Part shown: one piece after another, positions 1 through 64,000 of the stretch
Position numbering within the stretch: position 1 is the stretch's first letter
How the letters are laid out: each line of letters opens with the position of its first letter
Source: an uncultured Acidobacteriota bacterium
GTDB lineage: Bacteria; Acidobacteriota; Thermoanaerobaculia; Multivoradales; DATKCC01
Assembly: GCA_963843755.1 (NCBI GenBank)
Contig: CAWJLS010000010.1
Coordinates: 289,067 to 353,066, forward strand
Length of the DNA: 64,000 bases
Direction: 5' to 3'
Notes under the pieces: model-generated
What the model was told of the DNA's origin: nothing
What the model saw: only the letters and a program-made list of their open reading frames with translations
Databases searched by the model: none
Position numbers and translations under genes: made by a program

Positions 1-1154
1 TCGATGCCGGCGAAATGGCTCAGGGGCTCGAACGCCAGACCGCCGACGAGCCCTCCGATGAAGCCGCCGAACCCGCAGGCTTTGAGGTCTTCTCTGGTGT
101 TCTCGCGAACGCCCTGGCCGAGTCCGATCACCAGGCCCATCAGCGCCCAACTTCCGATCCTGAAGAGCAACAGGGCGAGTGGACTGGTGGTCTGGCGAGC
201 GTCCGGAGCTCCGGTCGTGCCGGAGTTCATGGCGATCCTCTCTGTGTAGATCCGGTCGAACACATCGACCAGGTCGTCCGCCCGCTGGACTGGGAAGTAC
301 TGGCCCCCGGTCGGCCGGGCGATGGCCTGGTCGAGGAGGGCGGCATCGACACCCGAGCCCAGACCGATGGTGTAGACGGTGATCGACTCTGCCCGGGCCC
401 GCTCGACGATGGAGGGATCGAACGCGCCGATCCCGTCGGTCAGAAAGATGACGAACCGGTCGCGCGAGGCGGCCGGGTTGGCGTCGAGCGCGCCCACGGC
501 GGCGCTCAGGCCGGCGGTCAGACTGGTTCCGCCGGAGCTGTCGACGGCACTTACTGCCTGTTTGGCCCTGGCGCGCGCGTCCGCGGAGCTCAGGAAGGTC
601 AATGGCAGCAGGACCGTGCCCTGCAGGTCGAAGTCGACGACGGCGACCCGGTCCGTAGGGCTCAGCCGTTCGATGAGCTCCTGGGCCGCGTCCTTCCGTT
701 TGCCCCACGGATCGTTGCCCCAGAACAGGAGTTGACGCATGCTTCCCGACGAGTCGAGGGCGATCGCCAGGTCCGCCGTCGATTGTCCCTGGTAGCGGAT
801 CGGCAGGAGTCCGAAGACGGATTGCCCGAGAGCTCCGCCCAAGGCACCTCCGACGGCTCCGAGAATCAGTCCGAGGGTGAGGCCGTAGGCGAGGAGCTTG
901 GGGCGGTGGAGGATCAGCCCTTCCGTCATTCCCAGGCAGGCGCCCACGGCCAGGCCGTAGCCTCCGAAGTAGAAGGCCATGCGGAGGATGTTCCCCGACA
1001 GGGAGCCGCCGAACCCAGGATCTGTTCCCAGCAACTCCATCAGGGCGAAGCCGACGAAGCCGCCCACGGCGCCGGTGGCGATGAAGTACTTGGATCGAGG
1101 TCTCCTGGCCAAGACGGTCTCCTTCACGAGATGGAGGCTGTCGGCGACCCCCAC
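1..1154 (-). CDS. von Willebrand factor A (vWA) domain membrane protein; 3' end runs off the window
   Basis: Absent from the ORF track because it has no stop inside the window. The reverse-strand frame reads ...DLAIALDSSGSM (MIDAS DxSxS)...SSGGTSLTAG...RDRFVIFLTDGIGAF...ITVYTIGLGSG..., flanked by Gly-rich hydrophobic segments. GC3 is strongly biased. Start is uncertain (GTG at 1154 or 1127, no clear RBS). Confidence 0.8.
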   Translation of the reverse strand, partial: MGVADSLHLVKETVLARRPRSKYFIATGAVGGFVGFALMELLGTDPGFGGSLSGNILRMAFYFGGYGLAVGACLGMTEGLILHRPKLLAYGLTLGLILGAVGGALGGALGQSVFGLLPIRYQGQSTADLAIALDSSGSMRQLLFWGNDPWGKRKDAAQELIERLSPTDRVAVVDFDLQGTVLLPLTFLSSADARARAKQAVSAVDSSGGTSLTAGLSAAVGALDANPAASRDRFVIFLTDGIGAFDPSIVERARAESITVYTIGLGSGVDAALLDQAIARPTGGQYFPVQRADDLVDVFDRIYTERIAMNSGTTGAPDARQTTSPLALLLFRIGSWALMGLVIGLGQGVRENTREDLKACGFGGFIGGLVGGLAFEPLSHFAGI

Positions 1155-1406
1155 TCTCTGTCGACCCGTTTCCTTTCGTGAAGGGTGATCTCTCGAGTGT
1201 CATCGGGAGCCCGGCGCCTACGTCCGGCCGGCGGCGACGTAGTCGGCGGCGAAGCAGAGCGGGCCGGCCAGGCTCCACTCTTCGAGCGGACCGGTCTTCG
1301 GGGTGCCGCCGGTGAAGGTCGCGGGGATGGCGGTGCCCTCCGGGTCCCCTCGCCTCGGCCGTTCCGGCCGTTTCTGCCGTCTCGGTGCGAGGCGGTGGAG
1401 CCGCCG

Positions 1407-4400
1407 TCACGGCCGCATCCCGTACCGCTTCATGTCCCGGGCGGCCGCGCCCAGGTCCCGTTCGGCCCGGCGGAGGTAGGCGCCGGCGTCGAGGGCGTTG
1501 CCCTTGCTGCACGAGGCGGCCATGCCGGCGAACGCCTGGAAGGCGGCGTTCAGATCCTGCTCGAGCGCCTGGTCGGGTGGGTGGAGGGTCTGCGGGTCGT
1601 GGAGGAACTGGTTGATCTGGCCGCTGAGGGTGACGCAGACGATCGGGTTCGGGATCTTGCCCTCGTGGAGGGGGCCGAGGATGTCGCGCAGCGACGCCTT
1701 GAACGGTGCCAGGTCGCGGTTGTAGGTCTGGTACCAGGACGCCATCGTCAGTTGAGAGCTCCGGGAGCGACGGTGGGCGCGGTCGTCGCCGCGGGCCTGG
1801 CGCATCAGCCGCTGGGCGGAGTCGCTCCGCCGCACGATGCCGTCGAGCTCCTGGTCGTAGCGCACGATCTCGGTCGGCCATCCCGAGGGCGCGCTGTCGA
1901 CGCACCAGGTCCAGACGGCGTGGTCGAGCTCGGACACGCTCTGCCCCAAGACCTCCCGGATCACCTGCTCGGTCGACAGGCCGCGGCTGTAGGCCTCGGC
2001 GAAGGCACGGATCGTCTTCACGCCGTGGACGGCTTCCAGGTAGTGGATCACCCAGGCGGACTCGCCGTAGGCCAGGTCGACGAGCTGCGGCTCGGCGAAG
2101 CCTTCGAGGATCGCCTCGATCATGGGCAGCGAGATCACCCGGCCGGTCGCCTCGAGATCCGGGATCGGGTTGACCCGCCCCGGGACCATTTCGACGTGCT
2201 GGGCCAGCCCCTCCTGGAACCAGTCCGGCGCCCGGTCGTAGGTCTCCTGGGCGAGGAGCGCGTGGGCCACCTCGTGGCTCAGCACGCTGACCAGCCGGGG
2301 GTGGAGGCTCTGGAGGTCGGCGAACGGCACCCGCACCCGGCCGTCGTAGAGGCCGAGGACCAGCACGCCGCTCGAGTGGGCGCGCAGGAACCGCTCGAGG
2401 GGGAAGAGGTCGACCTCGATCGGGTGGCCGGGGCGCAGCGGTACCCAGCGGCTGATCCGCTCCCGCTCGGCCTCGAGCACGACGCCGAGCGTCTCGGCGT
2501 AGCTCCGGCTGGTCATCCGCGGGTAGATGATCTCGAAGTGGTCGCTCCAGAAGCGGTCCTGGTTGTCGTAGAGCCACTTCTCGAGGCGGATCTGCTCGAT
2601 GCGGGCGTTGTTGGAGGCGAGCGGCGACAGCGCCGAGGCCTTCTGCAGCAGGCGCAGTGCCGTGTCGAACTCCCGGTCGCTGACGAACAGCTCGGCGAGC
2701 TGGTAGAGGACTCCCGGCGCCGGCCGGCGGCTGTCCATGGAGGCCTTGGCCAGGCGGACCAGGAGCGACCGCGCGTCGGCGCCGCGGGAGGTCTTGCGCA
2801 GGGCGAGCGCCCGGAGCTGACCGAGCACCGCCGGCACCCGGTCGATCTGGTTTTCGATGCCTTCGGTCAGCACCACCAGGTCGTCCCACCGGTCGGCCTC
2901 GGCGAGGGCGGTGGCCGCCTCCAGGATCTGCCGGCGCAGGCGCGGCTGCCCGAAGGCGGTCATCCCCCGGGCCTGGTCGGTCAGGAGGTCGAGGTGCGCC
3001 AGGGCGGCCTCCTGGTCGCGGCGTTTCCATTCCGCCGCGTCCGCCTGCCGGGTGCCGGCCGGGGCCAGCGCGGCGCCGCCGGGGATCTCGATCAGGGCCG
3101 GCTCGTCGGGCGGTCCGACCTCGATCCGGAGCAGCCGGCCGAGGGCGCTGGCCCGGGCGTCCGGCGGCAGGCGGGCGGGGTGGCGGCCGAGGTCTGGGGC
3201 CTCGACGGTCGGCTCGTCGGGCGAGCCGGCGTGGATGATGGGGAAGAGGGTCGCCCGGGCGATCAGCGTCGCCAGCAGCGGGTTGCCGAACAGCTCCGCT
3301 CGCAGGATCGGCCGCTCGGTCCAGGCCTGGCGAAGGACCGCCTCGCCCTCCTTCGCATGGTCGTCGAGCAGGTCGAGCTGAGCCCGGAGATACCAGACCT
3401 CGGCGACCCGTGAGCCCATCTCGGCGAGCTGGATGGTCTCCACCTCGCTCTGGCGCTGGAAGCCCAGGGCCGCCAGGGCGGCGGCGCTTTCGAGCCGCAG
3501 GCCGTCGTGGTCCGGTCCGGCCGTGCGCACCGTGTCGTAGGCCAGGGATGCGTCCTCGTCCGCGCCGCGGGCGGTCGCCAACCGCGCGCGGAGCAGGTCG
3601 GCCAGCGGCACCGGCCCGGGCTCCGGCATGCCGGCGAGGATCGCCTCCGCCTCGTGCAGGTCGACCTGGCGCAGGAGGAGCTGGGCGCGCCAGAGGTCGG
3701 CTACCTGGTGGGGGAGCCCCTCCGGGGCGACCTGGGCGATCGTCTCGCCGAGGGCGCTGGGGTCGCCGTCGGTCGCCAGCTTCCAGCGGATGTCCCGCAG
3801 CATGCCGAGGCGGGTGACCGAGCCCTGCCCGGAGGCGCCGCCCTCGTTTCGTGCGGCGGGATCGCTCGCCGGCGCCTCGGCGGTCCGACCGGCGGTGGGG
3901 TCGTCCCCGGAGGCTCCGGGGGCGCCGCAGGAGAGGGCCAGAACGGCCAGGGCGAGGACCGAGAGCCGGGGCCGGAGCGGCCGGTGCGCCGCGAAACGAG
4001 CGAGGGCCGTCAGGGCGGAGAGGGCCCCGAGGGAGACCAGCAGTCCGATCGGCACGTGCGGGGCGCCGGCGGGGGCCGTCGGCGGACGCGGCGCGAGAGA
4101 GGCGTCGTGGGGGTCGAAGAAGGTCTCCTCGTGGGACGGCGCGGGCTCGGACAGCGACCGGAGCTCGGCGATCCGCCAGCCGCGGCCCCCGAGCGCCTCG
4201 TCCGTCCCGTCCGAGGTCTGCCCGTCCGGAGCCTGGTCGTCGCGCTCCAGGCGGAGCAGCACGGTGTCGTCCGCCCCGGATGGGAAGACGACGTAGAACA
4301 GCGCGACGCTCTTCGGCGTGCCCGGCGCCGGGGTGACCAGTGTCCAGGTGGCGCCGGCGGGCGGGCCGGCGCGGACCTCGATCTCGCGCACCGCCTCGTC

Positions 4401-4649
4401 CGGGGCGAGCCGGCTCCACGGCGACGACGGCGCGAGTCGGTCGCTCCAGGCCTCGCCGCCCTCGGCCAGGTAGCGCGCCACCAGCTCCACCGCGGCGCGC
4501 TCGGTCGCCGAGATCGGGCGTGGCTCGAGCCTGTCGGCGGCCTGCGCCGCCCCTATCGCTGACGCTCCTCCGACGATCCCCACCAAGATGAACGCCGCGA
4601 TCCGGGCGGTCAGCCCGGCGCCGGCGTCGCGCAGTTGCGCTCCCGACAT
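1407..4649 (-). CDS. large membrane-anchored TPR-like / peptidase-MA (gluzincin-type HExxH) family protein
   Basis: ORF 1407..4778. The internal ATG at 4649 is preceded by GAGGAG at 8 nt. Motifs: an N-terminal hydrophobic segment, helical-repeat-like regions, and the zinc motif VLSHEVAHALLAQ...WFQEGLAQHVE (HExxH plus a downstream Glu). Same strand as, and upstream of, the vWA gene. Confidence 0.75.
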   Translation of the reverse strand: MSGAQLRDAGAGLTARIAAFILVGIVGGASAIGAAQAADRLEPRPISATERAAVELVARYLAEGGEAWSDRLAPSSPWSRLAPDEAVREIEVRAGPPAGATWTLVTPAPGTPKSVALFYVVFPSGADDTVLLRLERDDQAPDGQTSDGTDEALGGRGWRIAELRSLSEPAPSHEETFFDPHDASLAPRPPTAPAGAPHVPIGLLVSLGALSALTALARFAAHRPLRPRLSVLALAVLALSCGAPGASGDDPTAGRTAEAPASDPAARNEGGASGQGSVTRLGMLRDIRWKLATDGDPSALGETIAQVAPEGLPHQVADLWRAQLLLRQVDLHEAEAILAGMPEPGPVPLADLLRARLATARGADEDASLAYDTVRTAGPDHDGLRLESAAALAALGFQRQSEVETIQLAEMGSRVAEVWYLRAQLDLLDDHAKEGEAVLRQAWTERPILRAELFGNPLLATLIARATLFPIIHAGSPDEPTVEAPDLGRHPARLPPDARASALGRLLRIEVGPPDEPALIEIPGGAALAPAGTRQADAAEWKRRDQEAALAHLDLLTDQARGMTAFGQPRLRRQILEAATALAEADRWDDLVVLTEGIENQIDRVPAVLGQLRALALRKTSRGADARSLLVRLAKASMDSRRPAPGVLYQLAELFVSDREFDTALRLLQKASALSPLASNNARIEQIRLEKWLYDNQDRFWSDHFEIIYPRMTSRSYAETLGVVLEAERERISRWVPLRPGHPIEVDLFPLERFLRAHSSGVLVLGLYDGRVRVPFADLQSLHPRLVSVLSHEVAHALLAQETYDRAPDWFQEGLAQHVEMVPGRVNPIPDLEATGRVISLPMIEAILEGFAEPQLVDLAYGESAWVIHYLEAVHGVKTIRAFAEAYSRGLSTEQVIREVLGQSVSELDHAVWTWCVDSAPSGWPTEIVRYDQELDGIVRRSDSAQRLMRQARGDDRAHRRSRSSQLTMASWYQTYNRDLAPFKASLRDILGPLHEGKIPNPIVCVTLSGQINQFLHDPQTLHPPDQALEQDLNAAFQAFAGMAASCSKGNALDAGAYLRRAERDLGAAARDMKRYGMRP

Positions 4650-5093
4650 CGCCCCGTCTCCTCGTCGTTTCGGCTCCGTCTCGGTCGACCCGGTGTCGAC
4701 TCCACGAGGACCGGAGCGGCTCGTGCCATGCCGTCCGGGTCTCTCGGATTCCGTCCTCGTGTGACAGTTCTCGACCATACCGTTTCATCCCACCCCTCCG
4801 CCCACCCGTTCGGGTGGCGGTCGGCCCACCCTCCGCCAAACCGCGGAACCTACCCCCGGGGGTATTTGTGAGCACCCCGGTCACTAGGCAGTATGAACGA
4901 GCGCGGAATCGACCCCTCCGGTGGTTCCGGCGACAGCATGACGACGAGCACTCCCACTCCCTCCGTCGTCCCTGGACGAACGCGTTCCGGGGACCAGGCG
5001 AGCTCCTCCGAGCCTGCCGGACGAGGTACACCGAACAGGAGATCGGCGATGCGGAACGAACCGGGACGGACTCCGTCCCAGACGGAGCCCCGC

Positions 5094-5543
5094 ATGGATG
5101 GCGCTGGACGCGGTGCGGCGGCCGCGGCGACGCCGGCTGTGAGCGGGGAACAGATCCACGAGGAGCACCTCCACCTGCGCGCGCTGCTCGAACGGATCGC
5201 GGGCACGCGGGGGCTGGTGCCGCTGCTGGAGCTGCTGGGAGAGCTGGGTGCCGCGCTCGAGGCCCATTTCGCGCACGAGGAGGCCCCCGGCGGCCTCCAG
5301 GACGTCGTCGGTTCTTCGGCGCCGCACCTGCTCGAGCGGGTCGACGTCCTGTTCGACGAGCACCGCCAGTGCCTCGCAGAGCTGGAGCGTCTGCGGAGCG
5401 CCGCCCGGGCGGCCCTGGACGGGCCGGTGGCCGAGGTGCTCGCGGGGGTGGACGATCTCTGCCGCATGCTCCACGACCACGAGGCGGCGGAGACGGAGAT
5501 CCTCTCCGGCTCGCTCTACGACGAGCTCGGAGGGAGCGGCTAG
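5094..5543 (+). CDS. hemerythrin-like (HHE cation-binding) domain protein
   Basis: The C-terminal 130 aa carry H/E-rich four-helix motifs (IHEEHLHL, HFAHEE, DEHRQ, HDHEAAE). ATG 5094 has GGAG 7 nt upstream. The longer ORF start at 4893 encodes S/T/R/P-rich sequence that is unlikely to be real. Confidence 0.6.
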   Translation: MDGAGRGAAAAATPAVSGEQIHEEHLHLRALLERIAGTRGLVPLLELLGELGAALEAHFAHEEAPGGLQDVVGSSAPHLLERVDVLFDEHRQCLAELERLRSAARAALDGPVAEVLAGVDDLCRMLHDHEAAETEILSGSLYDELGGSG

Positions 5544-5649
5544 GGCTTCCCACGGGGACGCGGGAAGCAGAGCCCGGAGCCGGAACCGCACGCGGCCGAC
5601 GGGCCTCTCAACAGAGGAAGGCGAGACGAGACATCAGGTTGGAGACGCG

Positions 5650-7653
5650 ATGAGCAAGAAACCACAAACCACCTCCACTTCGACCCCGGCGAGCGGCGCG
5701 ACCGCCACGGCGGTCGCCCCCACCGAGCGCACGGTCCTCGATCAGTCGATCGTCGAGATCGTCAGCGACTCCGGCGAGGGTGCCCAGAAGGCCGGGCAGA
5801 CGTTCGGCACGGTCGGCGCCAAGATGGGCAACGGCGTCTGGACCGTCGAGATCATCCCGGCCGAGATCAAGCCGCCCGCCCGCTCGCGCGCCGGCGCCTC
5901 CGGCATCCGCGTCCGCCTCGGCTCGCAGCCGGTGACCAACATGGGCGACGAGGCCGACCTGGTGGTCGCCTTCAACGAGCAGGTGCTCTACGGGCGGATC
6001 GCCCAGGGCGCGTACCGGCAGGGGACGGTGGTGCTGCTCGAGTCCAAGTGGGCCGACGACCCGCAGGAGGAGATCCGGCGGCAGTACGCCGAGGCGCTCG
6101 AGGAGCTCCATGCCGAGGGGCTGGACGTGCGCGAGCTGCGGCTCGAGGACGCCTGCAAGGAGGTGGTCGACAACCCGCGCCTGGGCAAGAACATGTTCGT
6201 GCTCGGCCTGCTCTGCCAGATCTACGGCCGCGACCTCCAGAAGGCGCTCGACGAGGTCCAGGTGGTGTTCGGCCGCAAGGGCGAGAAGGTGGTCGAGATC
6301 AACCAGACGCTGGTGCGCGCCGGCTGGGAGTACGCCGCCGAGCAGCTCACCGACCTGGCGTTCGAGATCCCGCCGTGGGAGAACGACCGGCCGCTGGTGG
6401 TGATGAACGGCAACCAGGCCGCCGGTCTCGGCGTCATGGCCGCCGGCATGGAGCTGGTCTCCATGTACCCGATCACCCCGGCGACTTCGGTCTCCCACTA
6501 CCTGGCGCGCGGCTTCCCGCGGGTCGGCGGCGTCGTCCACCAGGCGGAGGACGAGATCGCCGCGATCGGCTTCGCCATCGGCGCCAGCTACGCCGGCAAG
6601 ACCGCCTGCACCGTGACCTCCGGCCCGGGCCTGGCGCTCAAGACCGAGTTCATGGGGCTGGCCGTCATGGCCGAGGTGCCGCTGGTGGTGATCCTGGTCC
6701 AGCGCGGCGGTCCGTCGACCGGCCTGCCGACCAAGGTGGAGCAGGGCGACCTGATGGCCGCGCTCTACGGCGCCACCGGCGACGCCCCGAAGGTGGTGGT
6801 GGCACCGGCGACGATCGAGGAGTGCTACCACTTCGTGCCCATGGCCCGGAAGCTGGCCGAGGACTTCCGCACGCCGGTGATCGTCCTGACCGACACCAAC
6901 CTGGCGACCGGCGTGGCGCCCTTCCCGCGCCCCGAGGTCTCGACCGAGACCATGGCGGCGCCGCTCGACCTGTCGCCCTGGCCGGACGGGCTGGCGCCGT
7001 ACGACTGGGACGAGAAGACCGGCCTGTCGCCGCGGCCGATCCCGGGCCAGAAGGGCGGCGAGTACACCCTCACCGGCCTCGCCCACACCCGCTGGTCGAA
7101 GGTGGCCTACGACCCGGCCTCGAACCAGACCGGCTGTACCATGAGGAGCAGGAAGCTCGCCGCCCTGGCCAAGAGCCTGGTGCCGCCCGAGATCCACGGC
7201 GAGGACGAGGGCGACCTGCTGGTGGTCGGCTGGGGCTCGACCCTGGGCGCCATCGACGAGGCGGTCGAGAGGCTGCAGAAGAAGGGCCACAAGGTCTCGT
7301 CGGTCCACCTGCGCTTCCTGTCGCCGCTCGAGCCCGGCCTGCCGGAGATCTTCGGGCGCTTCGGCAAGGTGATGACGATCGAGATCAACTACAGCGACCG
7401 CCCCGGCGATCCGCTGATCGATTCCGAGACCCGCCGCCACGCCCAGCTCGCCGCCCTGCTGCGGCAGAAGACCCTGCTGGACATCGACAGTTGGAGCGTC
7501 GTCGAGGGGCAGCCCCTGGCGCCGCGGGTGATCGAGGAGGTGCTCCTCGCCCGGCTCGAAGGGCGCGAGGACGCCCCGCTCGAACAGGCTCCGCGCGAGC
7601 AGGCACCGACGAAAGACGAGCAGGAAGAAGGAGAGATGGCATGTTCGGTCTGA
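5650..7653 (+). CDS. korA: 2-oxoglutarate/2-oxoacid:ferredoxin oxidoreductase subunit alpha (fused gamma+alpha domains)
   Basis: MSKKPQT...VSDSGEGAQKAGQTFG (gamma-type domain) followed by MYPITPATSVSHYL...SGPGLALKTEFMGLA...QRGGPSTGLPTK, typical of KorA-type OFORs. RBS GGAGA lies upstream of ATG 5650. The first 134 codons of ORF-track entry 5248..7653 are upstream read-through. Confidence 0.9.
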   Translation: MSKKPQTTSTSTPASGATATAVAPTERTVLDQSIVEIVSDSGEGAQKAGQTFGTVGAKMGNGVWTVEIIPAEIKPPARSRAGASGIRVRLGSQPVTNMGDEADLVVAFNEQVLYGRIAQGAYRQGTVVLLESKWADDPQEEIRRQYAEALEELHAEGLDVRELRLEDACKEVVDNPRLGKNMFVLGLLCQIYGRDLQKALDEVQVVFGRKGEKVVEINQTLVRAGWEYAAEQLTDLAFEIPPWENDRPLVVMNGNQAAGLGVMAAGMELVSMYPITPATSVSHYLARGFPRVGGVVHQAEDEIAAIGFAIGASYAGKTACTVTSGPGLALKTEFMGLAVMAEVPLVVILVQRGGPSTGLPTKVEQGDLMAALYGATGDAPKVVVAPATIEECYHFVPMARKLAEDFRTPVIVLTDTNLATGVAPFPRPEVSTETMAAPLDLSPWPDGLAPYDWDEKTGLSPRPIPGQKGGEYTLTGLAHTRWSKVAYDPASNQTGCTMRSRKLAALAKSLVPPEIHGEDEGDLLVVGWGSTLGAIDEAVERLQKKGHKVSSVHLRFLSPLEPGLPEIFGRFGKVMTIEINYSDRPGDPLIDSETRRHAQLAALLRQKTLLDIDSWSVVEGQPLAPRVIEEVLLARLEGREDAPLEQAPREQAPTKDEQEEGEMACSV

Positions 7654-8594
7654 AGGATGACTGGTCCCTCGACGTCCCGGAGCGCTACTTCACGCTCGAA
7701 AACTACGCCGGCGGCGTGGCGCGCTGGTGCCCGTCCTGCGGCGACCACGCGGTGCTCTCGGCGGTGCAGAAGATCTGCCGCGACGAGCAGCTCCCGCCGG
7801 AGAAGGTGGTGGCGGTCTCGGGGATCGGCTGTTCGAGCCGCTTCCCCCACTACATGAGCACCTACGGCTTCCACGGCCTCCACGGCCGCGCCCTGCCGGT
7901 GGCCTGCGGGGTCAAGAGCCGCCGCCCGGACCTGCACGTCTGGGTCGCCACGGGCGACGGCGACTGCTGCTCGATCGGCGCCGGCCACTGGGTGCACGCG
8001 CTGCGCTACAACATGGACATGACCGTGATGCTGTTCGACAACAACATCTACGGCCTGACCAAGAAGCAGACGTCGCCGACCAGCCCGCTGGGCCTCTCCA
8101 CCAACACCCACCCGCGGGGCGCCTGGCTGCCGCCGCTCAACGTCCTCCAGACGACCCTCGGCTTCACCAACATCTCCTGGGTCGCCCGGACCGTGGACTG
8201 GAACCCGCTCCACCTCTACCAGACTCTCAAGGCGGCCTACGAGCACAAGGGGCTCTCCTTCGTCCACATCCTGCAGCGCTGCCCGACCTACACCGACCAC
8301 ATCTTCGACCAGTGGCGCGACAACCCGGAGAACATGCTGCTGCTCACCCACGACGACGGCATCGAGGCCGATCCGGCGGTCGCCAAGATGTACAAGAACC
8401 ACCTGGAGCACGACCCGTCCGACATCGACGGGGCCCGGCGGCTCGCCGGCGAGACCGAGCGGTTGCCGATCGGCCTGTTCTTCCGCAACCCGGACGCCCC
8501 GATCTACGACGCCTACACCAACGAGGGGCTGTCGATGCCGCTCGAAGAGAAGGTCGCCGGGCTGGAGGCGGAGCTCGACCGCTTCGCCATCTGA
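7641..8594 (+). CDS. korB: 2-oxoglutarate/2-oxoacid:ferredoxin oxidoreductase subunit beta (TPP-binding)
   Basis: MFGLKDDW...RWCPSCGDHAVL...SGIGCSSRFPHY...ATGDGDCCSIGAGH...FDNNIYGLTKKQTSPT. It overlaps the korA stop by 13 nt and has RBS GAAGGAGAG upstream. The first 531 codons of ORF-track entry 6048..8594 are out-of-frame shadow over korA. Confidence 0.9.
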   Translation: MFGLKDDWSLDVPERYFTLENYAGGVARWCPSCGDHAVLSAVQKICRDEQLPPEKVVAVSGIGCSSRFPHYMSTYGFHGLHGRALPVACGVKSRRPDLHVWVATGDGDCCSIGAGHWVHALRYNMDMTVMLFDNNIYGLTKKQTSPTSPLGLSTNTHPRGAWLPPLNVLQTTLGFTNISWVARTVDWNPLHLYQTLKAAYEHKGLSFVHILQRCPTYTDHIFDQWRDNPENMLLLTHDDGIEADPAVAKMYKNHLEHDPSDIDGARRLAGETERLPIGLFFRNPDAPIYDAYTNEGLSMPLEEKVAGLEAELDRFAI

Positions 8595-8609
8595 CCGAGC
8601 GAGGGAGCG

Positions 8610-11072
8610 ATGACCGTGAATCCGAAGTCGAACGAATCACCGCGGACCGCCGGAGCCGGCGACGACGCCCGCCGGGAGCTGCGCCGGTTCTTCCTGCTCG
8701 GGCCCGCCGAGCCTGCCGAAGCCGGCGAGCCCCGCGTGAGCGAAACGCCCGCCGTCGTCCCCGTCCCGCTGGCCGCCTTCGTCGGCGCCGGCCGGGTGCG
8801 GACCGACTACCCCCTCTACCTCGGGTCCACGGCACCGACCGGGTCGCTCGAGGCGGCGACCGGCGCCCACGGCGCCCTCTGCTTGGGGTTCGACGAGCTG
8901 ATCTCCCGCGCCCGGCGCACCCTTGACGGCGAGGGGGCCCCGGTCGGGCAGATGCTCCGCGACAACCTGAAGCGCCTGGAAGGGCACCTGCTCGACCTGC
9001 TGGAGGCCGGCACGGCCACCGGCGACGCCCAGGAGGCGCTCCGCGCCGCCGGCGCCGCCATGGCCGAGGCGCTCGCGGCCGAGTCCGGCCTCGCCGAGGC
9101 CGACCGCGCCGCCCTGGTGGCGGACGTCGAGCGGCTCGCCGCCGCGCTGCCGCCGGCGGGCGACGGTCCGGGGTCGAGCCCGGCGCGCTTCCTGGCACCA
9201 CGGACCGGCGTCTCCCTCGACCTGCTCGGCCATGCCCTCCTCGCCGGCCGGCGGACCACCCGCGAAAGCTTCCTGCGCGAGGCTCGGGAGCTGGTCGACA
9301 AGGGGCGGGCGCTGATCGACGCCGACCGCCGCAAGCGTGCCGACGGCGATGCCGGGCGCGACGGCGAGCGCGAGCGCGGCGCCATGGGCGCGATGGGCAA
9401 GCGGTTCGTCGACCCGTCGGCGCTGGCGTCCGTCCTCGGCGAGCGGCGCGGCACCACGGCGCTCGCGCCTGCGCGGCGCGAGCGCCTCGAGGCGGCGATC
9501 GAAGCCCTGGCCGAGGTCGCGGACCGGCTGGCCGAGGTCGCGGACCGGCTGGCCGCGCCGCGGATGCGGCTGATCCACGACGGCAGCCTGCCCTGGGGCG
9601 AGCGCCTGCTCGGGGCCGCGGAGTCAGACAACTGGGTCGTGGTCGAGAGCTCCGACCCGTGCGCGGCCGCCGCGGAGGTCTTCGACCGGGAGGCCGAGGC
9701 CCTGGCCGCCGCGCTGCGCGGTCGCGAGCGGGTCCGGCTCGAGACCTCGGGCACCTACGTGGCGGCGGACCACGAACCGTGGCTCGAGCGGCTGGCCGGC
9801 TTCGACTGGCGGGCGTTCGACGCCGGCGAGGCGGCGCTGCTCGAGCCGACGGTGGCGCTCGAGTCCGCCGGCGAGCTGGCCGAGCGGGGAATGCTCAGCC
9901 TGTCGAAGCTGCTGCGCTCGAGTCGTCCGGTGCAGGTGCTGGTCGCCCTCGATCCGGCCATGAGCCCCGGGGTCGAGAATCCGGCGGCCGGCTACCGCTT
10001 CGAGCCCGGCTACCTCGGCATGAGCCACCGGGAGGCGTTCGTCCAGCAGTCGAGCGAGGCCCGGCCGCTCCACCTGATGGAGGGCCTGGTGCGTGCCGCG
10101 TCGTCCAGCCGGACGAGCCTGCACGTGGTGGCCCCCTGGCCCGGACAGGTCGAGGCCGGTCTGGACCCGGCTCTCGTCGCCGGCGCCGCCATCGATGGCC
10201 GCGCCCACCCCCTCTTCCGCTACGACCCCGAGACCGGCCCCTCCTGGGCTCACCGGCTCGACTTCTCGGGCAACCCGCAGCCGGCGGCCGACTGGCCGAC
10301 CGACGACGGGGCGGACGAGAGCCCGTTCACCTTCGCCGACTTCGCCCTGCTCGATCCGGCGCTCCGGCGCCATGTGACGCCGATCGGCCCCGGAGCGGCC
10401 GACGACGCCGACCTGGTGCCGATCGCCGCCTGGCTCGCCCTGCCGGTCGACGAGGCGATCCACAAGATCCCGACCGTCCTGGCCGTGCCGGTGACGGCGC
10501 TCGGCAACGGGAGCAAGGGCCCCAAGGGTGGCCAGACGGCCCCGGCCGAGCCCGTCCGCCTGGCCGTCTCCCGGCCGCTGGCCGCCGCCTGCCGCGACCG
10601 GCTCGGCTTCTGGCGCACCCTCCAGGAGCTCGCCGGGGTCAACAGCGAGTACGTCCGCCGGGCCGCCCAGGCGACCCGCGAGGAGGCCGAACAGGCCGCC
10701 CGCGCCGAGCGCGAGCGCCTGGAGGCGGCCCATGCGGCCGAGCTCGAGCGGGTCCGCGAGCGGTCCGCCCGCGAGGCGGTCGACCGGCTGACCGCGGCCC
10801 TTCTGGAGGTCGACCTCGGCCTGTTCAGCGAGCTGCCGCCGGAGATTCCGTCGTTGGCCGGCAAGACCGCCGACCAGGTCGCCGCGGCGCTGATGGATGC
10901 GGTCGGCTCTGATCTGGCGGAGATGGCCGAGACCGTCGAGACGATAGCCGCCGGCGACGGCGCGCCGTCGTCCGAGGCGGTCGATGCCGCTGCCCGGCAG
11001 TTGCTGGAGCTGGTCGATCCGGCCGCGATCGATCGTGAGTTGACGGACAGCCTGGAGCACACCACGGAGTAG
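8610..11072 (+). CDS. PFOR C-terminal (TPP-domain plus tail)-like paralog lacking cofactor motifs; function unknown
   Basis: 820-aa ORF with RBS GAGGGAG and strong GC3 bias. Residues about 400-700 align by eye to the neighbouring PFOR. Example: FDWRAFDAGEAALLEPTVALESAGELAERGMLSLSKLLRSSRPVQVLVALD versus PFOR FDWRDFSDDEFRLCPPVVVIGGDGAMLDIGFQNVSRLLASGKPLRVIVLD. Also AIDGRAHPLFRYDPETG..LDFSGNPQPAADWPT versus ALEGRAFPYLEYDPDAG..LSLEGNPAVEDTWPT. The GDG...N TPP motif and the Cys ligands are absent. Confidence 0.7.
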   Translation: MTVNPKSNESPRTAGAGDDARRELRRFFLLGPAEPAEAGEPRVSETPAVVPVPLAAFVGAGRVRTDYPLYLGSTAPTGSLEAATGAHGALCLGFDELISRARRTLDGEGAPVGQMLRDNLKRLEGHLLDLLEAGTATGDAQEALRAAGAAMAEALAAESGLAEADRAALVADVERLAAALPPAGDGPGSSPARFLAPRTGVSLDLLGHALLAGRRTTRESFLREARELVDKGRALIDADRRKRADGDAGRDGERERGAMGAMGKRFVDPSALASVLGERRGTTALAPARRERLEAAIEALAEVADRLAEVADRLAAPRMRLIHDGSLPWGERLLGAAESDNWVVVESSDPCAAAAEVFDREAEALAAALRGRERVRLETSGTYVAADHEPWLERLAGFDWRAFDAGEAALLEPTVALESAGELAERGMLSLSKLLRSSRPVQVLVALDPAMSPGVENPAAGYRFEPGYLGMSHREAFVQQSSEARPLHLMEGLVRAASSSRTSLHVVAPWPGQVEAGLDPALVAGAAIDGRAHPLFRYDPETGPSWAHRLDFSGNPQPAADWPTDDGADESPFTFADFALLDPALRRHVTPIGPGAADDADLVPIAAWLALPVDEAIHKIPTVLAVPVTALGNGSKGPKGGQTAPAEPVRLAVSRPLAAACRDRLGFWRTLQELAGVNSEYVRRAAQATREEAEQAARAERERLEAAHAAELERVRERSAREAVDRLTAALLEVDLGLFSELPPEIPSLAGKTADQVAAALMDAVGSDLAEMAETVETIAAGDGAPSSEAVDAAARQLLELVDPAAIDRELTDSLEHTTE
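9507..9548 (+). repeat. perfect 21-bp in-frame tandem duplication (2 copies plus a 6-nt partial third) inside the 820-aa gene
   Basis: ctggccgaggtcgcggaccgg occurs at 9507-9527 and again at 9528-9548, encoding LAEVADR LAEVADR. Confidence 0.9.
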
Positions 11073-11090
11073 ACAACGCGACGCCCGGCC

Positions 11091-11114
11091 GGCTCCGGTC
11101 CCCGGACCGGAGCC
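11091..11114 (+). promoter_or_regulatory. perfect 10-bp GC-rich hairpin between the 820-aa gene and the PFOR gene
   Basis: ggctccggtc cccg gaccggagcc. It lies 18 nt after the stop at 11072 and just 5' of the PFOR RBS and start. There is no T-tract, so it is more likely an mRNA-processing or stability element than a terminator. Confidence 0.35.
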
Positions 11115-11139
11115 GATGGCGATGCGAGGAGTCATCGAG

Positions 11140-14100
11140 ATGAAGGTCACCGAAGAACGCGAACAAGCCGAAGCCACCGTCCGGTACCCGGGAACCCCCG
11201 TTGCCATGGACGGCACCGCCGCGGTGGTCGCCATGGAGACCGCCGCCGGCGAGGCGGCCGGCGCCTACCCGATCACCCCGTCGACCCAGATGGGCGAGGG
11301 CTGGGCGAAGGCCGCCGCCCAGGGGACGCCGAACGTCAACGGGCGCCGGTTGATCTTCTTCGAGCCCGAGGGCGAGCATGCCGCGGCCGGCGTCACGGCG
11401 GGCATGTCGATGGTCGGCCTGCGCTCGACCAACTTCTCCTCCGGCCAGGGCATCGCCTACATGCACGAGTCGCTGTACGCGGCGGTCGGCAAGCGCCTGA
11501 CCTACGTGCTCAACATGGCCTGCCGGGCGATGACCAAGCATGCGCTCAACGTCCATGCCGGGCACGACGACTACCACGCGATCGACGACACCGGCTTCTT
11601 CCAGCTCTTCGCCAAGGACGCCCAGGAGGCCGCCGACCTCAACCTGATCGCCCACCGGATCGCCGAGCTGTCGCTCAACCCGGGCGTCTGCGCCCAGGAC
11701 GGCTTCCTGACCAGCCACGTCATCGAGTCGCTGCTGCTGCCCGAGCGCGCCCTGGTCAAGGAGTACCTGGGCGACCCGTCCGACCTGATCGAGTCGCCGA
11801 CGCCGGCCCAGCGCCTGGTCTTCGGCGAGACCCGGCGGCGCATCCCGGAGATGTTCGACCTGGACAACCCGGCGATGATCGGCGTGGTCCAGAACCAGGA
11901 CAGCTACGCCCAGGGCGTCGCCTCCCAGCGGCCGTTCTTCTTCGACCACATCGCCGCGCTCGCCGAGACGGCGATGGCCGAGTACGCTGAGCTCACCGGC
12001 CGGCGCTACCGCCGGGCCATGGGCTACCGGCTGCGCGACGCCGAGGTGGTGCTGGTCGGCCAGGGCTCGGTGGTCGGCAACGCCGAGGCGGTGGCCGATC
12101 ATCTGCGGGCGACTCGCGACCTCGCGATCGGCGTGCTCAACCTGACCATGTTCCGGCCGTTCCCGGCCGACCTGGTGGCCGGGATGCTGGCCGGCAAGCG
12201 CGCCGTGCTGGTGCTCGAGCGCCTCGACCAGCCGCTCGCTTCCGACCCGCCGCTGCTGCGCGAGATCCGCACGGCGCTGTCCAAGGCGGTCGAGAACCAC
12301 CGGGTCGAGGCGGGGCGGACGCCCCACGCCGGCATCCCGGCGGTGGCGCCGGACCAGGTACCGGACTTCTACTCCGGCTGCTTCGGCATGGGCAGCCGCG
12401 ACCTCCAGGCCGGCGACCTGGTGGCGGCGGTCGAGAACATGCTCCCGGGCGGAAGGGGACGGCGCCAGTTCTACCTGGGCGTCGAGTTCATCCGCAAGGG
12501 CAAGGTCCCGGCGAAGCTCGAGGAGTGGCAGCAGAAGGTGCTCGAGGCCTACCCCGACGTCGCCGACCTGGCGCTCGAGCCCGCGGGCGCCCTCGACCTG
12601 CTGCCCAAAGACTCCATGGCCGTGCGCATCCACTCCGTCGGCGGCTGGGGCGCCATCACCATGGGCAAGAACCTGACCATGACCTTGTTCGACCTGGTCG
12701 GGCTCAACGTCAAGTCGAACCCCAAGTACGGCTCGGAGAAGAAGGGGCAGCCGACCACCTTCTATAGCGTCTTCTCCCACGATCCGATCCGGATCAACTG
12801 CGAGCTCAAGCACGTCGACGTGGTGCTCTCGCCCGATCCCAACGTCTTCCGCCACTCGAACCCGCTCGCCGGGCTCGCCGAGGAGGGCACGTTCGTCATC
12901 CAGGCGAGCACGTCCTCGGAGAGCGGCGCCGAAGAGCTCTGGGCGAGCTTCCCGGCCTGGGCGCGCCGGACGATCCGCGACAAGAAGCTGCGCGTCTTCT
13001 ACCTCGATGCGTTCGCCATCGCCCGCGCCGAGACCGACGCCGCGGACCTGCAGTTCCGCATGCAGGGCAACGCTTTCCAGGGTGCCTTCTTCAAGGCCTC
13101 GCCGCTGATGCAGAGCGAGGGCCTGGACGAGGCCAAGCTGTTCGACGCGGTCCGCGCCCAGCTCCAGAAGAAGTTCGGCCACCGGGGCAAGACCATCGTC
13201 GACGACAACTTCCGGGTGCTCCGCCGCGGCTTCGACGAGCTGCGGGAGCTCGACTGGAAGGAGCTGGAGATGGGCTCCCAGGTCGATGAGGAGAAGGGCG
13301 AGATCAAGCCGCCCTGGTATCTCGACCGGGTGCCCCAGGATGCCGACGAGCTGACCGGCATCGCCGACCCCTTCCGGTTCATGCACCAGGTCTGCTCGGT
13401 CTACCGCGACGGCGCCGACCCGATCGCCGATCCGTACTCGGCGATCTCGGCGATCCCGGCGGCCACCGGCATCTTCCGGGACATGACCAACATTCGCTTC
13501 GAGGTGCCGGAGTTCATCGCCGAAAAGTGCACCGGCTGTGGCCAGTGCTGGACTCAGTGCCCGGACGCGGCGATCCCCGGACTGGTGATCGAGGTGGAGA
13601 AGGTTCTGCGGGCCGCGGTCTCCGACTGGGCGACCGACGGCGCCGCCAGCGACCGCATGCTCTCCGCCGTCGCGCCGCTGGCCCGTGAGGCCCGGGTGCT
13701 GCTCAAGCAGGAGGACTTCCCGTCGTTCGCCGCGGTGGTCACCCGTGCCTGGCCCAAGGTGGCCGGCGGCTTCGACCTGTCCGCCGAGGAGCGCGCGGCC
13801 CTGGACGAGGAGATCGACCAGGTCACCGCCCGCCTGGCGGAGTTCCCGCTCGCCAAGACGGTGCCGTTCTTCACCGTGCCGGAGCGCCAGAGCGAAGGCA
13901 GCGGCGGCCTGTTGGCCGTGACCATCAACCCGAACGCCTGCAAGGGCTGCAACCTGTGCGTCGAGGTCTGCCCGGACGACGCCCTCTACGCGGCCCACCA
14001 GGACCAGCCGCTGGTGGACAAGCTGCGCCGCAACTGGGCGCGCTGGGAGCAGCTCCCGGACACCCCGGACCGCTTCCTCCAGGTGAGCAACCTGGACGAA

Positions 14101-16204
14101 GGGATCGGCGTCCTCCACACCCTGCTGCTCAAGAAGAAGACCTATCACTCCATGGTCGGCGGCGACGGCTCGTGCATGGGCTGCGGCGAGAAGACCGGCA
14201 CCCACCTGATCGTCTCGACCATCGAGGCGGCGGTGGCGCCGCGGGTCGAGGCCTTCGTCGGCCAGCTCGAGGGGCTGATTGCCACGCTCGAGGACAAGGG
14301 CAACCACCTGCTGACCCTGTCGGCGGACCTGGGCGGCATGGCCGAGGCCGGGCTCGACATCAGCGAGCTCCACCTGAACGTGGAGGTGGCCGGCGAGAAC
14401 CGCAACCGCCTCGCCCGGATCTCGAAGACCTTGCGGATCCTCAAGGATCTCCACTGGCGCTACACCAGCGGTCCGTCGGGGCGCGGGCGCGCGGCGCTGG
14501 GCATTTCGAACTCCACCGGCTGCTCGTCGGTCTGGGGCTCGACCTACCCCTACAACCCGTACCCGTACCCGTGGGTCAACCAGCTCTTCCAGGACGCCCC
14601 GTCGGTCGCCATCGGCATCTTCGAAGGCTTCATGCGCAAGATGGCCGACGGCTTCGCCGCCGTGCGCACCGCCGAGCTGGAGGTGGCCGACGCCTACGAG
14701 CCGGAGGTCCACGACGGCGCCTTCCAGGCGTTCGACTGGCGCGACTTCTCGGACGACGAGTTCCGGCTCTGTCCGCCGGTGGTGGTGATCGGCGGCGACG
14801 GCGCGATGCTCGACATCGGCTTCCAGAACGTCTCGCGCCTGCTGGCCTCCGGCAAGCCGCTCCGGGTGATCGTGCTCGACACCCAGGTCTACTCGAACAC
14901 CGGCGGCCAGGCCTGCACCAGCGGCTTCCACGGCCAGGTCTCCGACATGGCCGAGTACGGCGCGGCGCGCCACGGCAAGGAGGAGAACCGCAAGGAGATG
15001 GGCCTGATCGCCATGGCCCACCGGGGCGCCTACGTGCTCCAGACCTCCCAGGCGCTGCCTGCCCACATGGTGGGTGGCGTGCTCAAGGGGTTGTCGAAGC
15101 GGCGACCGGCGATATTCAACATCTACACCCCGTGCCAGGCCGAGCACGGCCTGCCGGACTCGGCCTCGCTCCACGCCGCCAAGCTGGCCCTCGAAGGGCG
15201 GGCCTTCCCGTACCTCGAGTACGACCCGGACGCCGGCGTCACCACCTCCGAGCGGCTGTCGCTCGAAGGCAACCCGGCGGTCGAGGACACCTGGCCGACC
15301 TACGAGCTCGAGTACGTCGACGAGGACGGTGCCAAGCAGGTCATGACCCTGCCGCTGACCACCGCCGACTGGGCGGCGACCGAGCCCCGGTTCGCCAAGC
15401 ACTTCAAGAAGGTCGAGCGGGCGCTCTGGACCGACGCCATGGTGCCGTTCGCCGACTTCCTCGAGCTCTCCGCCGAGGAGCGTGCCGGCAAGACCCCGTT
15501 CATCTGGTTCAAGGACTCCGAGGAGCGCCTCGGCCGCCGGTCGGTCGCTCCCGAGATGGTCGAGCTGGCCGAGGAGCGGCTGCAGCTCTGGGACGAGCTC
15601 CGCGAGCTCGCCGGCGTCCGCCTGTCGGAGACGGTGCGGGCGCGGTTCTCGCGGCCCATGGAAGAGAGGATGGAGCGTGAGCTCACGGCGCTCCGGGAGG
15701 AGTACGAAGTGAAGATCGCCCAGCTCAAGGAACGCTATCCCGCGGCCATCACCCGGAGGATCGCCGAGGCCCTGGTCGGCGAGCGCGGCTCGGAGGCCCT
15801 GGCCGGCCTGTTCGGCGGTGGCCGCGCCGCGGTCGCCGTCGCGCCTGCGCCTCGACCGGTGGGCGGCCCCGGCGCCGGTCCGGCCCCGGTCCCGGTTCGC
15901 CGAACCCGTCGAGGCAGAGCCGGAAGCGGCTGCCGAAGAGGCCGAGGAGTCGATGGCCCTCGAGCCCTACATCGACACCGAGCTCTGCACCTCGTGCAAC
16001 GAGTGCACCCAGCTCAACCCGAAGATCTTCGCCTACAACGAGAACAAGCAGGCCTACATCAAGGACCCCAAGGGCGGTCCGTACGCCGACATCGTCAAGG
16101 CCGCCGAGCGCTGCACGGCCAAGGTCATCCACCCGGGAGATCCGCTCGACCCGAAGGAGCCCGAGCTCGAGAAGTGGGTCAAGCGGGCGCAGCCGTTCAA
16201 CTGA
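11140..16204 (+). CDS. pyruvate/2-oxoacid:ferredoxin oxidoreductase (NifJ/PFOR-type, enlarged) with a C-terminal ferredoxin domain reached only through an apparent +1 frame change near 15895-15905
   Basis: Full PFOR domain order: YPITPSTQMGE (domain I); VGGWGAITMGKN (domain III); CTGCGQCWTQCP and CKGCNLCVEVCP (two 4Fe-4S clusters); GGDGSCMGCGEKT, NSTGCSSVWG, GGDGAMLDIGFQN and TGGQACTSG (TPP plus proximal cluster). ATG 11140 has AGGAG 8 nt upstream (ATG 11116 is also possible). The body frame continues as R/G-rich junk to 16371, while the real-looking C-terminus (AEPVEAEPEAAAEEAEESMALEPYIDTELCTSCNECT...) is in the next frame and stops at 16204. Confidence 0.85.
15953..16204 (+). CDS. single-cluster 4Fe-4S ferredoxin-like segment (either the C-terminal domain of PFOR or a separate small ferredoxin)
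   Basis: MALEPYIDTELCTSCNECTQLNPKIFAYNENKQAYIKDPKGGPYADIVKAAERCTAKVIHPG (CxxCxxC...C). It is in a different frame from the PFOR body. ORF-track entry 15818..16204 begins with out-of-frame shadow of the PFOR linker. Confidence 0.55.
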   Translation: MALEPYIDTELCTSCNECTQLNPKIFAYNENKQAYIKDPKGGPYADIVKAAERCTAKVIHPGDPLDPKEPELEKWVKRAQPFN

Positions 16205-16375
16205 TCGCCATGCGCACTCCAGAGACACGAGATCGCGGGCGGGGGCGTCCCCTTCCCCCCGCGAGGGTGGGAAGGGGATCGAGGGGATGGGGGGCGATCC
16301 AGCCGATGCTCAAGGTTGATGGCTGCCCCTCGCTGGTCGTGGGAGCTTCATCAGGCGAAGCGGGGGTGTGATGCC

Positions 16376-17266
16376 ATGAACGAGATTCTGACCGGTGCCG
16401 CCATCATGGCCGGGTTGGGCCTGCTGTTCGGTACCATCCTCGCCCTGTCGTACCGCTTCCTCAAGGTCCAGGAGGACCCGCGGATCGACGAGGTCGAGGA
16501 GATGCTCCCCGGCTCCAACTGCGGAGCCTGCGGCGAGCCCGGCTGCCGGGCCCTGGCCGAGAAGGTGGTCGGCGGCGCGGTGGCGCCCGCCCAGTGCACG
16601 GTCTCGTCCAAGGACGCGATCGAGCGCATCGCCGAGTACCTGGGCGTCGAGGCGGGCGAAGGGGTCAAGCGGGTGGCCCGCCTCCACTGCGGCGGCGGGA
16701 TCGGCCGGGCGTTCCGGGTGGCCGCCTACGAGGGAACGTCGAGCTGCCGCGCCGCCCACCTGGTCGGCGGCGGCGGGCTCGAGTGCTCCTGGGGCTGCCT
16801 GGGGCTGTCCGACTGCGTCGACGCCTGCACCTTCGACGCCATGGAGATGAACGCCCTGCTGCTGCCCGAGGTCGACGTCGACAAGTGCACCGCCTGCGGC
16901 GACTGCGTCGACGCCTGCCCGCGCGACCTGTTCGACCTGATGCCGATCACCCACAAGCTGATCGTCCAGTGCAAGGCGCCGCTCGCGGCCGAGGATGCGC
17001 GGCGGATCTGCCAGGTGGCGTGCGACGCCTGCGGACGCTGCGCCGCCGACGCGGCGCCCGGCCTGATCCGCATGGAGAACAACCTGCCGGTGGTCGACTA
17101 CGCCGCCGGCGAAGGGCCGGCCGAGCCGTCGGCCACCTGGCGCTGCCCCACGGGGGCGATCCGCTGGGTGGACGGCGAGCAGTTCCGGGAGCTCGACGAG
17201 ACGGGGACCGACTCTGGACCCACCTCTGGGCCCACTTCCGGTCGGGGAGAGAGGATGTATGCCTGA
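16376..17266 (+). CDS. rnfB: Rnf electron transport complex subunit B
   Basis: MNEILTGAAIMAGLGLLFG (N-terminal TM), LPGSNCGACGEPGCRALAEKV, and Cys clusters CTACGDCVDACP and CDACGRCAADA. Confidence 0.9.
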   Translation: MNEILTGAAIMAGLGLLFGTILALSYRFLKVQEDPRIDEVEEMLPGSNCGACGEPGCRALAEKVVGGAVAPAQCTVSSKDAIERIAEYLGVEAGEGVKRVARLHCGGGIGRAFRVAAYEGTSSCRAAHLVGGGGLECSWGCLGLSDCVDACTFDAMEMNALLLPEVDVDKCTACGDCVDACPRDLFDLMPITHKLIVQCKAPLAAEDARRICQVACDACGRCAADAAPGLIRMENNLPVVDYAAGEGPAEPSATWRCPTGAIRWVDGEQFRELDETGTDSGPTSGPTSGRGERMYA

Positions 17267-20200
17267 GAACGGCGCGCTGGACGATGTGAAAGGGGTCGCG
17301 CGCGGCCTCTACGAGAAGCTGATCGGTGTCAAGCCCGAGCCGGCGGACCCCGGCGTCGCCGCGATCGACACCGGCTCCGGGGCCGTGGCCCGCACCGAGG
17401 CGGCGATCGCCCGCCTGGCCGGTGGCGCGGCCGGTCTCACCGATCCGTCCGGATCGTCGCCCAGGGCTCGACCGGCTCGGACGACGCTGCGGCCGTCTAC
17501 GAGCAGCACCGCGCCGCGACCGGCGGGGCGGCTGTCGTCCTCGAGCGGCCGGGGCTCCCTGGCCGCGGCCGTCGGCCTGGCGTCCGCGGGGATGCGGGCG
17601 ACCGCGTTCCTCTCCGGCCCCGAGCTGGTCGCGGCGGCTGACGCTGCTGGCCTCCGCCGTCGAACCGGCGTCTGCCCCTGGTCGTCCACCTGGACGACCG
17701 GGCAACCGGCGCGTGGGCGGCTCCCGGGGCGCGCTCGAGGCCGCACGGCTCCGGCGCCGTCGTGCTGCTGGCCCGCGACGTCCAGGAGGCGGTCGACCTG
17801 ACCGTCGCCGGCCGGCGCGTGGCCGAGGACGCTCTCCTGCCGGTGGTGGTGACGATCGACGGGGCGGAGACCGCCGCCTCGGTCCAGGACCTGCTGCTGC
17901 CGACGGATGCTCTGCTGCGCTCGTACCTGGGGCGGCCGCGGACATGATCCACCCGCTGACCCGTGCCCAGGAGATGCTCTTCGGCCGCCACCGCCGGCGC
18001 CTGCCCAAGTGGCACGACCCGGCCCGGCCGCTGACCACCGGCACCCTCCACGGCCCGGAGTCGGCGCCGCTCGCGGCCGCGGGCCGCAGCGCCTACCTGG
18101 ACGCCGAGGTGCCGGCCCTGCTCGAGACGGCGCTGGCCGAGCTGGCCCGCCGCACCGGCCGGTCGCTCGAACCGGTCACCGGCCACCGCACCGGCGGGGC
18201 CAAGATCGTCCTGGTCGCCGCGGGCGCGGCGGTCGGCACCGCCGAGGCGGCGGCGGACGGTCTGCGCAAGGAAGGGCTCAAGGTCGGCGTGGTCGGCCTG
18301 CGCAGCCTGGCGCCCCTGCCCGCCTCGCGACTGACGATGCTGCTCGCGGCGCCTGGCGCCGTGGCGGTGCTCGAACGCTCTGCCGGAGCCCTCGGCGGGG
18401 CGAGCGGTTCGGGGGGGCCGGCGGCGACACGGCGCCCCTGATCACCCGGCTGCGCGCCCTCCTGGCCGGCAGCACCGCCGGGGGCGGACCGCGGCTCGTC
18501 TCCGCCCTCTACGGCCTGGGCGGGGCGCCGCTGTGCGGGGCCGACCTGGTGCAGCTCGGCCGGTCGCTGGCCAAGGAGTCGATGCAGGCCTCGTCGTCCA
18601 GGGGGGGGGCGAGGGAGCGCAAGGGGACGGACCAGGCCCTGCCCTCGCCGCTCTTCCTCGGCGTCTCGTTCGCCGGTGACGCCTCGTTTCCCAAGCAGGA
18701 GGTGCTGCTCGACGCCCTGCGCCAGAGCTACCCGGACGCGGCCCGGCTCGGGCTGCGCGGAGCCGGCCCGGTCGACCTGCGGCCGGAGGGCACCGCCGTG
18801 GTCGCCGTCCATCGCCTGGCCGGCGAGGGCGCGGGGATCGCCGCCGACGCGGCCCGGCTGCTTCACGCGACGGCCCTCGCCAAGCACGGCGGGCGGGTGG
18901 CGGCCTACCCGGGGCTCACCTGGGAGCGCTGGGCGGCGCCGGCGGCCGACCGGCTCCAGATCGCCTCCGGCGGTCACCGGGACCGGGGCGGCGCACTGGC
19001 CGACCCGGGCGCCGACGCGCCGGTCGACCTGAGCCTCTGGGCGAGCCCGTCCACTGCGCCGGCCCGCGCCCTGGTCGAGCACCTGGCGGACGGTGCCGCG
19101 CTGATCGTTCCCCGGCGGCTCGGTTCCGCGGCCGGTGCCGCCTCCGACCTGACCGACTGGTGGACCGACCTGCCCGAGGCGGTGCGCACGGCCGTCGCGA
19201 CGAAGGGTGTCCACCTCTACGTGATCGAGATCGAGGCGGAGGCCGCCCTGACCGCGCCGGGCTCTCCGGCTGCGGGCACGGACTCCCTGCTCCTGGGCGC
19301 CCTCCTGGGGGCGCTCCGGGCCGAGGGGCGGTTCGAGGTCAAGGACCGCAAGCTCCTGGAAGCCTTCCGCGCTCTACAGTCCGTCCGCCCGTCGGACGAG
19401 GGGGCCGGCGAGGAAGCAGAACGGCGGTTCCAGACCGGTCTCGAGCGGGTCCGCCGGCTGACCCCGGCCGATCTCTCGGTGCGCCGCCGTCCGGCGCCCG
19501 AGCCCGACCCGGTGCCGGCCGCGGTCCGCCGCCTGGTGACCGCCGGCGCGGCGACCGGAGGGGGACGGGGCCCCCTGCGCGGGGCGCCCGAGACGGTCGA
19601 CAGCCTGCCCCGGTTCTGGGACCAGGTCGGCGTGCTCTACCGCCGGGGCGACGAGGCGCGGCTGACGCCGGACCCCTATCTGGCGACCGGTGCCGTGCCG
19701 GCGCTGGCCGGGTCGCTGCGCCAGGTCGACCGCGGCCGGAGCGTGCTGCCGGCCTTCGAGCCGGCCCTGTGCACCGGCTGTGGGGAGTGCTGGAGCGCCT
19801 GCCCGGACGGGGCGATCGCCCCGGTGGTCCTCGGCGCCGGCCAGCTCCTCGACCAGGCCATGGCGCGGGCGCGCCGGGCCGGCAAGTCGGTCGACGCCCT
19901 GCGCATGGCGGCCTCCAAGATCGCCGCCGGCGTCAACCAGGAGCTGGCCTCCCGGGTCGACACCGAGGCGGGCGGCGATGCCGCGGAGCTGTTCGCCACC
20001 GCGTTCGAGAAGACTCTGGCCAAGATGCCCCTGCCGGACGAGCGCAAGGCCGCGCTGACCGAGGCGTTCGCCGCCGTGCGGGACGAGCTCGAAGGGCTGC
20101 CCGTCTCCCGGACGGCGCCGTTCTTCGGTGCGCCCGAAGGGGAGGTGAAGGGGACCGGCGAGCTGCTCCTGCTGGCGATCGATCCGGACGCCTGCAAGGG

Positions 20201-21884
20201 CTGCGGCGTCTGCGTGGCGGCGTGCGAGCCGGAGGCGCTCCGGACGGCTGCCGACTCGGCCGACCGCACCCGTGCCGCCCGCGCCCTCTGGCGGCGGCTC
20301 GAGGAGCTGCCCGAGGCGAGCCCCGAGACCGTCGGGCGCGCTCGCCTCAGCGAGGACGTGGGTCCGCTCGCCGGAGCCCTGCTGGCCAAGGCCTCCCGCG
20401 AGGTGGTCGCCGCGGCCGACGGCGCCGAGCCCGGATCGGGCGCGACGCTCGCCGTGCGCCAGGCCCTGGCGGCGGCCGCCTACCACCTGACGGTCGCCCC
20501 CGAGGCGGCCCGCCCGGCCCGCCTGGCCGCGATCGATGCCCTGCGCGAGGAGCTCGCCGGGGCGATCCACGACGGCCTCGCCCGGGCGTTGCCCGACCGC
20601 GACCTCGACGCCCTGGCCCTGGGCCTGGGCACGCTCCAGCGCCCCGAGGCCGATCTCGCGGAGCTGACCTCCCGGGTCGAAGGCGCCCTCGAAGGCGACC
20701 GGGTCGACGTGGCCCGCCTGCGCCGGCTGGTCGATGCCGCCCGCCGTCTGGCCGACCTGCGGTTCCGCCTGGGTGGCTCCGAGGCGGAGGAGGGCCGTCC
20801 CGGGTCCGGCTCCGGGCCCGCACCGCTCAGTCTCGTCCTGGCCGGCCGCGTGGCGGCCTGGGGCGGGGCGTTCCCGTACACCCCGTTCGCGGTGCCGGTG
20901 AGCGTCGACGCCACCGGCGACGCCGTCGGCGTCGCCCGCGGTCTGCTCGAGGGCGGCCTGGCCGAGACGGTCGAGCTGGCGCGGGCCGAGCGCCGGGCGC
21001 GCATCGAGCTCGCCGCCAGGACCCCGTCCGAGGCGGCGAAGGCCGCCGACGAGGTCCGCCGCCTGGCCGATCTCTCCTGGCGCGACCTGGACGCGGCGGA
21101 GCGTGCGCTCTGCCCGCCGGTCGTGGTGGTGGCGAGCGAGGACGAGCTCCTGGCCGACGATCCGGGCGGTCTGGCCGACCTGCTGGCTGGCGACCTGCCG
21201 GTCAAGGTCGTGCTGCTCACTCCGCACTCGGACGTCTCGACCGATCGCTCCGGTCGCGGGCCCCACTGGCCCCACTGGTTGACTTGGGCCGGCCACCCGA
21301 ACGCCGTGGTGGCCCAGAGCTCGGTCGGCGCGGGCGATCACCTGGAGGCCGCGACCGCCGCCGCCCTGGCGTTCGACGGCCCGGCGCTGCTGCGGGTGCA
21401 CGCGCCGGAGCCCTCGCGGGGCGGCTTCGCGGCCGACAAAACCCTCGGGCAGGCCCGGGAGGCGGTGGCGACGCGGGCCTTCCCGCTGTTCGTCAGCCGG
21501 CCCGGCTCGGCTTTACGAGATGGGCGAGATGGGCGGGACGGGGCGGACGGGCTGCCGACCCTCGACCTCTCCGGCAACCCGGAGGCCGACCCCCCGGACG
21601 ATTCCGCGGCCGTGCGCGCCTGGCGGCTGCTCCGTCACCGGGCCGGTGCCGACGAGGCGTTCGCCGCCGCGGCGGCCGCCGCCGACGAGAGCGCGCGGGC
21701 CGAGCAGGAGCGACGGGATCACGAGCAGGAGATCGCCGCGCTCCGCGCTGACTACGAGCAGCGCCTCGCCGACGCCCGAGCCACGACCCAGGTGGAGATG
21801 GCGCGGCGGGTGCGCAACAAGCTCCTCGCCGTGGCGGCCCACCGGGCGGAGTCCGGTGCGCAGTCGGCGGAGGAGCGGCGATGA
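17259..21884 (+). pseudogene. full-length PFOR paralog with lost catalytic motifs; its first 1.2 kb is broken by at least 5 frame changes
   Basis: Collinear with the PFOR at 11140-16204 across all domains. Homologous segments sit in different frames: 17259-~17450 (frame of 17259), ~17450-17553 (-1 shift), ~17555-17640, ~17667-17932, 17932-18417, then 18420-21884 as one uninterrupted frame. Three junctions (17553, 17930, 18415) fall clearly in G-runs (GGGG, GGGG, GGGGGGG). The ferredoxin motifs are retained (CTGCGECWSACP, CKGCGVCVAACE). TPP and proximal-cluster motifs are lost (AADGAEPGSGATL for GGDGSCMGCGEKT; VVVVASEDELLADD for VVVIGGDGAMLDIG). The start overlaps the rnfB stop by 8 nt and the stop overlaps the rnfC ATG (ATGA). 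Confidence 0.75.
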
Positions 21885-23320
21885 ACGTCATCCAGCCCAG
21901 CTTCCGCCACGGCATCCATCCGCGCGAGCACAAGGAGGCGACCGAGCACCTGCCGATCGCCCGGATGCCGTTCGTCCCGCTCTACGTCCTGCCGCTCTCG
22001 CAGCACACCGGCGCTCCCTGCAAGCCGGTGGTGCAGGCCGGCGACCGGGTCGAGCGGGGGCAGGTCGTCGCCGAGGCGGGCGGGTTCGTCTCCATGACGC
22101 TCCACGCCCCGGTCACCGGGGTCGTCAGCGCCGTCGGCCAGCGCACCCATCCGTCGGGGCGGCTCGCACCCGCGATCGAGATCGAGGCGGACCCGTTCTC
22201 GACCCAGGAGATCGTCCCCCAGCGGCCGGCCGGCGCGCCGGCGCCGGAGGAGCTCTCCACCGACCAGTTCGTCGCCGAGATCCAGCGCGCCGGCCTGGTC
22301 GGCATGGGCGGGGCGGCCTTCCCGACCCACGTCAAGTACAAGCCGCCCGAGGGCAAGGTGGTGCGCCGCCTGGTGCTCAACGGCTGCGAGTGCGAGCCGT
22401 TCCTGACCAGCGACCACCGGGTGATGGTCGAGCGCCCCGAGGCGATCATCCGCGGCGCCGAGATCGTCGCCCGCCACCTGGGGGTCGAGGAGGTGGTGAT
22501 CGGCGTCGAGCTCAACAAGCCGGACGCGATCCGGGTGCTCCATGAGGCCGTCGACGCCCGTCCTCCCCTGGTGCTCCAGGCCCCGTCCGCCGGCAGGTCC
22601 GGCGCCGACTCGCCCAAGACCGTGCCGATCCGGGTCGTGCCGCTCAAGGTCAAGTACCCCCAGGGCGCCGAGAAGATGCTCATCCGGGCGATCTACGGCG
22701 AGGAGGTGCCGTCCGGCGGCCTGCCCCTCGACGTGGGCGCGGTGGTCAACAACGTCGGCACCATGGCGGCCGTGGCCGACTGGTTCGACCGCGGGATTCC
22801 GCTGATCGAGCGCATCGTCACCGTCGCCGGCCCGGGCATCGAGCGGCCGGCCAACCTGCTGGTCCCCGTCGGCACGCCGGTGCGCGCCGTGCTCGACCAC
22901 TGCGGTCTCGACCACGACACCCGCGAGGTGGTCATGGGCGGGCCGATGATGGGGCAGCCGCTGGCCAGCCTCGACGTGCCGGTGCTCAAGGGCACCTCCG
23001 GGCTGCTCGCCTTCACCGAGACCGAGACCCTGGTGCCGCGGGAGTACACCTGCATCAAGTGCGGCCGCTGTGTCGAGGCGTGCCCGCAGTTCCTCAACCC
23101 GTCGCGCCTGGCGAAGCTCGCCCGGGCCGGCCGGTGGGAGGACATCGAGGCCTACTCGGTGATGGACTGCGTCGAGTGCGGATCGTGTAGCTACTCTTGC
23201 CCCTCCGGCATCCCCATCGTCCAGCTCATCCGGGTCGCCAAGTCGAGCCTGCGCGAGCAGAAGGCGAAGGAGAAGGCGGAGCGGGCGCGGGTGGCCGAGG
23301 CGGCGGAGAAGGCCTCGTAG
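21881..23320 (+). CDS. rnfC: Rnf electron transport complex subunit C
   Basis: GLVGMGGAAFPTHVKY, LNGCECEPFLTSDHR, and two 4Fe-4S motifs CIKCGRCVEACP and CVECGSCSYSCP. Confidence 0.92.
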   Translation: MNVIQPSFRHGIHPREHKEATEHLPIARMPFVPLYVLPLSQHTGAPCKPVVQAGDRVERGQVVAEAGGFVSMTLHAPVTGVVSAVGQRTHPSGRLAPAIEIEADPFSTQEIVPQRPAGAPAPEELSTDQFVAEIQRAGLVGMGGAAFPTHVKYKPPEGKVVRRLVLNGCECEPFLTSDHRVMVERPEAIIRGAEIVARHLGVEEVVIGVELNKPDAIRVLHEAVDARPPLVLQAPSAGRSGADSPKTVPIRVVPLKVKYPQGAEKMLIRAIYGEEVPSGGLPLDVGAVVNNVGTMAAVADWFDRGIPLIERIVTVAGPGIERPANLLVPVGTPVRAVLDHCGLDHDTREVVMGGPMMGQPLASLDVPVLKGTSGLLAFTETETLVPREYTCIKCGRCVEACPQFLNPSRLAKLARAGRWEDIEAYSVMDCVECGSCSYSCPSGIPIVQLIRVAKSSLREQKAKEKAERARVAEAAEKAS

Positions 23321-23442
23321 CCCGGCCGGAACGCCGGAATGGACGACTCGAACCATGGTTTCGGGGTGGCAGGGGGGATTGGGGATGTCGATGGACGGAG
23401 AGCGGATGTCGTGGCTGGGCTCAGGGCCGGGGAGGTGCGCCG

Positions 23443-24504
23443 ATGAGCGCCCGTGAGCCCCGCCTGCTGGTGCAGACCTCGCCCTTCCTGCGCGAGGGGG
23501 TGACCACTCCCGGGCTGATGGGCGACGTGCTGATCGCCGTCCTGCCGGTGTTCGCCGTGTCGCTCTGGGTGTTCGGCCTGTCGTCGCTGCTGGTGGTGAC
23601 GGCGGCGACCGCCGGCGCGGTCGGCACGGAGTGGCTGTTCACCAAGCCGCCGCGGTCCGTCACCGGACAGCGAGGCCGGCGCGGCGAGAGCCTGAAGAAC
23701 GGCAGCGCCCTGCTCACCGGCGTGCTCCTGGGACTGACCCTGCCGCCCGCCTTCCCGCTCTGGATGGCGGTGATCGGCGGCGCGGTCGGTATCGCCCTGG
23801 GCAAGCTGATCTGGGGCGGCCTGGGCAACAACCTGTTCAACCCGGCGCTGGTCGGCCGCGCCTTCCTCCAGGCCGCGTTCCCGATCGCCATCACCACCTG
23901 GGCGCCCCCCGGCGGCCGGCTGACGGTGCACGCCTCGAACCTGACCCCGCCGTTCATGCACCCCGCCGCGGACGCGGTCACCGCCGCGACACCGCTCAAC
24001 CTGATGAAGTTCGAGCACCACGCGACCGCCCTCGGCCAGCTCTTCGGCGGCCAGGTCGCCGGCTCCCTGGGGGAGACCAGCGCGGCGGCGATCCTGCTCG
24101 GCCTCGCCTGGCTGATCGCGCGCCGGGCCTGCGACTGGCGCATCCCGGTGAGCATCCTGGGGACGGTGGCGGTCTTCACCAGCGTGCTCTGGGCGATCTC
24201 GCCGGACCGCTACGCGTCGCCGCTGTTCATGCTCATGTCGGGCGGGCTGCTGTTCGGCACCACCTACATGGCGACCGACCCGGTGACCTCGCCGCTGGCG
24301 CCGCGCGGCGCCTGGATCTTCGGCGCCGGCATCGGCGTGCTGGTGGTGCTGATCCGCACCTGGGGCGGCCTGCCCGAAGGTGTGATGTACGCCATCCTGC
24401 TGATGAACTCGGCGACGCCGCTGATCGAACGCGCCACCCAGCCGCGGGCGTTCGGTCACGGCCGGCCGGCGAAGGGCGCGGGCCAGGGAGGGGGCAAGTC
24501 ATGA
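23443..24504 (+). CDS. rnfD: Rnf electron transport complex subunit D
   Basis: Polytopic membrane protein with ...NLFNPALVGRAFL...TGATPL-like...FGTTYMATDPVTSP (FMN attachment region). ATG 23443 has GGAGG 8 nt upstream. Confidence 0.92.
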   Translation: MSAREPRLLVQTSPFLREGVTTPGLMGDVLIAVLPVFAVSLWVFGLSSLLVVTAATAGAVGTEWLFTKPPRSVTGQRGRRGESLKNGSALLTGVLLGLTLPPAFPLWMAVIGGAVGIALGKLIWGGLGNNLFNPALVGRAFLQAAFPIAITTWAPPGGRLTVHASNLTPPFMHPAADAVTAATPLNLMKFEHHATALGQLFGGQVAGSLGETSAAAILLGLAWLIARRACDWRIPVSILGTVAVFTSVLWAISPDRYASPLFMLMSGGLLFGTTYMATDPVTSPLAPRGAWIFGAGIGVLVVLIRTWGGLPEGVMYAILLMNSATPLIERATQPRAFGHGRPAKGAGQGGGKS

Positions 24505-25289
24505 GCGAGATCGGCCAGGAGACCGGCCACGAGACCGCCAGCGCGACCGGCCATGACTCCGCCAAGGCGGCCGGAGAGCGGCGCGGGTTCCAGATGCCGG
24601 AGACGCCGCGCCTCGTGCTCACTCTCTGCCTGGCGGGGCTGCTGTCGGGGCTGACCATCGTCGGCGCCTACCGGCTGACCCTGCCGGTCATCCAGGAGAA
24701 CCACGCCCGGGCGTTGCGCGAGGCGGTGTTCGAGGTGGTGCCCGGCTCGGAGCGGATGCAGCGGCTGGTGATCGAGGGCGAGGGCGCCGCCGCGCACCTG
24801 GTGCCCGCCGCCGGCGTGCTCGGCGAGGAGCCGTCCGTCTACGGCGCCTATGCCGCCGACGGCCACTTCGTCGGCTACGCCATCCCGGCCGAAGGGCCCG
24901 GCTTCCAGGACACGATCCGGCTGATCTACGGCTTCGACCCGGGCAAGCAGAGGATCGTCGGCATGTCGGTGCTCGAGAGCCGGGAGACCCCGGGCCTGGG
25001 CGACCGGATCTACAAGGACCAGAGCTTCGTCGACCAGTTCGACGACCTGGCGGTGGCGCCGCCGGTGCAGCTCGTCAAGGAGACGCCGACCTCGCCGAAC
25101 CAGGTGGATGCGATCACCGGTGCCACGATCTCGTCGACGGCGGTGGTCAACATCGTCCGGCGGAGCAACGAGACGTGGCTGGACAAGCTGCCGCCGGCGG
25201 ACCAGGCTCCGGCGCTGACGGAGACGCCCCCGGCGGGCGACGGCGCGACGACGGACAAGGGCGGTCCGATCCCGGGAGGCAAGTCGTGA
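24501..25289 (+). CDS. rnfG: Rnf electron transport complex subunit G (FMN-binding)
   Basis: N-terminal TM, ...ETPGLGDRI...VDAITGATISSTAV. ATGA overlap with the rnfD stop. Confidence 0.9.
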   Translation: MSEIGQETGHETASATGHDSAKAAGERRGFQMPETPRLVLTLCLAGLLSGLTIVGAYRLTLPVIQENHARALREAVFEVVPGSERMQRLVIEGEGAAAHLVPAAGVLGEEPSVYGAYAADGHFVGYAIPAEGPGFQDTIRLIYGFDPGKQRIVGMSVLESRETPGLGDRIYKDQSFVDQFDDLAVAPPVQLVKETPTSPNQVDAITGATISSTAVVNIVRRSNETWLDKLPPADQAPALTETPPAGDGATTDKGGPIPGGKS

Positions 25290-25336
25290 GAGAGAGGGGA
25301 GCGAGAGTGGACGTCGAGACGCGGGAGGAGAGGTAG

Positions 25337-26011
25337 ATGGCGGCACCCGGCAAAGAGCCCGGCGAAGTCTACGCGGAGTTCGTCAAGGGGCTGTGGAAAG
25401 AGAACCCGGTCTTCGTCCAGGTGCTCGGCATGTGCCCGTCCCTGGCGGTGACCAACTCGGCCATCAACGGGATGGCCATGGGCGGGGCGACGCTGTTCGT
25501 GCTGGTCATGTCGTCGCTTCTCGTCTCGTTGCTGCGCAACTGGATTCCGAAGGCGGTCCGGATCTCCACCTACATCATCGTCATCGCCACCTTCGTCACC
25601 GTGGCGGACTTCACCCTCCAGGCGGTGGCGCCGGCGGTCCACCGGGAGCTCGGCGCGTTCATCTCCCTGATCGTGGTCAACTGCGTGATCCTCGGCCGGC
25701 AGGAGGCGTTCGCGGCCAAGAACCGGGTGGGCCTGGCGGTGGTCGACGCGCTCGGCATGGGCGGCGGTTTCGCCTTCGCCCTGATCCTCCTGGGCGCGGC
25801 CCGCGAGATCCTCGGCAAGGGGTCGCTGTTCGGCGTCTCGCTGTTCGGCGCGTCGTACGAGCCCTGGGTCGTGATGATCCTGCCGCCGGGCGGCTTCCTC
25901 ATGCTGGGCGTGATCCTGCTGGTCTTCGCCTCGGTCGCCGAAGGGCGCAAGAAGCTGGCCGCCAAGGCGAGCGGCGACTCCACCGCGAGCGAGAAGGAGG
26001 AGGCAGCCTGA
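25337..26011 (+). CDS. rnfE: Rnf electron transport complex subunit E
   Basis: GLWKENPVFVQVLGMCPSLAVT...SLIVVNCVILGRQEAFA, typical of the RnfE/NqrD family. Confidence 0.92.
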   Translation: MAAPGKEPGEVYAEFVKGLWKENPVFVQVLGMCPSLAVTNSAINGMAMGGATLFVLVMSSLLVSLLRNWIPKAVRISTYIIVIATFVTVADFTLQAVAPAVHRELGAFISLIVVNCVILGRQEAFAAKNRVGLAVVDALGMGGGFAFALILLGAAREILGKGSLFGVSLFGASYEPWVVMILPPGGFLMLGVILLVFASVAEGRKKLAAKASGDSTASEKEEAA

Positions 26012-26601
26012 TGGCGAACCTGAGCACGCTGGCCTGGATCTTCATCTCGGCGCTCCTGGTCAACAACTTCACGCTCTCCTACTTTCTCGGCCTGTGCCCG
26101 TTCTTCGGCGTGTCGGGCAAGCTGGTGACGGCGTTCCGGCTGGGGCTGGCGAACATCTTCGTCATGCTGATCACGTCGTTCTCGGCCTGGGTGCTGGACA
26201 CCTTCGTCCTGGTCCACGCGCCGTACCTCCAACTGATCAGCTTCATCGTCGTGATCGCCTCGACGGTGCAGTTCGTCGAGATGGTGATCCGCAAGCTCTC
26301 TCCGGCGCTCTTCCGGGCGCTCGGCATTTTCCTGCCGCTGATCACGACCAACTGCGCGATCCTGGCGCTGGCGCTGTTCCAGACCAGCCGGGGCTACGGG
26401 CTGATCCAGGGCCTGGTGTTCTCCCTCGGCGCCGGCATGGGGCTGACGCTGGCTCTCGTGCTGATGGCGGGTCTGCGGGAGGAGGCGGAGCTCTCGGACA
26501 TCCCGAGCCTGATCCGGGGGACGGCGATGAACCTGCTCATCGCCGGGATCTTGTCGCTGGCGTTCATGGGGTTCGCCGGCCTGTTCAGCCCGACCTCGTG
26601 A
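26011..26601 (+). CDS. rnfA: Rnf electron transport complex subunit A
   Basis: LVNNFTLSYFLGLCPFFGVS...GIFLPLITTNCAILALAL, RnfA/NqrE family. TGATG overlap with rnfE. Confidence 0.92.
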   Translation: MANLSTLAWIFISALLVNNFTLSYFLGLCPFFGVSGKLVTAFRLGLANIFVMLITSFSAWVLDTFVLVHAPYLQLISFIVVIASTVQFVEMVIRKLSPALFRALGIFLPLITTNCAILALALFQTSRGYGLIQGLVFSLGAGMGLTLALVLMAGLREEAELSDIPSLIRGTAMNLLIAGILSLAFMGFAGLFSPTS

Positions 26602-26772
26602 TGCACGACCTCGCCGCCATCGCCCTGCTCGCGGCCGCCTGCGGCGGCTGGGTGGCGCTCCAGCGCTGGATCGGGCGCGTCGATCCGGAGATCCCGGGGA
26701 TTCAGCGGAGCTGCTCGGGGTGCTCTGTGCCGGGGGCGGGGGGGAGGCTTGTGGTGGAGGGTGCAGCGTGCC

Positions 26773-26795
26773 GGGGGGCGGGGCGGGCGGGAGGG
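26773..26795 (+). other. canonical G-quadruplex motif (five G-tracts with 1-nt loops) downstream of rnfA
   Basis: GGGGGG C GGGG C GGG C GGG A GGG at 26773-26795. A further G5-C-G7 run lies at 26732-26744. Confidence 0.5.
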
Positions 26796-27374
26796 TGGTG
26801 CAGCTTGGAGAGTCCCGTCCGGAGCCGGGCCGCCTCCGCTGAGAAGTCGCGCAGGGGGCACCGGGGTTCCTTCGGCGGGAGGTTCGCCGGGAGCGGTCCA
26901 GGAGGCGACGGCTCCGGGACGCCGCGCGAACTGGACGGGGTTGGGAGCTCAACGCGCGTCTCGACATGGTCCGCGTCGGGCCTCGATGAGCGCTCAGATG
27001 CCGTCGCGGACGCGGCCCATGACGCCCTCCACCGGCGCCTCCCGGACCGCTCCGGGTTGGAGCGCTCGTCGAGGTGGTGCAGCGCTGCTGGGGACAGAAT
27101 CGGGGCTCACTCTGCGGCGAGTCGCGTCTGGACCACCCGTTACGTAGCGTTTGTGGAGAAGGCGACGTTCTGTCCGGGTCCGAGACCGTCCCTTGGTCTG
27201 CCTGGGCTCAACCCGAGCGCACTCTGTGCGGAATTCGTCACCGAGCTCCGGTCCGCTTCGGAGGGACCCTCGGAGCTGCTGGCCCAAGTGTGCGCTCGTT
27301 CCAGGGGTCGACGAGCGGCGCGGCCCTGAGACGGAGTCAGGCTCTCGAGGCAAAGGTAGACTTCGGATCGATCC

Positions 27375-27635
27375 ATGGGTGCGAAGAGTCAACGAGAGAT
27401 CACCTCGCGGGTGATCCGGCCTGGCCAACGAGAGCCGCCCGACGAGCTCGACTGGCTCGACGCCACGCCGGCGGAGAGGATGGAGGCGGTCTGGACGTTG
27501 ACCAAGGCGTGTATCGGGTGGGGTAGTGAGGGAGTAGCGGAGCCCCGGCTCGACCGGTCAGTCAGCCGCGTTCTGCGCCCGGAGGGCGCCGTGGGGCACG
27601 GTGAGGAAGACAGAGCGTGGTCCGCCGATTCATAG
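27375..27635 (+). pseudogene. possible remnant of a small conserved protein of the type found next to or fused with nucleotidyltransferase (AbiEii-like) genes
   Basis: WLDATPAERMEAVWTLTKACIGWG....EPRLDRSVSRVLR resembles, from memory, a family ending ...RLQRSVVRV.RR that precedes NTase domains. No NTase follows here and the ORF ends in non-homologous sequence. Weak call. Confidence 0.3.
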
Positions 27636-27766
27636 GCTAAATGATCGGCTCAATCGTCCTGGCACGCTGCGTGTGCCGAAAATGTACGGTCCGTGGTTGG
27701 GGCAGGTTGTTCTGGCCGCCGGCTCTGGCCGGGTCGGGTAGCCAGCCCGTGCCGGCCGATCAGCCT

Positions 27767-28093
27767 TCAGTGGGCTTCGAGGCCGAGCGCGAAGCGGAGC
27801 GCGTCTTCGGCGGCGCCGAGCTTCCGGGGCGTCAGCGCGGTGATCCGTCGCTCGAGGGTCGCTTGCGGGATGGTGGTGATGGAGTCCAGGTTGGCGACGC
27901 AAGGCTTGGGCAGGCCGTCATCCGGTCCAAGGGGGACCTCGACCGGGATGTGGCGAATCTTGGTGGTCACCGGGGCGACGGTGCAGAGGTTGCGGACCGA
28001 GTAGGCCTCGTCTCGGGAGAGGAGGAGCACGGGGCGCCTGCCGATCGGCGAGGGGAGGTTGGCCCACCAGACTTCGCCGCGCCTCACTCCCAC
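27767..28093 (-). CDS. mazF: type II toxin, MazF/PemK-family mRNA interferase
   Basis: RRGEVWWANLPSPIGRRPVLLLSRD...VAPVTTKIR...PCVANLDSITTI, the PemK/MazF fold signature. Confidence 0.85.
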   Translation of the reverse strand: MGVRRGEVWWANLPSPIGRRPVLLLSRDEAYSVRNLCTVAPVTTKIRHIPVEVPLGPDDGLPKPCVANLDSITTIPQATLERRITALTPRKLGAAEDALRFALGLEAH

Positions 28094-28350
28094 TCCTCGT
28101 CAGCGTCGAAGGCTCCAGTCTCCGTCACCTCGGCAGCGGCGACCTCGTACTCGCTCTCGGGCTCCGCTATGTAGCCCGTGACGTAGCTGTCGACGGCTGT
28201 TTCGTAGCGTTGCTTCTCGAAGAGGGTCTCGAGCGCGCGACGAAAGAGCTCGCTTCGGCTCTCGCCCCGTCCTTTGCGCTCCACCTCCGCCTGCTCGAGA
28301 AGCTCCACCGGAAGGCTGATCGTGATCCGGGCGATCTTACGGTCGGTCAT
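28084..28350 (-). CDS. ribbon-helix-helix (CopG/MazE-like) antitoxin
   Basis: MTDRKIARITISLPVELLEQAE...RSELFRRALETL. ATG 28350 has GGAG 8 nt upstream. It overlaps the toxin start by 10 nt. Confidence 0.8.
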   Translation of the reverse strand: MTDRKIARITISLPVELLEQAEVERKGRGESRSELFRRALETLFEKQRYETAVDSYVTGYIAEPESEYEVAAAEVTETGAFDADEEWE

Positions 28351-28401
28351 GAGTGTGACTCCGTTCACGCGACGATCATACCAAAGTATGCAGACACCGC
28401 T

Positions 28402-29400
28402 TCACTCGATGTCGATCACGACCTTGCCGACGGCCTGACCGCTTTCGAGCAGGCGGTGAGCGTCGGCGGTCTGGGCGAGGGTGAAGCGGTGGGGGTCGAG
28501 GAGGGGGCGGAGGCGTTCGGTGGCGACGAGGGCGTTGGCGTGGCGGAGGATCTCGCCGTGGTGGGCGCGGCCCTGGTTGTGGATCATCGGCAGGAGCATG
28601 AGGACGATGTGGAGGGTGAGGCCCTTGGTCATCGCCGGGCCCAGGTCGTAGCTCTGCCGGGTGACGATGGAGACGACTTCGGCGTGGAGCGCGGCGGCTT
28701 CGATGGCGCGGTCGAGGTTGTCGCCGCCGACCGAGTCGAAGACCACGTCGAAGCCGGCGCCGCCGGTGATCCGCTCGACGAACGCGGCCGGCGGCTCGTG
28801 CCGGTAGTCGATCACCTCGTCGGCACCCAGCTCCCGGGCGATCCGGGCCTTTTCGGGGGAGGAGGCGGTGGTGGCGACGAGGGTCGCGTCGTCGCCGTGG
28901 GCTTTGGCGAGCTGGAGGGCGACGTGGCCGACGCCGCCGGTCCCGGCGTAGACCAGGACCCGCCGGCCGGCGAGGGTGCGCACCCGGTCGATCAGGCCGT
29001 CCCAGGCGGTGATGGCGACCAGGGGGAGCGCCGCCGCCTCACGGAACGAGAGCAGCTCCGGCTTGGGCGCCAGCAAGCGGGCGTCGGCGACCATGCGCTC
29101 GGCCAGGGAGCCCGGGATGCCGCGCAGTCCGCCCGCGCAGCCGTAGACCGTGTCGCCGGGGCGGAAGGCGGCGACCCCGGAGCCGACCTCCTCGACTGTG
29201 CCGGCGACGTCCATGCCGAGGATGCCGGGCAGCTCCGGTGCGATGGGCGAGCCGTTCCGGCGGAACTTGGTGTCGACCGGATTGACGCCGCTGGCGGCGA
29301 CGCGGATCAGCACCTCTCCCGGTCCGGGCGACGGATCGGGCAGGTCGCGGAGCGCGAAGTGGTCGGGCTCTCCGAACTGGGTCAGGACCATGGCTTTCAT
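28402..29400 (-). CDS. zinc-type alcohol dehydrogenase / quinone oxidoreductase (MDR superfamily)
   Basis: MKAMVLTQFGEPD...GEVLIRVAASGVNPVDTK...VYAGTGGVGHVALQLAK...GKVVIDI. The upstream 72 codons of the ORF track entry are unlikely to be real. Confidence 0.9.
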   Translation of the reverse strand: MKAMVLTQFGEPDHFALRDLPDPSPGPGEVLIRVAASGVNPVDTKFRRNGSPIAPELPGILGMDVAGTVEEVGSGVAAFRPGDTVYGCAGGLRGIPGSLAERMVADARLLAPKPELLSFREAAALPLVAITAWDGLIDRVRTLAGRRVLVYAGTGGVGHVALQLAKAHGDDATLVATTASSPEKARIARELGADEVIDYRHEPPAAFVERITGGAGFDVVFDSVGGDNLDRAIEAAALHAEVVSIVTRQSYDLGPAMTKGLTLHIVLMLLPMIHNQGRAHHGEILRHANALVATERLRPLLDPHRFTLAQTADAHRLLESGQAVGKVVIDIE

Positions 29401-29665
29401 GGGGCGGTCTCCTTCGCTGGGTGGTCGGTTGGGTCGGTGCGGGCGGTTCAGCGAGATCGTCGCCTGCTCTGACGGTACGGAGCAAGATCGGTGCCCCTGT
29501 CGGGGTAAGAGCCGGGCCGAGCCCGCTGAGATTCCGCCCACGCCCGTGCGACCCCGGCCGCCGTTTCCGTCCTCCCAGGTGGAGGCCTCCGGAGGGAGCC
29601 GGGGGCTTTCGGCCAAGGCTTGGGAAGGCCGACGGAGCGACTGCCACGACGACGGGAGGACGGAG

Positions 29666-30412
29666 ATGATCGAAACGACGGAGAGAGCGCAGGAGGCGAC
29701 GGATGGGGTGGAGAAGGCGGAGAAGGCGGAGGGGGTGGCCGGGTCCGGCTGCCCTTGCTGCCGCGAGCTGGAGGAGCCGGACGACGACGGAACGCCGGTC
29801 GCCGAGAAGGAGCGCCGGCTGCTCGAGGACGAGGACTGGGACGGCCTGATCGCCCTGCGGCGGCGCCAGCTCGCCCGTCATCCCGGCGAGCCCCACTGCA
29901 TCCTGCGCCTGGCGGACTCCCTCGCCGCCGCCGGCGACTACGAGACCAGCCTGGCGGTGGCCGGCGACGGCTACCGCGACCACCCGGGCGACCTCTGGCT
30001 GGAGGACGCGATCCTCGAGGCCCTGCTCGCCCTCGGCCGGAGCGAGCACGACTTCCCCTGGTACGGCGACCCGCCGCCCGTGCTGCGCTTGGACGACGCG
30101 TTGAGGGAGCGGGTCCGGAAGCTGGTGGCGGCGCACCAGGAGGAGCACGACGAGCCGTCGGACCCGTACCTGCTCTACCACGGGCTCGAGGGCGAGGCGT
30201 ACCTGGCGTTCACTCCCGGGGAGCTGATCGAGGCGCTCCGGGCCGATCCGGCGTTGGTCGTCGACGAGGATCCGGAGGCGCGCTGGCACACGTGGGTGGT
30301 GCCGGCGTCGGGCGCTTCGCCACGGACGGGGTTGACGGCGGAGGCGGCGGTAGCGGCAGAGGCGGCAGTGGCGGCCGAGACCGCGCGGACGATGGAGACG
30401 GAGCGGGCGTGA
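29666..30412 (+). CDS. hypothetical protein (acidic, helical-repeat-like)
   Basis: ATG 29666 follows GGGAGGACGGAG. Good GC3 bias. There is a CPCC motif near the N-terminus. No family recognised. Confidence 0.6.
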   Translation: MIETTERAQEATDGVEKAEKAEGVAGSGCPCCRELEEPDDDGTPVAEKERRLLEDEDWDGLIALRRRQLARHPGEPHCILRLADSLAAAGDYETSLAVAGDGYRDHPGDLWLEDAILEALLALGRSEHDFPWYGDPPPVLRLDDALRERVRKLVAAHQEEHDEPSDPYLLYHGLEGEAYLAFTPGELIEALRADPALVVDEDPEARWHTWVVPASGASPRTGLTAEAAVAAEAAVAAETARTMETERA

Positions 30413-30439
30413 CCGGGCGGGTCGCGCGGCAGGCTCGCG

Positions 30440-31810
30440 TCAGGCGGCGGGCTCGCGGGCCGCGGCGGCGGCCCGCTGCCAGTAGTAGAGCGGCAGGCCG
30501 GCGGCCAGGGCGATGGCGCCGGCCGCGAGCTGGAAGGGGGTCGCCTCGAGCAGCAGGGCGGCGGTGAGGGCGAGGGCGAGGAGCGGGACGAGGGGACCGC
30601 CTGGGGTCCGGTAGCGATCGGTCCGCTCGCCGGGATCGCGTCGCCGCAGGACCAGGACCGCCAGGCAGGTGGGCAGGTACTGCAGGAGCCGCCCGATGAC
30701 GGCCAGGGCCGCCAGCTCGGCGAAGGAGCCGGACAGGGCGATCACGCCGACCAGGAGATAGGTCACCGCCAGGGCGACGCCGGGCGTGCCGCGGCGCGGG
30801 TGCAGCCGGCCGAGCACCGGCGGGAGGTCGCCGCGGTCGGCGAGCGCCGACAACCGGCGCGGCATGATGAGCGCGCTCGCCGCGTTGACGCCGGTGATCG
30901 AGATCACGACCGCGATCGCGACCAGCGCCCCGCCGACCGGTCCGAAGAGGATTCCCGCCGCCGCGGCGACGGCGTTCTCCCGTCCGGCCAGCTCGGGAAG
31001 GGCGGCGGCGACCACGGCGATGACGCCGCTGTAGAGGACGGTGACCGTCGCCAGCACGCCGAGGATCGAGCGGGGCAGCGAGCGCTCGGGACGGTCCATC
31101 TCGCCGGCCGGCACCACCAGGTTCTCGAAACCGACGTAGGCGTAGAGCATCAGCAGGACGGCCCGGGAGAAGGCCGGGAGCGACGGCAGCGCGGCGCCGA
31201 TCCCTTCCGCGGCCGGCGGCGCGAACGATCCGAGCGGCACGAGCGCCAGCCCGGCGGCGGCGAAGGCCACCAGCGTGGCCAGCTTGACCCCGCTCAGGGC
31301 GGTCGAGAGGGCGCCTCCGGCCCGAGCGCTCCGCAGGTTGAGCCAGGCCAGGGCGCCCAGGAAGAGGACGATGGTCACCCGGTGGCCGACGCCGGACGCG
31401 ACCGCGGGAACGAGGCGTCCGAGGGCGACGGCGAACCCCTCGACCAGCGCGCCCCAGGCGACGATTCCGGCGAGCACCGAGATCCACCCGACCGCGAACC
31501 CCGTGAGCGGGCCGAACGCCTCCCGGGTGTAGACGTAGGCGCCGCCGGTCGAGCGGAAACGGGAGGCCGCCTCGGCGAAGCAGAGGGCGACCAGGCATGC
31601 CAACACGCCGGCGCCGACCGCCACCGCCACGGTGGCGAGCGGCCCCGCGCCTCCCGCCGGCCCGCCGGTCCGGGAGACCAGGCGTCCGGCCACCGGCCCG
31701 GGCAGCAGAAAGATGCCGGAGCCGACGACGCAGTTGACGGCCAGGGCCGCCACGGCGAGGCGCCCCAGCGAGCGGGGGGGCTCCGGCACCTCCGTCGTAC
31801 GGTTTCGCAC
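30440..31810 (-). CDS. APC-superfamily amino acid/polyamine permease
   Basis: About 12 hydrophobic segments. Motifs AVNCVVGSGIFLLPG, FAEAASRF...GGAYVYT and MLYAYVGFENLVVPAGEM. The start is uncertain (GTG 31810 proposed). The ORF-track start at 32011 adds a basic, non-membrane leader. Confidence 0.85.
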   Translation of the reverse strand: MRNRTTEVPEPPRSLGRLAVAALAVNCVVGSGIFLLPGPVAGRLVSRTGGPAGGAGPLATVAVAVGAGVLACLVALCFAEAASRFRSTGGAYVYTREAFGPLTGFAVGWISVLAGIVAWGALVEGFAVALGRLVPAVASGVGHRVTIVLFLGALAWLNLRSARAGGALSTALSGVKLATLVAFAAAGLALVPLGSFAPPAAEGIGAALPSLPAFSRAVLLMLYAYVGFENLVVPAGEMDRPERSLPRSILGVLATVTVLYSGVIAVVAAALPELAGRENAVAAAAGILFGPVGGALVAIAVVISITGVNAASALIMPRRLSALADRGDLPPVLGRLHPRRGTPGVALAVTYLLVGVIALSGSFAELAALAVIGRLLQYLPTCLAVLVLRRRDPGERTDRYRTPGGPLVPLLALALTAALLLEATPFQLAAGAIALAAGLPLYYWQRAAAAAREPAA

Positions 31811-32197
31811 AACACCGGGGTGCCCGTCGCCCCACGACCGTGACAGGATGATCGGGCGGATCGCTCTCGGGTTCTTCCGGAGTTTCTTGCGAGCGGTTTT
31901 TCGCAATGTAGCTTGTGTTCTTCCTTGGGGCTCGACGTGTCGTCTATCGATCGTCTGCGGGCGCCCGATTCTGATGGATTCTGATCGAAACGGATCGGGC
32001 GTTCGCCGCACTCACGGGCGACGGCGCGGCGACCGGTCGAAGCGCGGCCGGGGGAGTCGGGTGAGGGATTTTCCGTGCGGTGGGCGTCCGTATCCCGTCG
32101 CCGACCCGATGTCGGCGGCCGGACGGTTCGCCGACGGTCTCATCAGACCGTCTCGTGTAGAGTATGGGTCTTTCACGGATCGATAGGAGACGATGGC

Positions 32198-32452
32198 ATG
32201 GATGCCACCGAAGTCGCAGCAAAGGTTAAGGAAATCATCAATAATGTGACTAGTATCCCCGTCGACGAGATCGACGACGGGGCGTCGCTCCGGGACGACC
32301 TGGACCTCGACTCCTTGTCGCTGATGGAGATCGGCGTGGATATCGACTACGCCTTCAAGCTCGGTCTCCCGGACGAGACGCTGCAGAAGATCGGCACCGT
32401 GCAGGACGCGGTCGCGCTGGTCCTCGAACACCAGGCCGTCCGCACGGCATGA
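32198..32452 (+). CDS. acyl carrier protein
   Basis: 84 aa with LRDDLDLDSLSLMEIGVDID (DSL phosphopantetheine site). RBS AGGAGA upstream. Its stop overlaps the next ATG (ATGA). Confidence 0.9.
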   Translation: MDATEVAAKVKEIINNVTSIPVDEIDDGASLRDDLDLDSLSLMEIGVDIDYAFKLGLPDETLQKIGTVQDAVALVLEHQAVRTA

Positions 32453-33711
32453 GCATCGGCGCTGGCCCCGGCTCCCCTGTCGGGAGTCGGGTCGTGGTCA
32501 CCGGGATCGGCGCGGTCACGCCGGTCGGATCCGGGCGCGAGACCGTCTGGGAACGGCTTCTCGCGGGAACCTGCGGAACCGGGCCGGTCGAGTCGTTCGA
32601 CACCTCCGACTACCCCGTGCACCAGGGCGGCGAGGTGCGCGGTTTTCGGCCCGAGCGGCACGTGGTCGCCCTCGACCCGTCCAGCCTCGGGCGCGCCTCC
32701 CAGCTCGCGATCGCCGCGGCGCACATGGCGCTCGACGACGCGGGGCCGGAGGTGCTCGCCGCCGCGGCGGAGCGCTGTGGGGTCGCCATGGGGACCACGT
32801 CCGGCGAGCCGCGGGAGATCGAGGCGCTGGACGACGACCTGGTCGCCGAGCGCCTGGGCTCCGCCGGCCCCGGGTTCATCGCCCGCTATCCCTGTCACGT
32901 GATCGCCGCCAACATCGCCGCGGAGCTGGGCTTTGCCGGAGTCAACGCCATGATCCCGACCGCCTGCGCGGCCGGCAACTACGCGATCGCCTATGCCGTC
33001 GACGCCTTGCGCGCCGGCCGCGCCGACCTGATGCTCGCCGGCGGGGCGGACTGCTTCAGCCGCATCACCTACACCGGCTTCGCGCGGTTGGGGGCGATCT
33101 CGCCCGATCTCTGCCGGCCGTTCGATCGCGACCGGCAGGGGATGATCCCGGGAGAGGGCGCGGCGGTGCTGGTGCTCGAGCGCCTCGAGCGGGCCCGCGC
33201 GCGCGGCGCCACGATCTACGCCGAGGTCGCCGGCTACGGGTTGACCTGCGATGCCCACCACATGACCGCGGCCGATCCGGAGGGAGCCGGCGGCGCCCGG
33301 GCGATGGAGCGGGCCCTGGCCGAGAGCGGTCTGCGCCCGGACGAGGTCTCCTACATCAGTGCCCACGGCACCGGGACGCCGACCAACGACCGGCAGGAGA
33401 CGATCGCCATGAAGCGGGTCTTCGGCGACGCCGCCCGCCGGGTGCCGATCAGCTCGGTCAAGTCGATGCTCGGCCACACCATGGGCGCGGCGTCGGCGAT
33501 CGAGGCGGCGGTCTGCTCGCTGGCGGTCCACACCGGGCGCATCCCGCCGACGATGCATCTCGAAACCCCGGACCCGGAGTGCGATCTCGACTACGTTCCG
33601 GGGACCGCGCGGGAGCTCTCGGTGGAGGTCGCCATGAACAACGCCTACGCGTTCGGCGGCAACAACGCGTCGGTGATCTTCCGGGCGGTCCACGAAGGGG
33701 GCGCGTCGTGA
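32449..33711 (+). CDS. beta-ketoacyl-ACP synthase (KS-alpha, FabF-like, catalytic triad intact)
   Basis: VVVTGIGAVTPVG, active-site IPTACAAGNYAI, SAHGTGTPTND, SMLGHTMGAAS, NNAYAFGGNNASVIF. Confidence 0.9.
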   Translation: MSIGAGPGSPVGSRVVVTGIGAVTPVGSGRETVWERLLAGTCGTGPVESFDTSDYPVHQGGEVRGFRPERHVVALDPSSLGRASQLAIAAAHMALDDAGPEVLAAAAERCGVAMGTTSGEPREIEALDDDLVAERLGSAGPGFIARYPCHVIAANIAAELGFAGVNAMIPTACAAGNYAIAYAVDALRAGRADLMLAGGADCFSRITYTGFARLGAISPDLCRPFDRDRQGMIPGEGAAVLVLERLERARARGATIYAEVAGYGLTCDAHHMTAADPEGAGGARAMERALAESGLRPDEVSYISAHGTGTPTNDRQETIAMKRVFGDAARRVPISSVKSMLGHTMGAASAIEAAVCSLAVHTGRIPPTMHLETPDPECDLDYVPGTARELSVEVAMNNAYAFGGNNASVIFRAVHEGGAS

Positions 33712-35048
33712 GCGGCGCGGCGACTCCGACGCGAGCCGCGGCCGGCGGCCGGCCCGTCGTCCCCGTCGTTGTCACCGGGCTGGGGGTGCTGACGGCCCTG
33801 GGAGCCACGGTCCCCGAGCTCTGGGGCGCCCTGGCGGCCGGCCGCTCCGGGATCTCGAAGATCGGTGGGTTCGACACGGCCGGCTTGCCCTGTCGCGTCG
33901 GCGGCGAGATCGTCGGCTTCGACCCGCGCGACACCCTGGGTCAGGCCAACTTCCGCCCCCTCGACCGGACGGGGCGGCTGGCCACGGTCGCCGCGGCGCT
34001 GACCCTGGCGGACGCCGGCTGGAACGGGGAGGAGCGGGGAGGGGCCGAGCTCGGCCTCGCCCTCGGCACCATGTTCGGCAGCGCCCACACGATCTCGGAG
34101 TTCGACCGGCGGGCGCTGGTGGCCGGGCCCAAGTACGCCAAGCCGCTCGATTTCGCCAACAGTGTGATCAACGCCGCCGCCGGCCAGGCGGCCATCTGGC
34201 ACCGGCTGACCGGGGTCAACGGCACGATCAGCGGCGGCACTACGGCCGGCGTCCAGGCGATCGCCTACGCGGCCGACCTGGTGGCCGCCGGGCGGGCCGA
34301 CGCGGTCCTGGCCGGCGGCGCCGACGAGCTCTGCTTCGAGTCGTTCCTCGGCTTCGTTCGCGGCGGGTTCGCCGCCGACATCGACGACATCGGCGGCGAG
34401 CACGGCAAGAGCGGGAGCGACGGCTTTGGGGGCGGGGCAGCGGTTCCGTTCCATCTCCGCCGGCGCGGCTTCCTGCCGGCGGAGGGGGCGGCGCTCCTGA
34501 TGCTCGAGACCGAGCCGGCGGCGCGCGCCCGCGGTGCCCGCATCCTGGCCGAGGTGCTGGGGCACGCCACCGCCTTCGACCCGTCCCGCGGGGCGGACCC
34601 GGAGCGAACCGCGGCGACGGTGGAGCGGGTGGTGCGCCAGGCGCTCGGCGACGCCGGGATCGAGCCCGGCGGCGTCGCCTGCTGGAGCGCCTCGGCCAGC
34701 GGCCGGCCTACCGGCGACCGGGCCGAGGCGGCGGGTGTCGCGGCGGCCCTCGGCGGGCGCGCCGCGGAGCTGCCGGTGACCGCCGTCAAGGCCTGCCTCG
34801 GGGAGGCGCTGGGCGCCTCCGGGGCGCTCCAGACGGTGGCGGCGCTGGGCGCCCTGGCGGCCGGCGAGGCTCCCGGTATCCCGGGCCTCGACGCCACGGA
34901 CGACGGCTTCCCGTTCCCCCTGGCGGGTCCGGAGGCACGGCCGGTCGACGCCCGCGGCGCGGCCCTGGTGACCGCGATCGGGCTGGACGGCAACGTCAGC
35001 GCCCTGGTGATCGCCGGGCGCAAGGATCTGGAAAGGTCGGCGTCATGA
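33708..35048 (+). CDS. KS-beta / chain-length-factor-like ketosynthase paralog lacking the Cys-His-His triad
   Basis: GTG start overlaps the KS-alpha stop (GTGA). It aligns to KS-alpha but has SGGTTAGVQ for TACAAGNY (Cys to Thr), SASASGRPTGD for SAHGTGTPTND (His to Ser) and ACLGEALGASG for SMLGHTMGAAS (His to Glu). Confidence 0.85.
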   Translation: MSGAATPTRAAAGGRPVVPVVVTGLGVLTALGATVPELWGALAAGRSGISKIGGFDTAGLPCRVGGEIVGFDPRDTLGQANFRPLDRTGRLATVAAALTLADAGWNGEERGGAELGLALGTMFGSAHTISEFDRRALVAGPKYAKPLDFANSVINAAAGQAAIWHRLTGVNGTISGGTTAGVQAIAYAADLVAAGRADAVLAGGADELCFESFLGFVRGGFAADIDDIGGEHGKSGSDGFGGGAAVPFHLRRRGFLPAEGAALLMLETEPAARARGARILAEVLGHATAFDPSRGADPERTAATVERVVRQALGDAGIEPGGVACWSASASGRPTGDRAEAAGVAAALGGRAAELPVTAVKACLGEALGASGALQTVAALGALAAGEAPGIPGLDATDDGFPFPLAGPEARPVDARGAALVTAIGLDGNVSALVIAGRKDLERSAS

Positions 35049-36889
35049 CCGAACGCCACGACGTGGTGATCCTGGGCGGCGGCATGGCGGGGCTGACCCT
35101 CGCCCGCCACCTCCTGCTCGACACGGACAAGACGGTCCTGATCGTCGAGCGCCGGGCCAGCCTGCCGCCCGAGCGCCAGAAGGTGGGCGAGTCGACGGTG
35201 CAGCTCGCCGGCTACTACCTCTCGAAGGTCCTCGATCTCGAGGAGTACCTCAACCGGGCGCACCTGATGAAGTACAACCTGCGCTTCTACCAGGCGACCC
35301 CCGGGCGGGAGAACCGCCGGTTCGAGGACTACGGCCAGGCCTACATCCGGAGCTTCTCGAACATCGCCAGCTACCAGCTCGACCGCAACCGGTTCGAGGC
35401 GGACCTGCTGGAGCTCAACCGCCGGGACCCGCGGTTCACGATCGCGCTCGGCACTGACGGCCTGGAGGTGGAGCTGGCGACCGATCGGGAGGACGAGGAG
35501 GATGGGGAGGGCCTGCCCCATACCGTCCGTTTCCGTGACGCCGACGGGACCGAGCGCACCGTCGCCGCCGACTGGGTGGTCGACGCCACCGGCCGGCGCC
35601 GCCTCCTGGCGCGGCGCCAGCAGCTCGAGCAGCCGTCCGAGATCCGCCACGGCGCCTTCTTCTGGTGGGTCGACGGGGCGCTCGACATCGAGAAGCTCAC
35701 CGACCGGTCACGACGGGAGATCCGGCTCAAACCGGAGCGCGCGGTCCTCGGTCACCTGCCGCCCTGGCTCGCCACCAACCACTTCTGCGACGAGGGCGCC
35801 TGGTTCTGGGTCATCCCGCTCCACGGCAAGACCAGCCTCGGCCTGGTCTACGACTCCGAGGTCGTCTCCCACGACGACGTGTTCTCGGTGGAGAAGGCGA
35901 CCCGCTGGGTGTGCGAGCGGTTCCCGCTGTTCGCCCGCGACCTGCCGGGGCGCAAGGTGCTGGACTTCGCCGGCTTCCGCTCCTATGCCTACGACTGCGG
36001 CCGGGTGCTGAGCCCGTCGCGCTGGGCCATGGTCGGCGAGTCGGGCCGCTTCCACGACCCGCTCTACAGCCCGGGGAGCGACCTGATCGCGCTCCACAAC
36101 ACCGTCATCGTCGACCTGATCCGGACCCCTGCGGCGGCCGAGCGCGCCGCCCGCTGCCCGCTCTACGAGCAGCTCCTGCGCGGCCTCTTCCAGGCCTACG
36201 TCCCGTCCTACGCCGGCAGCTACGACGCCCTGGGCGACCAGGAGACCTTCTGCCTCAAGTACGGCTGGGAGCTGGCGGTCTACTTCGCCTTCTACGTCTT
36301 CCCGTTCATCAACGACCTGTTCACCGAGCGCCGGTTCCTGCCGACCTACCTGCGGCAGTTCGCGCGGCTGGGCCCGTTCAACCGCTCGGTCCACGCCCTG
36401 CTCTCCGGCTACTTCCAGTGGAAGAAGGCGCGGCAGGCGGAGCGCCGCGCGGCAGGGACCGGGGCCGAGCCCGAGGAGCCGCGAGAGCCGATCTTCTTCG
36501 ATTTCATGGACTTCGGCCCGCTCAAGGCGGCCGAGTCGACGTTCTACCGGGTCGGCGTGCCGATCGAGACGGCGCGGCGGATCGTCACCGAGCAGGTGGC
36601 GAGCCTGGAGCAGATGGTCCGCCTGATCGCGGCCCGGGTCGCCGCGGTGGTCCTGGACGAGCCGCGGGTTCTGCGCAACCGGGCTTTCGTCGAGGGCATC
36701 GACCCGAACGACCAGACCTTCGACCCGCAAGCCATGGCCGCGCGTTGGGCCGCCTGTGCCGGCAGCGACGAGGAGTACCCGTGGCCGTTCGACCCGTCCG
36801 TCCTCGACCGGTTCGACCGGCCCGGTCGGCCCGGTCGGCCGGACGGGGTCGCGGTAGGCGCCGAGCCCGCGCCCACGACGGCCGGCTGA
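35045..36889 (+). CDS. flavin-dependent halogenase (carrier-protein-substrate type)
   Basis: DVVILGGGMAGL (GxGxxG), QKVGESTV (catalytic Lys-x-GES context as in PltA/CmlS-type enzymes), GAWFWVIPL (WxWxIP). ATGA overlap with KS-beta. Confidence 0.8.
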   Translation: MTERHDVVILGGGMAGLTLARHLLLDTDKTVLIVERRASLPPERQKVGESTVQLAGYYLSKVLDLEEYLNRAHLMKYNLRFYQATPGRENRRFEDYGQAYIRSFSNIASYQLDRNRFEADLLELNRRDPRFTIALGTDGLEVELATDREDEEDGEGLPHTVRFRDADGTERTVAADWVVDATGRRRLLARRQQLEQPSEIRHGAFFWWVDGALDIEKLTDRSRREIRLKPERAVLGHLPPWLATNHFCDEGAWFWVIPLHGKTSLGLVYDSEVVSHDDVFSVEKATRWVCERFPLFARDLPGRKVLDFAGFRSYAYDCGRVLSPSRWAMVGESGRFHDPLYSPGSDLIALHNTVIVDLIRTPAAAERAARCPLYEQLLRGLFQAYVPSYAGSYDALGDQETFCLKYGWELAVYFAFYVFPFINDLFTERRFLPTYLRQFARLGPFNRSVHALLSGYFQWKKARQAERRAAGTGAEPEEPREPIFFDFMDFGPLKAAESTFYRVGVPIETARRIVTEQVASLEQMVRLIAARVAAVVLDEPRVLRNRAFVEGIDPNDQTFDPQAMAARWAACAGSDEEYPWPFDPSVLDRFDRPGRPGRPDGVAVGAEPAPTTAG

Positions 36890-36946
36890 GCGGGCCCCGA
36901 GCGGCCCACGCCGACGATCCAGCGCCGATCCAGCAAGGAAGCGACC

Positions 36947-38386
36947 ATGCCCGACTTCGCACCGTCTCTCGAGACCGTCTTCGACACCGTGCCCGAGGAG
37001 GGGAGCTACCGCGCCGAGGTGGTCGACGGCACGGTGCCGGGCTTCGTCCGCGGCACCTACTACCTGATCGGCCCGGCCCGCTTCGTCCGCGGGGGGCTGC
37101 GGTACCGCCACTGGCTCGACGGCGACGGCATGGTCACGACCCTGCGGTTCGACGGGGAAGAGCGGCCGCCGCAGCTCACCAACCGCTTCGTCCGGAGCAC
37201 CAAGCTGACCGACGAGGAGGCGGCGGGCCAGGCCCTCTACCGGACCTTCGGCACCGCCTTCGACGGCGACCAGCTCCTGCGGGGCGTCGCCCTGGCCTCG
37301 CCGGTCAACGTCAGCGCCTGCTTCTTCGCCGGCCGCTTCCTGGCTTTCGGCGAGCAGGGCCTGCCCTGGGAGCTCGACCCGGTCACCCTGGAGACCCGCG
37401 GCGAGCACACCTTCGACGGCCGGTTGAACCCGTTGACGCCGTTCGCCGCCCACCCCAAGATCGACCGGCACTCCGGCGAGCTGTTCAACTTCGGCGTCTC
37501 CTTCTCCGGCAGGCGTCCGACCCTGACCCTCTACCGCTTCGGCGCCGACGGGTCGCAGATCTTCCGCCGCCGCCACGACCTGGACCTGCCGCGCTCGAAC
37601 CACGACTTCGGCCTGTCGGAGCGCTACGCCGCGTTCTACCTGAGCCCGTACGTCATGGACATGGAGGCGTTCATGACCCGCGGCACCTCGGTGCTCGACA
37701 CCCTCTCGTGGCAGCCGGAGCAGGGGAGCCACCTGCTCGTCCTCTCCCGCGAGGACGGCGCCCGGGTCGCCTCCGTTCCCCTCGGCAGCGGCTACTGCCT
37801 CCACCTGGCGAACGCGTTCGATTCCTCCGACGGCGGCAACCGGCTCACCCTCGATCTGCTGGAGCTGGAGGAGCCGGTCTACCCCGACTACCGGGAGCTG
37901 CCGAACCTGTTCGAGCGTGTCCGCCCCGGCCGGCCGGTCCGCCTGGTCGTCGACCTCGACCGGGAAGAGGTCGTCGACCGCCGGGAGGTCGCCTACCACA
38001 AGGCGTGCGACTTCCCGGCCGTCGCCCGCGCCCAGGAGACCCACCCGACCACCGACACCTGGCTGCTCGGCATCTCGAAGACCGGCGAGGAGGGGCGCAA
38101 GTTCTTGGACGAGCTGGTCCACGTCCGCTGGGACACCCCCGACGACGTCGCCGTCTACCGCGCCCCCGCAGGCCGCTTCCTGGGCGGCGAGCCGGTCTTC
38201 GTCGGGAACCCCCAGGCGGAGTCCGACCCCCGCGGCGTCATCATCGTCCAGGAGATCGATCCCGCCGAGCGCCGGAGCGCCTTCCTCCTCTTCGACGCCT
38301 TCGCTGTCGAGAAAGGCCCCATCGCCCGCCTGGCGAACCGGTCCCCGATCCCGCCCTGCTTCCACGCGGGGTTCGAGCCGGGGTGA
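36947..38386 (+). CDS. carotenoid/stilbene cleavage dioxygenase family (CCD/RPE65) non-heme iron oxygenase
   Basis: RHWLDGDGMV, FAAHPKID, SNHDFG, CLHLANAFD, CFHAGFEP (the four-His pattern of CCD/LSD enzymes). Confidence 0.85.
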   Translation: MPDFAPSLETVFDTVPEEGSYRAEVVDGTVPGFVRGTYYLIGPARFVRGGLRYRHWLDGDGMVTTLRFDGEERPPQLTNRFVRSTKLTDEEAAGQALYRTFGTAFDGDQLLRGVALASPVNVSACFFAGRFLAFGEQGLPWELDPVTLETRGEHTFDGRLNPLTPFAAHPKIDRHSGELFNFGVSFSGRRPTLTLYRFGADGSQIFRRRHDLDLPRSNHDFGLSERYAAFYLSPYVMDMEAFMTRGTSVLDTLSWQPEQGSHLLVLSREDGARVASVPLGSGYCLHLANAFDSSDGGNRLTLDLLELEEPVYPDYRELPNLFERVRPGRPVRLVVDLDREEVVDRREVAYHKACDFPAVARAQETHPTTDTWLLGISKTGEEGRKFLDELVHVRWDTPDDVAVYRAPAGRFLGGEPVFVGNPQAESDPRGVIIVQEIDPAERRSAFLLFDAFAVEKGPIARLANRSPIPPCFHAGFEPG

Positions 38387-38396
38387 GGGTGGCATC

Positions 38397-38681
38397 TCAG
38401 CCTCCTGTCGTTCCCCGTTCCAGCGGGAGCATCCGCACGCGGTACCTGGTCTCCTCGACCGTCACGGCAGCACCGTGATCGAGCGCTGCTTTGCACTCCT
38501 CCAGGGCGGAGAGGAGGAGAGGGGTCACGGTCTTGGGGGTCTGGTCCCGGACCGTGACGAGGCTGGGAAGGCTCCCGCCGCTGGCGGCGAGCAGGTCGCC
38601 GAAGTCGAGATCGAATGCGATGACCACTTGGGCTTTGTCGGCCGCGAGAGCGAGGATCTGGTTGTCGGCGAGCAGCTTCAC
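38397..38681 (-). CDS. DUF5615-like (Mut7-C/PIN-like) putative toxin, apparently shortened
   Basis: VKLLADNQ|ILALAADKAQVVIAFDLDFGDLL...SLVTVR...VTVEETRYRVRML. Its GTG start overlaps the DUF433 stop (GTGA). Compared with typical members as I remember them (about 110-120 aa), roughly 30 aa after the N-terminal LxDxN strand seem to be missing. Confidence 0.6.
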   Translation of the reverse strand: MKLLADNQILALAADKAQVVIAFDLDFGDLLAASGGSLPSLVTVRDQTPKTVTPLLLSALEECKAALDHGAAVTVEETRYRVRMLPLERGTTGG

Positions 38682-38914
38682 GCCGTGGCGGCGGGAAGTG
38701 GGCGGATCTCTTCGCTGGCGAGGAAGGCGGCGTACTGGAGGGCCTGACGGATGTCTTCTGCTTCCAGGAAAGGGTACTCGCGGAGGATCTCCGCGGTGCT
38801 CATCCCGTTGGCCACCAGGTTGACCACCTGGGCGACGCTCATGCGCAGGGAGCGCACGGTTGCTCGGCCGCCGAGGATCTTGGGATCGAAGGTGATGCGG
38901 TCGAAGCGTGGCAT
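38678..38914 (-). CDS. DUF433 domain protein (putative antitoxin partner)
   Basis: ITFDPKILGGRATVRSLRMSVAQVVNLVANGMSTAEILREYPFLEAEDIRQALQYAA, the canonical DUF433 pattern. Confidence 0.8.
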   Translation of the reverse strand: MPRFDRITFDPKILGGRATVRSLRMSVAQVVNLVANGMSTAEILREYPFLEAEDIRQALQYAAFLASEEIRPLPAATA

Positions 38915-39130
38915 GGTCTACGCCTAGTGTCCCATGGCCGCCTCGGCGCGGCCAGATGGCCTGGTCAGCTCCTTCGCGGATCGGTGAACGGAGCACCGGC
39001 GCGGAGCCGAGCGAGGCGACTTGCTACGATCGCCCGGTTGCGACGAACACTCCGCCAACGGCCGAATGGCCGCCCCGCCCGGCCCGAGCGCCTGCCCCCT
39101 CTGAGGTGGCTGAGGCGACTGAGGCGGCCG

Positions 39131-41329
39131 ATGGGATCGATGCTGCCACGCCGGCCGGATCGGTCGCGGCGGCTGCATCTCGTTCCCGTCTTCCTGGTCG
39201 TCCCGGTTGTCCTGACGGTCCTCGCGTCGGCGTGGCTCGGCTGTGCCGACCGTCGGCCGCAGGGGCCGGGGGCGGCGACGGGGCAGCCGCTCCGGGCGAT
39301 CGTGCGTCCCGAGCCCCTGAGCTTTCTGCCCCGCCGGGGTGAGCCGGTGAACCGGGATCGCCAGGTGGTGGAGGGGCTGGCCGCCTGGTTGGGGCGCGAG
39401 GTCGAGCCGGTGACCATGCGCGACCCGGAGCGGATGATCGGCGCTCTGCTCGACGGCGAGGCGGACGTGATCGCCGCCGGCATGGCGGTGACCGACGCCC
39501 GGAGCGCCCGGGTCGCGTTCTCCCTTCCGTACCTTCACGTGGACGACCTGCTGGTGGCGCCGAAGGAGCGCTGGACGGGCGATCTGTCCGCCAGCGAGGT
39601 GTGCGTGCCCCGGGCGACCGGGCCGGCGGAGTCGCTGGCCGCCCTCGCCGCCGTCCATCCCGGGCTGTCGATCCGGGAGCTGCCGCCCGACGTCCGTCCC
39701 GACCGGTTGGTGCTGCTGGTGAAGTACGGCGCCTGCGACGCCGCGGCGCTCGACTCCGAGGCCTGGGCGGCGGTGTCGCGGGACTTTCCCGGCATCGTGC
39801 CGGTGCGCACCCTGCATGAGGGCCGGCCGGTGGCCGTGGCCCTGCGCCCGGGCGACGACGCGCTCCGGCGCCGGGTCGACACCTTCCTGACAGAGGAGGC
39901 GCTCACCGGGCCGGAAGCGGTGGTCGCGCGGGACGACCTGCCGGGCATCGTGCACCGGCGGACGCTGCGCATGCTGACCCGCAACAACGCCATGACCTAC
40001 TTCATCCACCGGGGGCGCCAGCTCGGCTTCGAGTACGAGCTGCTGCAGCGGTTCGCCGAGGAGCAGGGGCTGCGGCTCGAGATCGTCATCCCGCCGAGCC
40101 ACGACGACCTCATCCCCTGGCTGCGCCAAGGGCGGGGCGACGTGATCGCCGCCGCCATGACGGTGACCCCGGAGCGGGATCGGCAGGTCGCCTTCACCCG
40201 GCCGTATCTCGAGGTGGAGGAGCTGGTGGTGGCGCGGGCGGACGCGCCGGTCGAGCGGCTGGCGGACCTGGCCGGGCGCACCGTCCACGTGCGCCGCTCG
40301 AGCTCCTTCTACCCCCGGCTGCTCGCCCTCCAGGAGGGCGCCGGGTTCAAGATCGAGCTGGCGCCGGAAGACATGGAGACCGAGGAGATCCTGGCCCGGG
40401 TCGAGGACGGCACCTGGGACGTGGCGGTGGCGGACTCGAACCTGCTCGACGCGGTCCGGCGCCTGGGGAGCGACCTCGGCGCCAGCTTGAGCCTCGGCAC
40501 CGGCCACCTGGCCTGGGCGGTGCGCGAGGACAACCCGCGGCTGCGCCAGGCCCTCGACCGCTTCCTCGCCGCCAACCGGCGGAGCCGTTTCTTCAACGTC
40601 GTCCGCCGCAAGTACTTCGAGAACGAGCGGATGATCGCCCGGGGCCGCGGCGCCTGGCGCTCCGACCGGAGCGGGCGCATCTCCCCGTGGGACGAGACGA
40701 TCCGCCAGGAGGCCGCCGCCCGGTCGCTCGACTGGCGGCTGGTGGCGGCGGTGATGTACACCGAGTCCGGGTTCGACCCGTCGTCGCGGAGCTGGGCCGG
40801 CGCCGTCGGCCTGATGCAGCTCATGCCCGGCACGGGACAGGATCTCGGCCTCGGGGACCTGCACGACCCGATCGGCTCGATCCGCGCCGGCACCGCCTAC
40901 CTGCGGCAGCTCGTCGACCGCTTCGAGCCCGATCTGCCGCTGGCCGCGCGGCTGCGCTTCGCCCTGGCGGCCTACAACGTCGGCTACGAGCACGTGCGCG
41001 ACGCCCGCCGCCTGGCGGCCCGGCTCGGCTGGTCCCCCGACCGCTGGCAGGGCAACGTGGCGCGGGCGATCGTCCTGCTGGAGCGGCCCGAGTATCACCA
41101 GGATGCCCGTTTCGGCTACTGCCGCGGCTCCGCGGCGGTGGCCTACGTGCGGGCGGTCGAGCAGCTCTACCGGATCTACGCCGAGATCGTCCCGCGGGAG
41201 CCGGAAGGCTTCCCGGAGGAGGTGCCGGGGGACGGCGGGAGTGACGGGAGCAGTGGAAGCGGTGGGCAGTTGGCGGCCGGGGCCACTCAGCCCGCCGAGG
41301 CGCCGGCCGCGACCTCGTCCGGCGTCTAG
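39131..41329 (+). CDS. mltF: MltF-like lytic murein transglycosylase lipoprotein with two SBP3-like domains plus an SLT domain
   Basis: Lipobox LASAWLGC. Two periplasmic-binding-like modules (…DVIAAGMAVTDARSARVAFSLPY… and …DVIAAAMTVTPERDRQVAFTRPY…). SLT catalytic region AVMYTESGFDPSSRSWAGAVGLMQLMPGT...AYNVG. Confidence 0.85.
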   Translation: MGSMLPRRPDRSRRLHLVPVFLVVPVVLTVLASAWLGCADRRPQGPGAATGQPLRAIVRPEPLSFLPRRGEPVNRDRQVVEGLAAWLGREVEPVTMRDPERMIGALLDGEADVIAAGMAVTDARSARVAFSLPYLHVDDLLVAPKERWTGDLSASEVCVPRATGPAESLAALAAVHPGLSIRELPPDVRPDRLVLLVKYGACDAAALDSEAWAAVSRDFPGIVPVRTLHEGRPVAVALRPGDDALRRRVDTFLTEEALTGPEAVVARDDLPGIVHRRTLRMLTRNNAMTYFIHRGRQLGFEYELLQRFAEEQGLRLEIVIPPSHDDLIPWLRQGRGDVIAAAMTVTPERDRQVAFTRPYLEVEELVVARADAPVERLADLAGRTVHVRRSSSFYPRLLALQEGAGFKIELAPEDMETEEILARVEDGTWDVAVADSNLLDAVRRLGSDLGASLSLGTGHLAWAVREDNPRLRQALDRFLAANRRSRFFNVVRRKYFENERMIARGRGAWRSDRSGRISPWDETIRQEAAARSLDWRLVAAVMYTESGFDPSSRSWAGAVGLMQLMPGTGQDLGLGDLHDPIGSIRAGTAYLRQLVDRFEPDLPLAARLRFALAAYNVGYEHVRDARRLAARLGWSPDRWQGNVARAIVLLERPEYHQDARFGYCRGSAAVAYVRAVEQLYRIYAEIVPREPEGFPEEVPGDGGSDGSSGSGGQLAAGATQPAEAPAATSSGV

Positions 41330-41357
41330 CTCTCGTCTGCCGAACGGCCCGGCTCGC

Positions 41358-44300
41358 TCAGTCCAACAGCGCCTCCAGCAGCTCCGCCAGGTGCAGCGGC
41401 TCCCGCCCCGTCGTCTGCTCGATCTGGGTCCGGCAGGAGAAGCCGTCGGCCAGGACGATCGTCTCCGCCGGTGCGCTGCGCACGGCCGGCGCCAGGACCT
41501 CCTCGGCGCAGGCGAGGGAGACGGCGAGCTTGTCCGGCTCGTAGCCGAAGGCGCCGGCCATGCCGCAGCAGCCGGAGTCGAGCACCTCGGCGTCGATGCC
41601 GAGGCGGCCGAGCAGCGCCCGGTCGGCGTCCAGGGTCATGACCGCCCGGTGGTGGCAGTGGCCGTGGACGAGCGCCCGCCGGGCGGGGCCGCCGCCTTCG
41701 GCGTCTTCGGCCGCTCCGGACTTGCCGATCGCATCCGTGGCACCGGGAGGGGCCCAGTCGCCGGCCCGCTGCTCGAGCAGCTCGGCCAGGGTGACGGTCA
41801 GCTCGGAGAGCCGCCGGGCGTCCGGATCGTCGGCGAGCAGGTCGGTCAGCTCGTCGCGGAAGACGGCGATGCAGCTCGGCTCGAGGCCGACGACCGGGGT
41901 GCCGGCGCGGATCTCCGCGCGCAGGGCGCCGACCGTCTTGCGCAGGGTCCGTTCGGCCAGCCCGAGGAAGCCCTGGTCGTAGAGCGGGCGGCCGCAGCAG
42001 AGGCCCTTGGGCGGCAGGACGACCTCGAAGCCGGCCGCCTCGAGCACGGCGACGGCCGCCTCTGCCACCCGCGGGCGGAGGTGGTCGTGGAAGGTGTCCG
42101 GCCAGAGCAGAACCCGGCCGCGCGGGGCGGCGGTCTCTGTCCGCCCGGCGCCGCTCGACACGGTGGGTGAGGCGTCTCCCCGCGGTGGCCCTTGCTGATG
42201 GGGCCGATGGGGCCGGTGGGATCGCTCGAACCGGCTTCGGAACGTGCGCTCGGCGAGCCGTGGGATCGGCCGCTCCCGGGCGATGCCGGCCAGGGCCTCG
42301 AGCAGCCGGGCGCTCCGGCGGTTGCGGCTCAGGGAGTTGACCAGTCGGGGCAGGCCGGGCACGGCGGCGGCGATCCGGAGCCACCAGGAGACGAGCCCCA
42401 CGGCGTAGGCGGTGCGGGGGCGCAAGCGCCCTTCATAGTGGTGGCTGAGGAACTCCGCCTTGTAGGTCGCCATGTCGACCTGGACGGGGCACTCCCGCCG
42501 GCACGCCTTGCAGGCGAGGCACAGGTCGAGCGCCTCGCGCACCTCCTCGCTCCGCCAGCCGTCGTCGATCGCCTCCCCCTGGAGCATCTCGAACAGCAGC
42601 CGGGCCCTCCCGCGGGTCGAGTGGCGCTCCTCGCGGGTCGCCTTGTAGCTCGGGCACATGACGCCGCCTTCGGTCCGCCGGCACTTGCCGACGCCGACGC
42701 AGCGGGTGACCGCCGAGGACAGCCGGCCATCGTCGCCGGCGAGGCGGAAGCGGGTCGGCGGCTCCCAGCGGGGGAACGGATGGCCCGCGCCCTCGGCGCT
42801 CCCCCCGAGCCGGAGGTTCGAGGTCAGCGGGTATGGGTGGACCACCTTGCCCGGGTTGAGCCGATCGTCCGGGTCCCAGATCGCCTTGACTTCGGCGAAC
42901 GCCCGGCAGAGCTCCTCGCCGTACATCTTGGGCAGCAGCTCGGCCCGCGCCTGGCCGTCGCCGTGCTCGCCGGAGAGCGACCCGCCGTGGGCGAGCACCA
43001 GCTCCGCCGCTTCGTCCAAGAAGGCGCGGAAGGCGCGGACGCCGTCGCGCGACGCCAGGTCGAAGTCGATCCTGGTGTGGAGGCAGCCGTCGCCGAAATG
43101 GCCGTAGAAGGCGCCGTGGTAGCCGTAGCGGTCGTAGAGGCGACGGAGCTCCCGCAGGTAGGCGCCCATGCGCTCCGGCGCCACCGCCGAGTCCTCCCAG
43201 CCGGCCCAGGAGGGCTTCCTCCCCGGCACCCGGGCGGTGGCGCCGAGGCCGGACTCGCGGACCGTCCAGAGCAGGCGCTGCTCGGCCGCCTCGGTGAGCA
43301 GCCGGGAGGCCCGGAAGCCGGGCGCCGAAGCGAGGGTCCGGAGGACCCGCTCGGCCCGGTCGGCGGCCTCCTCCGGGCTCGGGCCGCCGAGCTCGATCAG
43401 CAGCCACCCGGCGCCCTCCGGCAGCAGGGCGTGGCCCCGGGGGTTGAGCTGCTTGCGCCTCTGGTCCTCGATCAGCCGTTCGTCGAACCCTTCGAGGCCG
43501 ATGATCCCGGCGCCGGCGTCCGCTGCGGGCTTCTGGTCCGCCGGGTCGTGTCGCGCGATCCGCGCGATCCGGTGGACGAGCAGGCCGGGCACCGCGTCGG
43601 CGGCGGCCGCGACGTCGTCGAAGCCGGCCAGGAGCAAGGCGCGGTGGCCGGGCCAGTCGACCAGCTCGAGGGTCGCCTCGAGCACCAGGGCGCAGGTCCC
43701 CTCGCTGCCGACCAGCGAGCGGCCCAGGTGAAAGCCGTTCTCCGGCAGCAGGGCATCGAGGGTAAACCCCGAGACCCGGCGGGGGATCGGCGGGAAGCGC
43801 TCGCGGACGGCGTCGCCGTAGCGCGTGGCGAGGGCGGCGAGACGGCGGACGATCTCGGCCGGCCGGCCGCCGCCGGCCTCGATCCGGCGCCGCCGGCGAT
43901 CGTCCAGCGCTTCGGCGGTCATGCGGGTGCCGTCGTAGGCCAGCACGTCCAAGGCGCGGACGTTGTCGACCGTGCGCCCGGCCAGCACGGAGTGCACGCC
44001 GCAGGAGTTGTTGCCGATCATGCCGCCCAGGGTGCAGCGGTCGTGGGTCGCCGGGTCCGGGCCGAAGGTCAGGCCGAACGGCTCCGTGCTCCGGCGTAGC
44101 TCATCGAGCACCGCCCCCGGCTCGACCCGGGCCAGCCGTGCGTCCGGGTCGACCTCGAGCACCCGGTTCATGTGGCGCGAGAAGTCGAGCACCACCGCCA
44201 GGTTGCAGGCCTGGCCGGCCAGGCTGGTGCCGGCGCCGCGGCCGAGGATCGGGGCGCCGAAGCGGCGGCAGGCGGCGACCGCGGCCTCCACGTCGGCGGC

Positions 44301-44489
44301 GTGACGGGGCCGCACGACCCCCAGGGGGAGCTGGCGGTAGTTGGAGGCGTCGGTGGAGTAGAGGGCGCGCTCACCGGCGCCGAACAGCACCTCGCCGTCG
44401 AGCGTCCGGGCCAGCTCGGCCGCCAGGCCGCGGGCGTCGCCGGTCCAGTGGGTGGGTGGCTGGCGGGTCCAGGCGGTCACGGGTCCCAT
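41358..44489 (-). CDS. FAD-binding oxidase fused to Fe-S/CCG domains (YdiJ / GlcD-GlcF-fusion type 2-hydroxyacid dehydrogenase)
   Basis: PILGRGAGTSLAGQ...GGMIGNNSCGVHS (FAD PCMH domain). CLACKACRRECP and GLEPSC.../LDSGCCGMAG (CCG-type Cys motifs). 1043 aa. Confidence 0.85.
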   Translation of the reverse strand: MGPVTAWTRQPPTHWTGDARGLAAELARTLDGEVLFGAGERALYSTDASNYRQLPLGVVRPRHAADVEAAVAACRRFGAPILGRGAGTSLAGQACNLAVVLDFSRHMNRVLEVDPDARLARVEPGAVLDELRRSTEPFGLTFGPDPATHDRCTLGGMIGNNSCGVHSVLAGRTVDNVRALDVLAYDGTRMTAEALDDRRRRRIEAGGGRPAEIVRRLAALATRYGDAVRERFPPIPRRVSGFTLDALLPENGFHLGRSLVGSEGTCALVLEATLELVDWPGHRALLLAGFDDVAAAADAVPGLLVHRIARIARHDPADQKPAADAGAGIIGLEGFDERLIEDQRRKQLNPRGHALLPEGAGWLLIELGGPSPEEAADRAERVLRTLASAPGFRASRLLTEAAEQRLLWTVRESGLGATARVPGRKPSWAGWEDSAVAPERMGAYLRELRRLYDRYGYHGAFYGHFGDGCLHTRIDFDLASRDGVRAFRAFLDEAAELVLAHGGSLSGEHGDGQARAELLPKMYGEELCRAFAEVKAIWDPDDRLNPGKVVHPYPLTSNLRLGGSAEGAGHPFPRWEPPTRFRLAGDDGRLSSAVTRCVGVGKCRRTEGGVMCPSYKATREERHSTRGRARLLFEMLQGEAIDDGWRSEEVREALDLCLACKACRRECPVQVDMATYKAEFLSHHYEGRLRPRTAYAVGLVSWWLRIAAAVPGLPRLVNSLSRNRRSARLLEALAGIARERPIPRLAERTFRSRFERSHRPHRPHQQGPPRGDASPTVSSGAGRTETAAPRGRVLLWPDTFHDHLRPRVAEAAVAVLEAAGFEVVLPPKGLCCGRPLYDQGFLGLAERTLRKTVGALRAEIRAGTPVVGLEPSCIAVFRDELTDLLADDPDARRLSELTVTLAELLEQRAGDWAPPGATDAIGKSGAAEDAEGGGPARRALVHGHCHHRAVMTLDADRALLGRLGIDAEVLDSGCCGMAGAFGYEPDKLAVSLACAEEVLAPAVRSAPAETIVLADGFSCRTQIEQTTGREPLHLAELLEALLD

Positions 44490-44712
44490 CCTACCCGGCC
44501 CCAGGCGAGGCGCTACCGCCGTTCGATCGGGGGCTCGGGAGCCCCGTCAGGGCCTCGCGGTGCGCCCTCTGTCCCGGTTCTCCGTATTTCTGCACATACT
44601 TCAATGTAGGCAGATCGAATCAGCCGGCCGCCCGGCCGGGTCCCGTCCCTCCGTCGGAGAACCGGAGGGCCATCCACCCAGATCCTCTCATCATGAGGAG
44701 AAGGAGAGACTG

Positions 44713-45810
44713 ATGAACACTCGCCGTGTCGTTCTCGTCGCCGTCCTCGCACTGTTTGCGACCGCCGGCTATCTTCCCGCCAATCCGCCGCCCGATCCGA
44801 TCTCGATCGACGCCCACTCGCCCTCGATCCACGTGTGCGCGCCCGGCCTCATCAACACCGCCGACATCTACGCCCTGCTGGGCGGTGGCTTCGGCATGGG
44901 CTGCGATGCCGGCTTCGCCGGCCCGATCGTCCACATCCCGGCCCCCAACTACGGCGTCACCCCCCAGGACGAGAACGACGGCCACTCGGCCGGTGAGCGC
45001 GACCCGTACGCGCCGGTGGCGGTCTACTTCTCGGGCAGCAAGGAGTCCCAGGGCCAGGCCGGTACCGAGTACGCGACCGAGGAAAACAACTTCCAGGCCG
45101 CCGGCGACCGGTACGTCACCAACGGCCTGACCATGCAGGGCCCGGCCGCGTCGATCCCGCCGCCGCCGTCGACCGTCTGCGGGCCGGCGACCACCCTCGG
45201 GGCGCCGTTCGATCCGACCCGTCCGTCGCTCAACCTGCTGTCGGTCAACCAGGATCAGTACAACCTGATCCCGTCGCTGCGGCCGAACGTCCTCAACCGT
45301 GGCCGCGAGCTCGACAACGTCGATGCCCTGGAGCTCCAGCTCTTCGACATCGACGGCGACATGCGCAACGACCGGCCGATCTTCTTCACCGTCGACAAGG
45401 TCAGCAACAGTTGGCTCGGCCGGCCATCGGACATCCTGGTGACCCCGCCGGGTGGCGGCGCCTTCTTCCTCTACGCGACCGCCGCGCAGATGGGCCTGAC
45501 CAACCGGGACAACGTCGACGCGATCGCGGTCTACGACGTCGACGGTGACCTCAGAGCCACCGCCGGGATCGACTACGTCGTCTTCTCCCTCGACCGGGGC
45601 TCGCCGAGCCTGCCCGGCTCGCCGGCGGATCTCTACGTGTCCGACTTCTCGGGCCACTTCTGCCTCTTCCTGGCGGCCAACAGCATCGGCATGGAACGGT
45701 GTGACAACGTGGACGCGGTCGACGTGGAGAACGAGGTCGAGATCTTCGAGGAGGCTCCCGTCGAGGAGTACCCGGGCGATCCGGACGGGGGACCGGTCGC
45801 GGTTCCCTGA
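44713..45810 (+). CDS. secreted hypothetical protein with a repeated DNVDA-x motif
   Basis: RBS AAGGAGAG. Signal peptide MNTRRVVLVAVLALFATAG. Three copies of a DNVDA(L/I/V) motif next to D-x-D-G-D-like acidic loops. No family recognised. Confidence 0.7.
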   Translation: MNTRRVVLVAVLALFATAGYLPANPPPDPISIDAHSPSIHVCAPGLINTADIYALLGGGFGMGCDAGFAGPIVHIPAPNYGVTPQDENDGHSAGERDPYAPVAVYFSGSKESQGQAGTEYATEENNFQAAGDRYVTNGLTMQGPAASIPPPPSTVCGPATTLGAPFDPTRPSLNLLSVNQDQYNLIPSLRPNVLNRGRELDNVDALELQLFDIDGDMRNDRPIFFTVDKVSNSWLGRPSDILVTPPGGGAFFLYATAAQMGLTNRDNVDAIAVYDVDGDLRATAGIDYVVFSLDRGSPSLPGSPADLYVSDFSGHFCLFLAANSIGMERCDNVDAVDVENEVEIFEEAPVEEYPGDPDGGPVAVP

Positions 45811-45864
45811 CCCCTCAGGACTCCGGAAGGACCGGTGAACGACCGGTTCGATCGTCGGTAGCTC

Positions 45865-45896
45865 GCCGCCCCCGGGAGAGTGTCCCCGGGGGCGGC
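45865..45896 (+). terminator. GC-rich 12-bp hairpin downstream of the secreted-protein gene
   Basis: gccgcccccggg agagtgtc cccgggggcggc, perfect stem with an 8-nt loop. It is followed by a C-run rather than a U-tract, so terminator function is tentative. Confidence 0.4.
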
Positions 45897-46000
45897 CCCC
45901 CCATCCGGGTGGTCGCTCCTCTGCCCGGCGCGGATAGGATCGATGGGAGAGGTACTCCATTCCAATCCATCCACCCAGACTCGAGCGAGAGGAGCCGTCG

Positions 46001-47317
46001 ATGGCCCGCAAACGAGTGATCATCATGGGCGCGGCTGGCCGCGACTTCCACAACTTCAACACTCTGTTCCGCGGACAGGAGGCCTACGAGGTCGTCGCCT
46101 TCACCGCGACTCAGATTCCCGACATCGAAGGCCGGACTTACCCCGCGGCGCTTGCCGGCGACCTGTATCCGGACGGCATTCCGATCCGCCCCGAGGAGGA
46201 GCTGGAGGCGCTGATCCGCGACCACGACGTGGACGAGGTCTGGTTCTCCTACTCCGACGTGCCGCACACCTATGTCATGAACAAGGGCAGCCAGGTGGTC
46301 TCCTGGGGCGCCCACTTCGGCATCTGCTCGGCGACCCGGACCATGGTCACCTCGAGCAAGCCGGTGATCGCGGTCACCGCGGTGCGCACCGGGGTCGGCA
46401 AGTCCCAGACGACGCGCTACCTGGCCCGCATCCTCAAGGAGATGGGCAAGAAGGTGGTCGCCGTGCGTCACCCGATGCCCTACGGCGACCTGGCCAAGCA
46501 GGCGGTCCAGCGCTTCGCCACCTACGACGACCTCGACAAGCACGAGTGCACCATCGAGGAGCGCGAGGAGTACGAGCCCCACATCGACCACGGCTTCGTG
46601 GTCTACGCCGGGGTCGACTACGAGGCGATCCTGCGCGAGGCGGAGAAGGAGGCCGACGTGGTGCTGTGGGACGGCGGCAACAACGACACGCCGTTCTACT
46701 CGCCGGACCTGCACATCACCCTGGTCGATCCGCACCGCCCCGGGCACGAGCTCTCCTACTACCCGGGCGAGACGAACTTCCGCATGGCCGACCTGTTGGT
46801 GGTCAACAAGGTGGAGACGGCCGACCCGAAGAACGTCGAGGCGGTGCTCGCGAGCTGTCGGACCCACAACCCGGGCGCCGCGGTGGTGCGTTGCCGGTCG
46901 AAGATCACGGTCGACAAGCCGGAGCTGATCCGCGGCAAGCGGGCCCTGGTGATCGAGGACGGCCCGACGCTGACCCACGGCGGCATGACGTACGGCGCCG
47001 GGTGGTTCGCGGCGCAGGAGGCCGGGGCGGCCGAGATGGTTTCGGCGGAGCCGTACGCGGTCGGCTCGATCAAGGCGACCTACGCCAAGTATCCGAACGC
47101 CCGCAAGATCTTGCCGGCGATGGGGTACGGCGCGAAGCAGGTCGAGGAGCTGCGGCAGACCATCGAGGCGACGCCGGCCGATGTGGTGGTCGAGGGGACG
47201 CCGATCCAGCTTTCGCGGGTGCTGAGCGTGTCCAAGCCGATCGCCAACGTCACGTATGAGCTCGAGGAGCTCGAGCCGGGGGTGATCGAGGCGGCGGTCC
47301 GGAAGATCCTCGGCTGA
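46001..47317 (+). CDS. COG2403-type P-loop protein (family often annotated cyclic 2,3-diphosphoglycerate synthetase / predicted GTPase)
   Basis: KRVIIMGAAGRDFHNFN N-terminus, P-loop-like TAVRTGVGKSQTT, 438 aa. The gene call is confident. The functional name comes from my memory of annotations for this family. Confidence 0.7.
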   Translation: MARKRVIIMGAAGRDFHNFNTLFRGQEAYEVVAFTATQIPDIEGRTYPAALAGDLYPDGIPIRPEEELEALIRDHDVDEVWFSYSDVPHTYVMNKGSQVVSWGAHFGICSATRTMVTSSKPVIAVTAVRTGVGKSQTTRYLARILKEMGKKVVAVRHPMPYGDLAKQAVQRFATYDDLDKHECTIEEREEYEPHIDHGFVVYAGVDYEAILREAEKEADVVLWDGGNNDTPFYSPDLHITLVDPHRPGHELSYYPGETNFRMADLLVVNKVETADPKNVEAVLASCRTHNPGAAVVRCRSKITVDKPELIRGKRALVIEDGPTLTHGGMTYGAGWFAAQEAGAAEMVSAEPYAVGSIKATYAKYPNARKILPAMGYGAKQVEELRQTIEATPADVVVEGTPIQLSRVLSVSKPIANVTYELEELEPGVIEAAVRKILG

Positions 47318-47348
47318 GGGTGCCGAGGGGGTGAGGGAGGGGGACACC

Positions 47349-47531
47349 GGCCGGTCGTCGGGCTCAGGGGAACCGGGGGCCCGGGGGCCGGCTCGCATTC
47401 TCTGGCCGCGGGGCGTGGTGCTCGCCTGCACGAGCGCCCGCGACGGGCTGTCTTGCCCTCCGAGCGATCCGGTGGGCGCGGGCGTCGAGCACCCGCCGGG
47501 CCCCCGGTTCCCCTGAGCCCGGCGACCGGCC
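47349..47531. repeat. 183-bp inverted-repeat element: 36-bp arms (35/36 complementary) around a 111-nt spacer
   Basis: 47349-47384 (ggccggtcgtcgggctcaggggaaccgggggcccgg) is the reverse complement of 47496-47531 apart from one T:G pair. The spacer contains further sub-hairpins (for example about 47419-47450). It lies between convergent genes. Confidence 0.8.
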
Positions 47532-47628
47532 TCCTTGCCATGTTTCGGCGAATCTGTCGGGCGCAGGGCGTCGCCCCGGGGCGGATTCCTGAAGGGGATC
47601 GAGGCGTTGAGGGGGCCGATCCGGTGGA

Positions 47629-49656
47629 TCAGCGCAGCAGGGCCAGGGTGCGTTCGAGGCGGGCGACGGATTCGGTGCGGCCGCCCGGACGGCTGCGGGC
47701 GCGCCAGAGGACGGCGTGCTCCTCGACCAAGGCGCCGACGGCCTGGGCGAGGGCGGTCCGGGTGGGGGCCGGGATGGCGGCGAGGGGGCGGTCGCGGCCG
47801 GTGTCGAGCCGCGCCCGGCCGATGTGGCAGGCCGCGAGGAGCGCCTTCGCCGACCAGGAGAGCTCGGCGACCAGCAGCTCCCGGTCCGGGCGCTGGCTCC
47901 GAGACTCCTGACCGGCGCCTTGGAGGAGGGACAGGGCCCGCTCTACCTCGGCCTCGGCTCGGGCCAGGCCACCCTCGGTCAGGCCGTCGTAGCGGGCGTG
48001 GGTCAGGTCCTGGTGACCGAAGGCGAGGAGGAAGAAGAGGGCGGCGCCGTTGCGGTCGCGGGTGCCCACCTGGCGGTGGGCGTCGCCCAGGCGGAGCGCC
48101 GCCTCGGCGAGGGTGGCTCCACCTTCCGGCCGGCCGTTCCGAAAGACCTGGAGATCGACGAGCCGTGGCAGGCGCTCGGCGGTGAAGCCGTCCGGGTCTC
48201 CGGCCAGCTCGGCGTTCCAGGCGAAGGCGGCGCCGGCCGCGAACGGCGCCTCGGAGACCGCCGGCGGCTGGAGGTGGCCGTAATCCCCCCAGTCGGTGAT
48301 CAGCACGCCGAGGGCGCCGGCCGCGACCGCCGAACGCACCGCCTCGGCCTGGTTGCGGACGGCGTTGGTCGTCCGCCCCGCGAGGCTCGACCAGGAGCTG
48401 GTCCCCGGGCAGAGGACGAAGTCGAGCCCGGAGGCGGCGTAGCGCCCGGCGTGGGCGGGGAAGGGGTGGCCGGCTTCGTAGCCCCATTCGAGGGCGATCA
48501 CGTCCTCCGGGATCTCCCGGACGCGGTCTCCCCGCTGAGAGTGGCCGCCGGGCGGCTCGTCCTCGATCACCACGTCGCCCCAGAACTGCATCCGGTGGTC
48601 GCGGCGGCGCACCAGCTCGTGGACGCCGCGCAGGAACTCGAGGTAGACGCCCACCGTGCCGCGCTCGGCGCACGCCGCGGCGGAGCGCCCGCGGCCGAGG
48701 TCGAGGGTCTCGTCGAGGCCGGCGTTGAAGCTCCGGCTGGTGAAGCAGGGGAAGAGCTGGTCGTAGAGGTCGGCCAGCAGGTCGAGGCTGCGCGGGTCGG
48801 TCGGGCAGAGGCTGAACGGCTCGGCGCCGTCGCTGAACGGGTGCTCGATGCCCTCGGGCACTTCGGCGAGCGGCCGGTAGCGGTCGTGGACCAGCCAGCG
48901 GTGGAGGTGGCCGAAGCTGTTCTGGTTCGGCACCAGCTCGATGAAGCAGCGCCGACAGTGGCCGTCCAGGGCGCGGATCTCGGCCGGCGTCAGCGGGCTC
49001 GCCTCCGCCCAGACCTCCTCGTGCCCCCGGTAGGCGAAGGTGTGCTCGGTGTAGAGCTGGAGCTGGTTGAGCTTGAGGTCGGCCAGCAGCTCGACCTGGC
49101 GGAAGAGCTCCGCCAGGGTCGGTACGCGACAGCGGGAGACGTCGAGCATGACACCGCGCAGCGCCAGGTCCGGGCGGTCGACGACGGTCAGATCCGGGAC
49201 GGAGAGCTCCCCGTCTCCTGCTCCAGGTCTCAGACCCGCGCGCAGCCACTGGACGAGGGTGCGGGTGGCGTAGAACAGGCCGGCCGGGGCGCGGGCGGCG
49301 AGGAAGATACCGTCGTCCCGGACGGTGAGCCGATAGCCCTCGGGGTGGTCGGGGACGTCTCCGTCACCGTCTGCGTCTGCGTGGCCCGGGGCGACGCGCA
49401 TTGTGACGGTCGAGACGCCCGGTTCCGTGCCTGTTTCGGGCGGATCGAGCCGGGGGGTGAGGCCGAAGCCGGCGAGCTCTTCGCACAGGCGCTGGCGGAT
49501 CGGCTCGGTCTCCTGGGACGGCGGGTCCAGGATCACCCGGAGCGTGGCGGCCAGCGCGACGGCGGTGCCGTGGGAGTGGGCGCGGTGAGGCGGCGGCAGC
49601 AGAACGTCTCCGGGGTCCATCGGTATGGCGGAGACGGAGCGGGCCGCAGGGCTCAT
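47629..49656 (-). CDS. glycoside hydrolase family 20-like (beta-N-acetylhexosaminidase-type)
   Basis: LRGVMLDVSRCRVP (the RG.MLD.SR signature), TIM-barrel-like core, NAGLDET acid pair context. Start proposed at ATG 49656 (MSPAARS...). Confidence 0.7.
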   Translation of the reverse strand: MSPAARSVSAIPMDPGDVLLPPPHRAHSHGTAVALAATLRVILDPPSQETEPIRQRLCEELAGFGLTPRLDPPETGTEPGVSTVTMRVAPGHADADGDGDVPDHPEGYRLTVRDDGIFLAARAPAGLFYATRTLVQWLRAGLRPGAGDGELSVPDLTVVDRPDLALRGVMLDVSRCRVPTLAELFRQVELLADLKLNQLQLYTEHTFAYRGHEEVWAEASPLTPAEIRALDGHCRRCFIELVPNQNSFGHLHRWLVHDRYRPLAEVPEGIEHPFSDGAEPFSLCPTDPRSLDLLADLYDQLFPCFTSRSFNAGLDETLDLGRGRSAAACAERGTVGVYLEFLRGVHELVRRRDHRMQFWGDVVIEDEPPGGHSQRGDRVREIPEDVIALEWGYEAGHPFPAHAGRYAASGLDFVLCPGTSSWSSLAGRTTNAVRNQAEAVRSAVAAGALGVLITDWGDYGHLQPPAVSEAPFAAGAAFAWNAELAGDPDGFTAERLPRLVDLQVFRNGRPEGGATLAEAALRLGDAHRQVGTRDRNGAALFFLLAFGHQDLTHARYDGLTEGGLARAEAEVERALSLLQGAGQESRSQRPDRELLVAELSWSAKALLAACHIGRARLDTGRDRPLAAIPAPTRTALAQAVGALVEEHAVLWRARSRPGGRTESVARLERTLALLR

Positions 49657-49760
49657 CGAACCCCCTCGCGGCGACCGCTCCGGAGGTCGTTCAGAGGGGG
49701 TTTCACGGCGGTCGGGAGACCCCATTTCGTTCGGTGGCTCATCGATATCGAAGAGATTGT

Positions 49761-49790
49761 TTGACCTCTCGGTCAGGCCCGTAGTAGCAT
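49761..49790 (+). promoter_or_regulatory. candidate sigma70-type promoter for cspA (would give a 5' UTR of about 275 nt)
   Basis: TTGACC (49761-49766), an 18-nt spacer, then TAGCAT (49785-49790). Long csp leaders are well known, but this call rests on sequence pattern only. Confidence 0.25.
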
Positions 49791-50071
49791 ACCGCGTAAG
49801 AAGATCGGTACATCGTTCCGAGAGGGACCTTTCATGGAGCAACTCTGGATCGCGTGTGCCCGAGGCTCATGCCGGACGAGGTAGCCGGCCCCGCGGGGAC
49901 GGTCCGAGAGAAACGGCACGGAACCTCGAAGCAGAACCGGTATCGCCGGTCGAGGTGATCGGAGGGACCGGGACGAGCTAACGCGGGGCTTCAATCCGCG
50001 GAACAAAGCAGGGCGTCGGTCGGTATCGCAATTTGGTCCCCGACGACTGCAACACATTTAGGGAGTACCAG

Positions 50072-50281
50072 ATGCGTACCACCGGCAGAGTCAAGTGGTT
50101 CAACGAGTCCAAGGGTTTCGGATTCATCACCCCTGAGGACGGCTCGAAGGACTGCTTCGTTCACTACTCGGCGATCCAGGGCAACGGCTTCCGGACCCTG
50201 AACGAGGGTGAGCGGGTCGAGTTCGACGTCGTCCAGGGCCAGAAGGGCCCGGCGGCCGAGAACGTCTCGCGGATCGCCTGA
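50072..50281 (+). CDS. cspA: cold-shock protein (CspA family)
   Basis: [36 protein letters not shown] (RNP1/RNP2 motifs). RBS AGGGAG. Confidence 0.93.
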
Positions 50282-50301
50282 GCGCGACTCCACCGACGGT
50301 T

Positions 50302-50341
50302 GCGACGCCCCCCGGAGAGATTCGGGGGGCGTTGCTGTTTT
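50302..50341 (+). terminator. rho-independent terminator of cspA
   Basis: Stem acgccccccg/cggggggcgt (10 bp, extendable to 13), loop gagagatt, followed by tgctgtttt. Confidence 0.7.
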
Positions 50342-50410
50342 GAGGGCCGGACGAGAAACCGCCCGGGGCCCGTCGAGGCGCCCCGGGCGGAAGAACGACG
50401 GCCGTCGGCC

Positions 50411-53035
50411 TCAGGAGCCGGCCACGGCTACTTGGTGGCTCACGTGGTGGATCCAGTGGCGCATCACGCCGCGCGGGCAGCCGAACTTGACCAGGCCGCC
50501 GCCCAGGTGCAGCGCCGACAGGATCTGCTCGCAGGAGCATCCGCCGGTCTGGACGGTGGTGATCTCGCTGGCCACGATCGAGCCGTGGTGGCGGACGTCG
50601 AAGACGTTGTCGCCGTCGACCAGCGCGAAGTGGTTCGGCAGCAGCCGACGGCTCGGCACGGCCTCCGGGATCGCCGTGTCGGCGCACAGGTCGGAGCCGT
50701 CGAGCACACCGTCGCCGTCGGCGTCGGCCTTCACGTAGACGACGAAGCCGTCGTGGTCCGAAGCCCGTAGCGGCGTCGTGTCGTCGTAGAGCAGGTCGAC
50801 CGCCGCGTCGCTGTCGCCGCGGCCATAGACCATGCCGGTCACCCGGTCGACCAGCGCCGACGAGGCCAGGGCGTGGTCGATCGCCTGGGCGGTGCCCCGG
50901 AAGTTGAACGAGTAGCGCTCCTCGGCGGGAACGGTCAGGGTCAACTTCGTCAGGTTCGGATCGACCAGGTCGGGGCCCGACAGCAGGTTGTCGGCCGGCG
51001 TGAAGTCGCCGGCGATCTGGCCGACCACGTCGACGTAGCCGTCGCTGATCTCGAAGGCGTTGAAGTCACCGACCACCAGCAGGTGGACGTCCGGGTTCGC
51101 CGTCTGGAGATCCTGGACGATCTGCGCCACCGACTCGGCCTGCTCGAGCCGCTTCTGGCGCACCCGCGGGCCGTCGGACGCATCCTCGATGCCGCTCAGG
51201 GAGCGCTGGTGGAGCGCCAGGACGTCGATCGGGAAGACGCCCGAGCCGCCCGACGCGCCGTGTAGCTCGGCCTCGAGCAGCAGCGGCGGCCGGTCGTGGA
51301 GCGGGCTGCCGTCGACCGACAGGGTCTCGTCGGCGGCGAGCTGGGTGACCGAGAGGACGTCGACGGTGTCGCGCACCAGGAAGCCGGTGTCGATGCCGCC
51401 GATGTCGTTGCCCTCTACAAGGTAGGCCGTGTAGGAGACGGCCGGGTCCAGGGCGGCGATCTCGGCCGCCAGATCCTGGAGCACGCCGAGCTTCTCGGCC
51501 TCCTCGACCGCCAGCACGTCCGGCGCGTCGAGCACGCCGTCGATGTAGAGCGCCAGCTTGTGCAGGCGCCGCTGGTACTCGGCGGTGGAGACGATGGTCT
51601 CGTTGTTGCCCGGGTCGTCGACGTCGTCGAACAGCCGGAACAGGTTGAGGGAGCCGACCGTCATCTCGCCCGTGCCCCGGGCCGGCACCGCGCGTGGCAG
51701 GGGGGCCTCGGTGACGTCGAGCACCGTCGGCCAGATCTCGTAGCCGCCGAACTCGTAGCCGAGCACGCCGGTGGCGTCGAAGGTGGAGCCGCCGGTCAGC
51801 ACCTGGTTGGGCAGGCCGAGGCGGTCCGGATCGAGCTCGAAGATCTCCGGGTTGCCGTCCCACACCGGCAGGCCGGGCAGACCGGGGTACTCGATGCCCG
51901 GCTCGCGGAACGGCCGATTCGGGCCGGCGACGACGAACGCCTCGGCGATCGGATCGCTGCCGAAGTGCTGGTTGCCGCTGGTCACCGTGCCGCCGGTGAC
52001 CTGGACGCGCATGCCCTCGTAGCGCTCCAGCTCGGTGGCCGGCTGGGGCTGGAGCGGCGACGGCGTCGCCGCGTCGAGGGTGACCGGCGCCGGCAGCGGC
52101 GCGCCGCCCGCGACGACGGTGACGGCCGCGCTGCCGAGCTCGGTGAAGTCGAAGTACTCGCTGACGTCGGCGGTGACGTCGACCACGTCGCCCACCGCCA
52201 CGGACGGGGCGCCGCCGGTGAAGACGAAGATGCCGTTCGAGGTCTCCGGGTCGGCGTCGGCGCGGTCGTCGGGCGTCTGGATGAAGAAGCCGTTGTCGGC
52301 GAGGGCGGTCACGACGTTGCCCTCGGTGGTGACCGTCTGGCCGGCCAGCGGCGAGGTCAGGCCGGCGCCCTGGATCTCGAAGATCTCGGCCACGGCGGGC
52401 GGCGGCGGGGGCGGCGGCGGCGGGGGCGGAGCGCCGCAGGAGACGGTGTGGGCGCCGAGGCCGCCGAAGGTGTTGTTCGGGAAGCCGTCCCACTCGGTGG
52501 CCGGGTCGAAGGCGTCGCCCGTGTCGGTGTCGCCGGTGCAGATCGCGGCCATCCGGCGCAGCGTGTGGTCCTTGGCGCCGGTCGCGCCCGAGCCCCACTG
52601 GCTGCCCGGGTCGAAGCCGACCTGGCCGAACGAGTCGACCGTGGCGCCGCCCTTGGTCAGGACGATGGCGTCGTCGCCGTTCCACAGCGACGAGGTGGTG
52701 GTCTGGTCGGTGACGGCGAGGATCGCCGGGTCGGCCCCGTCGTCGGCGACCACGAACACGTCGCCGGCGGCGACGACGCCGGTCAGGTCGACCGTCGTGT
52801 TGGCCGAGCTGGAGCCGTTGAAATAGACCTCGAGCTCGTAGTCGCCGAGACCCAGGTCGATGGCACCGCCGGTGCCGTTGTAGATCTCGATCGCCTTGTT
52901 CAGCGAGCTGCCCTCGACGTACTCGGAGAGCAGCAGGTCGGTCGGCTGCGCGGCGGCCGGCGGCGGCGCCAGGGCGGCGCCCACGGCGAGCAGGAGCGCG
53001 GCGGAGAGAAGGGAGCGGAGTGGGTTTCCAGCCAT
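50411..53035 (-). CDS. secreted ExeM/NucH-like extracellular nuclease (lamin-tail domain plus endonuclease/exonuclease/phosphatase domain)
   Basis: Signal peptide MAGNPLRSLLSAALLLAVGAALA. LTD-like LLLSEYVEGSSLNKAIEIYNGTG...GDVFVV. Poly-Pro linker. EEP-like region ...VGSLNLFRLFD...LVVGDFNAFE...SDHDGFVV. Acidic DADGDGVLDGSD loop near the C-terminus. Confidence 0.85.
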   Translation of the reverse strand: MAGNPLRSLLSAALLLAVGAALAPPPAAAQPTDLLLSEYVEGSSLNKAIEIYNGTGGAIDLGLGDYELEVYFNGSSSANTTVDLTGVVAAGDVFVVADDGADPAILAVTDQTTTSSLWNGDDAIVLTKGGATVDSFGQVGFDPGSQWGSGATGAKDHTLRRMAAICTGDTDTGDAFDPATEWDGFPNNTFGGLGAHTVSCGAPPPPPPPPPPPAVAEIFEIQGAGLTSPLAGQTVTTEGNVVTALADNGFFIQTPDDRADADPETSNGIFVFTGGAPSVAVGDVVDVTADVSEYFDFTELGSAAVTVVAGGAPLPAPVTLDAATPSPLQPQPATELERYEGMRVQVTGGTVTSGNQHFGSDPIAEAFVVAGPNRPFREPGIEYPGLPGLPVWDGNPEIFELDPDRLGLPNQVLTGGSTFDATGVLGYEFGGYEIWPTVLDVTEAPLPRAVPARGTGEMTVGSLNLFRLFDDVDDPGNNETIVSTAEYQRRLHKLALYIDGVLDAPDVLAVEEAEKLGVLQDLAAEIAALDPAVSYTAYLVEGNDIGGIDTGFLVRDTVDVLSVTQLAADETLSVDGSPLHDRPPLLLEAELHGASGGSGVFPIDVLALHQRSLSGIEDASDGPRVRQKRLEQAESVAQIVQDLQTANPDVHLLVVGDFNAFEISDGYVDVVGQIAGDFTPADNLLSGPDLVDPNLTKLTLTVPAEERYSFNFRGTAQAIDHALASSALVDRVTGMVYGRGDSDAAVDLLYDDTTPLRASDHDGFVVYVKADADGDGVLDGSDLCADTAIPEAVPSRRLLPNHFALVDGDNVFDVRHHGSIVASEITTVQTGGCSCEQILSALHLGGGLVKFGCPRGVMRHWIHHVSHQVAVAGS

Positions 53036-53318
53036 GAGGAAGGGTCCTCCGAAGTCGGTCGATGGGGTGGACCTGATTCGAGGCAAGGGAGCGCGTCGGG
53101 TCCGGTGTAGGTCAACGCGCCCGACACTACGGAGTGTCGTGTGCGCAAAGATTGCGTGATCGTAACAGTTGCGTGACGGCCTGTCGTCGGCGCCGGGTCA
53201 CGGGATCGCCACGCCGGTGGCACCCGGCGCGCTTAGAATGCTGCGACCGCTCTGCACGGTCGGGGCCCGACCCTGACGCGATCTCCAGAGATTCAGGATG
53301 AGACCCGAGGAGACCACC

Positions 53319-54197
53319 ATGACCTTCGCTCGCCGCCTCGCGACGCCGGCGCTTCTTCTTCTGTTCGTCTTCGCCGGCTGCACCGCCGCCCCGCACCCCG
53401 AGACCCCGCCAACCAGCGCGGGCGTGCCGGCCGACGACCTCCTGAACGCCACCCTCTGGGTCCAGAAGGCGGTCGAGCACGACCTGGTCTTCCGGGAGAT
53501 CTACAGGAACGCCCAGGAGAAGCTCCTCGACGCCCTGAACGACCCGACCTGGAGCGCCCTGCCGGAGGACGACCGCCCGGCCGCGGCGGGGGATCGTTCG
53601 CCCGCCGTCATCCTGGACGTCGACGAGGCGGTGCTCGACAACTCGCCCTACGAAGCCCGGCTGATCCGCTCCGGCGAAGAGTTCAGCGAGTTCTCCTGGT
53701 CCACCTGGTGCCGCGAGGAGATCGCCGAGCCGCTCCCCGGGGCGGTCGAGTTCACCCGCTTCGCCGCCGACCACGGGGTCGCCGTCTACTACATCTCCAA
53801 CCGGGCCCAGGACCTGGACCAGGCGACCCTGTCCAACCTGCGCTCGGCCGGTTTCCCGGTCGCGAACGACCACGTCTTCCTCGGCCTCGGGACGGTGGTG
53901 AAGGGCTGCGAGCAGTACGGCTCGGACAAAGGGTGCCGGCGCCAGCTCGTCGGCCGCAGCCACCGGGTGCTGATGCAGTTCGGCGACCAGATCGGCGACT
54001 TCGTCGACGTGGTCGCCAACACCCCGACCGGTCGGGCGGACGCGGTCAGGCCGTACCTCGACTGGATCGGCGAGCGCTGGTGGGTGCTGCCCAACCCGCT
54101 CTACGGCTCCTGGGAGCCGGCCCAGTTCAACAACAACTGGCGCCAGCCCCGCGAAGACCGCCGCAAGGCGAAGAAAGACGCCCTGCACGAGCACTGA
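53319..54197 (+). CDS. 5'-nucleotidase / class C acid phosphatase, lipoprotein e(P4) family (HAD)
   Basis: Lipobox LLFVFAGC. AVILDVDEAVLDNSPY (DDDD-type HAD motif I), YISNR, FGDQIGDF. Confidence 0.85.
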   Translation: MTFARRLATPALLLLFVFAGCTAAPHPETPPTSAGVPADDLLNATLWVQKAVEHDLVFREIYRNAQEKLLDALNDPTWSALPEDDRPAAAGDRSPAVILDVDEAVLDNSPYEARLIRSGEEFSEFSWSTWCREEIAEPLPGAVEFTRFAADHGVAVYYISNRAQDLDQATLSNLRSAGFPVANDHVFLGLGTVVKGCEQYGSDKGCRRQLVGRSHRVLMQFGDQIGDFVDVVANTPTGRADAVRPYLDWIGERWWVLPNPLYGSWEPAQFNNNWRQPREDRRKAKKDALHEH

Positions 54198-54258
54198 GCG
54201 GCGGCAGTTGACCCGGCGGGGCGGAGGCTTCATCCTCTCGGGCGAAAGGAGTCCCCCC

Positions 54259-55332
54259 ATGCCCGAGATCCGTTCCGCCGGCCGCGCGGCCGCGTTCGTC
54301 CTCTTCGTCCTGACCGTCGCGGGAGGCGCCCGCCTCGGAGCCGACGACACGCCGTCGCCGGCCGCGCCTTCCGTTCCGCCCGGCAAGACGACCTCCCAGG
54401 TGCTCGCGGACTCCGCCCCGTCCGACTGGCGCCCCCTCGATCCGGACACCACGCTCTACGTCACCCTGCCCGGCGGCCGGGTGGTGATCGAGCTGGCGCC
54501 GGAGTTCGCGCCGCTCCACGTGGCCAACATCCAGCAGCTCGTGCGGCAGAAGTACTTCGATGGCCTGGCGGTGGTCCGCTCCCAGGACAACTACGTCGTC
54601 CAGTGGGGCGATCCCCAGGCCGGCGACAGCGACGACGGCAAGGACGGCGCGGCCGGCGCGAAGGCGAAGCCGCGCTCGCTGGGGGAGGCGAAGGCGACGC
54701 TGCCGCCGGAGATGGACCGGCCGATCGGCGGGACCGCGACCTGGCAGGCGGCCGGCGAGGGCAACGCGGCCGGGGACGGCGCGCAGGGCGGGAAGCTGGC
54801 GCCGCTCGCGTTCACCCCGCTCGGTGACGGCGACGTCTACGCGCCGGAGGTCGGCTTCAGCCACGGCCTGCCGGTGGCCCGCGATCCGTCGACCGGCCGC
54901 GCCTGGCTCACCCACTGCTACGCCATGGTCGGCGTCGGCCGGGGCGACGCGGCGGACTCGGGCAGCGGCGCCGAGCTCTACGTGGTGATCGGCCACTCCC
55001 CCCGGCACCTGGACCGCAACGTCACCCTGGTCGGCCGGGTGGTCCAGGGGATGGAGCTGCTCTCGACCCTGCCGCGGGGCACCGGGGCGCTCGGCTTCTA
55101 CGAGCACCCGTCCGAGTACGTGCCGATCACCTCGATCCGCCTGGGGAGCGACCTGCCGGAGGCCGAGCGGGCGCAGGTCGAGCTGCTGCGCACCGACACC
55201 CGGACCTTCCGCGACCTGATCGACGCCCGGCGCTGGCGGCGGGAAGGGTGGTTCCTGGACAAGGTAGGGCACGTCAGCCTGTGCAACGTGCCCCTCCCGG
55301 TCCGGCCGGTGCAGCCGAATCCCGAGAGCTGA
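54259..55332 (+). CDS. cyclophilin-type peptidyl-prolyl cis-trans isomerase, secreted, with insertions
   Basis: Signal-like N-terminus. [29 protein letters not shown]...VVQWGDP...GAELYVVIG...[18 protein letters not shown]. Confidence 0.7.
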
Positions 55333-55400
55333 GCGCGCGGTAAGATGGCGGATATTCCGTTCCGGGGTCGACGACAGCCTGTTTCGAACGAGGAGGCTCC

Positions 55401-55748
55401 ATGGCTCGCTTTACCCGAAAGCGCCAGGAGATGCGCATTCCCGTCGAGGGGGTACAGGGGAGCCTGCGGACACCGGGCGACCTGCGGATCATCAACCTGA
55501 GCCGGAGCGGTCTGGCGTTCGCCACCGCCCACCATCTGACCGTCGGCGAGACGTCGTTCATCGAGCTGCGCTTCCAACAGCAGACGGCCAACCTGGAGCT
55601 GAAGCTCCTGTGGTGCTTCCGTCAGCCGAAGCTCGAGCCGATGGAGCCGGAGGTGTTCCTGGCCGGCGGGCGGTTCGTGGACGTGGTGCGGGACGATCCG
55701 GACGGCCTGTGGCGGGGGCTCGTCGGCAAGGGCGACAAGGCGCCGTAG
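55401..55748 (+). CDS. PilZ domain protein (putative c-di-GMP receptor)
   Basis: RKRQEMR (RxxxR) followed about 20 aa later by NLSRSGLAF (D/NxSxxG). Confidence 0.7.
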   Translation: MARFTRKRQEMRIPVEGVQGSLRTPGDLRIINLSRSGLAFATAHHLTVGETSFIELRFQQQTANLELKLLWCFRQPKLEPMEPEVFLAGGRFVDVVRDDPDGLWRGLVGKGDKAP

Positions 55749-55827
55749 GCCGGGCGTTCGACCGACGGCGCCATCAGCCACGCGTACGCCGTGGTAGGGT
55801 CTGCGAAATTCCCGCTTCCCCTCCGAG

Positions 55828-56388
55828 ATGACCGACTCTCCCCCCGATCCTCCGTCCGACGATCCGTTCGGGTCGTTCGCCGACGAGGCGGAGATGCTCG
55901 ACTTCATGCGCGAGACGCTCCGGCGGCTGCGCCGGGGTGGCGGGGCGGCCGGTGCGTCCGGAGCCGGATCCGGATCCGAAGCCCGGGATGCCGCCGGCGG
56001 CGCGGAGCAGGGGCCGGCCTGGTGGGTGGAAGAGCGCGACGACGGCACCTTCGCCGTGGTGTCGGAGACGACCGGCACGACGGCCGCCTCGTTGCACGAC
56101 CGGCGGCGGGCCTACCTGCTCGCCGCGACTCTCACCGCCGCCGGCTCGCAACCCCAGGGCCCGGCGGACGCGCTGGCGGAGCCGGCCGCCGATCCGCCCG
56201 CCGGCTGGGGCGATGACCCGGTCGAGCGGCGCAAAGAGCTCACGGCCCGCACCCTGCGCGGCCTGCTCGCCAATCCCAAGGCGATCGAGCTCTTCCTCCA
56301 GTCGATCGAGCCCGACGTTCTGCGCGAGGCGATGGAGATCCGCGAGGGTGACGGCGAGGACGACGACTCGTCCGGCCAGCCCAACTGA
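55828..56388 (+). CDS. hypothetical protein (acidic, low complexity)
   Basis: GC3-biased 186-aa ORF. No recognisable family. Confidence 0.5.
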   Translation: MTDSPPDPPSDDPFGSFADEAEMLDFMRETLRRLRRGGGAAGASGAGSGSEARDAAGGAEQGPAWWVEERDDGTFAVVSETTGTTAASLHDRRRAYLLAATLTAAGSQPQGPADALAEPAADPPAGWGDDPVERRKELTARTLRGLLANPKAIELFLQSIEPDVLREAMEIREGDGEDDDSSGQPN

Positions 56389-56554
56389 AGGGGTCCGCGA
56401 CCGCCGAGCGGCGGTCGTCCTGTGGTAGAAAGTCGTTCATGGTGCCCGGATCGGTTCGAACGAACATCGCCACGCCGAACCGGTCCGATCCGCCCCACTC
56501 CGCGCCCCTCCCGCAGCATCTCCCGACAACCTCCGTCCCCCCGGCCGGCCGTCC

Positions 56555-57883
56555 ATGATCGACGAGCAACCGAAGATCTTCGTCCTCGACACCTCTGTCG
56601 TCCTGTACGACTTCATGGCCCTGTCCAACTTCGAGGAGCACGACGTGGCGGTGCCGCTGACCGTGCTCGAGGAGCTGGACCAGTTCAAGAAGGGCAACAA
56701 CGTCATCAACCTCCACGCCCGGGAGTTCATGCGCCAGCTCGACACCCTGTCGGAGGAGAGCGACCTGCGCGACTGGATCCCGATCAACGGGCCGGGAAAG
56801 GGGCGCTTCCGGGTGATCCCGGAGGAGCGCACCGACGTCGACGCCTCGGATCTGTTCGGGTCGAAGAAGAACGACCACCGCATCCTGAACGCGGCCCTCG
56901 CCCTGGCCAAGCGCGAGGCGCCGCGCAAGGTGATCCTGGTCTCGAAGGACATCAACCTGCGGGTCAAGGCGCGGGCCGTCTCCCTGCTGGCGGAGGACTA
57001 CGAGACCGTCCGGATCAAGGACGTCGACCACCTCTACCGCGGCACCACCCACATCGAGGTGGAGAACGGCGAGCTGATCGACCGGCTCTACGCCGAAGAG
57101 TCGGTGCCGGCGAACGGGCTGGTCGAAGGCGCGCCGCCGGCCAACCACTTCTTCATCCTGCGCCACGACTCGAAATCGGCGCTGGCCAGCTTCGACCCCC
57201 AGCGCGGCGCCCTGCGGCGGGTGAAGAAGCCGTCGGCCTACGGCATCAGCCCGAAGAACGCCGAGCAGACCTTCGCCCTCGACGCCATTCTCAACCCGGA
57301 CATCCCCCTGGTCACCCTGTCCGGGGCGGCGGGTACCGGCAAGACCCTCCTCGCCCTGGCCGGCGCCCTCGAGCAGCGGCGCCAGTTCCGGCAGATCTAC
57401 CTCGCCCGCCCGGTCGTCCCGCTGTCGAACAAAGACTTGGGCTACCTGCCCGGCGACGTCCAGTCCAAGGTCAACCCCTACATGCAGCCGCTGTGGGACA
57501 ACCTGTCGGTGATCAAGAACCAGTTCACCGAGACGTCGAAGGAGTACAAGCGGATCGACGACATGATCGAAAAGGAGAAGCTCCACATCGTGCCGCTGGC
57601 CTACATCCGGGGGCGGAGCTTCTCGAACATCATGTTCATCGTCGACGAGGCCCAGAACCTCACCCCCCACGAGGTCAAGACCGTCATCACCCGCGCCGGC
57701 GACGGCACCAAGATCGTCATGACCGGCGACATCTTCCAGATCGACACGCCGTACCTCGACAAGCACTCGAACGGCCTCTCCTACCTGATCGACCGCCTGC
57801 GGGGGAACCGGCTGTACGCGCACATCAACCTGGAAAAGGGCGAGCGGAGCGAGCTGGCGAACCTGGCGAGTAGTTTTCTGTAG
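56555..57883 (+). CDS. PhoH2: N-terminal PIN domain fused to a PhoH-like ATPase
   Basis: IFVLDTSVVLYD...SKDINLRVKA (PIN). LSGAAGTGKTLLALA (Walker A), IVDEAQNLT (Walker B), GDIFQIDTPY. Confidence 0.9.
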   Translation: MIDEQPKIFVLDTSVVLYDFMALSNFEEHDVAVPLTVLEELDQFKKGNNVINLHAREFMRQLDTLSEESDLRDWIPINGPGKGRFRVIPEERTDVDASDLFGSKKNDHRILNAALALAKREAPRKVILVSKDINLRVKARAVSLLAEDYETVRIKDVDHLYRGTTHIEVENGELIDRLYAEESVPANGLVEGAPPANHFFILRHDSKSALASFDPQRGALRRVKKPSAYGISPKNAEQTFALDAILNPDIPLVTLSGAAGTGKTLLALAGALEQRRQFRQIYLARPVVPLSNKDLGYLPGDVQSKVNPYMQPLWDNLSVIKNQFTETSKEYKRIDDMIEKEKLHIVPLAYIRGRSFSNIMFIVDEAQNLTPHEVKTVITRAGDGTKIVMTGDIFQIDTPYLDKHSNGLSYLIDRLRGNRLYAHINLEKGERSELANLASSFL

Positions 57884-57928
57884 GGTCGCTTGTAGCACCT
57901 CAAGAGTCCTTCGCCGGAGGGTTCGCCG

Positions 57929-58093
57929 GAAGCGGCCGGGAGGCTCCGGTCTGCCGGCACGGCGCGCGTCGGTTGCCTGAACGGAGCTGATCGCGCGCCT
58001 CGTTGACGGCCGCGCGTGTCCACCTCTGCCAGATCAGGCGTCCCCGCGGGCGCGTCCGTCAGCGGCCTCTGACCGGAGCCTCCCGGCCGCTTC
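57929..58093. repeat. 165-bp inverted-repeat element: perfect 23-bp arms around a 119-nt spacer
   Basis: gaagcggccgggaggctccggtc (57929-57951) is the exact reverse complement of 58071-58093. The spacer has its own GC-rich sub-hairpins (ggcgcgcg...cgcgcgcc). The arm core ggctccggtc/gaccggagcc is the same 10-mer pair that forms the hairpin at 11091-11114. Confidence 0.8.
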
Positions 58094-58236
58094 ACGCCTC
58101 AACGATCGTTGCCTTGGCGGGAGGAGGGGTCTCGGGACTCTGCCGCCCGTGGCAACCCACCACTTGGATCCTCGTGGTGGGCATCGAGTGGTAGATGGCG
58201 ACCGTATTTACGGCTTCATGATATGGTTCGCCCATC

Positions 58237-58479
58237 ATGAAGACCACGCTCGACCTCGATGACGCCCTGCTGACCGAAGCCAAGACCCGAGCCGCGGCGG
58301 CTGGGACCAGCCTCAAGTCCTACGTCGAGGATGCCCTCCGCGCCCGCCTCCTTCCACGGCTGAGCGGGGAGCAAGAGCCGTTTCGGCTGAAGCTCCCGAT
58401 CGTCGAGGGCACGGCTCCGCCGGCGGTCGAGGTCATGGATCGTCGAGCCCTCTACGACCTTCTGGACGAGCCGAAATGA
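58237..58479 (+). CDS. vapB: type II antitoxin (VapB-like, MKTTLDLDD-type)
   Basis: MKTTLDLDDALLTEAKTRAAAAGTSLKSYVEDALRARL. ATGA overlap with the downstream PIN gene. Confidence 0.8.
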   Translation: MKTTLDLDDALLTEAKTRAAAAGTSLKSYVEDALRARLLPRLSGEQEPFRLKLPIVEGTAPPAVEVMDRRALYDLLDEPK

Positions 58480-58901
58480 CCGGCGTCGATACAAACGTCC
58501 TGATCGCGGCCCACCGGAGTGAGCACGCCAAGCACGGGGAGGCCCTGGCGCAGCTCGTCGAGATCGCCGAGAGCGGCACCCCGTGGGGCCTGCCGGTCTT
58601 CTGCATCGGCGAGTTCCTCCGGGTCGTGACCCACCCCAAGGTCTTCACGCCACCGTCGAGCCTGGAGGTAGCCATCGAGCTCATCGATCGGCTGCTCGAG
58701 AGCCCCAGCCTCCGACTGCTCCTCCCGGGCGAACGGTTCTGGGGCCGCTTCCGCTCGACTCTCCAGGATGGCGCCGCCCGCGGCAACCTGGTCTTCGATG
58801 CCCAGATCGCGGCGGTTTGCGAGGAGCATGGCGTGCTCGAGCTCGTGACCGGCGACCGGGACTTCTCCCGGTTCTCGGCCATCCGGCCGCGGTACCTCTG
58901 A
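58476..58901 (+). CDS. vapC: type II toxin, PIN-domain ribonuclease VapC
   Basis: GVDTNVLIAA...FDAQIAAVCEEHGV.ELVTGDRDFSRF (PIN acidic residues). Confidence 0.85.
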   Translation: MTGVDTNVLIAAHRSEHAKHGEALAQLVEIAESGTPWGLPVFCIGEFLRVVTHPKVFTPPSSLEVAIELIDRLLESPSLRLLLPGERFWGRFRSTLQDGAARGNLVFDAQIAAVCEEHGVLELVTGDRDFSRFSAIRPRYL

Positions 58902-59214
58902 TCGAAGGGGCGCGGAGTCCGGCAGCAACCGTGTCGGAAGTGAGCGGATCAGCACGTCCATTCACCTGACACCTGGTGGAGAGCAGGCAACCAACGGTGA
59001 GGAGTCGACCGCCGAGGCAGCGATCGATACGGATGGGGAGCGGTCCGGGGGGTGGGCGGTGGAGGGCGTCGAGGGACGCGCCCGCGGGAGCGGTCGAGCG
59101 GTCGTCTAGGCCCGGCGCGTCCCGAGCCGAGGTGCGCGTTGCGCCTCCAACCCTCCAGGTCGCGCGCCGTCCCGGAGCCGTCACCCCCCGGACCGCTCCG
59201 GCGACCCTCATCGC

Positions 59215-59246
59215 CGCTCAACCGCTCAACCACTCAACCGCTCAAC
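59215..59246 (+). repeat. four tandem copies of the octamer CGCTCAAC (third copy CACTCAAC)
   Basis: cgctcaac cgctcaac cactcaac cgctcaac, about 105 nt upstream of the DUF885 gene start, within a 450-nt intergenic region. Confidence 0.7.
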
Positions 59247-59352
59247 GATCCGCCCCGCTGTCCGCCCCCTGATATCGTCCCGCCGACCCGCCCTGCGACA
59301 TCTTCCGCGGCCGGCGGTTTCCGTTGACAGCATCCGATCGAAGGGGGACCCC

Positions 59353-61212
59353 ATGCGAGCTCGCCGACCCGTCTGCATCCTGCCCGTCCTGCTCTTCGTC
59401 TTCGCCCCGCTCCTCGCGACCACCGCCTGTGCCCCGCCGGAGCCGGCCGAGACCGAGGAGGGGGCCGACGCCACCTCGGCCGAGGCCGACCCGATCGTCG
59501 ACACCTACCTCGACCGCTACTTCGCCTTCTACCCGAGCCGCGCCACCGCCGCCGGCCTCCACACCCACGACCGCGAGCTCGAGGATCTGACGCCCGAGCG
59601 CCTCGACGCCTGGGTGGCGTTCAACCGGGAGACCGTCCGGCGGCTGGAGGAGGCCGCCCGCGGCGAGGACCGCGGCGGCAGCGAGGGCCGGGACGACGGC
59701 CTGACCCCGGCTGAGCGGCGGGACCGGCGGTTCAATCGGAAATTGGACCGGGAGCTGCTGCTGCGCCAGGCGAAGCGAGAGCTGTTCTCCTACGAGACGG
59801 TCAACGAGCCGCGCACCGATCCGCTGTTCTGGACCGGCATCGCGTCGAACGCCAACGTCTTCCTGCTGGTGCGCCAGGATCTGCCGGCCGGCGACCGGCT
59901 CGCCGCCGCCGCGGCGCGGGCGGCGCTTCTGCCGCGACTGGTGCGGCAGGCCCGGGAGACCCTGGGGGCGGCCGATCCCTCGACCGTCTCCGCCGAGCAC
60001 GCCCGGATCGCCTCCGGCCAGGCGAGCGCCTCCGCCGCCTTCTACCGCCAGGGGTTCGCCGCCGCGGCGGACGACCAGGCGCCGGACGACGACGAGCTGG
60101 CGGCGTCGATGAAGCAGGCCGCCGCGGCCGCCGCCGACGCCATGGACGCCCTGGCGGGCGACCTCGAGGTTCTGGCCGGTCATGCCGGCGGCTCGCCGCG
60201 GCTCGGCAAGGAGCGCTACGCCGAGCTCTTCCGCCTGGTCGACGGCGTCGACGAGCCGGTCGAGCAGGTGCGGGCGCGGGCCGAGCGTGCGCTGGTGGAG
60301 AAGCGCCAGGAGACCGCCGCCTACGGACGCCAGGTCTGGAGCCGGATCTTTCCGGACGAGGCGCCGCCGGCCGACGACGTCGCCCTGATCCGGCGGCTGT
60401 TCGATCGCGTCTCCCAGGACCGGGCCACGTCGTCGGAGGAACTCGTCGCCGACTTCCGCACCCTGGTCGACAAGGCCTTTGCCTTCACCCGGGAGCACGA
60501 CGTCATCACCCTGCCCGATCCGCGCACCCTGTGGGTCGGCCCGTCGCCCTCCTTCTTCGTCGGCCAGAGCGTCGGCGGCGTCTACCCGGCCGGTCCGTAC
60601 GCGCCGGAGGCGGACACCCTGTTCTACCTGCCGACCCCGTCGGACGACGCGACGCCGGAGCAGAAGGACGCCTTCTTCCGCGATTTCAACCACCATTTCA
60701 ACGTCATGATCACCCCCCACGAGATGGTGCCGGGGCACTACACCCAGCTCAAGATCGCCGCCCGCCAGCCCCACAAGGTGCGCAGCCTGTTCGCCGACGG
60801 CGTCTACACCGAGGGCTGGGGCACCTTCTGCGAGCGGCTGATGCTCGACCAGGGCTGGGGCGGTCCGCTCGACCGCCTGGCCCACCTCAAGAAGCAGCTC
60901 GAAAACATCGCCCGCACGATCGTCGACATCCGGGTCCACACGGACGGCATGGAGCGCGACGAGGTGCTCCGGTTCGTCAAGGACGAGGCGCTCCAGGACG
61001 ACCAGTTCGCCCGCAACATGTGGGTCCGCTCGATCACCAGCGCGCCCCAGATCACCTCCTACTGGCTGGGCTACGACCAGATCATGGGGCTCTACCGGGA
61101 CGTCCGGGAGGCCCGCGGCGACGGCTTCGTTCTGCGCGACTTCATGGACGCCGCGACCGCCATGGGGCCGGTGCCGGTGCGCCACTACCGGGAGGCGATG
61201 CTCGACGGCTGA
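59353..61212 (+). CDS. DUF885 family lipoprotein (putative metallopeptidase-like)
   Basis: Lipobox LLATTAC. C-terminal ITPHEMVPGHYTQL (the HExxPGHH-like DUF885 signature) ...TEGWGTFCE. Confidence 0.85.
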   Translation: MRARRPVCILPVLLFVFAPLLATTACAPPEPAETEEGADATSAEADPIVDTYLDRYFAFYPSRATAAGLHTHDRELEDLTPERLDAWVAFNRETVRRLEEAARGEDRGGSEGRDDGLTPAERRDRRFNRKLDRELLLRQAKRELFSYETVNEPRTDPLFWTGIASNANVFLLVRQDLPAGDRLAAAAARAALLPRLVRQARETLGAADPSTVSAEHARIASGQASASAAFYRQGFAAAADDQAPDDDELAASMKQAAAAAADAMDALAGDLEVLAGHAGGSPRLGKERYAELFRLVDGVDEPVEQVRARAERALVEKRQETAAYGRQVWSRIFPDEAPPADDVALIRRLFDRVSQDRATSSEELVADFRTLVDKAFAFTREHDVITLPDPRTLWVGPSPSFFVGQSVGGVYPAGPYAPEADTLFYLPTPSDDATPEQKDAFFRDFNHHFNVMITPHEMVPGHYTQLKIAARQPHKVRSLFADGVYTEGWGTFCERLMLDQGWGGPLDRLAHLKKQLENIARTIVDIRVHTDGMERDEVLRFVKDEALQDDQFARNMWVRSITSAPQITSYWLGYDQIMGLYRDVREARGDGFVLRDFMDAATAMGPVPVRHYREAMLDG

Positions 61213-61281
61213 GGCGGCCGGCCTCGCCGGTCGAGACGGAATGTGGCGCGGGGGAGCGTCGTATAGACTGCTGAGACGCCT

Positions 61282-62796
61282 ATGAGACCTCATCGCACCG
61301 CCGCCCGCCGTGTGCCCCACCTGCTGCTCGCCTGGATCGTCCTCGGCCTGGCGCTGCCCGTTCTGGCCGAGGTCGGAGCCGGTCTCGGAAGCCGGCTCGG
61401 AGCTGGGCTCGGCTCGGGGGCCGGCGTGCCGGCCGAGGCGCTCGCCGAGCCGCCGGCCGCGGCCCTGACCGGGGCCCTGACCGGGGTAGGGGCCACGGGC
61501 GGTGAGGTGGTCCGGGTGCGCATCGACACGCCGATCCACCCGGTGGCCGCCCAGCTCCTCGCGGACGCCATCGAACAGGCCGAGCAGGAGCACGCCGCGG
61601 CCCTGGTGATCGAGATCGACACGCCGGGCGGCCTGATGACCTCCATGCGGGACATGATCCGCGACATCCTGGCCACCGACGTGCCGGTGATCGGGTACGT
61701 GGCGCCGCCGGGCGCTCAGGCGGCGTCGGCCGGGTTCTTCCTCCTGATGTCGACCGACGTGGCGGCCATGGCCCCGGGAACCAACGCCGGGGCGGCGTCA
61801 CCGATCGGCGGCCAGGGGCAGGACATCGGCGGCACCCTGGGCGAGAAGATCGAGCAGGACGCCACCGCCCAGATGCGCTCCCTCGCCAAGCGCAACGGCC
61901 GCAACGTCGAGGCGGCGGAGAAGGCGGTGACCGACGCCCTGTCCTACGACGCCGACCAGGCGAAGGAGCTCGGCCTGATCGAGATCATCGCGCCGACCTT
62001 GCCCAAGCTGCTGGCGGAGGTCGACGGCCGGACCATCCGGGGCGAGACCGAGAAACCGGTCGTCCTGGCGACCCGCGACGCGGTCATCCGCACCCACGAG
62101 CCGACCTGGGCCCAACGGTTCCTCGCGCTGATCGCCGATCCCAACATCGCCTACGGGCTGCTGTCGATCGGCTCCCTCGGGGTGCTGATCGAGCTGTACA
62201 ACCCGGGCGCGATCTTCCCCGGCGTCATCGGCGGCATCTGCCTGGTCCTGGGCGCCTTCGCCCTCTCCGTGCTGCCGGTCAACGTCGCCGGGTTGGCGCT
62301 CCTGGCGCTGGCGCTGATCTTCTTCATCGCCGAGATCAAGGTGACCAGCTACGGCCTGTTGACCACGGCGGGGGTGGTGTCGCTGGTGATCGGCTCGCTG
62401 ATGCTGTTCAACAGCCCGGACCCGGCGCTGCGGGTCTCGCTGGAGGTGATCGTCACGGCGGCTGGGACCACCATCGTGGTCGTCCTGTTCCTGATGTTCC
62501 AGGTGCTCCGGGCCCACCGCGCCCAGGTGCGCACCGGCGTCGAGGGGATGATCCGCGAGCGTGGCCGCGCCCAGAGCGATCTTTCGCCCCGCGGCAAGGT
62601 GTTCGTCCACGGCGAGATCTGGGACGCGGAGTCCGAGGCGCCGGCGCTCCGCGGCGACCCGGTGGAGGTGCTGGCGGTCGAGGGCATGTGGCTCCGGGTC
62701 CGGCCCGTCCTCGATGGCATCGGCGCCCCCGGCACGGCCGCGCCCGCCCGGCCAGTCCGGTCGACCGAGCCGGTCGACCCGTCCGGGAGAGCCTGA
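61282..62796 (+). CDS. NfeD-family membrane-bound ClpP-class serine protease (long form)
   Basis: VIEIDTPGGLMTSM...AQAASAGFFLLMS (ClpP-like), multiple TM helices, and a C-terminal OB-fold GKVFVHGEIWDAES...GDPVEVLAVEGMWLRVRP. Confidence 0.85.
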   Translation: MRPHRTAARRVPHLLLAWIVLGLALPVLAEVGAGLGSRLGAGLGSGAGVPAEALAEPPAAALTGALTGVGATGGEVVRVRIDTPIHPVAAQLLADAIEQAEQEHAAALVIEIDTPGGLMTSMRDMIRDILATDVPVIGYVAPPGAQAASAGFFLLMSTDVAAMAPGTNAGAASPIGGQGQDIGGTLGEKIEQDATAQMRSLAKRNGRNVEAAEKAVTDALSYDADQAKELGLIEIIAPTLPKLLAEVDGRTIRGETEKPVVLATRDAVIRTHEPTWAQRFLALIADPNIAYGLLSIGSLGVLIELYNPGAIFPGVIGGICLVLGAFALSVLPVNVAGLALLALALIFFIAEIKVTSYGLLTTAGVVSLVIGSLMLFNSPDPALRVSLEVIVTAAGTTIVVVLFLMFQVLRAHRAQVRTGVEGMIRERGRAQSDLSPRGKVFVHGEIWDAESEAPALRGDPVEVLAVEGMWLRVRPVLDGIGAPGTAAPARPVRSTEPVDPSGRA

Positions 62797-62803
62797 GCCC
62801 GGA

Positions 62804-63163
62804 ATGGCCGCTGCTCCCGACGGCTTCGCGCTCTCCGGTGCCGGCCTGGTCGCTCTGGCGGTGGTGGCCGGCCTGCTGCTTTACCACGGCGTCGCCCTGG
62901 CGGCCCGCCTGGCCGTCTGGTTGAGCGATCGTATCCGCGGTCCGGAGGAGCTCTACGCCGACCGCAGGCCGCCGGGTGGAACGATCGGTTGCCAGGGGAT
63001 CGCGCGCAACGATCTGGCGCCTCGCGGTAGAGTCTTCGTACGAGGCGAGCTCTGGGAGGCCGAAGCCGAGGGGCCGGTGAGCGCCGGCGAGGTCGTGGAG
63101 GTGGTCGCCGCCGAGGGTCTGATGCTGACCGTCCGAGCCGCCACCGACGAGCCGCGAGCCTGA
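62804..63163 (+). CDS. short NfeD-like protein (TM plus C-terminal OB-fold only)
   Basis: [16 protein letters not shown] (TM) and [37 protein letters not shown], parallel to the C-terminus of the preceding gene. Confidence 0.7.
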
Positions 63164-63206
63164 ACGCGTCCGAACGATAGAGCCTGAATCTAGAGAGGGG
63201 ACACCC

Positions 63207-64000
63207 ATGGTCGGAGGTAGCCTGTTCAGCCTGTTCTTCCTGGTGCTGGTGGCCGTCTTCCTGCTCAGCCGCTGGATCCGGATCCTCAACGAGTACGAGC
63301 GGGCGGTGGTCTTCCGGCTCGGCCGGTTGCTCGCCAAGGACAAGGGGCCCGGCATCATCTTCGTCTTCTGGCCGATCGACCAGGTCACCAAGATCTCGCT
63401 CCGGACGGTGGTCCACGACGTGCCGCCCCAGGACGTCATCACCAAGGACAACGTGTCGGTCAAGGTCAACGCGGTGGTCTACTTCCGGGTCGTCGAGCCG
63501 GCCAAGGCGGTGGTCGAGGTGGAGAACTACCTCTATGCCACCAGCCAGCTCGCCCAGACCACGCTGCGGTCGGTGCTCGGCCAGGCCGAGCTCGACGAGC
63601 TGCTCTCCGAACGCGAGAAGCTCAACGAGCAGCTCCAAGAGATCATCGATGCCCAGACCGACCCGTGGGGGATCAAGGTCTCCATGGTCGAGGTCAAGCA
63701 CGTCGACCTGCCGACCGAGATGCAGCGGGCCATGGCGCGCCAGGCCGAGGCCGAGCGGGAGAAGCGGGCCAAGGTCATCCACGCCGAGGGCGAGTTCCAG
63801 GCGTCGCGCCAGCTCGCCCGGGCGGCGGACGTGGTCTCCCAGAACCCGGTCACCCTGCAGCTCCGTTACCTGCAGACCGTGACCGACATCGCGTCCGAGC
63901 AGAACTCGACGGTCTTTTTCCCGATCCCGATCGACCTGTTCAAGGCGTTCGAGGCGTTCGGCAAGAAGGCCGGCGGTGAAGGAGGCTCCGACACACCGTG
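63207..64000 (+). CDS. SPFH/stomatin-family (slipin) protein; 3' end runs off the window
   Basis: Absent from the ORF track because it has no stop in the window. [20 protein letters not shown]...[16 protein letters not shown]...[14 protein letters not shown]...[24 protein letters not shown]...[18 protein letters not shown]...[38 protein letters not shown]. Confidence 0.9.

Follow-up and report, generated by a model that had tools for sequence, protein, structure and literature searches.

Gene content and organisation of the locus

The window, that is the whole stretch of 64,000 nucleotides of Acidobacteriota DNA that was analysed, contains a run of genes lying all on the + strand from the hemerythrin gene to rnfA, in the order given by the earlier note:

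5094..5543, + strand: hemerythrin-like protein (PF01814, E 9.7e-9; ORF 4893-5543, start uncertain)
5650..7653, + strand: KorA (POR and POR_N; TIGR03710 521.5 bits, cut-off 482.75)
7641..8594, + strand: KorB (TPP_enzyme_C and PFO_beta_C; 13-nt overlap with korA)
8610..11072, + strand: p820, a protein of 820 aa (BLASTP to the giant PFOR and Foldseek)
11116..16204, + strand: giant PFOR, ~1,690 aa with a Fer4_13 tail (POR_N, PFOR_II, POR, two Fer4, TPP_enzyme_C)
16376..17266, + strand: RnfB, long polyferredoxin type (PF04060 FeS and Fer4; TIGR01944 80.4 bits, cut-off 68.7)
17259..21884, + strand: PARA, a full-length PFOR paralog (family profile, Foldseek; frame-broken in the window)
21881..23320, + strand: RnfC (TIGR01945 509.9 bits, cut-off 246)
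23443..24504, + strand: RnfD (PF03116, E 7.5e-104)
24501..25289, + strand: RnfG (PF04205 FMN_bind, E 1.1e-16)
25337..26011, + strand: RnfE (PF02508, E 1e-62)
26011..26601, + strand: RnfA (PF02508, E 1.3e-51)
26601..26842, + strand: small one-helix Cys-rich protein (MHDLAAIALLAAACGGWVALQRW...CSGC...; the same gene type follows rnfA in relatives)

The tight junctions described earlier were also found, with overlaps of 13, 8, 4, 4 and 1 nt, and larger intergenic gaps are limited to 16.2-16.4 kb and 23.3-23.4 kb. The start of PARA overlaps rnfB by 8 nt and its stop overlaps rnfC by 4 nt in the window; across the window and loci L001, L004, L007 and L009 these overlaps are 8-17 nt and 4 nt, respectively. 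As judged from sequence, RnfBCDGEA is a complete ion-translocating ferredoxin:NAD+ oxidoreductase. The rnfA stop overlaps the ATG of the small Cys-rich gene (TGATG), and this gene, encoding ~55-67 aa, was present in 14 loci from Gammaproteobacteria, Eisenbacteria and Acidobacteriota. Its product carries the motif C-x-GW[VI]-x2-Q ... C-x(1-3)-C and matched no Pfam family. At the other end of the cluster, a hemerythrin gene lies upstream of korA in L001, L004, L009/L010 and L077, and none was found among the gammaproteobacterial loci examined.

KorAB and the giant PFOR

KorA is the alpha subunit of a two-subunit 2-oxoacid:ferredoxin oxidoreductase with domains III-I-II fused, and its closest solved relative is the Magnetococcus marinus OGOR (6n2n_A, E 5.8e-83). 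KorB is the catalytic beta subunit with the ThDP diphosphate-binding domain and one [4Fe-4S] cluster, and the CPSC, GCSS, GDGD and CPTY motifs were all present in the alignment to StOFOR (5b48_B, E 1e-50). KorAB is a working two-subunit enzyme of the OGOR type without a ferredoxin domain of its own, matching in this MmOGOR and StOFOR, in whose type that domain is likewise missing. Structures of this type show that an external Fe-S partner is required, so that KorAB, having no ferredoxin domain, would need such a partner as well.

The giant PFOR aligned to the M. thermoacetica enzyme (MtPFOR) with an E value of 9.4e-79; in this alignment the catalytic Glu is kept, as are YPITPS and GCSS. Every cofactor motif is intact. 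Its tail matched Fer4_13 (E 4.9e-8), and with this tethered single-cluster ferredoxin it is a further catalytic enzyme in the lineage of the window. Relatives encode it as one ORF of 1,684-1,710 aa. The Fer4_13 tail follows the partner: it sits on the giant PFOR where that protein is present and otherwise on p820. At locus L091 the giant PFOR with its ferredoxin tail adjoins rnfB-PARA and korAB is absent; at L090 the giant PFOR with the same tail stands alone with no Rnf nearby.

PARA and p820 are PFOR homologues that have lost the cofactor sites

PARA consists of domains I-VI and an 82-residue terminal helix. Its family profile matched M. thermoacetica PFOR (6cin) over domains I, II, III, V and VI with E 2e-68, and its model (pLDDT 78.7) had 6ciq as top Foldseek match (E 1.5e-21). 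The protein p820 resembles the C-terminal two-thirds of PFOR, with a domain IV-like part, degenerate domains V and VI and a helical tail. It gave zero Pfam or NCBIfam matches; BLASTP against residues 1153-1508 of the giant PFOR gave E 2e-27, hhalign against the PARA family a probability of 100, and the AF2 model (pLDDT 82.9) had MtPFOR 6cio as top Foldseek match (E 1.4e-7). Both proteins are true PFOR homologues, and these profile and Foldseek matches for PARA and Foldseek matches for p820 dispose of the possibility, raised in the earlier note, that they bear no similarity to PFOR.

In the numbering of the giant PFOR of the window, C1020 is replaced by Glu and C1023 by Ser in 40 of 42 PARA sequences each, C1136 by Ser, Thr or Arg, and C1340 by Ser in 33 of 42. 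The loop VYSNTGGQ is deleted in 39/42, the catalytic Glu87 is replaced by Pro, Gly or Ala, and G-A-S-F-P-A-D stands in for YPITPST. All eight ferredoxin-domain cysteines are kept in 41-42 of the 42. In the p820 family (57 members) the domain-V cysteine motifs are deleted and all four proximal-cluster cysteines are gone, and the GDG Asp has become Ala in 54 of 57. A CxxCxxC tail is found in 54/64 p820 sequences; p820 usually ends in a single-cluster ferredoxin, a tail missing from p820 in the lineage of the window. These motif counts are MAFFT columns, of which HMMER alignments to 6cin confirm the Glu and GDG/N regions only.

The loss of the GDG...N motif and of the proximal-cluster cysteines from both paralogs, first noticed in the single sequence, thus holds for 42 PARA and 57 p820 members, as does, in the 42 PARA members, the retention of both CxxCxxCxxxC motifs by the rnf-embedded paralog. 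The ligands did not reappear on proper alignment but were lost across both families. With neither a ThDP site nor a proximal cluster left, both proteins should be unable to carry out 2-oxoacid chemistry. In PARA the GDG Asp position is still acidic in 35/42 sequences and Arg137 is kept in 29/42, which makes a residual or altered ligand site conceivable, and PARA may have one.

PARA and p820 descend from the giant-PFOR lineage, and a homologous extension with a long helix at its end is retained at the C terminus of each of the three PFOR-derived proteins. The p820 tail matched the giant PFOR tail with E 6e-18, and the predicted C-terminal helices span 55 residues in the p820 model and 82 in that of PARA. 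The likeness of the charged tails pointed out earlier is real, but it is due to common descent from the giant-PFOR lineage and is by itself no sign of co-assembly. Compared with one relative, amino-acid identity was 79-81% for PARA and p820 versus 92-95% for KorB, RnfB and the giant PFOR, and the nonsynonymous/synonymous ratio between the same two genomes ~0.9 versus ~0.5. This faster change would fit scaffold proteins on which purifying selection acts less strongly.

Frame breaks in the assembly

PARA could not be read as the single ORF 17259-21884 assumed earlier, as frame-0 stops occur at 17799-17801 and 17850-17852 and the homologous reading passes through frames 0/2/0/2/1/2/1/0. Relative to L001, which is 77% identical and served as indel reference, nine indels of lengths not divisible by 3 were counted, all within 17259-18440; the gene is intact from ~18440. 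Random sequencing error would be an unusual source of nine indels within 1.2 kb. The source annotation has a 1,100-aa PARA product only (P0032). The giant PFOR body runs in frame 1 to ~15899 and its ferredoxin tail (15938-16204) in frame 2, the Ala/Pro linker near 15899 having one nucleotide more than in L001; the tail described earlier is there, but out of frame with the body. The small gene after rnfA shifts frame at G-runs (G5/G6) near 26731-26746.

That these breaks in PARA, the PFOR-ferredoxin linker and the small gene are genuine decay, with PARA made only as its C-terminal 1,100 aa or the module being lost, is very unlikely. Such decay would accord with the clustering of the PARA indels, just two others being found across ~20 kb of neighbouring coding sequence, with the position of most of them outside obvious homopolymers, and with the annotated short product. 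Nine neutral indels should, however, be accompanied by many extra substitutions, and the broken part of PARA, with frames corrected, is conserved equally with the intact part (amino-acid identity 0.80 vs 0.79; nonsynonymous/synonymous ratio 0.86 vs 0.88). The PARA start codon and the 8-nt rnfB overlap are also preserved, the break in the small gene falls in G-runs, and the genes are intact in all relatives, where PARA is one ORF of 1,479-1,529 aa. These comparisons make errors in the assembly, and not gene decay, the most likely cause of the frame breaks, and the genes are therefore probably intact in the organism.

Conservation of the arrangement

The order korA-korB-[~820-aa protein]-rnfB-[~1,500-aa PFOR-like protein]-rnfCDGEA is found again in the majority of the best 80 genome loci, sampled at species level. 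The loci are from Gammaproteobacteria (many of them sulfur oxidisers and symbionts), Phycisphaerales, Myxococcales, Eisenbacteria and Acidobacteriota, and an arrangement conserved across several phyla is not the product of one chimeric contig, as had been considered. Thiorhodococcus mannitoliphagus DSM 18266 and Sedimenticola are examples of carriers. Immediately upstream of PARA lies rnfB in 68/72 loci, and rnfC is downstream in 57/67. Either p820 or the giant PFOR with ferredoxin tail was found upstream in 46 of 53 loci and korAB in 41 of 53, and in four more korAB lies at a greater distance upstream, beyond the giant PFOR. This order does not hold everywhere: in Thiomargarita and Thiotrichaceae loci rnfB-PARA is neither preceded by korAB nor followed by rnfC, and rnfC is missing downstream in the tubeworm-symbiont-type loci L032, L033 and L043. 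In nine loci sucC-sucD either separates PARA from rnfC or follows PARA immediately.

The rnfB-"PFOR"-rnfC arrangement has been known since 2014, when it was taken as an active PFOR (Dmytrenko et al.), and the Endoriftia 'PFOR-like' gene shifts expression together with korAB (Mitchell et al. 2024, PMC11636981). The gene arrangement is thus not wholly new, where the earlier note knew of no described PFOR-pseudoenzyme/Rnf module; a literature search found no paper stating that the PFOR-like protein lacks cofactor sites.

Proposed function

We consider, with a probability of about 0.55, that the conserved operon encodes a 2-oxoacid:ferredoxin oxidoreductase/Rnf module in which PARA and p820 are built-in Fe-S adaptors. 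The reading with the best support is that KorAB is wired directly to Rnf, as inferred from gene order, translational coupling and the retained Fe-S motifs.

It is rather unlikely that PARA and ferredoxin-tailed p820 are instead soluble, dedicated high-molecular-weight ferredoxins or adaptors, which would dock transiently and carry electrons between the oxidoreductase (KorAB or the giant PFOR) and Rnf or other acceptors, co-regulated through the shared operon with no stable supercomplex. The Fe-S motifs retained in both proteins would suit such carriers, korAB and rnfC vary in their presence beside rnfB-PARA in some lineages, the ferredoxin-tailed giant PFOR also occurs alone, and neither a transmembrane feature nor an obvious membrane anchor was seen in the sequences and models of PARA and p820. 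Against loose partners speaks the near-constant position of rnfB directly before PARA with stop/start overlap, which is typical of stoichiometric subunits, and 1,500 aa would be a costly carrier for two clusters if it had no scaffold role. A new function is improbable, in which the former active-site cleft of PARA and/or p820 would bind another ligand (CoA, a 2-oxoacid, a nucleotide or a metal) and the proteins would thereby serve as sensors or regulators, protective caps for O2-sensitive clusters or enzymes of other chemistry. Strong conservation outside the lost motifs (invariant R109, D176, E186, D197, W762 and P781 in P0035) is consistent with it, as are the acidic GDG Asp position and Arg137 of PARA and the hemerythrin-like gene (O2/NO-binding type) that stands first in the cluster in members of several phyla. 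Many conserved residues, however, are common to catalytic PFORs and look structural, the family alignments contain no new conserved Cys/His cluster or nucleotide-binding motif, the only conserved cysteines being the eight of domain V, and the Pfam model of the CoA-binding domain III matches the giant PFOR but no longer PARA.

In the built-in adaptor reading PARA would dock on RnfB, which is the subunit on the ferredoxin side of Rnf, and PARA, p820 and the tethered ferredoxin would form a fixed Fe-S path from Rnf to KorAB or the giant PFOR, by which electrons would pass without free ferredoxin. The presence of sucCD within the operon in nine loci links the module with the succinyl-CoA/2-oxoglutarate step. 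Neither direction of electron flow is favoured: the module would act as a synthase of 2-oxoglutarate (or pyruvate) that depends on NADH and is driven by the ion gradient, or it would run the other way and take the place of 2-oxoglutarate dehydrogenase while conserving energy.

Gene order and content of the cluster

Spurious long ORFs are common in the window because its G+C content is 72%, and the reading frames in it were checked by homology. The genes of the cluster and those just 3′ of it are listed here.

Genes of the cluster and its 3′ neighbours (window coordinates, strand, assignment)
5094-5543, +, hemerythrin-like gene (PF01814)
5650-7653, +, korA (TIGR03710, 521 bits, cut-off 483; best solved relative Magnetococcus marinus OGOR 6n2n_A, E 5.8e-83)
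7641-8594, +, korB (TPP_enzyme_C; CPSC, GCSS, GDGD and CPTY motifs intact)
8610-11072, +, gene for the PFOR-like protein p820, 820 aa (Pfam and NCBIfam searches without match)
from 11116, +, very large gene for the giant PFOR (full set of PFOR domains and cofactor motifs)
16376-17266, +, rnfB (score above the NCBIfam cut-off)
17259-21884, +, gene for PARA, a PFOR paralog
ending at 26601, +, rnfC, D, G, E and A (RnfC above the NCBIfam cut-off, the others by Pfam)
27767-28093, −, PemK/MazF-like toxin (E 3e-17)
28084-28368, −, ribbon-helix-helix antitoxin (E 4.3e-8)

All six Rnf core subunits are encoded together in the window, giving a complete Rnf, with Pfam E-values of 1e-16 to 1e-104 for RnfD, G, E and A. 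The earlier note had described a cluster with tight gene junctions, and overlaps of 13, 8, 4, 4 and 1 nt were indeed found; the cluster is real overall, but the integrity of two of its ORFs did not hold in the window assembly. An Rfam scan of the whole window gave no riboswitch and no other RNA family, and a promoter and terminator scan of 15.5-28 kb on the + strand gave nothing above chance. A type II toxin-antitoxin pair (27767-28368, −) lies just 3′ of the cluster. Upstream of it, at 1407-4778 (−), a 1,123-aa protein is encoded with a weak match to Peptidase_MA_2 (E 7.3e-6, below the Pfam cut-off) and a position that is kept in the related loci L001 and L002.

KorA contains POR and POR_N and KorB contains TPP_enzyme_C, and the two matched solved relatives with E 5.8e-83 (6n2n_A) and 1e-50 (Sulfolobus tokodaii StOFOR), respectively; against TIGR02177, KorB reached 236.7 bits where the cut-off is 261.9. 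The architecture is that of a fused gamma-alpha subunit and a beta subunit with the ThDP site and one cluster. Solved structures of MmOGOR/StOFOR-type enzymes contain one cluster and lack a ferredoxin domain. The catalytic partner that accompanies PARA in the operon is KorAB, and in this lineage the giant PFOR with its tethered ferredoxin is a second catalytic enzyme.

PFOR ancestry and lost cofactor sites of PARA and p820

That both paralogs derive from PFOR and are degenerate, as read earlier from the sequence, was confirmed by profile searches, by Foldseek on structural models and by family-wide motif counts. A profile built from 42 diverse PARA sequences matched the PFOR of Moorella thermoacetica (6CIN) with E 2e-68 in five segments corresponding to domains I, II, III, V and VI, and the AF2 model of the intact 1,154-aa part of the window PARA (pLDDT 78.7, pTM 0.80) had MtPFOR (E 1.5e-21) and DaPFOR (E 2.5e-18) as top Foldseek matches over about 1,070 columns. 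In the p820 model (pLDDT 82.9) a domain-VI-like core matched MtPFOR (6cio, E 1.4e-7), oxalate oxidoreductase beta and PorB, and profile-profile comparison (hhalign) aligned p820 with PARA at a probability of 100, starting at the domain-IV-like 'RFWDQVG' region and continuing as far as the end.

The reference for the PARA motif counts was a set of four giant PFORs with complete cofactor sites. At the four proximal-cluster positions PARA has E (40/42), S (40/42), S/T/R and S (33/42) in place of cysteine, a deletion in 39 of the 42 members has removed the 'VYSNTGGQ' loop with the N of the ThDP motif, and the glycines on either side of the GDG aspartate are gone in both the 42-member counts and the HMMER alignment. 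The domain-I catalytic glutamate (Glu87) has become P/G/A and YPITPST, which holds the YPITP substrate/ThDP loop, has become G-A-S-F-P-A-D, two losses also backed by the profile alignment to 6cin. Domain V is preserved, with both CxxCxxCxxxCP motifs and 8/8 cysteines in 41-42 of 42 members, and Fer4 matches are present in the window PARA. In p820 there is no domain I, both domain-V ferredoxin motifs are deleted in the family alignment, the GDG aspartate is alanine in 54/57 members, and the proximal cysteines are replaced by L/F, Y, L and L/T, described as hydrophobic residues; a CxxCxxC single-cluster ferredoxin is found at the C-terminal end in 54 of 64 family members. As controls, the giant PFOR (4/4) and KorB (GDGD) retain the ThDP motif, and both have all four proximal cysteines.

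PARA and p820 are thus very probably pseudoenzymes descended from the PFOR superfamily. They lack three defining catalytic features of that superfamily and should not be classed as PFORs by function, and on the motif analysis PARA cannot be a ThDP enzyme. Between the window and L001, PARA and p820 share 79-81% amino-acid identity with a nonsyn/syn ratio of about 0.9, compared with 92-95% and about 0.5 for KorB, RnfB and the giant PFOR; such faster evolution fits scaffold or wire proteins. Four further proteins of about 1,300 aa (P0028-P0031), with PFOR_II and in one case Fer4_13, have a length between those of p820 and PARA and match p820 with an identity of 34-40%, perhaps as evolutionary intermediates or as a third kind of degenerate protein.

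Shared insert, C-terminal tails and the giant PFOR family

A helical insert of about 130 aa inside domain V is common to PARA and the giant PFOR, and a C-terminal extension of about 200 aa ending in a long helix is found in PARA, p820 and the giant PFOR; canonical PFORs have neither. The predicted terminal helices span 55 residues in the p820 model and 82 in the PARA model. The three proteins had been noted for similar charged tails, and the tails of p820 and the giant PFOR are homologous (E 6e-18), while pairwise BLASTP of the p820 tail against that of the window PARA, which is shortened in this clade, was not significant (E 0.011). Since insert and extension are absent from canonical PFORs, the similarity of the tails is itself read as common descent from the giant-PFOR lineage, and their retention after loss of the catalytic motifs suggests that the tails matter.

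The giant PFOR family gave 5,894 matches at E<1e-50, and the lengths of the top 120 range from about 1,530 to 1,760 aa, most being 1,650-1,750 aa; members with a Fer4_13 tail go by the NCBI name '2-oxoacid:acceptor oxidoreductase family protein'. Giant PFORs are also found alone. The ferredoxin tail is carried by p820 where the giant PFOR is missing and by the giant PFOR where it is present, the window included. One variant locus (L091 8001-19129, on a 9.3-Mb contig) has a giant PFOR with Fer4_13 tail, HTH and AbiEii-like genes, rnfB and a gene for a 1,317-aa PARA-like protein. It has no korAB and no p820, and the giant PFOR may be its only catalytic partner.

Conservation of the operon

The synteny survey found the arrangement in relatives across phyla, and there is hardly any doubt that the module is conserved. 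A chimeric contig was ruled out by the same order in independent assemblies from several phyla. In the close relatives L001/L002 and L004 gene order is as in the window, and the giant PFOR is missing from distant carriers such as Ca. Thiodiazotropha (L007) and an Eisenbacteria MAG (L009), whose order is korA-korB-p820 (with ferredoxin tail)-rnfB-PARA-rnfCDGEA. When species-representative genomes were scanned, a PARA relative was confirmed in at least 372 of at least 599 candidate stretches. Among the best 80 of these at least 372 loci, counting those with enough flank, rnfB is directly upstream of PARA in 68/72, rnfC is downstream in 57/67, p820 or a ferredoxin-tailed giant PFOR is upstream in 46/53 and korAB in 41/53, with four more loci having korAB farther upstream behind a giant PFOR. 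The genes most closely packed are rnfB and PARA, which overlap by 8-17 nt. Among the hosts are Chromatiales, Sedimenticolaceae, Thiodiazotropha, Thiosymbion, Thiomargarita, Thiohalomonadaceae, Woeseiaceae, a tubeworm (Escarpia) symbiont, the cultured Thiorhodococcus mannitoliphagus, Phycisphaerales, a Myxococcales MAG, Eisenbacteria and Acidobacteriota.

In nine loci from Sedimenticolaceae-like bacteria and tubeworm-symbiont genomes (L024 14684-17158; also L023, L032, L033, L043, L046, L069, L080 and L082), sucC-sucD for succinyl-CoA synthetase directly follows PARA, in six of them between PARA and rnfC. These insertions point to a succinyl-CoA/2-oxoglutarate couple. In twelve gammaproteobacterial loci (besides L024 in L026, L032, L033, L043, L046, L048, L053, L062, L079, L081 and L082) korA is preceded, at a distance of between a few hundred bases and about 1 kb, by a NuoF-like gene (Complex1_51K, SLBB and NADH_4Fe-4S; 415 aa, L024 2109-3356), which is absent from the window.

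A small gene follows rnfA in the window at 26601-26842 (+), its ATG overlapping the rnfA stop, and encodes a one-helix protein with a Cys-rich tail. The protein, of about 55-67 aa with the pattern ..LC-x-GWV-x2-Q....C-x-GC..C.., is found in the window and 14 loci from three phyla, as at L007 18808-, L009 18921-19100, L012 18952-, L017 18895-, L024 21510- and L052 18985-. A Pfam search, NqrM-like families included, gave no significant family; the protein may act in Fe-S maturation or be a subunit peculiar to the module.

Frame breaks in the window assembly

Two genes taken earlier as intact are broken in the window. Frame 0 of 17259-21884 stops at 17799 and 17850, and tblastn with the giant PFOR and intact relatives as queries showed that PARA homology runs through all three frames, which rules out selenocysteine or read-through for the in-frame stops. 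In the DNA alignment with the 77%-identical L001, nine indels of a length not a multiple of three all fall within 17259-18440 and the remaining 3.4 kb are intact; the source record has only a 1,100-aa PARA product (P0032). The giant PFOR body and its Fer4_13 tail (15938-16204) are in different frames, with a one-base difference in an Ala/Pro-rich linker near 15899. In the relatives each of the two genes is one continuous ORF, the giant PFOR measuring 1,684-1,710 aa and PARA 1,479-1,529 aa; P0152 (94% identical) and more than 100 other giant PFORs likewise have PF13370 within a single ORF. The small gene that follows rnfA contains a third frame break, in G5/G6 runs near 26731-26746. Frame-shifting indels relative to relatives thus affect three genes within 11 kb; neighbouring genes are clean. 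A GC3 phase plot of the whole window reproduced the phase switches in PARA and at the PFOR tail; elsewhere in the plot frameshifts are inseparable from gene boundaries.

Genuine decay of the module in the window genome would agree with the odd clustering of the nine indels, a feature that remains even if they are assembly errors, but it is improbable because nine neutral indels should bring many extra substitutions, and these are absent. The broken part of PARA is as conserved towards L001 (amino-acid identity 0.80, nonsyn/syn 0.86) as the intact part (0.79 and 0.88), and the values for the p820 gene are 0.81 and 0.90. We infer that the frame breaks arose as errors of the assembly or consensus, or are very recent at most. 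The window is probably from an assembly with residual indel errors, and gene calls elsewhere in it need care. The nearest relatives whose contigs have names of a similar kind are MAGs.

Proposed function and alternatives

The interpretation in the earlier note, that the paralogs wire a 2-oxoacid oxidoreductase to Rnf, is the best available reading of these sequences. PARA would bind RnfB, the ferredoxin-side subunit of Rnf, and together with p820 and the tethered ferredoxin would form a fixed Fe-S route leading to either KorAB or the giant PFOR, taking the place of diffusible ferredoxin. Electrons could flow in either direction, in reductive carboxylation driven by the ion gradient and NADH or in energy-conserving oxidation of 2-oxoglutarate. 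A role of PARA as an Rnf subunit is suggested by its position between rnfB and rnfC, the overlapping codons and the adjacency to rnfB in 68/72 of the best 80 loci. We give this adaptor or wire role of PARA and p820 a probability of roughly 55%. It is less likely than not that KorAB, ferredoxin-tethered p820, PARA and RnfBCDGEA make up one membrane-bound supercomplex, coupling the ion-motive force to the interconversion of succinyl-CoA plus CO2 and 2-oxoglutarate with NAD(H) and without free ferredoxin, in which PARA and p820 would be recruited wire and scaffold, like NuoG, with SucCD in some lineages and the giant PFOR in the window alongside.

PARA and p820 might instead form a loose, diffusible electron carrier dedicated to the module and not be subunits, which we hold to be unlikely, and a new ligand-binding, regulatory or protective function of the two is less probable still. 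In Endoriftia, a 'PFOR-like' gene and dimeric korAB drop together under sulfide limitation (Mitchell et al. 2024, PMC11636981); if these are orthologous to the PARA module, the joint fall would fit an energy-consuming anabolic role.

Comparison with known systems

PARA resembles the homodimeric PFORs of Desulfovibrio africanus (1B0P) and M. thermoacetica (6CIN) in domain order, fold and two-cluster domain V, and p820 resembles them in the fold of domain VI. The homodimeric enzymes differ in having the ThDP GDG...N motif and the four proximal-cluster cysteines that both PARA and p820 lack, as well as the catalytic Glu and YPITP loop missing from PARA, and in lacking the domain-V insert and C-terminal extension of the giant-PFOR lineage. 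MmOGOR (6N2N) and StOFOR (5B46/5B48) share with KorAB the fused alpha subunit and single-cluster beta subunit without ferredoxin domain, but use free ferredoxin, whereas in the window korAB is followed by PFOR-derived Fe-S/adaptor genes and Rnf in the same operon.

The closest functional analogies are Rnf with lineage-specific electron-input subunits and NuoG. The MmcA cytochrome of Methanosarcina acetivorans and the large RnfB of Desulfobacula toluolica type likewise add an extra or enlarged ferredoxin-side redox protein to the operon of an RnfCDGEA core; here, however, the accessory is a 1,500-aa degenerate oxidoreductase with a second paralog and a catalytic OFOR. NuoG/Nqo3 of complex I has a molybdopterin-fold domain that has lost its cofactor and is an Fe-S scaffold in an ion-pumping redox complex. 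Its analogy with PARA and p820 is functional only, fold and complex being unrelated.

The order rnfB-[PFOR-like]-rnfCDGEA was reported for a thiotrophic gammaproteobacterium, the Solemya velum symbiont, in 2014 (PMC4287430), where the gene was read as an active PFOR and pyruvate was proposed as the electron donor to Rnf. The operon order is the same as in the gammaproteobacterial loci here, and the module is almost certainly the same; the readings differ in that the PARA family is without ThDP site or proximal cluster and the catalytic partner encoded with it is KorAB. The gene order itself was thus already on record, but the literature search gave no paper recognising the loss of cofactor sites, the second paralog, the KorAB link or how widely the module is distributed. 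What would be new is an Rnf system coupled to KorAB that has pseudoenzymes derived from PFOR as accessory subunits.

Biological significance

The rnf-embedded gene is annotated as pyruvate:ferredoxin oxidoreductase in hundreds of genomes, and functional inferences from this annotation need revising because PARA, on its motifs, cannot be a ThDP enzyme. Cultured carriers exist, such as Thiorhodococcus mannitoliphagus DSM 18266 (L055). In evolutionary terms, PARA and p820 would clearly illustrate how a large enzyme can be reused as a scaffold for Fe-S clusters. If the wiring is true, it is a new way to feed Rnf, in which a CO2-fixing or decarboxylating step of the TCA cycle is coupled directly to an ion gradient, and it bears on how low-potential electrons are handled under oxygen in chemosynthetic symbionts, large sulfur bacteria and anaerobic or microaerobic Acidobacteriota. 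If the supercomplex is also true, sulfur-oxidising symbionts and soil Acidobacteriota would have a hard-wired, reversible and energy-coupled '2-oxoglutarate:NAD+ oxidoreductase'.

Follow-up and report, generated by a model that had tools for sequence, protein, structure and literature searches.

The window (the whole 64,000-nt stretch of DNA that was analysed) carries a conserved gene cluster in the order korAB-unk812-PFOR1-rnfB-PFOR2-rnfCDGEA. This order is common to the informative relatives, and the 12-gene cluster recurs in most loci with long enough flanks. The genes of the region are as follows.

5680-7653, forward strand: korA-like gene, upstream part of the conserved cluster
7641-8594, forward strand: korB-like gene, upstream part of the conserved cluster
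8610-11072, forward strand: unk812, an 810-aa protein with a stretch similar to the degenerate domain VI of PFOR2
11116-16204, forward strand: PFOR1, a motif-complete PFOR to whose C-terminus a ferredoxin-like domain is fused (Pfam, ortholog alignment)
16376-17266, forward strand: rnfB, intact, 92% identical to its ortholog in locus L001
17259-21884, forward strand: PFOR2, a catalytically degenerate PFOR paralog embedded in the rnf operon (orthology, profile and alignment evidence)
21881-23320, forward strand: rnfC, intact
23443-24504, forward strand: rnfD, intact
24525-25289, forward strand: rnfG, intact
25337-26011, forward strand: rnfE, intact
26011-26601, forward strand: rnfA, intact
26601-26842, forward strand: small gene of 81 codons after rnfA (transmembrane and Cys-rich), one nucleotide short in the G run of about 26725-26739

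PFOR2 follows korAB-unk812-PFOR1 and is flanked by rnfB and rnfC, and the same order is found in the orthologous locus L001. Its start overlaps the end of rnfB by 8 nt and it shares an ATGA overlap with rnfC; both overlaps, already noted in a preliminary description of this DNA, are identical in L001. The deposited form is spread over three frames, and after frame correction the protein is about 1,538 aa long. The orthologs P0002, P0003 and P0004 are single ORFs of 1,512-1,529 aa with 73-77% identity to PFOR2; the frame-corrected protein is 76-80% identical to these three and 49-54% identical to distant family members. The family motif pattern (GRG, AExGSGE, HAPxP) is present, with full-length colinear similarity. 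Members of the family have an uninterrupted ORF of about 1,400-1,650 codons, a feature that the deposited window sequence lacks. The family is found in at least several hundred genomes from several phyla, where it is un-named and carries the generic annotation '4Fe-4S binding protein'; gammaproteobacterial sulfur-oxidiser symbionts make up a large share of relatives among the matches listed, and cultured carriers include the Thiorhodococcus strains T. minor DSM 11518 and T. mannitoliphagus DSM 18266. No second genome closer than about 75% protein identity was found in the collections searched, and a genome scan gave no match above 51% identity among the matches listed. PFOR2 is an ordinary copy of a widespread, uncharacterised and catalytically dead relative of PFOR. 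No family match was obtained for unk812, and Rfam and tRNA scans of the window gave no matches.

Both a GC3 frame plot and a Viterbi segmentation on codon usage show that the coding signal of PFOR2 hops among the three forward frames from 17259 to about 18420 and then keeps to a single frame as far as 21884. The frame hopping over some 1.2 kb followed by an intact 3.4 kb, as first described, is therefore real in the deposited sequence. The similarity of the hopping segments to PFOR is also statistically supported, with Pfam matches to POR_N (5e-9, frame of 17660-17944) and PFOR_II (7.6e-12, frame of 17326-18441) and with 76-77% identity to the closest orthologs over about 460 codons and three frames in a frameshift-aware protein-to-DNA alignment. 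The 3' ORF contains two Fer4 motifs (Pfam). The homologous segments and the zone that they define, which was delimited by ortholog alignment and segment translation, are listed here.

17259-17468, forward strand: homologous segment, frame 0
17471-17506, forward strand: homologous segment, frame 2
17508-17642, forward strand: homologous segment, frame 0
17644-17664, forward strand: homologous segment, frame 1
17666-17713, forward strand: homologous segment, frame 2
17716-17745, forward strand: homologous segment, frame 1
17747-17932, forward strand: homologous segment, frame 2
17935-18411, forward strand: homologous segment, frame 1
18423-21884, forward strand: homologous segment, frame 0
17469-18436, forward strand: frameshift zone with about eight indels

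The preliminary description had claimed five to six frame changes. We count about eight between 17469 and 18436, two short excursions having been missed (LLASAVE at 17644-17664 and GGSRGALEAA at 17716-17745, of 7 and 10 codons). Six of the changes are clean 1-2-nt indels in conserved DNA, at 17507 (+1), 17643 (+1), about 17661 (+1), 17713 (-1), 17746 (-2) and about 17931 (-1), and the other two fall in length-variable linkers at about 17469 and about 18412-18436. Three junctions had been assigned to G homopolymers; no more than two of the sites, those at 17929-17932 and 18411-18417, sit in G runs, and the GGGG at 17553 is unsupported as a junction, the frame having already returned at about 17507, and 'HRAATGGAAVVLERPG' is not homologous sequence. 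The extra bases in the zone total 12, so that the first and last frames of PFOR2 coincide.

This coincidence, together with an ATGA at 17944-17947, could speak for a functional re-cutting of the gene into translationally coupled sub-ORFs, or for programmed ribosomal frameshifting. A zero net shift has, however, a one-in-three chance of arising, and the ATG at 17944, earlier taken as a possible re-cut start, is the conserved internal Met/Leu codon of '(D/E)(M/L)(I/V)HP' rather than a new start codon. Stop/start pairs are absent at the frame changes, two of the in-frame pieces are the excursions of just 7 and 10 codons, and no slippery heptamer of the form X XXY YYZ was found in 17259-18440. The N and C parts of PFOR2 are in one frame in all 81 informative relatives, which come from at least four phyla, and a split is seen in none, which also settles whether orthologs are single ORFs. 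Functional sub-ORFs or recoding of PFOR2 are essentially excluded.

Two other genes of the operon carry frame damage. PFOR1 has one +1 frameshift at about 15898, in a Pro/Ala linker adjoining a 17-nt tandem repeat, and its deposited ORF reads through to 16371; over the 87 codons of the tail after this site there are nine synonymous and two non-synonymous differences (dN/dS 0.05). At about 26733 the small gene after rnfA reads G5-C-G7 against G5-C-G8 in the ortholog, the only classic G8-to-G7 change seen, and the statement that every gene besides PFOR2 and the neighbouring PFOR is intact does not hold. For the other clearly segmented genes the coding signal reaches the stop codons in the Viterbi segmentation, with a few tails ending 70-135 nt early. 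A tandem-repeat scan detected only small 17-nt near-repeats, at two places: adjoining the frameshift at 15898 and across the one at 18412. GC content does not account for the clustering of indels, since the frameshift zone (74-81% GC) and the clean 3' part of PFOR2 (71-82%) are equally GC-rich. Plain miscalling of homopolymers fails as an explanation: G runs hold no more than two of the eight PFOR2 sites, and the G9 run at 18601 is part of an in-frame stretch.

Selection was compared between the two parts of PFOR2. The 5' part, once its frames are corrected, has a dN/dS of 0.28 (dS 0.45), and the intact 3' part one of 0.31; the damaged part is thus not the higher of the two, which points to error or a very recent event. 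Private changes at otherwise invariant sites number 4 of 150 in the zone, compared with 5-8 of 151-154 in the orthologs and 31 of 551 in the window's own 3' part. The identity of the damaged 5' part to outgroups (0.67 and 0.67) lies with that of intact orthologs (0.66-0.70), and frame correction leaves no internal stop codons. A disrupted frame, one hallmark of a pseudogene, is present, but relaxed selection is absent by dN/dS, private changes and stops. Because the orthologs are single ORFs, the damaged part shows no relaxed selection and other operon genes are also affected, we read the PFOR2 frame changes as probable uncorrected indel errors in the consensus of a metagenome-assembled contig (probability about 0.7), with the gene probably intact in the organism itself. 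The choice between pseudogenization and sequencing error, left open in the preliminary description, thus leans to error, and the signs of pseudogene decay are missing. Against this reading, the clustering is odd, with eight indels in 970 nt and none in the following, equally GC-rich 3.4 kb or in the 891-nt rnfB between the two damaged genes; homopolymers hold only two of the eight sites, while the G9 at 18601 reads in frame; and long-read metagenome-assembled genomes of relatives have the PFOR2 gene intact.

Such a pattern may have arisen through the collapse of strain variants: reads of co-existing, diverged strains would have been combined in one consensus, with indels remaining after polishing at the points of disagreement. 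Strain collapse is one form of assembly error, and its probability lies inside that given above. Of the cluster's genes PFOR2 evolves fastest (dS 0.45 against 0.15-0.28 for PFOR1, rnfB and rnfC; protein identity 74-77% against 92-95%), and strain divergence should therefore peak there; clustered, mixed insertions and deletions outside homopolymers would also fit. The 3' part of PFOR2 is, however, equally divergent yet clean, and we consider this particular route to the errors doubtful.

Alternatively, the N-terminal third of PFOR2 may have been genuinely and very recently inactivated in this strain, in which case translation from an internal start, for example ATG 18582, might still produce the part encoded by the 3' 1,100-1,150 codons (ferredoxin domain and degenerate domain VI). 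The deposited annotation is indeed a 1,100-aa product, P0001, a public call from such an internal start. The eight indels are confined to the first quarter of the gene, with 3.4 kb clean downstream, most are outside homopolymers while the G9 run of the same gene is in frame, and rnfB is perfect although flanked by two damaged genes. Yet the zone has neither excess substitution nor raised dN/dS, so that the time since any inactivation must be tiny, and within it eight independent indels would have had to be fixed, an indel-to-substitution ratio that by our own estimate is far above the expectation for bacterial pseudogenes. Three genes of one strongly conserved operon would have been hit together, among them PFOR1, whose untranslated tail has a dN/dS of 0.05. 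The N-terminal domains are conserved like the rest of the protein family-wide, and are lacking or split in 0 of 81 relatives. We therefore judge a recent inactivation unlikely, and less probable than consensus error.

The catalytic state of PFOR2 is a separate matter, for which the following features are relevant.

19770-19805, forward strand: ferredoxin-domain motif 1, CTGCGECWSACP, conserved family-wide
20193-20225, forward strand: ferredoxin-domain motif 2, CKGCGVCVAAC, conserved family-wide
20412-20444, forward strand: relic of the proximal-cluster CxxC, AADGAEPGSGA against GGDGSCMGCGE in PFOR1, with Glu and Ser in place of the two Cys
21108-21233, forward strand: relic of the TPP/Mg motif, VVVVASEDELL...DLPVKVVLLTPHSD, where PFOR1 has VVVIGGDGAML...RVIVLDTQVYSNTGGQ
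21396-21416, forward strand: VHAPEPS, at the position of the last proximal-cluster Cys in catalytic oxoacid:ferredoxin oxidoreductases (YTPC / HAPCP)
21606-21854, forward strand: predicted C-terminal single helix of about 80 residues (model residues 1062-1144), with no counterpart in solved PFORs

The ferredoxin cysteines C450, C453, C456 and C460 of motif 1 and C591, C594, C597 and C601 of motif 2 are invariant or nearly so in the PFOR2 family, and the two motifs are about 130 residues apart, an insertion common to PFOR1. The TPP-activating Glu of domain I is missing ('SGRGSLAAA' against 'EGEHAAAG' in PFOR1) and is replaced by Arg family-wide. Also missing is the GDG-X(~27)-N motif for TPP and Mg2+, the 'GGDGAML...VLDTQVYSNTGGQ' of PFOR1 corresponding to 'ASEDELL...VLLTPHSD' with the loop deleted, and Pfam TPP_enzyme_C gave no match in PFOR2. 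Cys ligands of the proximal [4Fe-4S] cluster are lost as well ('AEPGSGA' against 'SCMGCGE' in PFOR1, 'HAPE' against 'YTPC'); the first, second and last ligands were placed individually, and there is no further invariant Cys in the PFOR2 family. The family has been shown to keep the eight ferredoxin cysteines but to have lost all four cysteines of the proximal cluster, the GDG...N motif and the Glu that activates TPP, in agreement with the earlier observation that ferredoxin cysteines are conserved and catalytic motifs gone. 'Degenerate paralog' was a correct description, but the degeneration is ancient, extends over several phyla and is distinct from the local damage. Motif loss is a property of the whole PFOR2 family and not decay at this locus.

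Comparison with the homodimeric PFORs of Moorella thermoacetica (6CIN) and Desulfovibrio africanus (1B0P) shows a colinear domain order I-II-III-V-VI, and both CxxCxxCxxxC motifs are shared. The PFOR2 family profile matches 6CIN in five colinear stretches (E = 1.9e-61), and 6CIN is also the best Foldseek match of the fold predicted for the 3' 1,153 residues (E = 7e-21). PFOR2 differs from these enzymes in the change of the domain I Glu to Arg, of the proximal CxxC to ExxS and of the last cluster Cys to Glu or Ser, in the replacement and partial deletion of the GDG...N TPP/Mg motif, in an insertion of about 90-130 residues that separates the two ferredoxin motifs, in a long helix at the C-terminus, and in the position of its gene inside an rnf operon; its score of 52.6 bits is well short of the NCBI PFOR cut-off of 911. 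The paralog PFOR1 shares with PFOR2 the large insertion that separates the ferredoxin motifs, as well as the 'ER.LCPP' context, which suggests that PFOR2 arose by duplication of a PFOR1-type gene. Unlike PFOR2, PFOR1 keeps the Glu, the CxxC, GDG...YSNTGGQ and the last Cys, has an extra C-terminal ferredoxin-like domain and evolves more slowly (93-94% identity to L001, against 74-77% for PFOR2).

A PFOR gene between rnfB and rnfC was reported in 2014 for the S. velum symbiont and read as active, passing electrons from pyruvate to Rnf. The operon type and the position between rnfB and rnfC are those of PFOR2; in contrast to the 2014 reading, the gene at this position here keeps the ferredoxin clusters and no other cofactor motif, and the motif-complete enzyme lies upstream of rnfB. 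Our literature search found this gene-order note and no description of the motif loss in PFOR2. The RNF1 structure of Azotobacter vinelandii is reported to include an accessory cytoplasmic subunit (reviewed in PMC12174285), which resembles PFOR2 as an extra soluble protein encoded with the Rnf core and presumed bound; it is assumed to be much smaller and unrelated, and the association of PFOR2 with Rnf is proposed from gene order only.

PFOR2 may be a non-catalytic electron-transfer or scaffold partner of PFOR1, linking PFOR1 and perhaps KorAB to RnfB/RnfC. Rnf could then pass low-potential electrons, generated from NADH and the ion gradient, straight to the 2-oxoacid synthases, or electrons could flow in reverse. 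A bolder version, which is possible though the odds are against it, sees PFOR1 and PFOR2 as an asymmetric heterodimer with a live and a dead active site, in which PFOR2 has the structural role and its two-cluster ferredoxin domain and C-terminal helix anchor the enzyme to RnfB/RnfC. With KorAB and unk812 this would form a ferredoxin-free 2-oxoacid synthase:Rnf supercomplex for reductive carboxylation driven by NADH and an ion gradient, in organisms from sulfur-oxidising Gammaproteobacteria to Acidobacteriota, Eisenbacteria and Phycisphaerales. The model, heterodimer and docking to Rnf alike, draws only on the order of the genes, the insertions in common and the loss of motifs. If it were true, the frameshifts in the window would be irrelevant noise over an unrecognised respiratory or carbon-fixation module.

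For annotation, the recorded 1,100-aa protein and the PFOR1 end that results from read-through are probably artefacts and should not be used to argue for gene decay or a split enzyme. In symbiont genomes the gene that separates rnfB from rnfC has been interpreted as an active PFOR, yet throughout its family the thiamine-diphosphate and proximal-cluster motifs are missing. Models of the cluster should accordingly place catalysis in the gene upstream of rnfB and treat the embedded gene as a candidate electron wire or scaffold, an idea that can be tested because cultured carriers such as Thiorhodococcus exist.

The window is ~72% GC, so the third-codon-position signal follows the reading frame closely. 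A GC3 frame plot and a codon-usage Viterbi segmentation agree that the plus-strand coding frame of PFOR2, the PFOR paralog within the rnf operon, hops from 17259 to ~18420 and that a single frame then runs to the stop at 21884. Pfam detected PFOR domains in differing frames between the flanking rnf genes, indicating that the frame hopping is real and that the PFOR similarity of the segments is above chance:

11116-16371 (+): PFOR1, the upstream PFOR, as deposited; a 1,751-codon ORF with all PFOR domains (Pfam)
16376-17266 (+): rnfB, flanking PFOR2 on the 5' side
17660-17944 (+): POR_N domain of PFOR2 (Pfam, E = 5e-9)
17326-18441 (+): ORF with the PFOR_II domain of PFOR2 (Pfam, E = 7.6e-12), in a different frame from POR_N
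Long 3' ORF of PFOR2 (+): two 4Fe-4S motifs (Pfam)
21881-23320 (+): rnfC, flanking PFOR2 on the 3' side

Frameshift-aware protein-to-DNA alignment and DNA alignment to the ortholog placed approximately eight frame changes in PFOR2. Well-conserved DNA holds six of them, all clean indels of 1-2 nt (17507, +1; 17643, +1; ~17661, +1; 17713, -1; 17746, -2; ~17931, -1), and the other two (~17469 and ~18412-18436) lie in length-variable linkers. The extra bases total 12, so that the first and last frames coincide; a net shift of zero has a one in three chance. The preliminary description had recognized the hopping but overlooked two short in-frame pieces (17644-17664 and 17716-17745), and its junction at 17553 is incorrect. 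It had also placed junctions in G homopolymers, which hold no more than two of the eight sites. A G9 run at 18601-18609 occupies a variable linker in an in-frame stretch.

Searching with the intact 3' part of PFOR2 returned the deposited product (P0001; 1,100 aa, on one 434,543-bp contig) and 79 relatives, nearly all of 1,400-1,650 aa with POR_N, PFOR_II and Fer4 domains. The closest orthologs (P0002, P0003 and P0004; 73-74% identity) are each a single ORF, and none of 81 informative relatives has its N- and C-terminal halves in different frames. Contigs carrying P0004 have the order korA, korB, an 812-aa unknown, a 1,684-aa PFOR, rnfB, the 1,512-aa paralog, rnfC, D, G, E, A and an 81-codon gene, with 8-nt and 4-nt overlaps around the paralog identical to those reported for the window. 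Most loci whose flanks are long enough show this complete 12-gene order. The korA-korB-unknown-PFOR1-rnfB-PFOR2-rnfCDGEA order (window 5680-26842; loci L001-L083) is kept across Gammaproteobacteria, Acidobacteriota, Eisenbacteria and Phycisphaerales.

Damage extends to two further genes of the operon. PFOR1 is shifted once, by +1, at ~15898 within a Pro/Ala linker adjoining a small tandem repeat; its true C-terminus is a ferredoxin-like domain of ~100 residues ending at 16204 (15845-16204, +; 99% identical to the ortholog), while the deposited ORF runs on to 16371, just short of rnfB. All genes other than this neighbouring PFOR had been considered intact, but the 81-codon gene after rnfA (26601-26842, +) is also frameshifted, because it reads G5-C-G7 at ~26725-26739 for the ortholog's G5-C-G8. 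This gene, whose product is transmembrane and Cys-rich, matches no family in Pfam or NCBIfam and occupies the same place in L001 and L002. Free of frameshifts against orthologs were rnfB, rnfC, rnfD, rnfG, rnfE, rnfA, korB, the 810-aa protein encoded between korB and PFOR1, codons 1-1,290 of PFOR1 and the final 380 codons of PFOR2. Outside the operon, the Viterbi coding signal of clearly segmented genes reaches the stop codons, a few tails ending 70-135 nt early. The damage thus comprises ten indels across 15.9-26.7 kb, with eight packed into 970 nt.

Several other features of the window were recorded. Synonymous divergence from L001 (11116-23320) varies about three-fold among adjacent genes (PFOR1 0.15, rnfB 0.25, rnfC 0.28, PFOR2 0.45), possibly through codon-bias strength, recombination or different history. 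In a region of ~0.9 kb (26850-27770), neither strand shows a coding signal, and there is no Rfam match or tandem repeat. Judged from translations only, two small gene pairs (27767-28353 and 38397-38914, both -) resemble toxin-antitoxin modules. One comprises a MazF/PemK-like toxin and a partner upstream of it; in the other, a PIN-like ORF with an apparently shortened N-terminus follows a DUF433-like protein. Two ketosynthase-like genes (a KS-alpha/KS-beta type pair) precede a flavin-dependent halogenase-like gene at 32440-36889 (+).

Localized pseudogenization, one of two explanations originally offered, is not favoured, as selection is not relaxed: against L001, dN/dS is 0.28 in the frameshift zone (17469-18436; dS 0.45, unsaturated) and 0.31 in the 3' part. 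The frame-corrected zone is as close to outgroups P0005 and P0006 (0.67 and 0.67) as are intact orthologs (0.66-0.70), and private changes at otherwise invariant sites number 4/150 in the zone, 5-8/151-154 in orthologs and 31/551 in the window's own 3' part. The 87 codons past the PFOR1 frameshift have nine synonymous and two non-synonymous differences (dN/dS 0.05). Together with the unsplit relatives, these values show that the corrected frames have been under selection until practically the present. It is unlikely that PFOR2 underwent a genuine, very recent truncation, since this would require eight indels to be fixed without detectable substitutions and damage to three genes of one operon. 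Consensus error, the other original explanation, is probably the better one (we put it at about 0.7), even though it leaves the clustering unexplained, the clean 3' part is equally GC-rich, few sites lie in G runs and the G9 run is in frame. Production of the pieces as coupled sub-ORFs, as had been suggested, or by recoding is very nearly excluded: a slippery heptamer is lacking, the junctions have no stop/start pairs and ATG 17944 is a conserved internal codon. The damaged gene was correctly observed, and most likely reflects assembly error on an ordinary member of a widespread, unstudied family.

When one genome per species was scanned, at least 457 PFOR2 relatives emerged. Gammaproteobacterial carriers include symbionts and sulfur oxidisers (Thiodiazotropha, tubeworm symbionts, Beggiatoa relatives, Sedimenticola, Woeseiaceae and cultured Thiorhodococcus); others include Thermoanaerobaculia and further Acidobacteriota, Candidatus Eisenbacteria and Phycisphaerales. 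No NCBIfam model for the family was found. The Solemya velum symbiont genome paper (2014) had already reported that PFOR genes lie between rnfB2 and rnfC2, and interpreted them as electron input from pyruvate; our literature search found no description of cofactor-motif loss in PFOR2-type genes.

The family profile matches the full-length Moorella thermoacetica PFOR structure 6CIN colinearly over domains I-II, III, V and VI, and 6CIN is the best structural match (E = 7e-21) to an AlphaFold model of the 3' 1,153 residues (mean pLDDT 76). Alignment of the family with motif-complete PFOR1 confirmed that ferredoxin-domain cysteines are kept and catalytic motifs are gone:

Motifs of PFOR1 and the PFOR2 family
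TPP-activating Glu, domain I: EGEHAAAG in PFOR1; SGRGSLAAA in PFOR2 (Glu to Arg)
Proximal-cluster CxxC: SCMGCGE in PFOR1; AExGSGE in PFOR2
TPP/Mg motif: GDG...YSNTGGQ in PFOR1; replaced and partly deleted in PFOR2
Last proximal-cluster Cys: YTPC in PFOR1; HAP(E/S)P in PFOR2
Two ferredoxin CxxCxxCxxxC motifs: present in PFOR1; invariant in PFOR2

In both proteins a large shared insertion separates the two ferredoxin motifs, and PFOR2 has an additional C-terminal helix of ~80 residues in the model. Being family-wide, the changes are those of an old, conserved pseudo-enzyme and not of local decay.

PFORs are dimers in which the ferredoxin domain is the exit wire. PFOR2 would be a dead paralog that keeps only this wire. 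Its gene shares the operon with PFOR1, placed between those of the ferredoxin-side subunits RnfB and RnfC, and the protein might most simply be a non-catalytic partner that couples the live enzyme PFOR1, perhaps also KorAB, to Rnf. The 810-aa protein (8610-11072, +), for which we found no family match or PDB sequence match, resembles the degenerate TPP-fold domain VI of PFOR2 over 209 residues (31% identity, E = 3e-9). This likeness hints that it may be a second non-catalytic partner, a module derived from an oxoacid oxidoreductase.

Follow-up and report, generated by a model that had tools for sequence, protein, structure and literature searches.

A five-gene acyl carrier protein, ketosynthase, halogenase and dioxygenase operon in an uncultured soil acidobacterium as a reduced version of a widespread, probably lipid-type gene cluster

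[quoted passage not shown] This locus, part of a 64,000-nucleotide stretch of DNA referred to here as the window, raises the question of whether five such genes constitute one pathway and, if so, what kind of molecule they make. The reading favored here, with a probability of roughly 0.55, is that they form a single co-inherited unit, the minimal version of an uncharacterised ACP-dependent lipid-type pathway that operates by the mechanism proposed below. The product of the cluster is probably a lipid-like molecule that is halogenated and cut oxidatively. The searchable literature yielded no characterised pathway that combines these genes, in agreement with the original prediction, and contains no description of a halogenase-CCD pairing.

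The five open reading frames and their families are as originally called, all on one strand (Table 1), and they are backed by a third-position GC content of 0.9-0.99. Successive genes from the ACP to the halogenase are chained by the 4-nt overlaps ATGA (32449-32452), GTGA (33708-33711) and ATGA (35045-35048), whereas the CCD gene follows after 57 nt, with an AAGGAAG ribosome-binding site ahead of its ATG. The five genes are thus one translationally coupled operon. Upstream of the ACP, a 186-nt divergent intergenic region contains the element CTCGTGTAGAGTA, whose conservation upstream of the two closest relatives (L083 and L084) suggests a promoter-like role; a scan of this region for consensus sigma-70 promoters gave no match. 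The flanking genes are also as described earlier, with a divergent permease and a convergent toxin-antitoxin-like pair. Close relatives of the locus lack the latter, which is a recent insertion. Within about 10 kb of the operon, the reported absence of ketoreductase (KR), dehydratase (DH), acyltransferase (AT), cyclase, thioesterase and phosphopantetheinyl transferase (PPTase) genes holds, and the operon itself encodes no KR, DH, enoylreductase (ER), thioesterase, flavin reductase or PPTase. A Zn-ADH/MDR-family gene nearby is the one caveat to this absence.

Table 1. Positions of the operon genes, putative control elements and neighboring genes in the window.
Feature	Coordinates	Strand	Basis or remark
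Zn-ADH/MDR-family gene	28402-29616	-	
Amino-acid permease gene	30440-32011		Divergent from the operon
Conserved promoter-like element CTCGTGTAGAGTA (TAGAGT, -10-like)	32152-32164	+	Invariant in alignment with L083 and L084
AGGAG ribosome-binding site	32185-32189	+	8 nt ahead of the ACP ATG; invariant in L083 and L084
ACP, 84 aa	32198-32452	+	Phosphopantetheine attachment motif DSL (LDLDSLS); Pfam PP-binding, 42 bits
KS-alpha, active ketosynthase of amxFabF2 type, 420 aa	32449-33711	+	Best PDB match 9s5h_B
KS-beta, catalytically dead, chain-length-factor-like, amxFabFmut type, 446 aa	33708-35048	+	GTG start
Flavin-dependent halogenase, 614 aa	35045-36889	+	Pfam PF04820 (Trp_halogenase), 48.5 bits (cut-off 21)
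CCD/RPE65-family non-haem iron oxygenase, 479 aa	36947-38386	+	Pfam RPE65 (PF03055), 299 bits (cut-off 27), residues 14-476
DUF433 and DUF5615 toxin-antitoxin-like pair	38397-38914		Convergent with the operon

Both ketosynthases have ketoacyl-synt N and C domains (Pfam). By far their best PDB matches are the subunits of the amxFabF2/amxFabFmut heterodimer of Brocadia fulgida (PDB 9s5h/9s5i; kuste3605/kuste3606), part of the putative ladderane Cluster I of anammox bacteria (bioRxiv 10.64898/2026.05.19.726425; PMC4790861). That system likewise has its own ACP upstream of an active FabF-like enzyme and an adjoining paralogue without the triad. KS-alpha shares 52.5% identity over 402 aa with amxFabF2 and scores 484 bits against 9s5h_B versus about 336 for the best FabF; KS-beta scores 226 bits against 9s5h_C versus about 178 for FabFs, and its family is about 33-38% identical to amxFabFmut. 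The pair therefore falls outside housekeeping FabF/FabB, as had been supposed, and KS-alpha, at 437 bits, stays below the NCBIfam FabF equivalog cut-off of 494 while passing the generic FabF subfamily model NF005589. The triad of KS-alpha (Cys173/His306/His343) aligns with C165, H298 and H335 of amxFabF2, and its tunnel residues A172, F211, M345 and F402 are identical to A164, F203, M337 and F394.

KS-beta has lost the triad, as originally noted, with Thr, Ser and Glu at the Cys/His/His positions. Its relatives form a large, well-conserved family (at least 50% identity) whose lengths back the GTG start at 33708. Among 120 members, all carry Glu in place of the second catalytic His, as amxFabFmut does, and the Cys position is Thr or Val, as in the amxFabFmut of Scalindua and Brocadia; Gln occurs there in only two. 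F149, S152 and V153 align with F135, T138 and V139 of amxFabFmut, F149 and V153 being invariant in the 120 sequences. The original description of a type-II-like KS/CLF set was thus right about an active and a dead ketosynthase with an ACP, but the type-II-PKS label is imprecise. The two proteins are members of the FAS-like amxFabF2/amxFabFmut family, and outside anammox bacteria they are the nearest relatives of enzymes proposed for ladderane lipids.

Two other assignments of the pair were tried and rejected. An aromatic type II PKS does not fit the Thr, rather than Gln, of the CLF, the lack of a cyclase and KR, or the scores against the act KS/CLF (240 bits for KS-alpha, 96 for KS-beta), both under FabF. 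Polyene systems such as ishigamide (Iga11/Iga12) and aryl polyenes (ApeO/ApeC) likewise combine a KS/CLF heterodimer with a discrete ACP to build a non-aromatic polyene-type chain, and some xanthomonadin/flexirubin-type pigments are halogenated. However, KS-alpha scores no better against Iga11 (332 bits) than against FabF, and a CCD is not known to be part of any of these clusters. The aryl-polyene set (dedicated KR and DH, aryl-starter ligase, LolA/MMPL export and glycosyl/acyl-transferases) is absent from the window and from the conserved neighbor families.

Kinship with Cluster I does not extend to the rest of the operon. The window ACP resembles a typical FAS ACP rather than amxACP: the PDB entry nearest to it is the FAS ACP of Streptomyces coelicolor (2cnr), it scores 25 bits against kuste3603 versus 47 against E. 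coli AcpP, and it falls under every NCBIfam equivalog cut-off. The active KS precedes the dead one, whereas the preprint gives the opposite order (bioRxiv 10.64898/2026.05.19.726425). In contrast to Cluster I (kuste3603-3608), no phytoene-dehydrogenase homologue stands beside the window pair, and neither amxFabZ nor the B12 radical-SAM enzyme occurs in the window or among the conserved neighbor families of about 85 related loci. The partners are instead a halogenase and a CCD, joined in the long form of the cluster by an HMG-CoA-reductase-like protein and an acyltransferase, and the hosts are non-anammox Acidobacteriota and Planctomycetota.

The halogenase shares its fold and motifs with the non-tryptophan halogenases PltA, CmlS, CndH, CtcP, ChlB4, PltM, Bmp2 and Mpy16. 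A profile search against the PDB retrieves PltA, CmlS, CndH, CtcP, Bmp2 and Mpy16, and an AF2 model (pLDDT 85.5, pTM 0.88) matches the class with a Foldseek probability of 1.0. Among the top 44 Foldseek PDB chains, 38 are named flavin-dependent halogenases and the other six belong to 3nix, annotated merely as a flavoprotein/dehydrogenase; target-normalised TM-scores range from 0.43 to 0.71 and reach at least 0.55 except for MalA' and CmlS. The FAD GxGxxG motif (GGGMAG, 11-16), the GES motif (QKVGES, 45-50) and WxWxIP (W253-F-W255-V-I257-P258) are all present, with G11, G13, G16, G48, E49 and the WxWxIP motif invariant in 25 homologues. A catalytic lysine is retained on alignment, but it is not the one first proposed. 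K46 of the K-x-GES motif lies in the FAD-binding segment; the catalytic residue is K76 (MKYNLRF), invariant among the 25 homologues and aligned with the lysines of PltA, 8zop and CmlS in a profile-versus-PDB alignment, the CmlS residue being SEQRES K91, that is, the native catalytic K71 if the chain has a 20-residue tag. We know of no sequence motif that sets carrier-dependent flavin halogenases apart, and the action on carrier-tethered substrates originally read from the K-x-GES and WxWxIP motifs is putative. In contrast to its characterised counterparts, to which it is only 15-21% identical, the window enzyme has an extra, strongly conserved helical C-terminus of about 230 residues and is paired with a CCD in a lipid-like rather than aromatic context. 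Members of its family from different phyla share about 55-63% identity, unusually tight conservation for a tailoring enzyme.

The oxygenase comprises a full-length seven-bladed RPE65/CCD domain that aligns end to end with Synechocystis apocarotenoid-15,15'-oxygenase (ACO, 2biw) and archaeal NdCCD (6vcf). In the alignment, its iron ligands H169, H219, H286 and H473 fall on the ligand motifs of ACO, and they are kept in 55-56 of 56 family members. ACO is the best PDB match, at a low 141 bits, versus about 100 for the stilbene oxygenases NOV1/LSD, and the lignostilbene-dioxygenase equivalogs were rejected (NF053778, 153 vs 800 bits; NF053780, 135 vs 650 bits). The residue ahead of the conserved Glu136 is Gly, a position that we take to be a substrate-binding Lys in stilbene oxygenases and Trp in ACO. 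Unlike ACO and NdCCD, the window enzyme is the operon partner of an ACP, ketosynthases and a halogenase, with no carotenoid genes nearby. Characterised CCDs act on free polyenes or stilbenoids of at least C20, not on short acyl or ACP-bound chains.

Co-conservation of the five genes, on which the original prediction hinged, is evident in other genomes, where the same order and the same 4-nt overlaps recur far beyond chance (identical overlaps in L083 and L002). Every member of the neighbor-joining halogenase subclade that contains the window enzyme (L002, L013, L021, L023, L030, L034, L049 and L076) has the five-gene arrangement. Across species, mostly Acidobacteriota and Planctomycetota, 69 of the 73 loci that extend far enough downstream have the CCD after the halogenase, at a median distance of about 100 nt, and ACP-KS-KS lies upstream of the pair in 21 of 56. 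What stays constant is the halogenase-CCD core, most often fed by the ACP/KS/KS module. About 60% of pairs lack a KS within 7-10 kb and might therefore act on a substrate that does not come from the KS, although two of them (L085 plus L031; L087 plus L008) do have the KS module farther upstream on the same contig.

Rather than the self-standing oddity it had seemed, the operon is a reduced version of a larger conserved cluster. The long same-strand form contains ACP, KS, inactive KS, HMG-CoA-reductase-like, phytoene-desaturase-like, FG-GAP/ASPIC, acyltransferase, peroxiredoxin, halogenase and CCD genes. For example, L086 reads ACP-KS-KSmut-HMGR-PDH-FG-GAP-ASPIC-acyltransferase-AhpC-halogenase-CCD on one strand, and in L085 plus L031 and in L087 plus L008 these genes are distributed along about 30 kb of a single contig. 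At least one long-cluster family occurs upstream of the halogenase in 47 of 54 loci, and neighbors in full clusters are lipid-type (acyltransferase, patatin, desaturase-like). The phytoene-desaturase-like gene, found in L085-L087, L015, L047, L066 and others but not in the window, encodes proteins that score best to kuste3607 of Cluster I (30-32% identity, 170-215 bits versus 58-103 bits to Pantoea CrtI).

Other products could be drawn from the same genes. A short tri- to tetraketide might be turned into a phenol of the phloroglucinol, orsellinate or pyrone type and chlorinated, after which the CCD would cut an alkenyl-phenol bond, with halogenation by ChlB4, PltM, CtcP and RadH and cleavage by stilbene or isoeugenol oxygenases as models. 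The proteins nearest to the halogenase in structure and sequence all use phenolic or pyrrolic polyketide-type substrates, KS/CLF pairs self-prime via malonyl decarboxylation, and the lack of KR, DH and ER would suit an aromatic product. The FAS-like ketosynthases with their Thr-type CLF, the missing cyclase or aromatase, a CCD nearer to ACO than to stilbene oxygenases and the lipid-type neighbors argue against it, and a short aromatic ring would offer no exocyclic conjugated C=C for the CCD; this product is unlikely. Quite unlikely, too, is that the halogenase and CCD tailor a carotenoid-like polyene made elsewhere, with ACP/KS/KS supplying an acyl group or acting separately. The ACO-like CCD, the phytoene-desaturase- and HMG-CoA-reductase-family genes of many related clusters and the majority of pairs without an adjoining KS are consistent with such isoprenoid tailoring, and ABC1 kinases and DAGAT-type acyltransferases are reminiscent of carotenoid and prenyl-lipid metabolism in plastoglobules. 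Against it, ACP, KS, KS and halogenase are coupled by conserved overlaps, the approximately 85 loci contain no terpene synthase, phytoene synthase or prenyltransferase, and we know of no halogenated carotenoids. The desaturase-like proteins are also nearer to kuste3607 than to CrtI, and kuste3607 did not take the place of CrtI when tested for lycopene production in E. coli (PMC4790861).

Automated annotation would probably label the KS pair as a ladderane BGC, and 'ladderane' calls outside anammox bacteria have been reported in the literature. Actual ladderane-type synthesis would accord with the homology of the KS pair and of the desaturase-like gene in related loci to Cluster I, but it is very improbable given the lack of radical-SAM and amxFabZ genes, the FAS-like ACP, the acidobacterial host and two invariant partners that Cluster I lacks. 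A chance neighborhood of FAS paralogues and unrelated oxidoreductases, which might be suspected from the NF005589 match and the FAS-like ACP, can in effect be dismissed on the co-conservation data: gene order, strand and overlaps persist across many species, the dead KS-beta is nonetheless a large conserved family, and KS-alpha stays below the FabF equivalog cut-off.

Under the favored reading of an ACP-dependent lipid-type pathway, housekeeping AcpS and FabD, neither encoded here, would phosphopantetheinylate the dedicated ACP and load it with malonate. By analogy with amxFabF2/amxFabFmut, KS-alpha and KS-beta would form a heterodimer in which KS-alpha self-primes through malonyl-ACP decarboxylation and then elongates, while the inactive KS-beta gives the acyl tunnel its shape and caps the chain at short to medium length (about C8), a cap proposed because the published tunnel-constricting residues are conserved. 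The anammox heterodimer (amxFabFhet) decarboxylates malonyl-ACP and prefers C6-C8, its in vitro product so far being acetoacetyl-ACP only (bioRxiv 10.64898/2026.05.19.726425). Reduction and dehydration would be taken from FAS II, steps that the HMG-CoA-reductase-like and phytoene-desaturase-like proteins may replace or extend in the longer clusters, and an enolisable or unsaturated chain would result. The lack of chain-processing and release genes in the operon, the FAS-like ACP, the acetoacetyl-ACP-only product of amxFabFhet, the many halogenase-CCD pairs without a nearby KS and the substrate ranges of known CCDs and halogenases count against this reading.

We infer that this short acyl-ACP chain is halogenated and then cut at a C=C bond. 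The FADH2-dependent halogenase, secure as to family, would add Cl or Br to an electron-rich carbon via a K76 chloramine; known flavin halogenases of the same structural class act on phenols, pyrroles or enols, not on plain alkenes. The four-His CCD, likewise secure as to family, would use O2 to cut a conjugated C=C bond and free an aldehyde or acid. The product put forward in the original prediction, an aldehyde or acid obtained by cleaving a halogenated polyene, is a plausible candidate. Judged from its sequence, the oxygenase may conceivably act instead as an RPE65-type isomerase or isomerohydrolase.

The five genes form a real, translationally coupled and co-inherited unit. Translation of the plus strand, a third-position GC of 0.9-0.99 in all five frames, and Pfam and NCBIfam scans bear out the gene set named in the original prediction. 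Its overlapping junctions (ATGA at 32449, GTGA at 33708 and ATGA at 35045) and the 57-nt gap before the CCD gene are exactly where it had placed them; this spacer, just ahead of the CCD ATG, carries an AAGGAAG site. The flanks that it described, a divergent APC permease and a convergent toxin-antitoxin-like pair, are likewise present in the window. The absence of KR, DH, AT, cyclase, thioesterase and PPTase genes, predicted for the vicinity, extends to all credible genes of the whole 64-kb window, among which a flavin reductase is also absent.

Coordinates and properties of the operon genes and other features of the window
Feature	Position	Strand	Remarks
PFOR-like fusion	11044-16371	+	1,775 aa, with ferredoxin and TPP domains
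RnfB-like Fe-S protein	16205-17266	+
Fe-S protein	17853-21884	+	1,343 aa, in a 78% GC stretch
RnfC	21752-23320	+
RnfD	23191-24504	+
RnfA/E-type subunit	25337-26011	+
MazF/PemK-type toxin	27767-28093	-
Likely antitoxin ORF	28084-28368	-	beside the MazF/PemK-type gene
Zn-ADH/MDR-family gene	28402-29616	-
APC-type permease	30440-32011		divergent from operon
ACP		+	84 aa; PP-binding (Pfam), DSL motif
KS-alpha		+	420 aa; both ketoacyl-synthase domains (Pfam)
KS-beta		+	446 aa; weaker KS match (Pfam/NCBIfam)
Halogenase		+	614 aa; Trp_halogenase match (Pfam)
CCD		+	479 aa; full-length RPE65/CCD, 299 bits (Pfam)
DUF5615 / DUF433 toxin-antitoxin-like pair	38397-38741 / 38678-38914	-	convergent; between CCD and SBP_bac_3-SLT gene
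PIN-PhoH (PhoH2)	56429-57883	+	homologues 442 aa, covering 91% of ORF

Neither of the two closest relatives (loci L083 and L084) has the toxin-antitoxin-like pair at this position, so it was inserted recently, immediately downstream of the operon. The sole possibly relevant neighbour, on the opposite strand, is a member of the Zn-ADH/MDR oxidoreductase family, which takes in enoyl reductases. Both closest relatives, unlike other lineages, have this gene at the corresponding place, two genes before the operon; it may assist the pathway in this lineage only or simply reflect synteny. Because their synteny is limited to these two relatives and is not family-wide, the permease, the Zn-ADH gene and the SBP-SLT gene were set aside as pathway members. 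Upstream of the ACP gene, at 32060-32091 and 32152-32164, L083 and L084 have three short conserved blocks in common with the window (GGTGAGGGA, GGGCGTCCGT and CTCGTGTAGAGTA), which may be regulator and promoter sites in the region that the operon shares with the divergent permease gene. An Rfam scan of 31500-39200 returned no match, and a scan for consensus promoters and terminators returned nothing meaningful.

Co-conservation of all five genes, on which the original prediction depended, was found in other genomes. The two nearest relatives (82-85% halogenase identity) carry the identical operon on the same chromosomal flanks, in a 12-Mb genome an alpha/beta-hydrolase gene comes after the same operon, and a neighbour-joining halogenase tree places the window inside a subclade with the five-gene form in every member. 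When one genome per species was scanned, a halogenase relative was present in at least 563 species-level genomes. The best 80 of these loci are almost all from Acidobacteriota MAGs (Thermoanaerobaculia, Pyrinomonadaceae and Blastocatellia), with Planctomycetota, Poribacteria and Latescibacterota also represented. The halogenase-CCD pair is the invariant core of a lipid-flavoured cluster: in tblastn searches with the five window proteins, a CCD gene follows the halogenase in 69 of the 73 loci with enough downstream DNA, at a median gap of ~100 nt. Of the 56 loci with 7 kb or more of upstream DNA, 21 have KS genes ahead of the halogenase.

The composition of the larger cluster emerged when all ORFs of the loci were clustered and recurrent families annotated. 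Same-strand neighbours recurrently include HMG-CoA-reductase-like, phytoene-desaturase-family and FG-GAP/UnbV_ASPIC proteins, a PlsC/DAGAT-type acyltransferase, an AhpC/TSA peroxiredoxin, ABC1 kinases, a patatin-like lipase, DinB, a Na+/H+ exchanger and a DAO-Rieske protein, together with five families that lack a Pfam match (four of ~230-435 aa and one of ~1,160 aa). At least one recurrent family lies upstream of the halogenase in 47/54 loci. The unassigned families U4, U6 and U11 (~430 aa) and U13 (~230 aa) have no Pfam or NCBIfam match, are mutually unrelated, and recur with the ABC1 kinases and the lipase in the stretch that separates the KS module from the halogenase-CCD pair. Loci with these neighbours upstream of the halogenase (at ~10001) are L018, L028, L029, L035, L036, L041, L052, L062, L063, L067 and L068. 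The unassigned U8big (1,161 aa), DinB, the exchanger and the DAO-Rieske fusion recur downstream. Unannotated window ORFs at 44452-45810, 46001-47317, 29150-30412 and 8595-11072, among others, were tried as members of U4, U6, U11 or U13 and do not belong to them.

KS-beta homologues were also looked up in genomes whose halogenase-CCD pair seemed KS-less. Locus L086 (Pyrinomonadaceae) is contiguous, reading ACP-KS-KSmut-HMGR-PDH-FG-GAP-ASPIC-acyltransferase-AhpC-halogenase-CCD. L085 overlaps L031 in a same-strand run of ~30 kb, L087 and L008 lie on one contig, and in both cases the KS module is upstream of the pair on the shared contig. The pairing is not absolutely obligatory, since the halogenase of L001/L016 has neither a CCD nor a KS gene directly adjacent. 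At this site (contig CBDFLE010000006.1, ~2.32-2.34 Mb), one of the few exceptions, acyltransferase, ABC1, U6 and U13 genes precede the halogenase. SEFIR/TIR-domain, CHAT-peptidase and M48-peptidase genes near the clusters of L083 (90-1496, 14497-18245) and L087 (962-3946) are of defence-island type and unrelated to the pathway.

Judged by sequence, the halogenase, the CCD and the active KS belong to their assigned families and retain intact predicted catalytic residues. More than 3,000 halogenase homologues were retrieved, the best 120 of which are full-length and share ~56-63% identity, a few close relatives reaching 79-85%. Invariant in an alignment of 25 homologues are the FAD and GES motifs, K76 (MKYNLRF), WFWVIP at 253-258 and a long C-terminal helical region. 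The profile built from these matched only flavin-dependent halogenases in the PDB (PltA, FasV, CmlS, CndH, CtcP, ChlB4, Mpy16 and Bmp2), plus one unnamed flavoprotein, and the same PDB halogenases are the nearest structural neighbours of an AlphaFold model (pLDDT 85.5). The catalytic lysine claimed earlier does exist, at a different residue: the proposed K46 is part of the FAD-binding GES motif, and it is the invariant K76 that aligns onto the catalytic lysine of the PDB halogenases. The best solved relatives of the CCD are the Synechocystis apocarotenoid oxygenase (141 bits) and an archaeal CCD; stilbene oxygenases score ~100 bits, and the protein falls far short of the cut-offs of the NCBIfam lignostilbene models. 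All four iron-binding histidines (H169, H219, H286 and H473) are present, and they are kept in 55-56 of 56 family members.

Homology relates the KS pair specifically to the anammox KS/CLF pair. KS-alpha scores 437 bits against the FabF equivalog model, missing its cut-off of 494, and passes a looser subfamily model. Each subunit is best matched, by a wide margin, to a different chain of PDB 9s5h: KS-alpha to chain B (484 bits, versus ~336 for FabFs and 332 for Iga11) and KS-beta to chain C (226 bits, versus ~178 for FabFs). This structure, the heterodimer of active amxFabF2 and dead amxFabFmut, belongs to the putative ladderane Cluster I (bioRxiv 10.64898/2026.05.19.726425). Its chain C is ~85% identical, by eye, to the translated Cluster I dead KS kuste3606 from the PMC4790861 supplement. 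KS-alpha shares 52.5% identity with amxFabF2, and its C173, H306 and H343 are intact. In KS-beta, Thr/Ser/Glu occupy the triad positions, and the protein is predicted to be a dead, CLF-like partner; the second His is Glu in 120/120 KS-beta homologues, as in amxFabFmut. The Cys position is Thr or Val in most of the 120, the residues reported there for Scalindua and other anammox genera (bioRxiv 10.64898/2026.05.19.726425).

Also retained are the residues to which the shape of the acyl tunnel has been ascribed: F135 and V139 in the dead subunit, and A164, F203, M337 and F394 in the active one (bioRxiv 10.64898/2026.05.19.726425). The first two correspond to F149 and V153 of KS-beta, both invariant across the 120 sequences, and the other four are identical in KS-alpha. 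By homology, the pair should be an obligate heterodimer that self-primes via malonyl-ACP decarboxylation and prefers short-to-medium chains. Unlike the KS pair, the window ACP is not of the anammox type: on comparison, amxACP was no nearer to it than E. coli AcpP. The desaturase-like proteins score higher with kuste3607, the phytoene-desaturase-like protein of Cluster I (170-215 bits), than with kuste3336 or Pantoea CrtI. KS/CLF pairs of this type are widespread outside anammox bacteria, often with a desaturase-like partner.

The chain built by the KS pair is probably short and unsaturated or enolisable, and in its ACP-bound form would be the substrate, or a precursor of it, for the halogenase and the CCD, the latter presumably cleaving a C=C bond. 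In one possible route, an unsaturated short acyl chain would be chlorinated, after which the dioxygenase would cut at or beside the halogenated double bond. Synthesis of an aromatic polyketide and tailoring of a carotenoid are possible alternative roles for such an operon; both are a poorer fit to the type of KS, to the way the genes are coupled and to their neighbourhood. Ladderane synthesis, to which the kinship of the KS pair might point, was rejected, as a radical-SAM enzyme, FabZ and an anammox host are all lacking. A bolder reading, with a probability of about one in four, is that ACP, KS and dead KS, with the phytoene-desaturase-like gene in long forms only, constitute an older lipid-tail module of wide distribution. 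This module would, in Acidobacteriota and Planctomycetota, feed a dedicated halogenase-CCD pair to yield a new class of lipid or signal that is halogenated and cut by oxidation.

Each enzyme type is known already; what is new is their combination and its conservation. As originally supposed, no characterised pathway with this gene combination turned up in the searchable literature, nor did any description of the halogenase-CCD pairing or of this cluster. The survey defines a large, conserved, wholly uncharacterised gene cluster family with an unprecedented halogenase-then-CCD core, carried by abundant, mostly uncultured soil and marine phyla. Cluster I has been called unique to ladderane producers, and its heterodimer the first CLF of fatty-acid synthesis (bioRxiv 10.64898/2026.05.19.726425); the literature mentions, without explaining them, "ladderane-type" BGC calls outside anammox bacteria. 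Non-anammox homologues that share 52% identity, the dead-site signature and the tunnel residues with this heterodimer alter the reading of Cluster I, and their carriers offer systems for comparison, perhaps culturable ones, with which to address a long-standing question. If the bolder reading of the lipid-tail module holds, the non-anammox clusters would be the first genetically approachable system for finding out which intermediate it builds, which would bear directly on the start of ladderane synthesis. Among natural forms of the pathway, the five-gene version in the window is the smallest and hence the most practical for heterologous expression and in vitro reconstitution.

The genes around the operon serve primary metabolism (Rnf complex, PFOR-like fusions, a GH20 hydrolase) in a window of ~72% GC. 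A long single-strand run of anaerobic-type energy genes, including two PFOR-like proteins, occupies 5143-26011 (+). The named relatives of the PhoH2 protein, 70-81% identical to it, all come from Thermoanaerobaculia MAGs, which places the window in that class and not in the actinomycetes, as its GC content might have suggested. The extent of the PhoH2 homologues puts the true start of this gene ~40 codons past the first in-frame start. Around the MazF/PemK-type gene, at 26400-28400, the codon-position GC signal is weak and GC and AT skew are unusually strong; this stretch may be a small foreign island.
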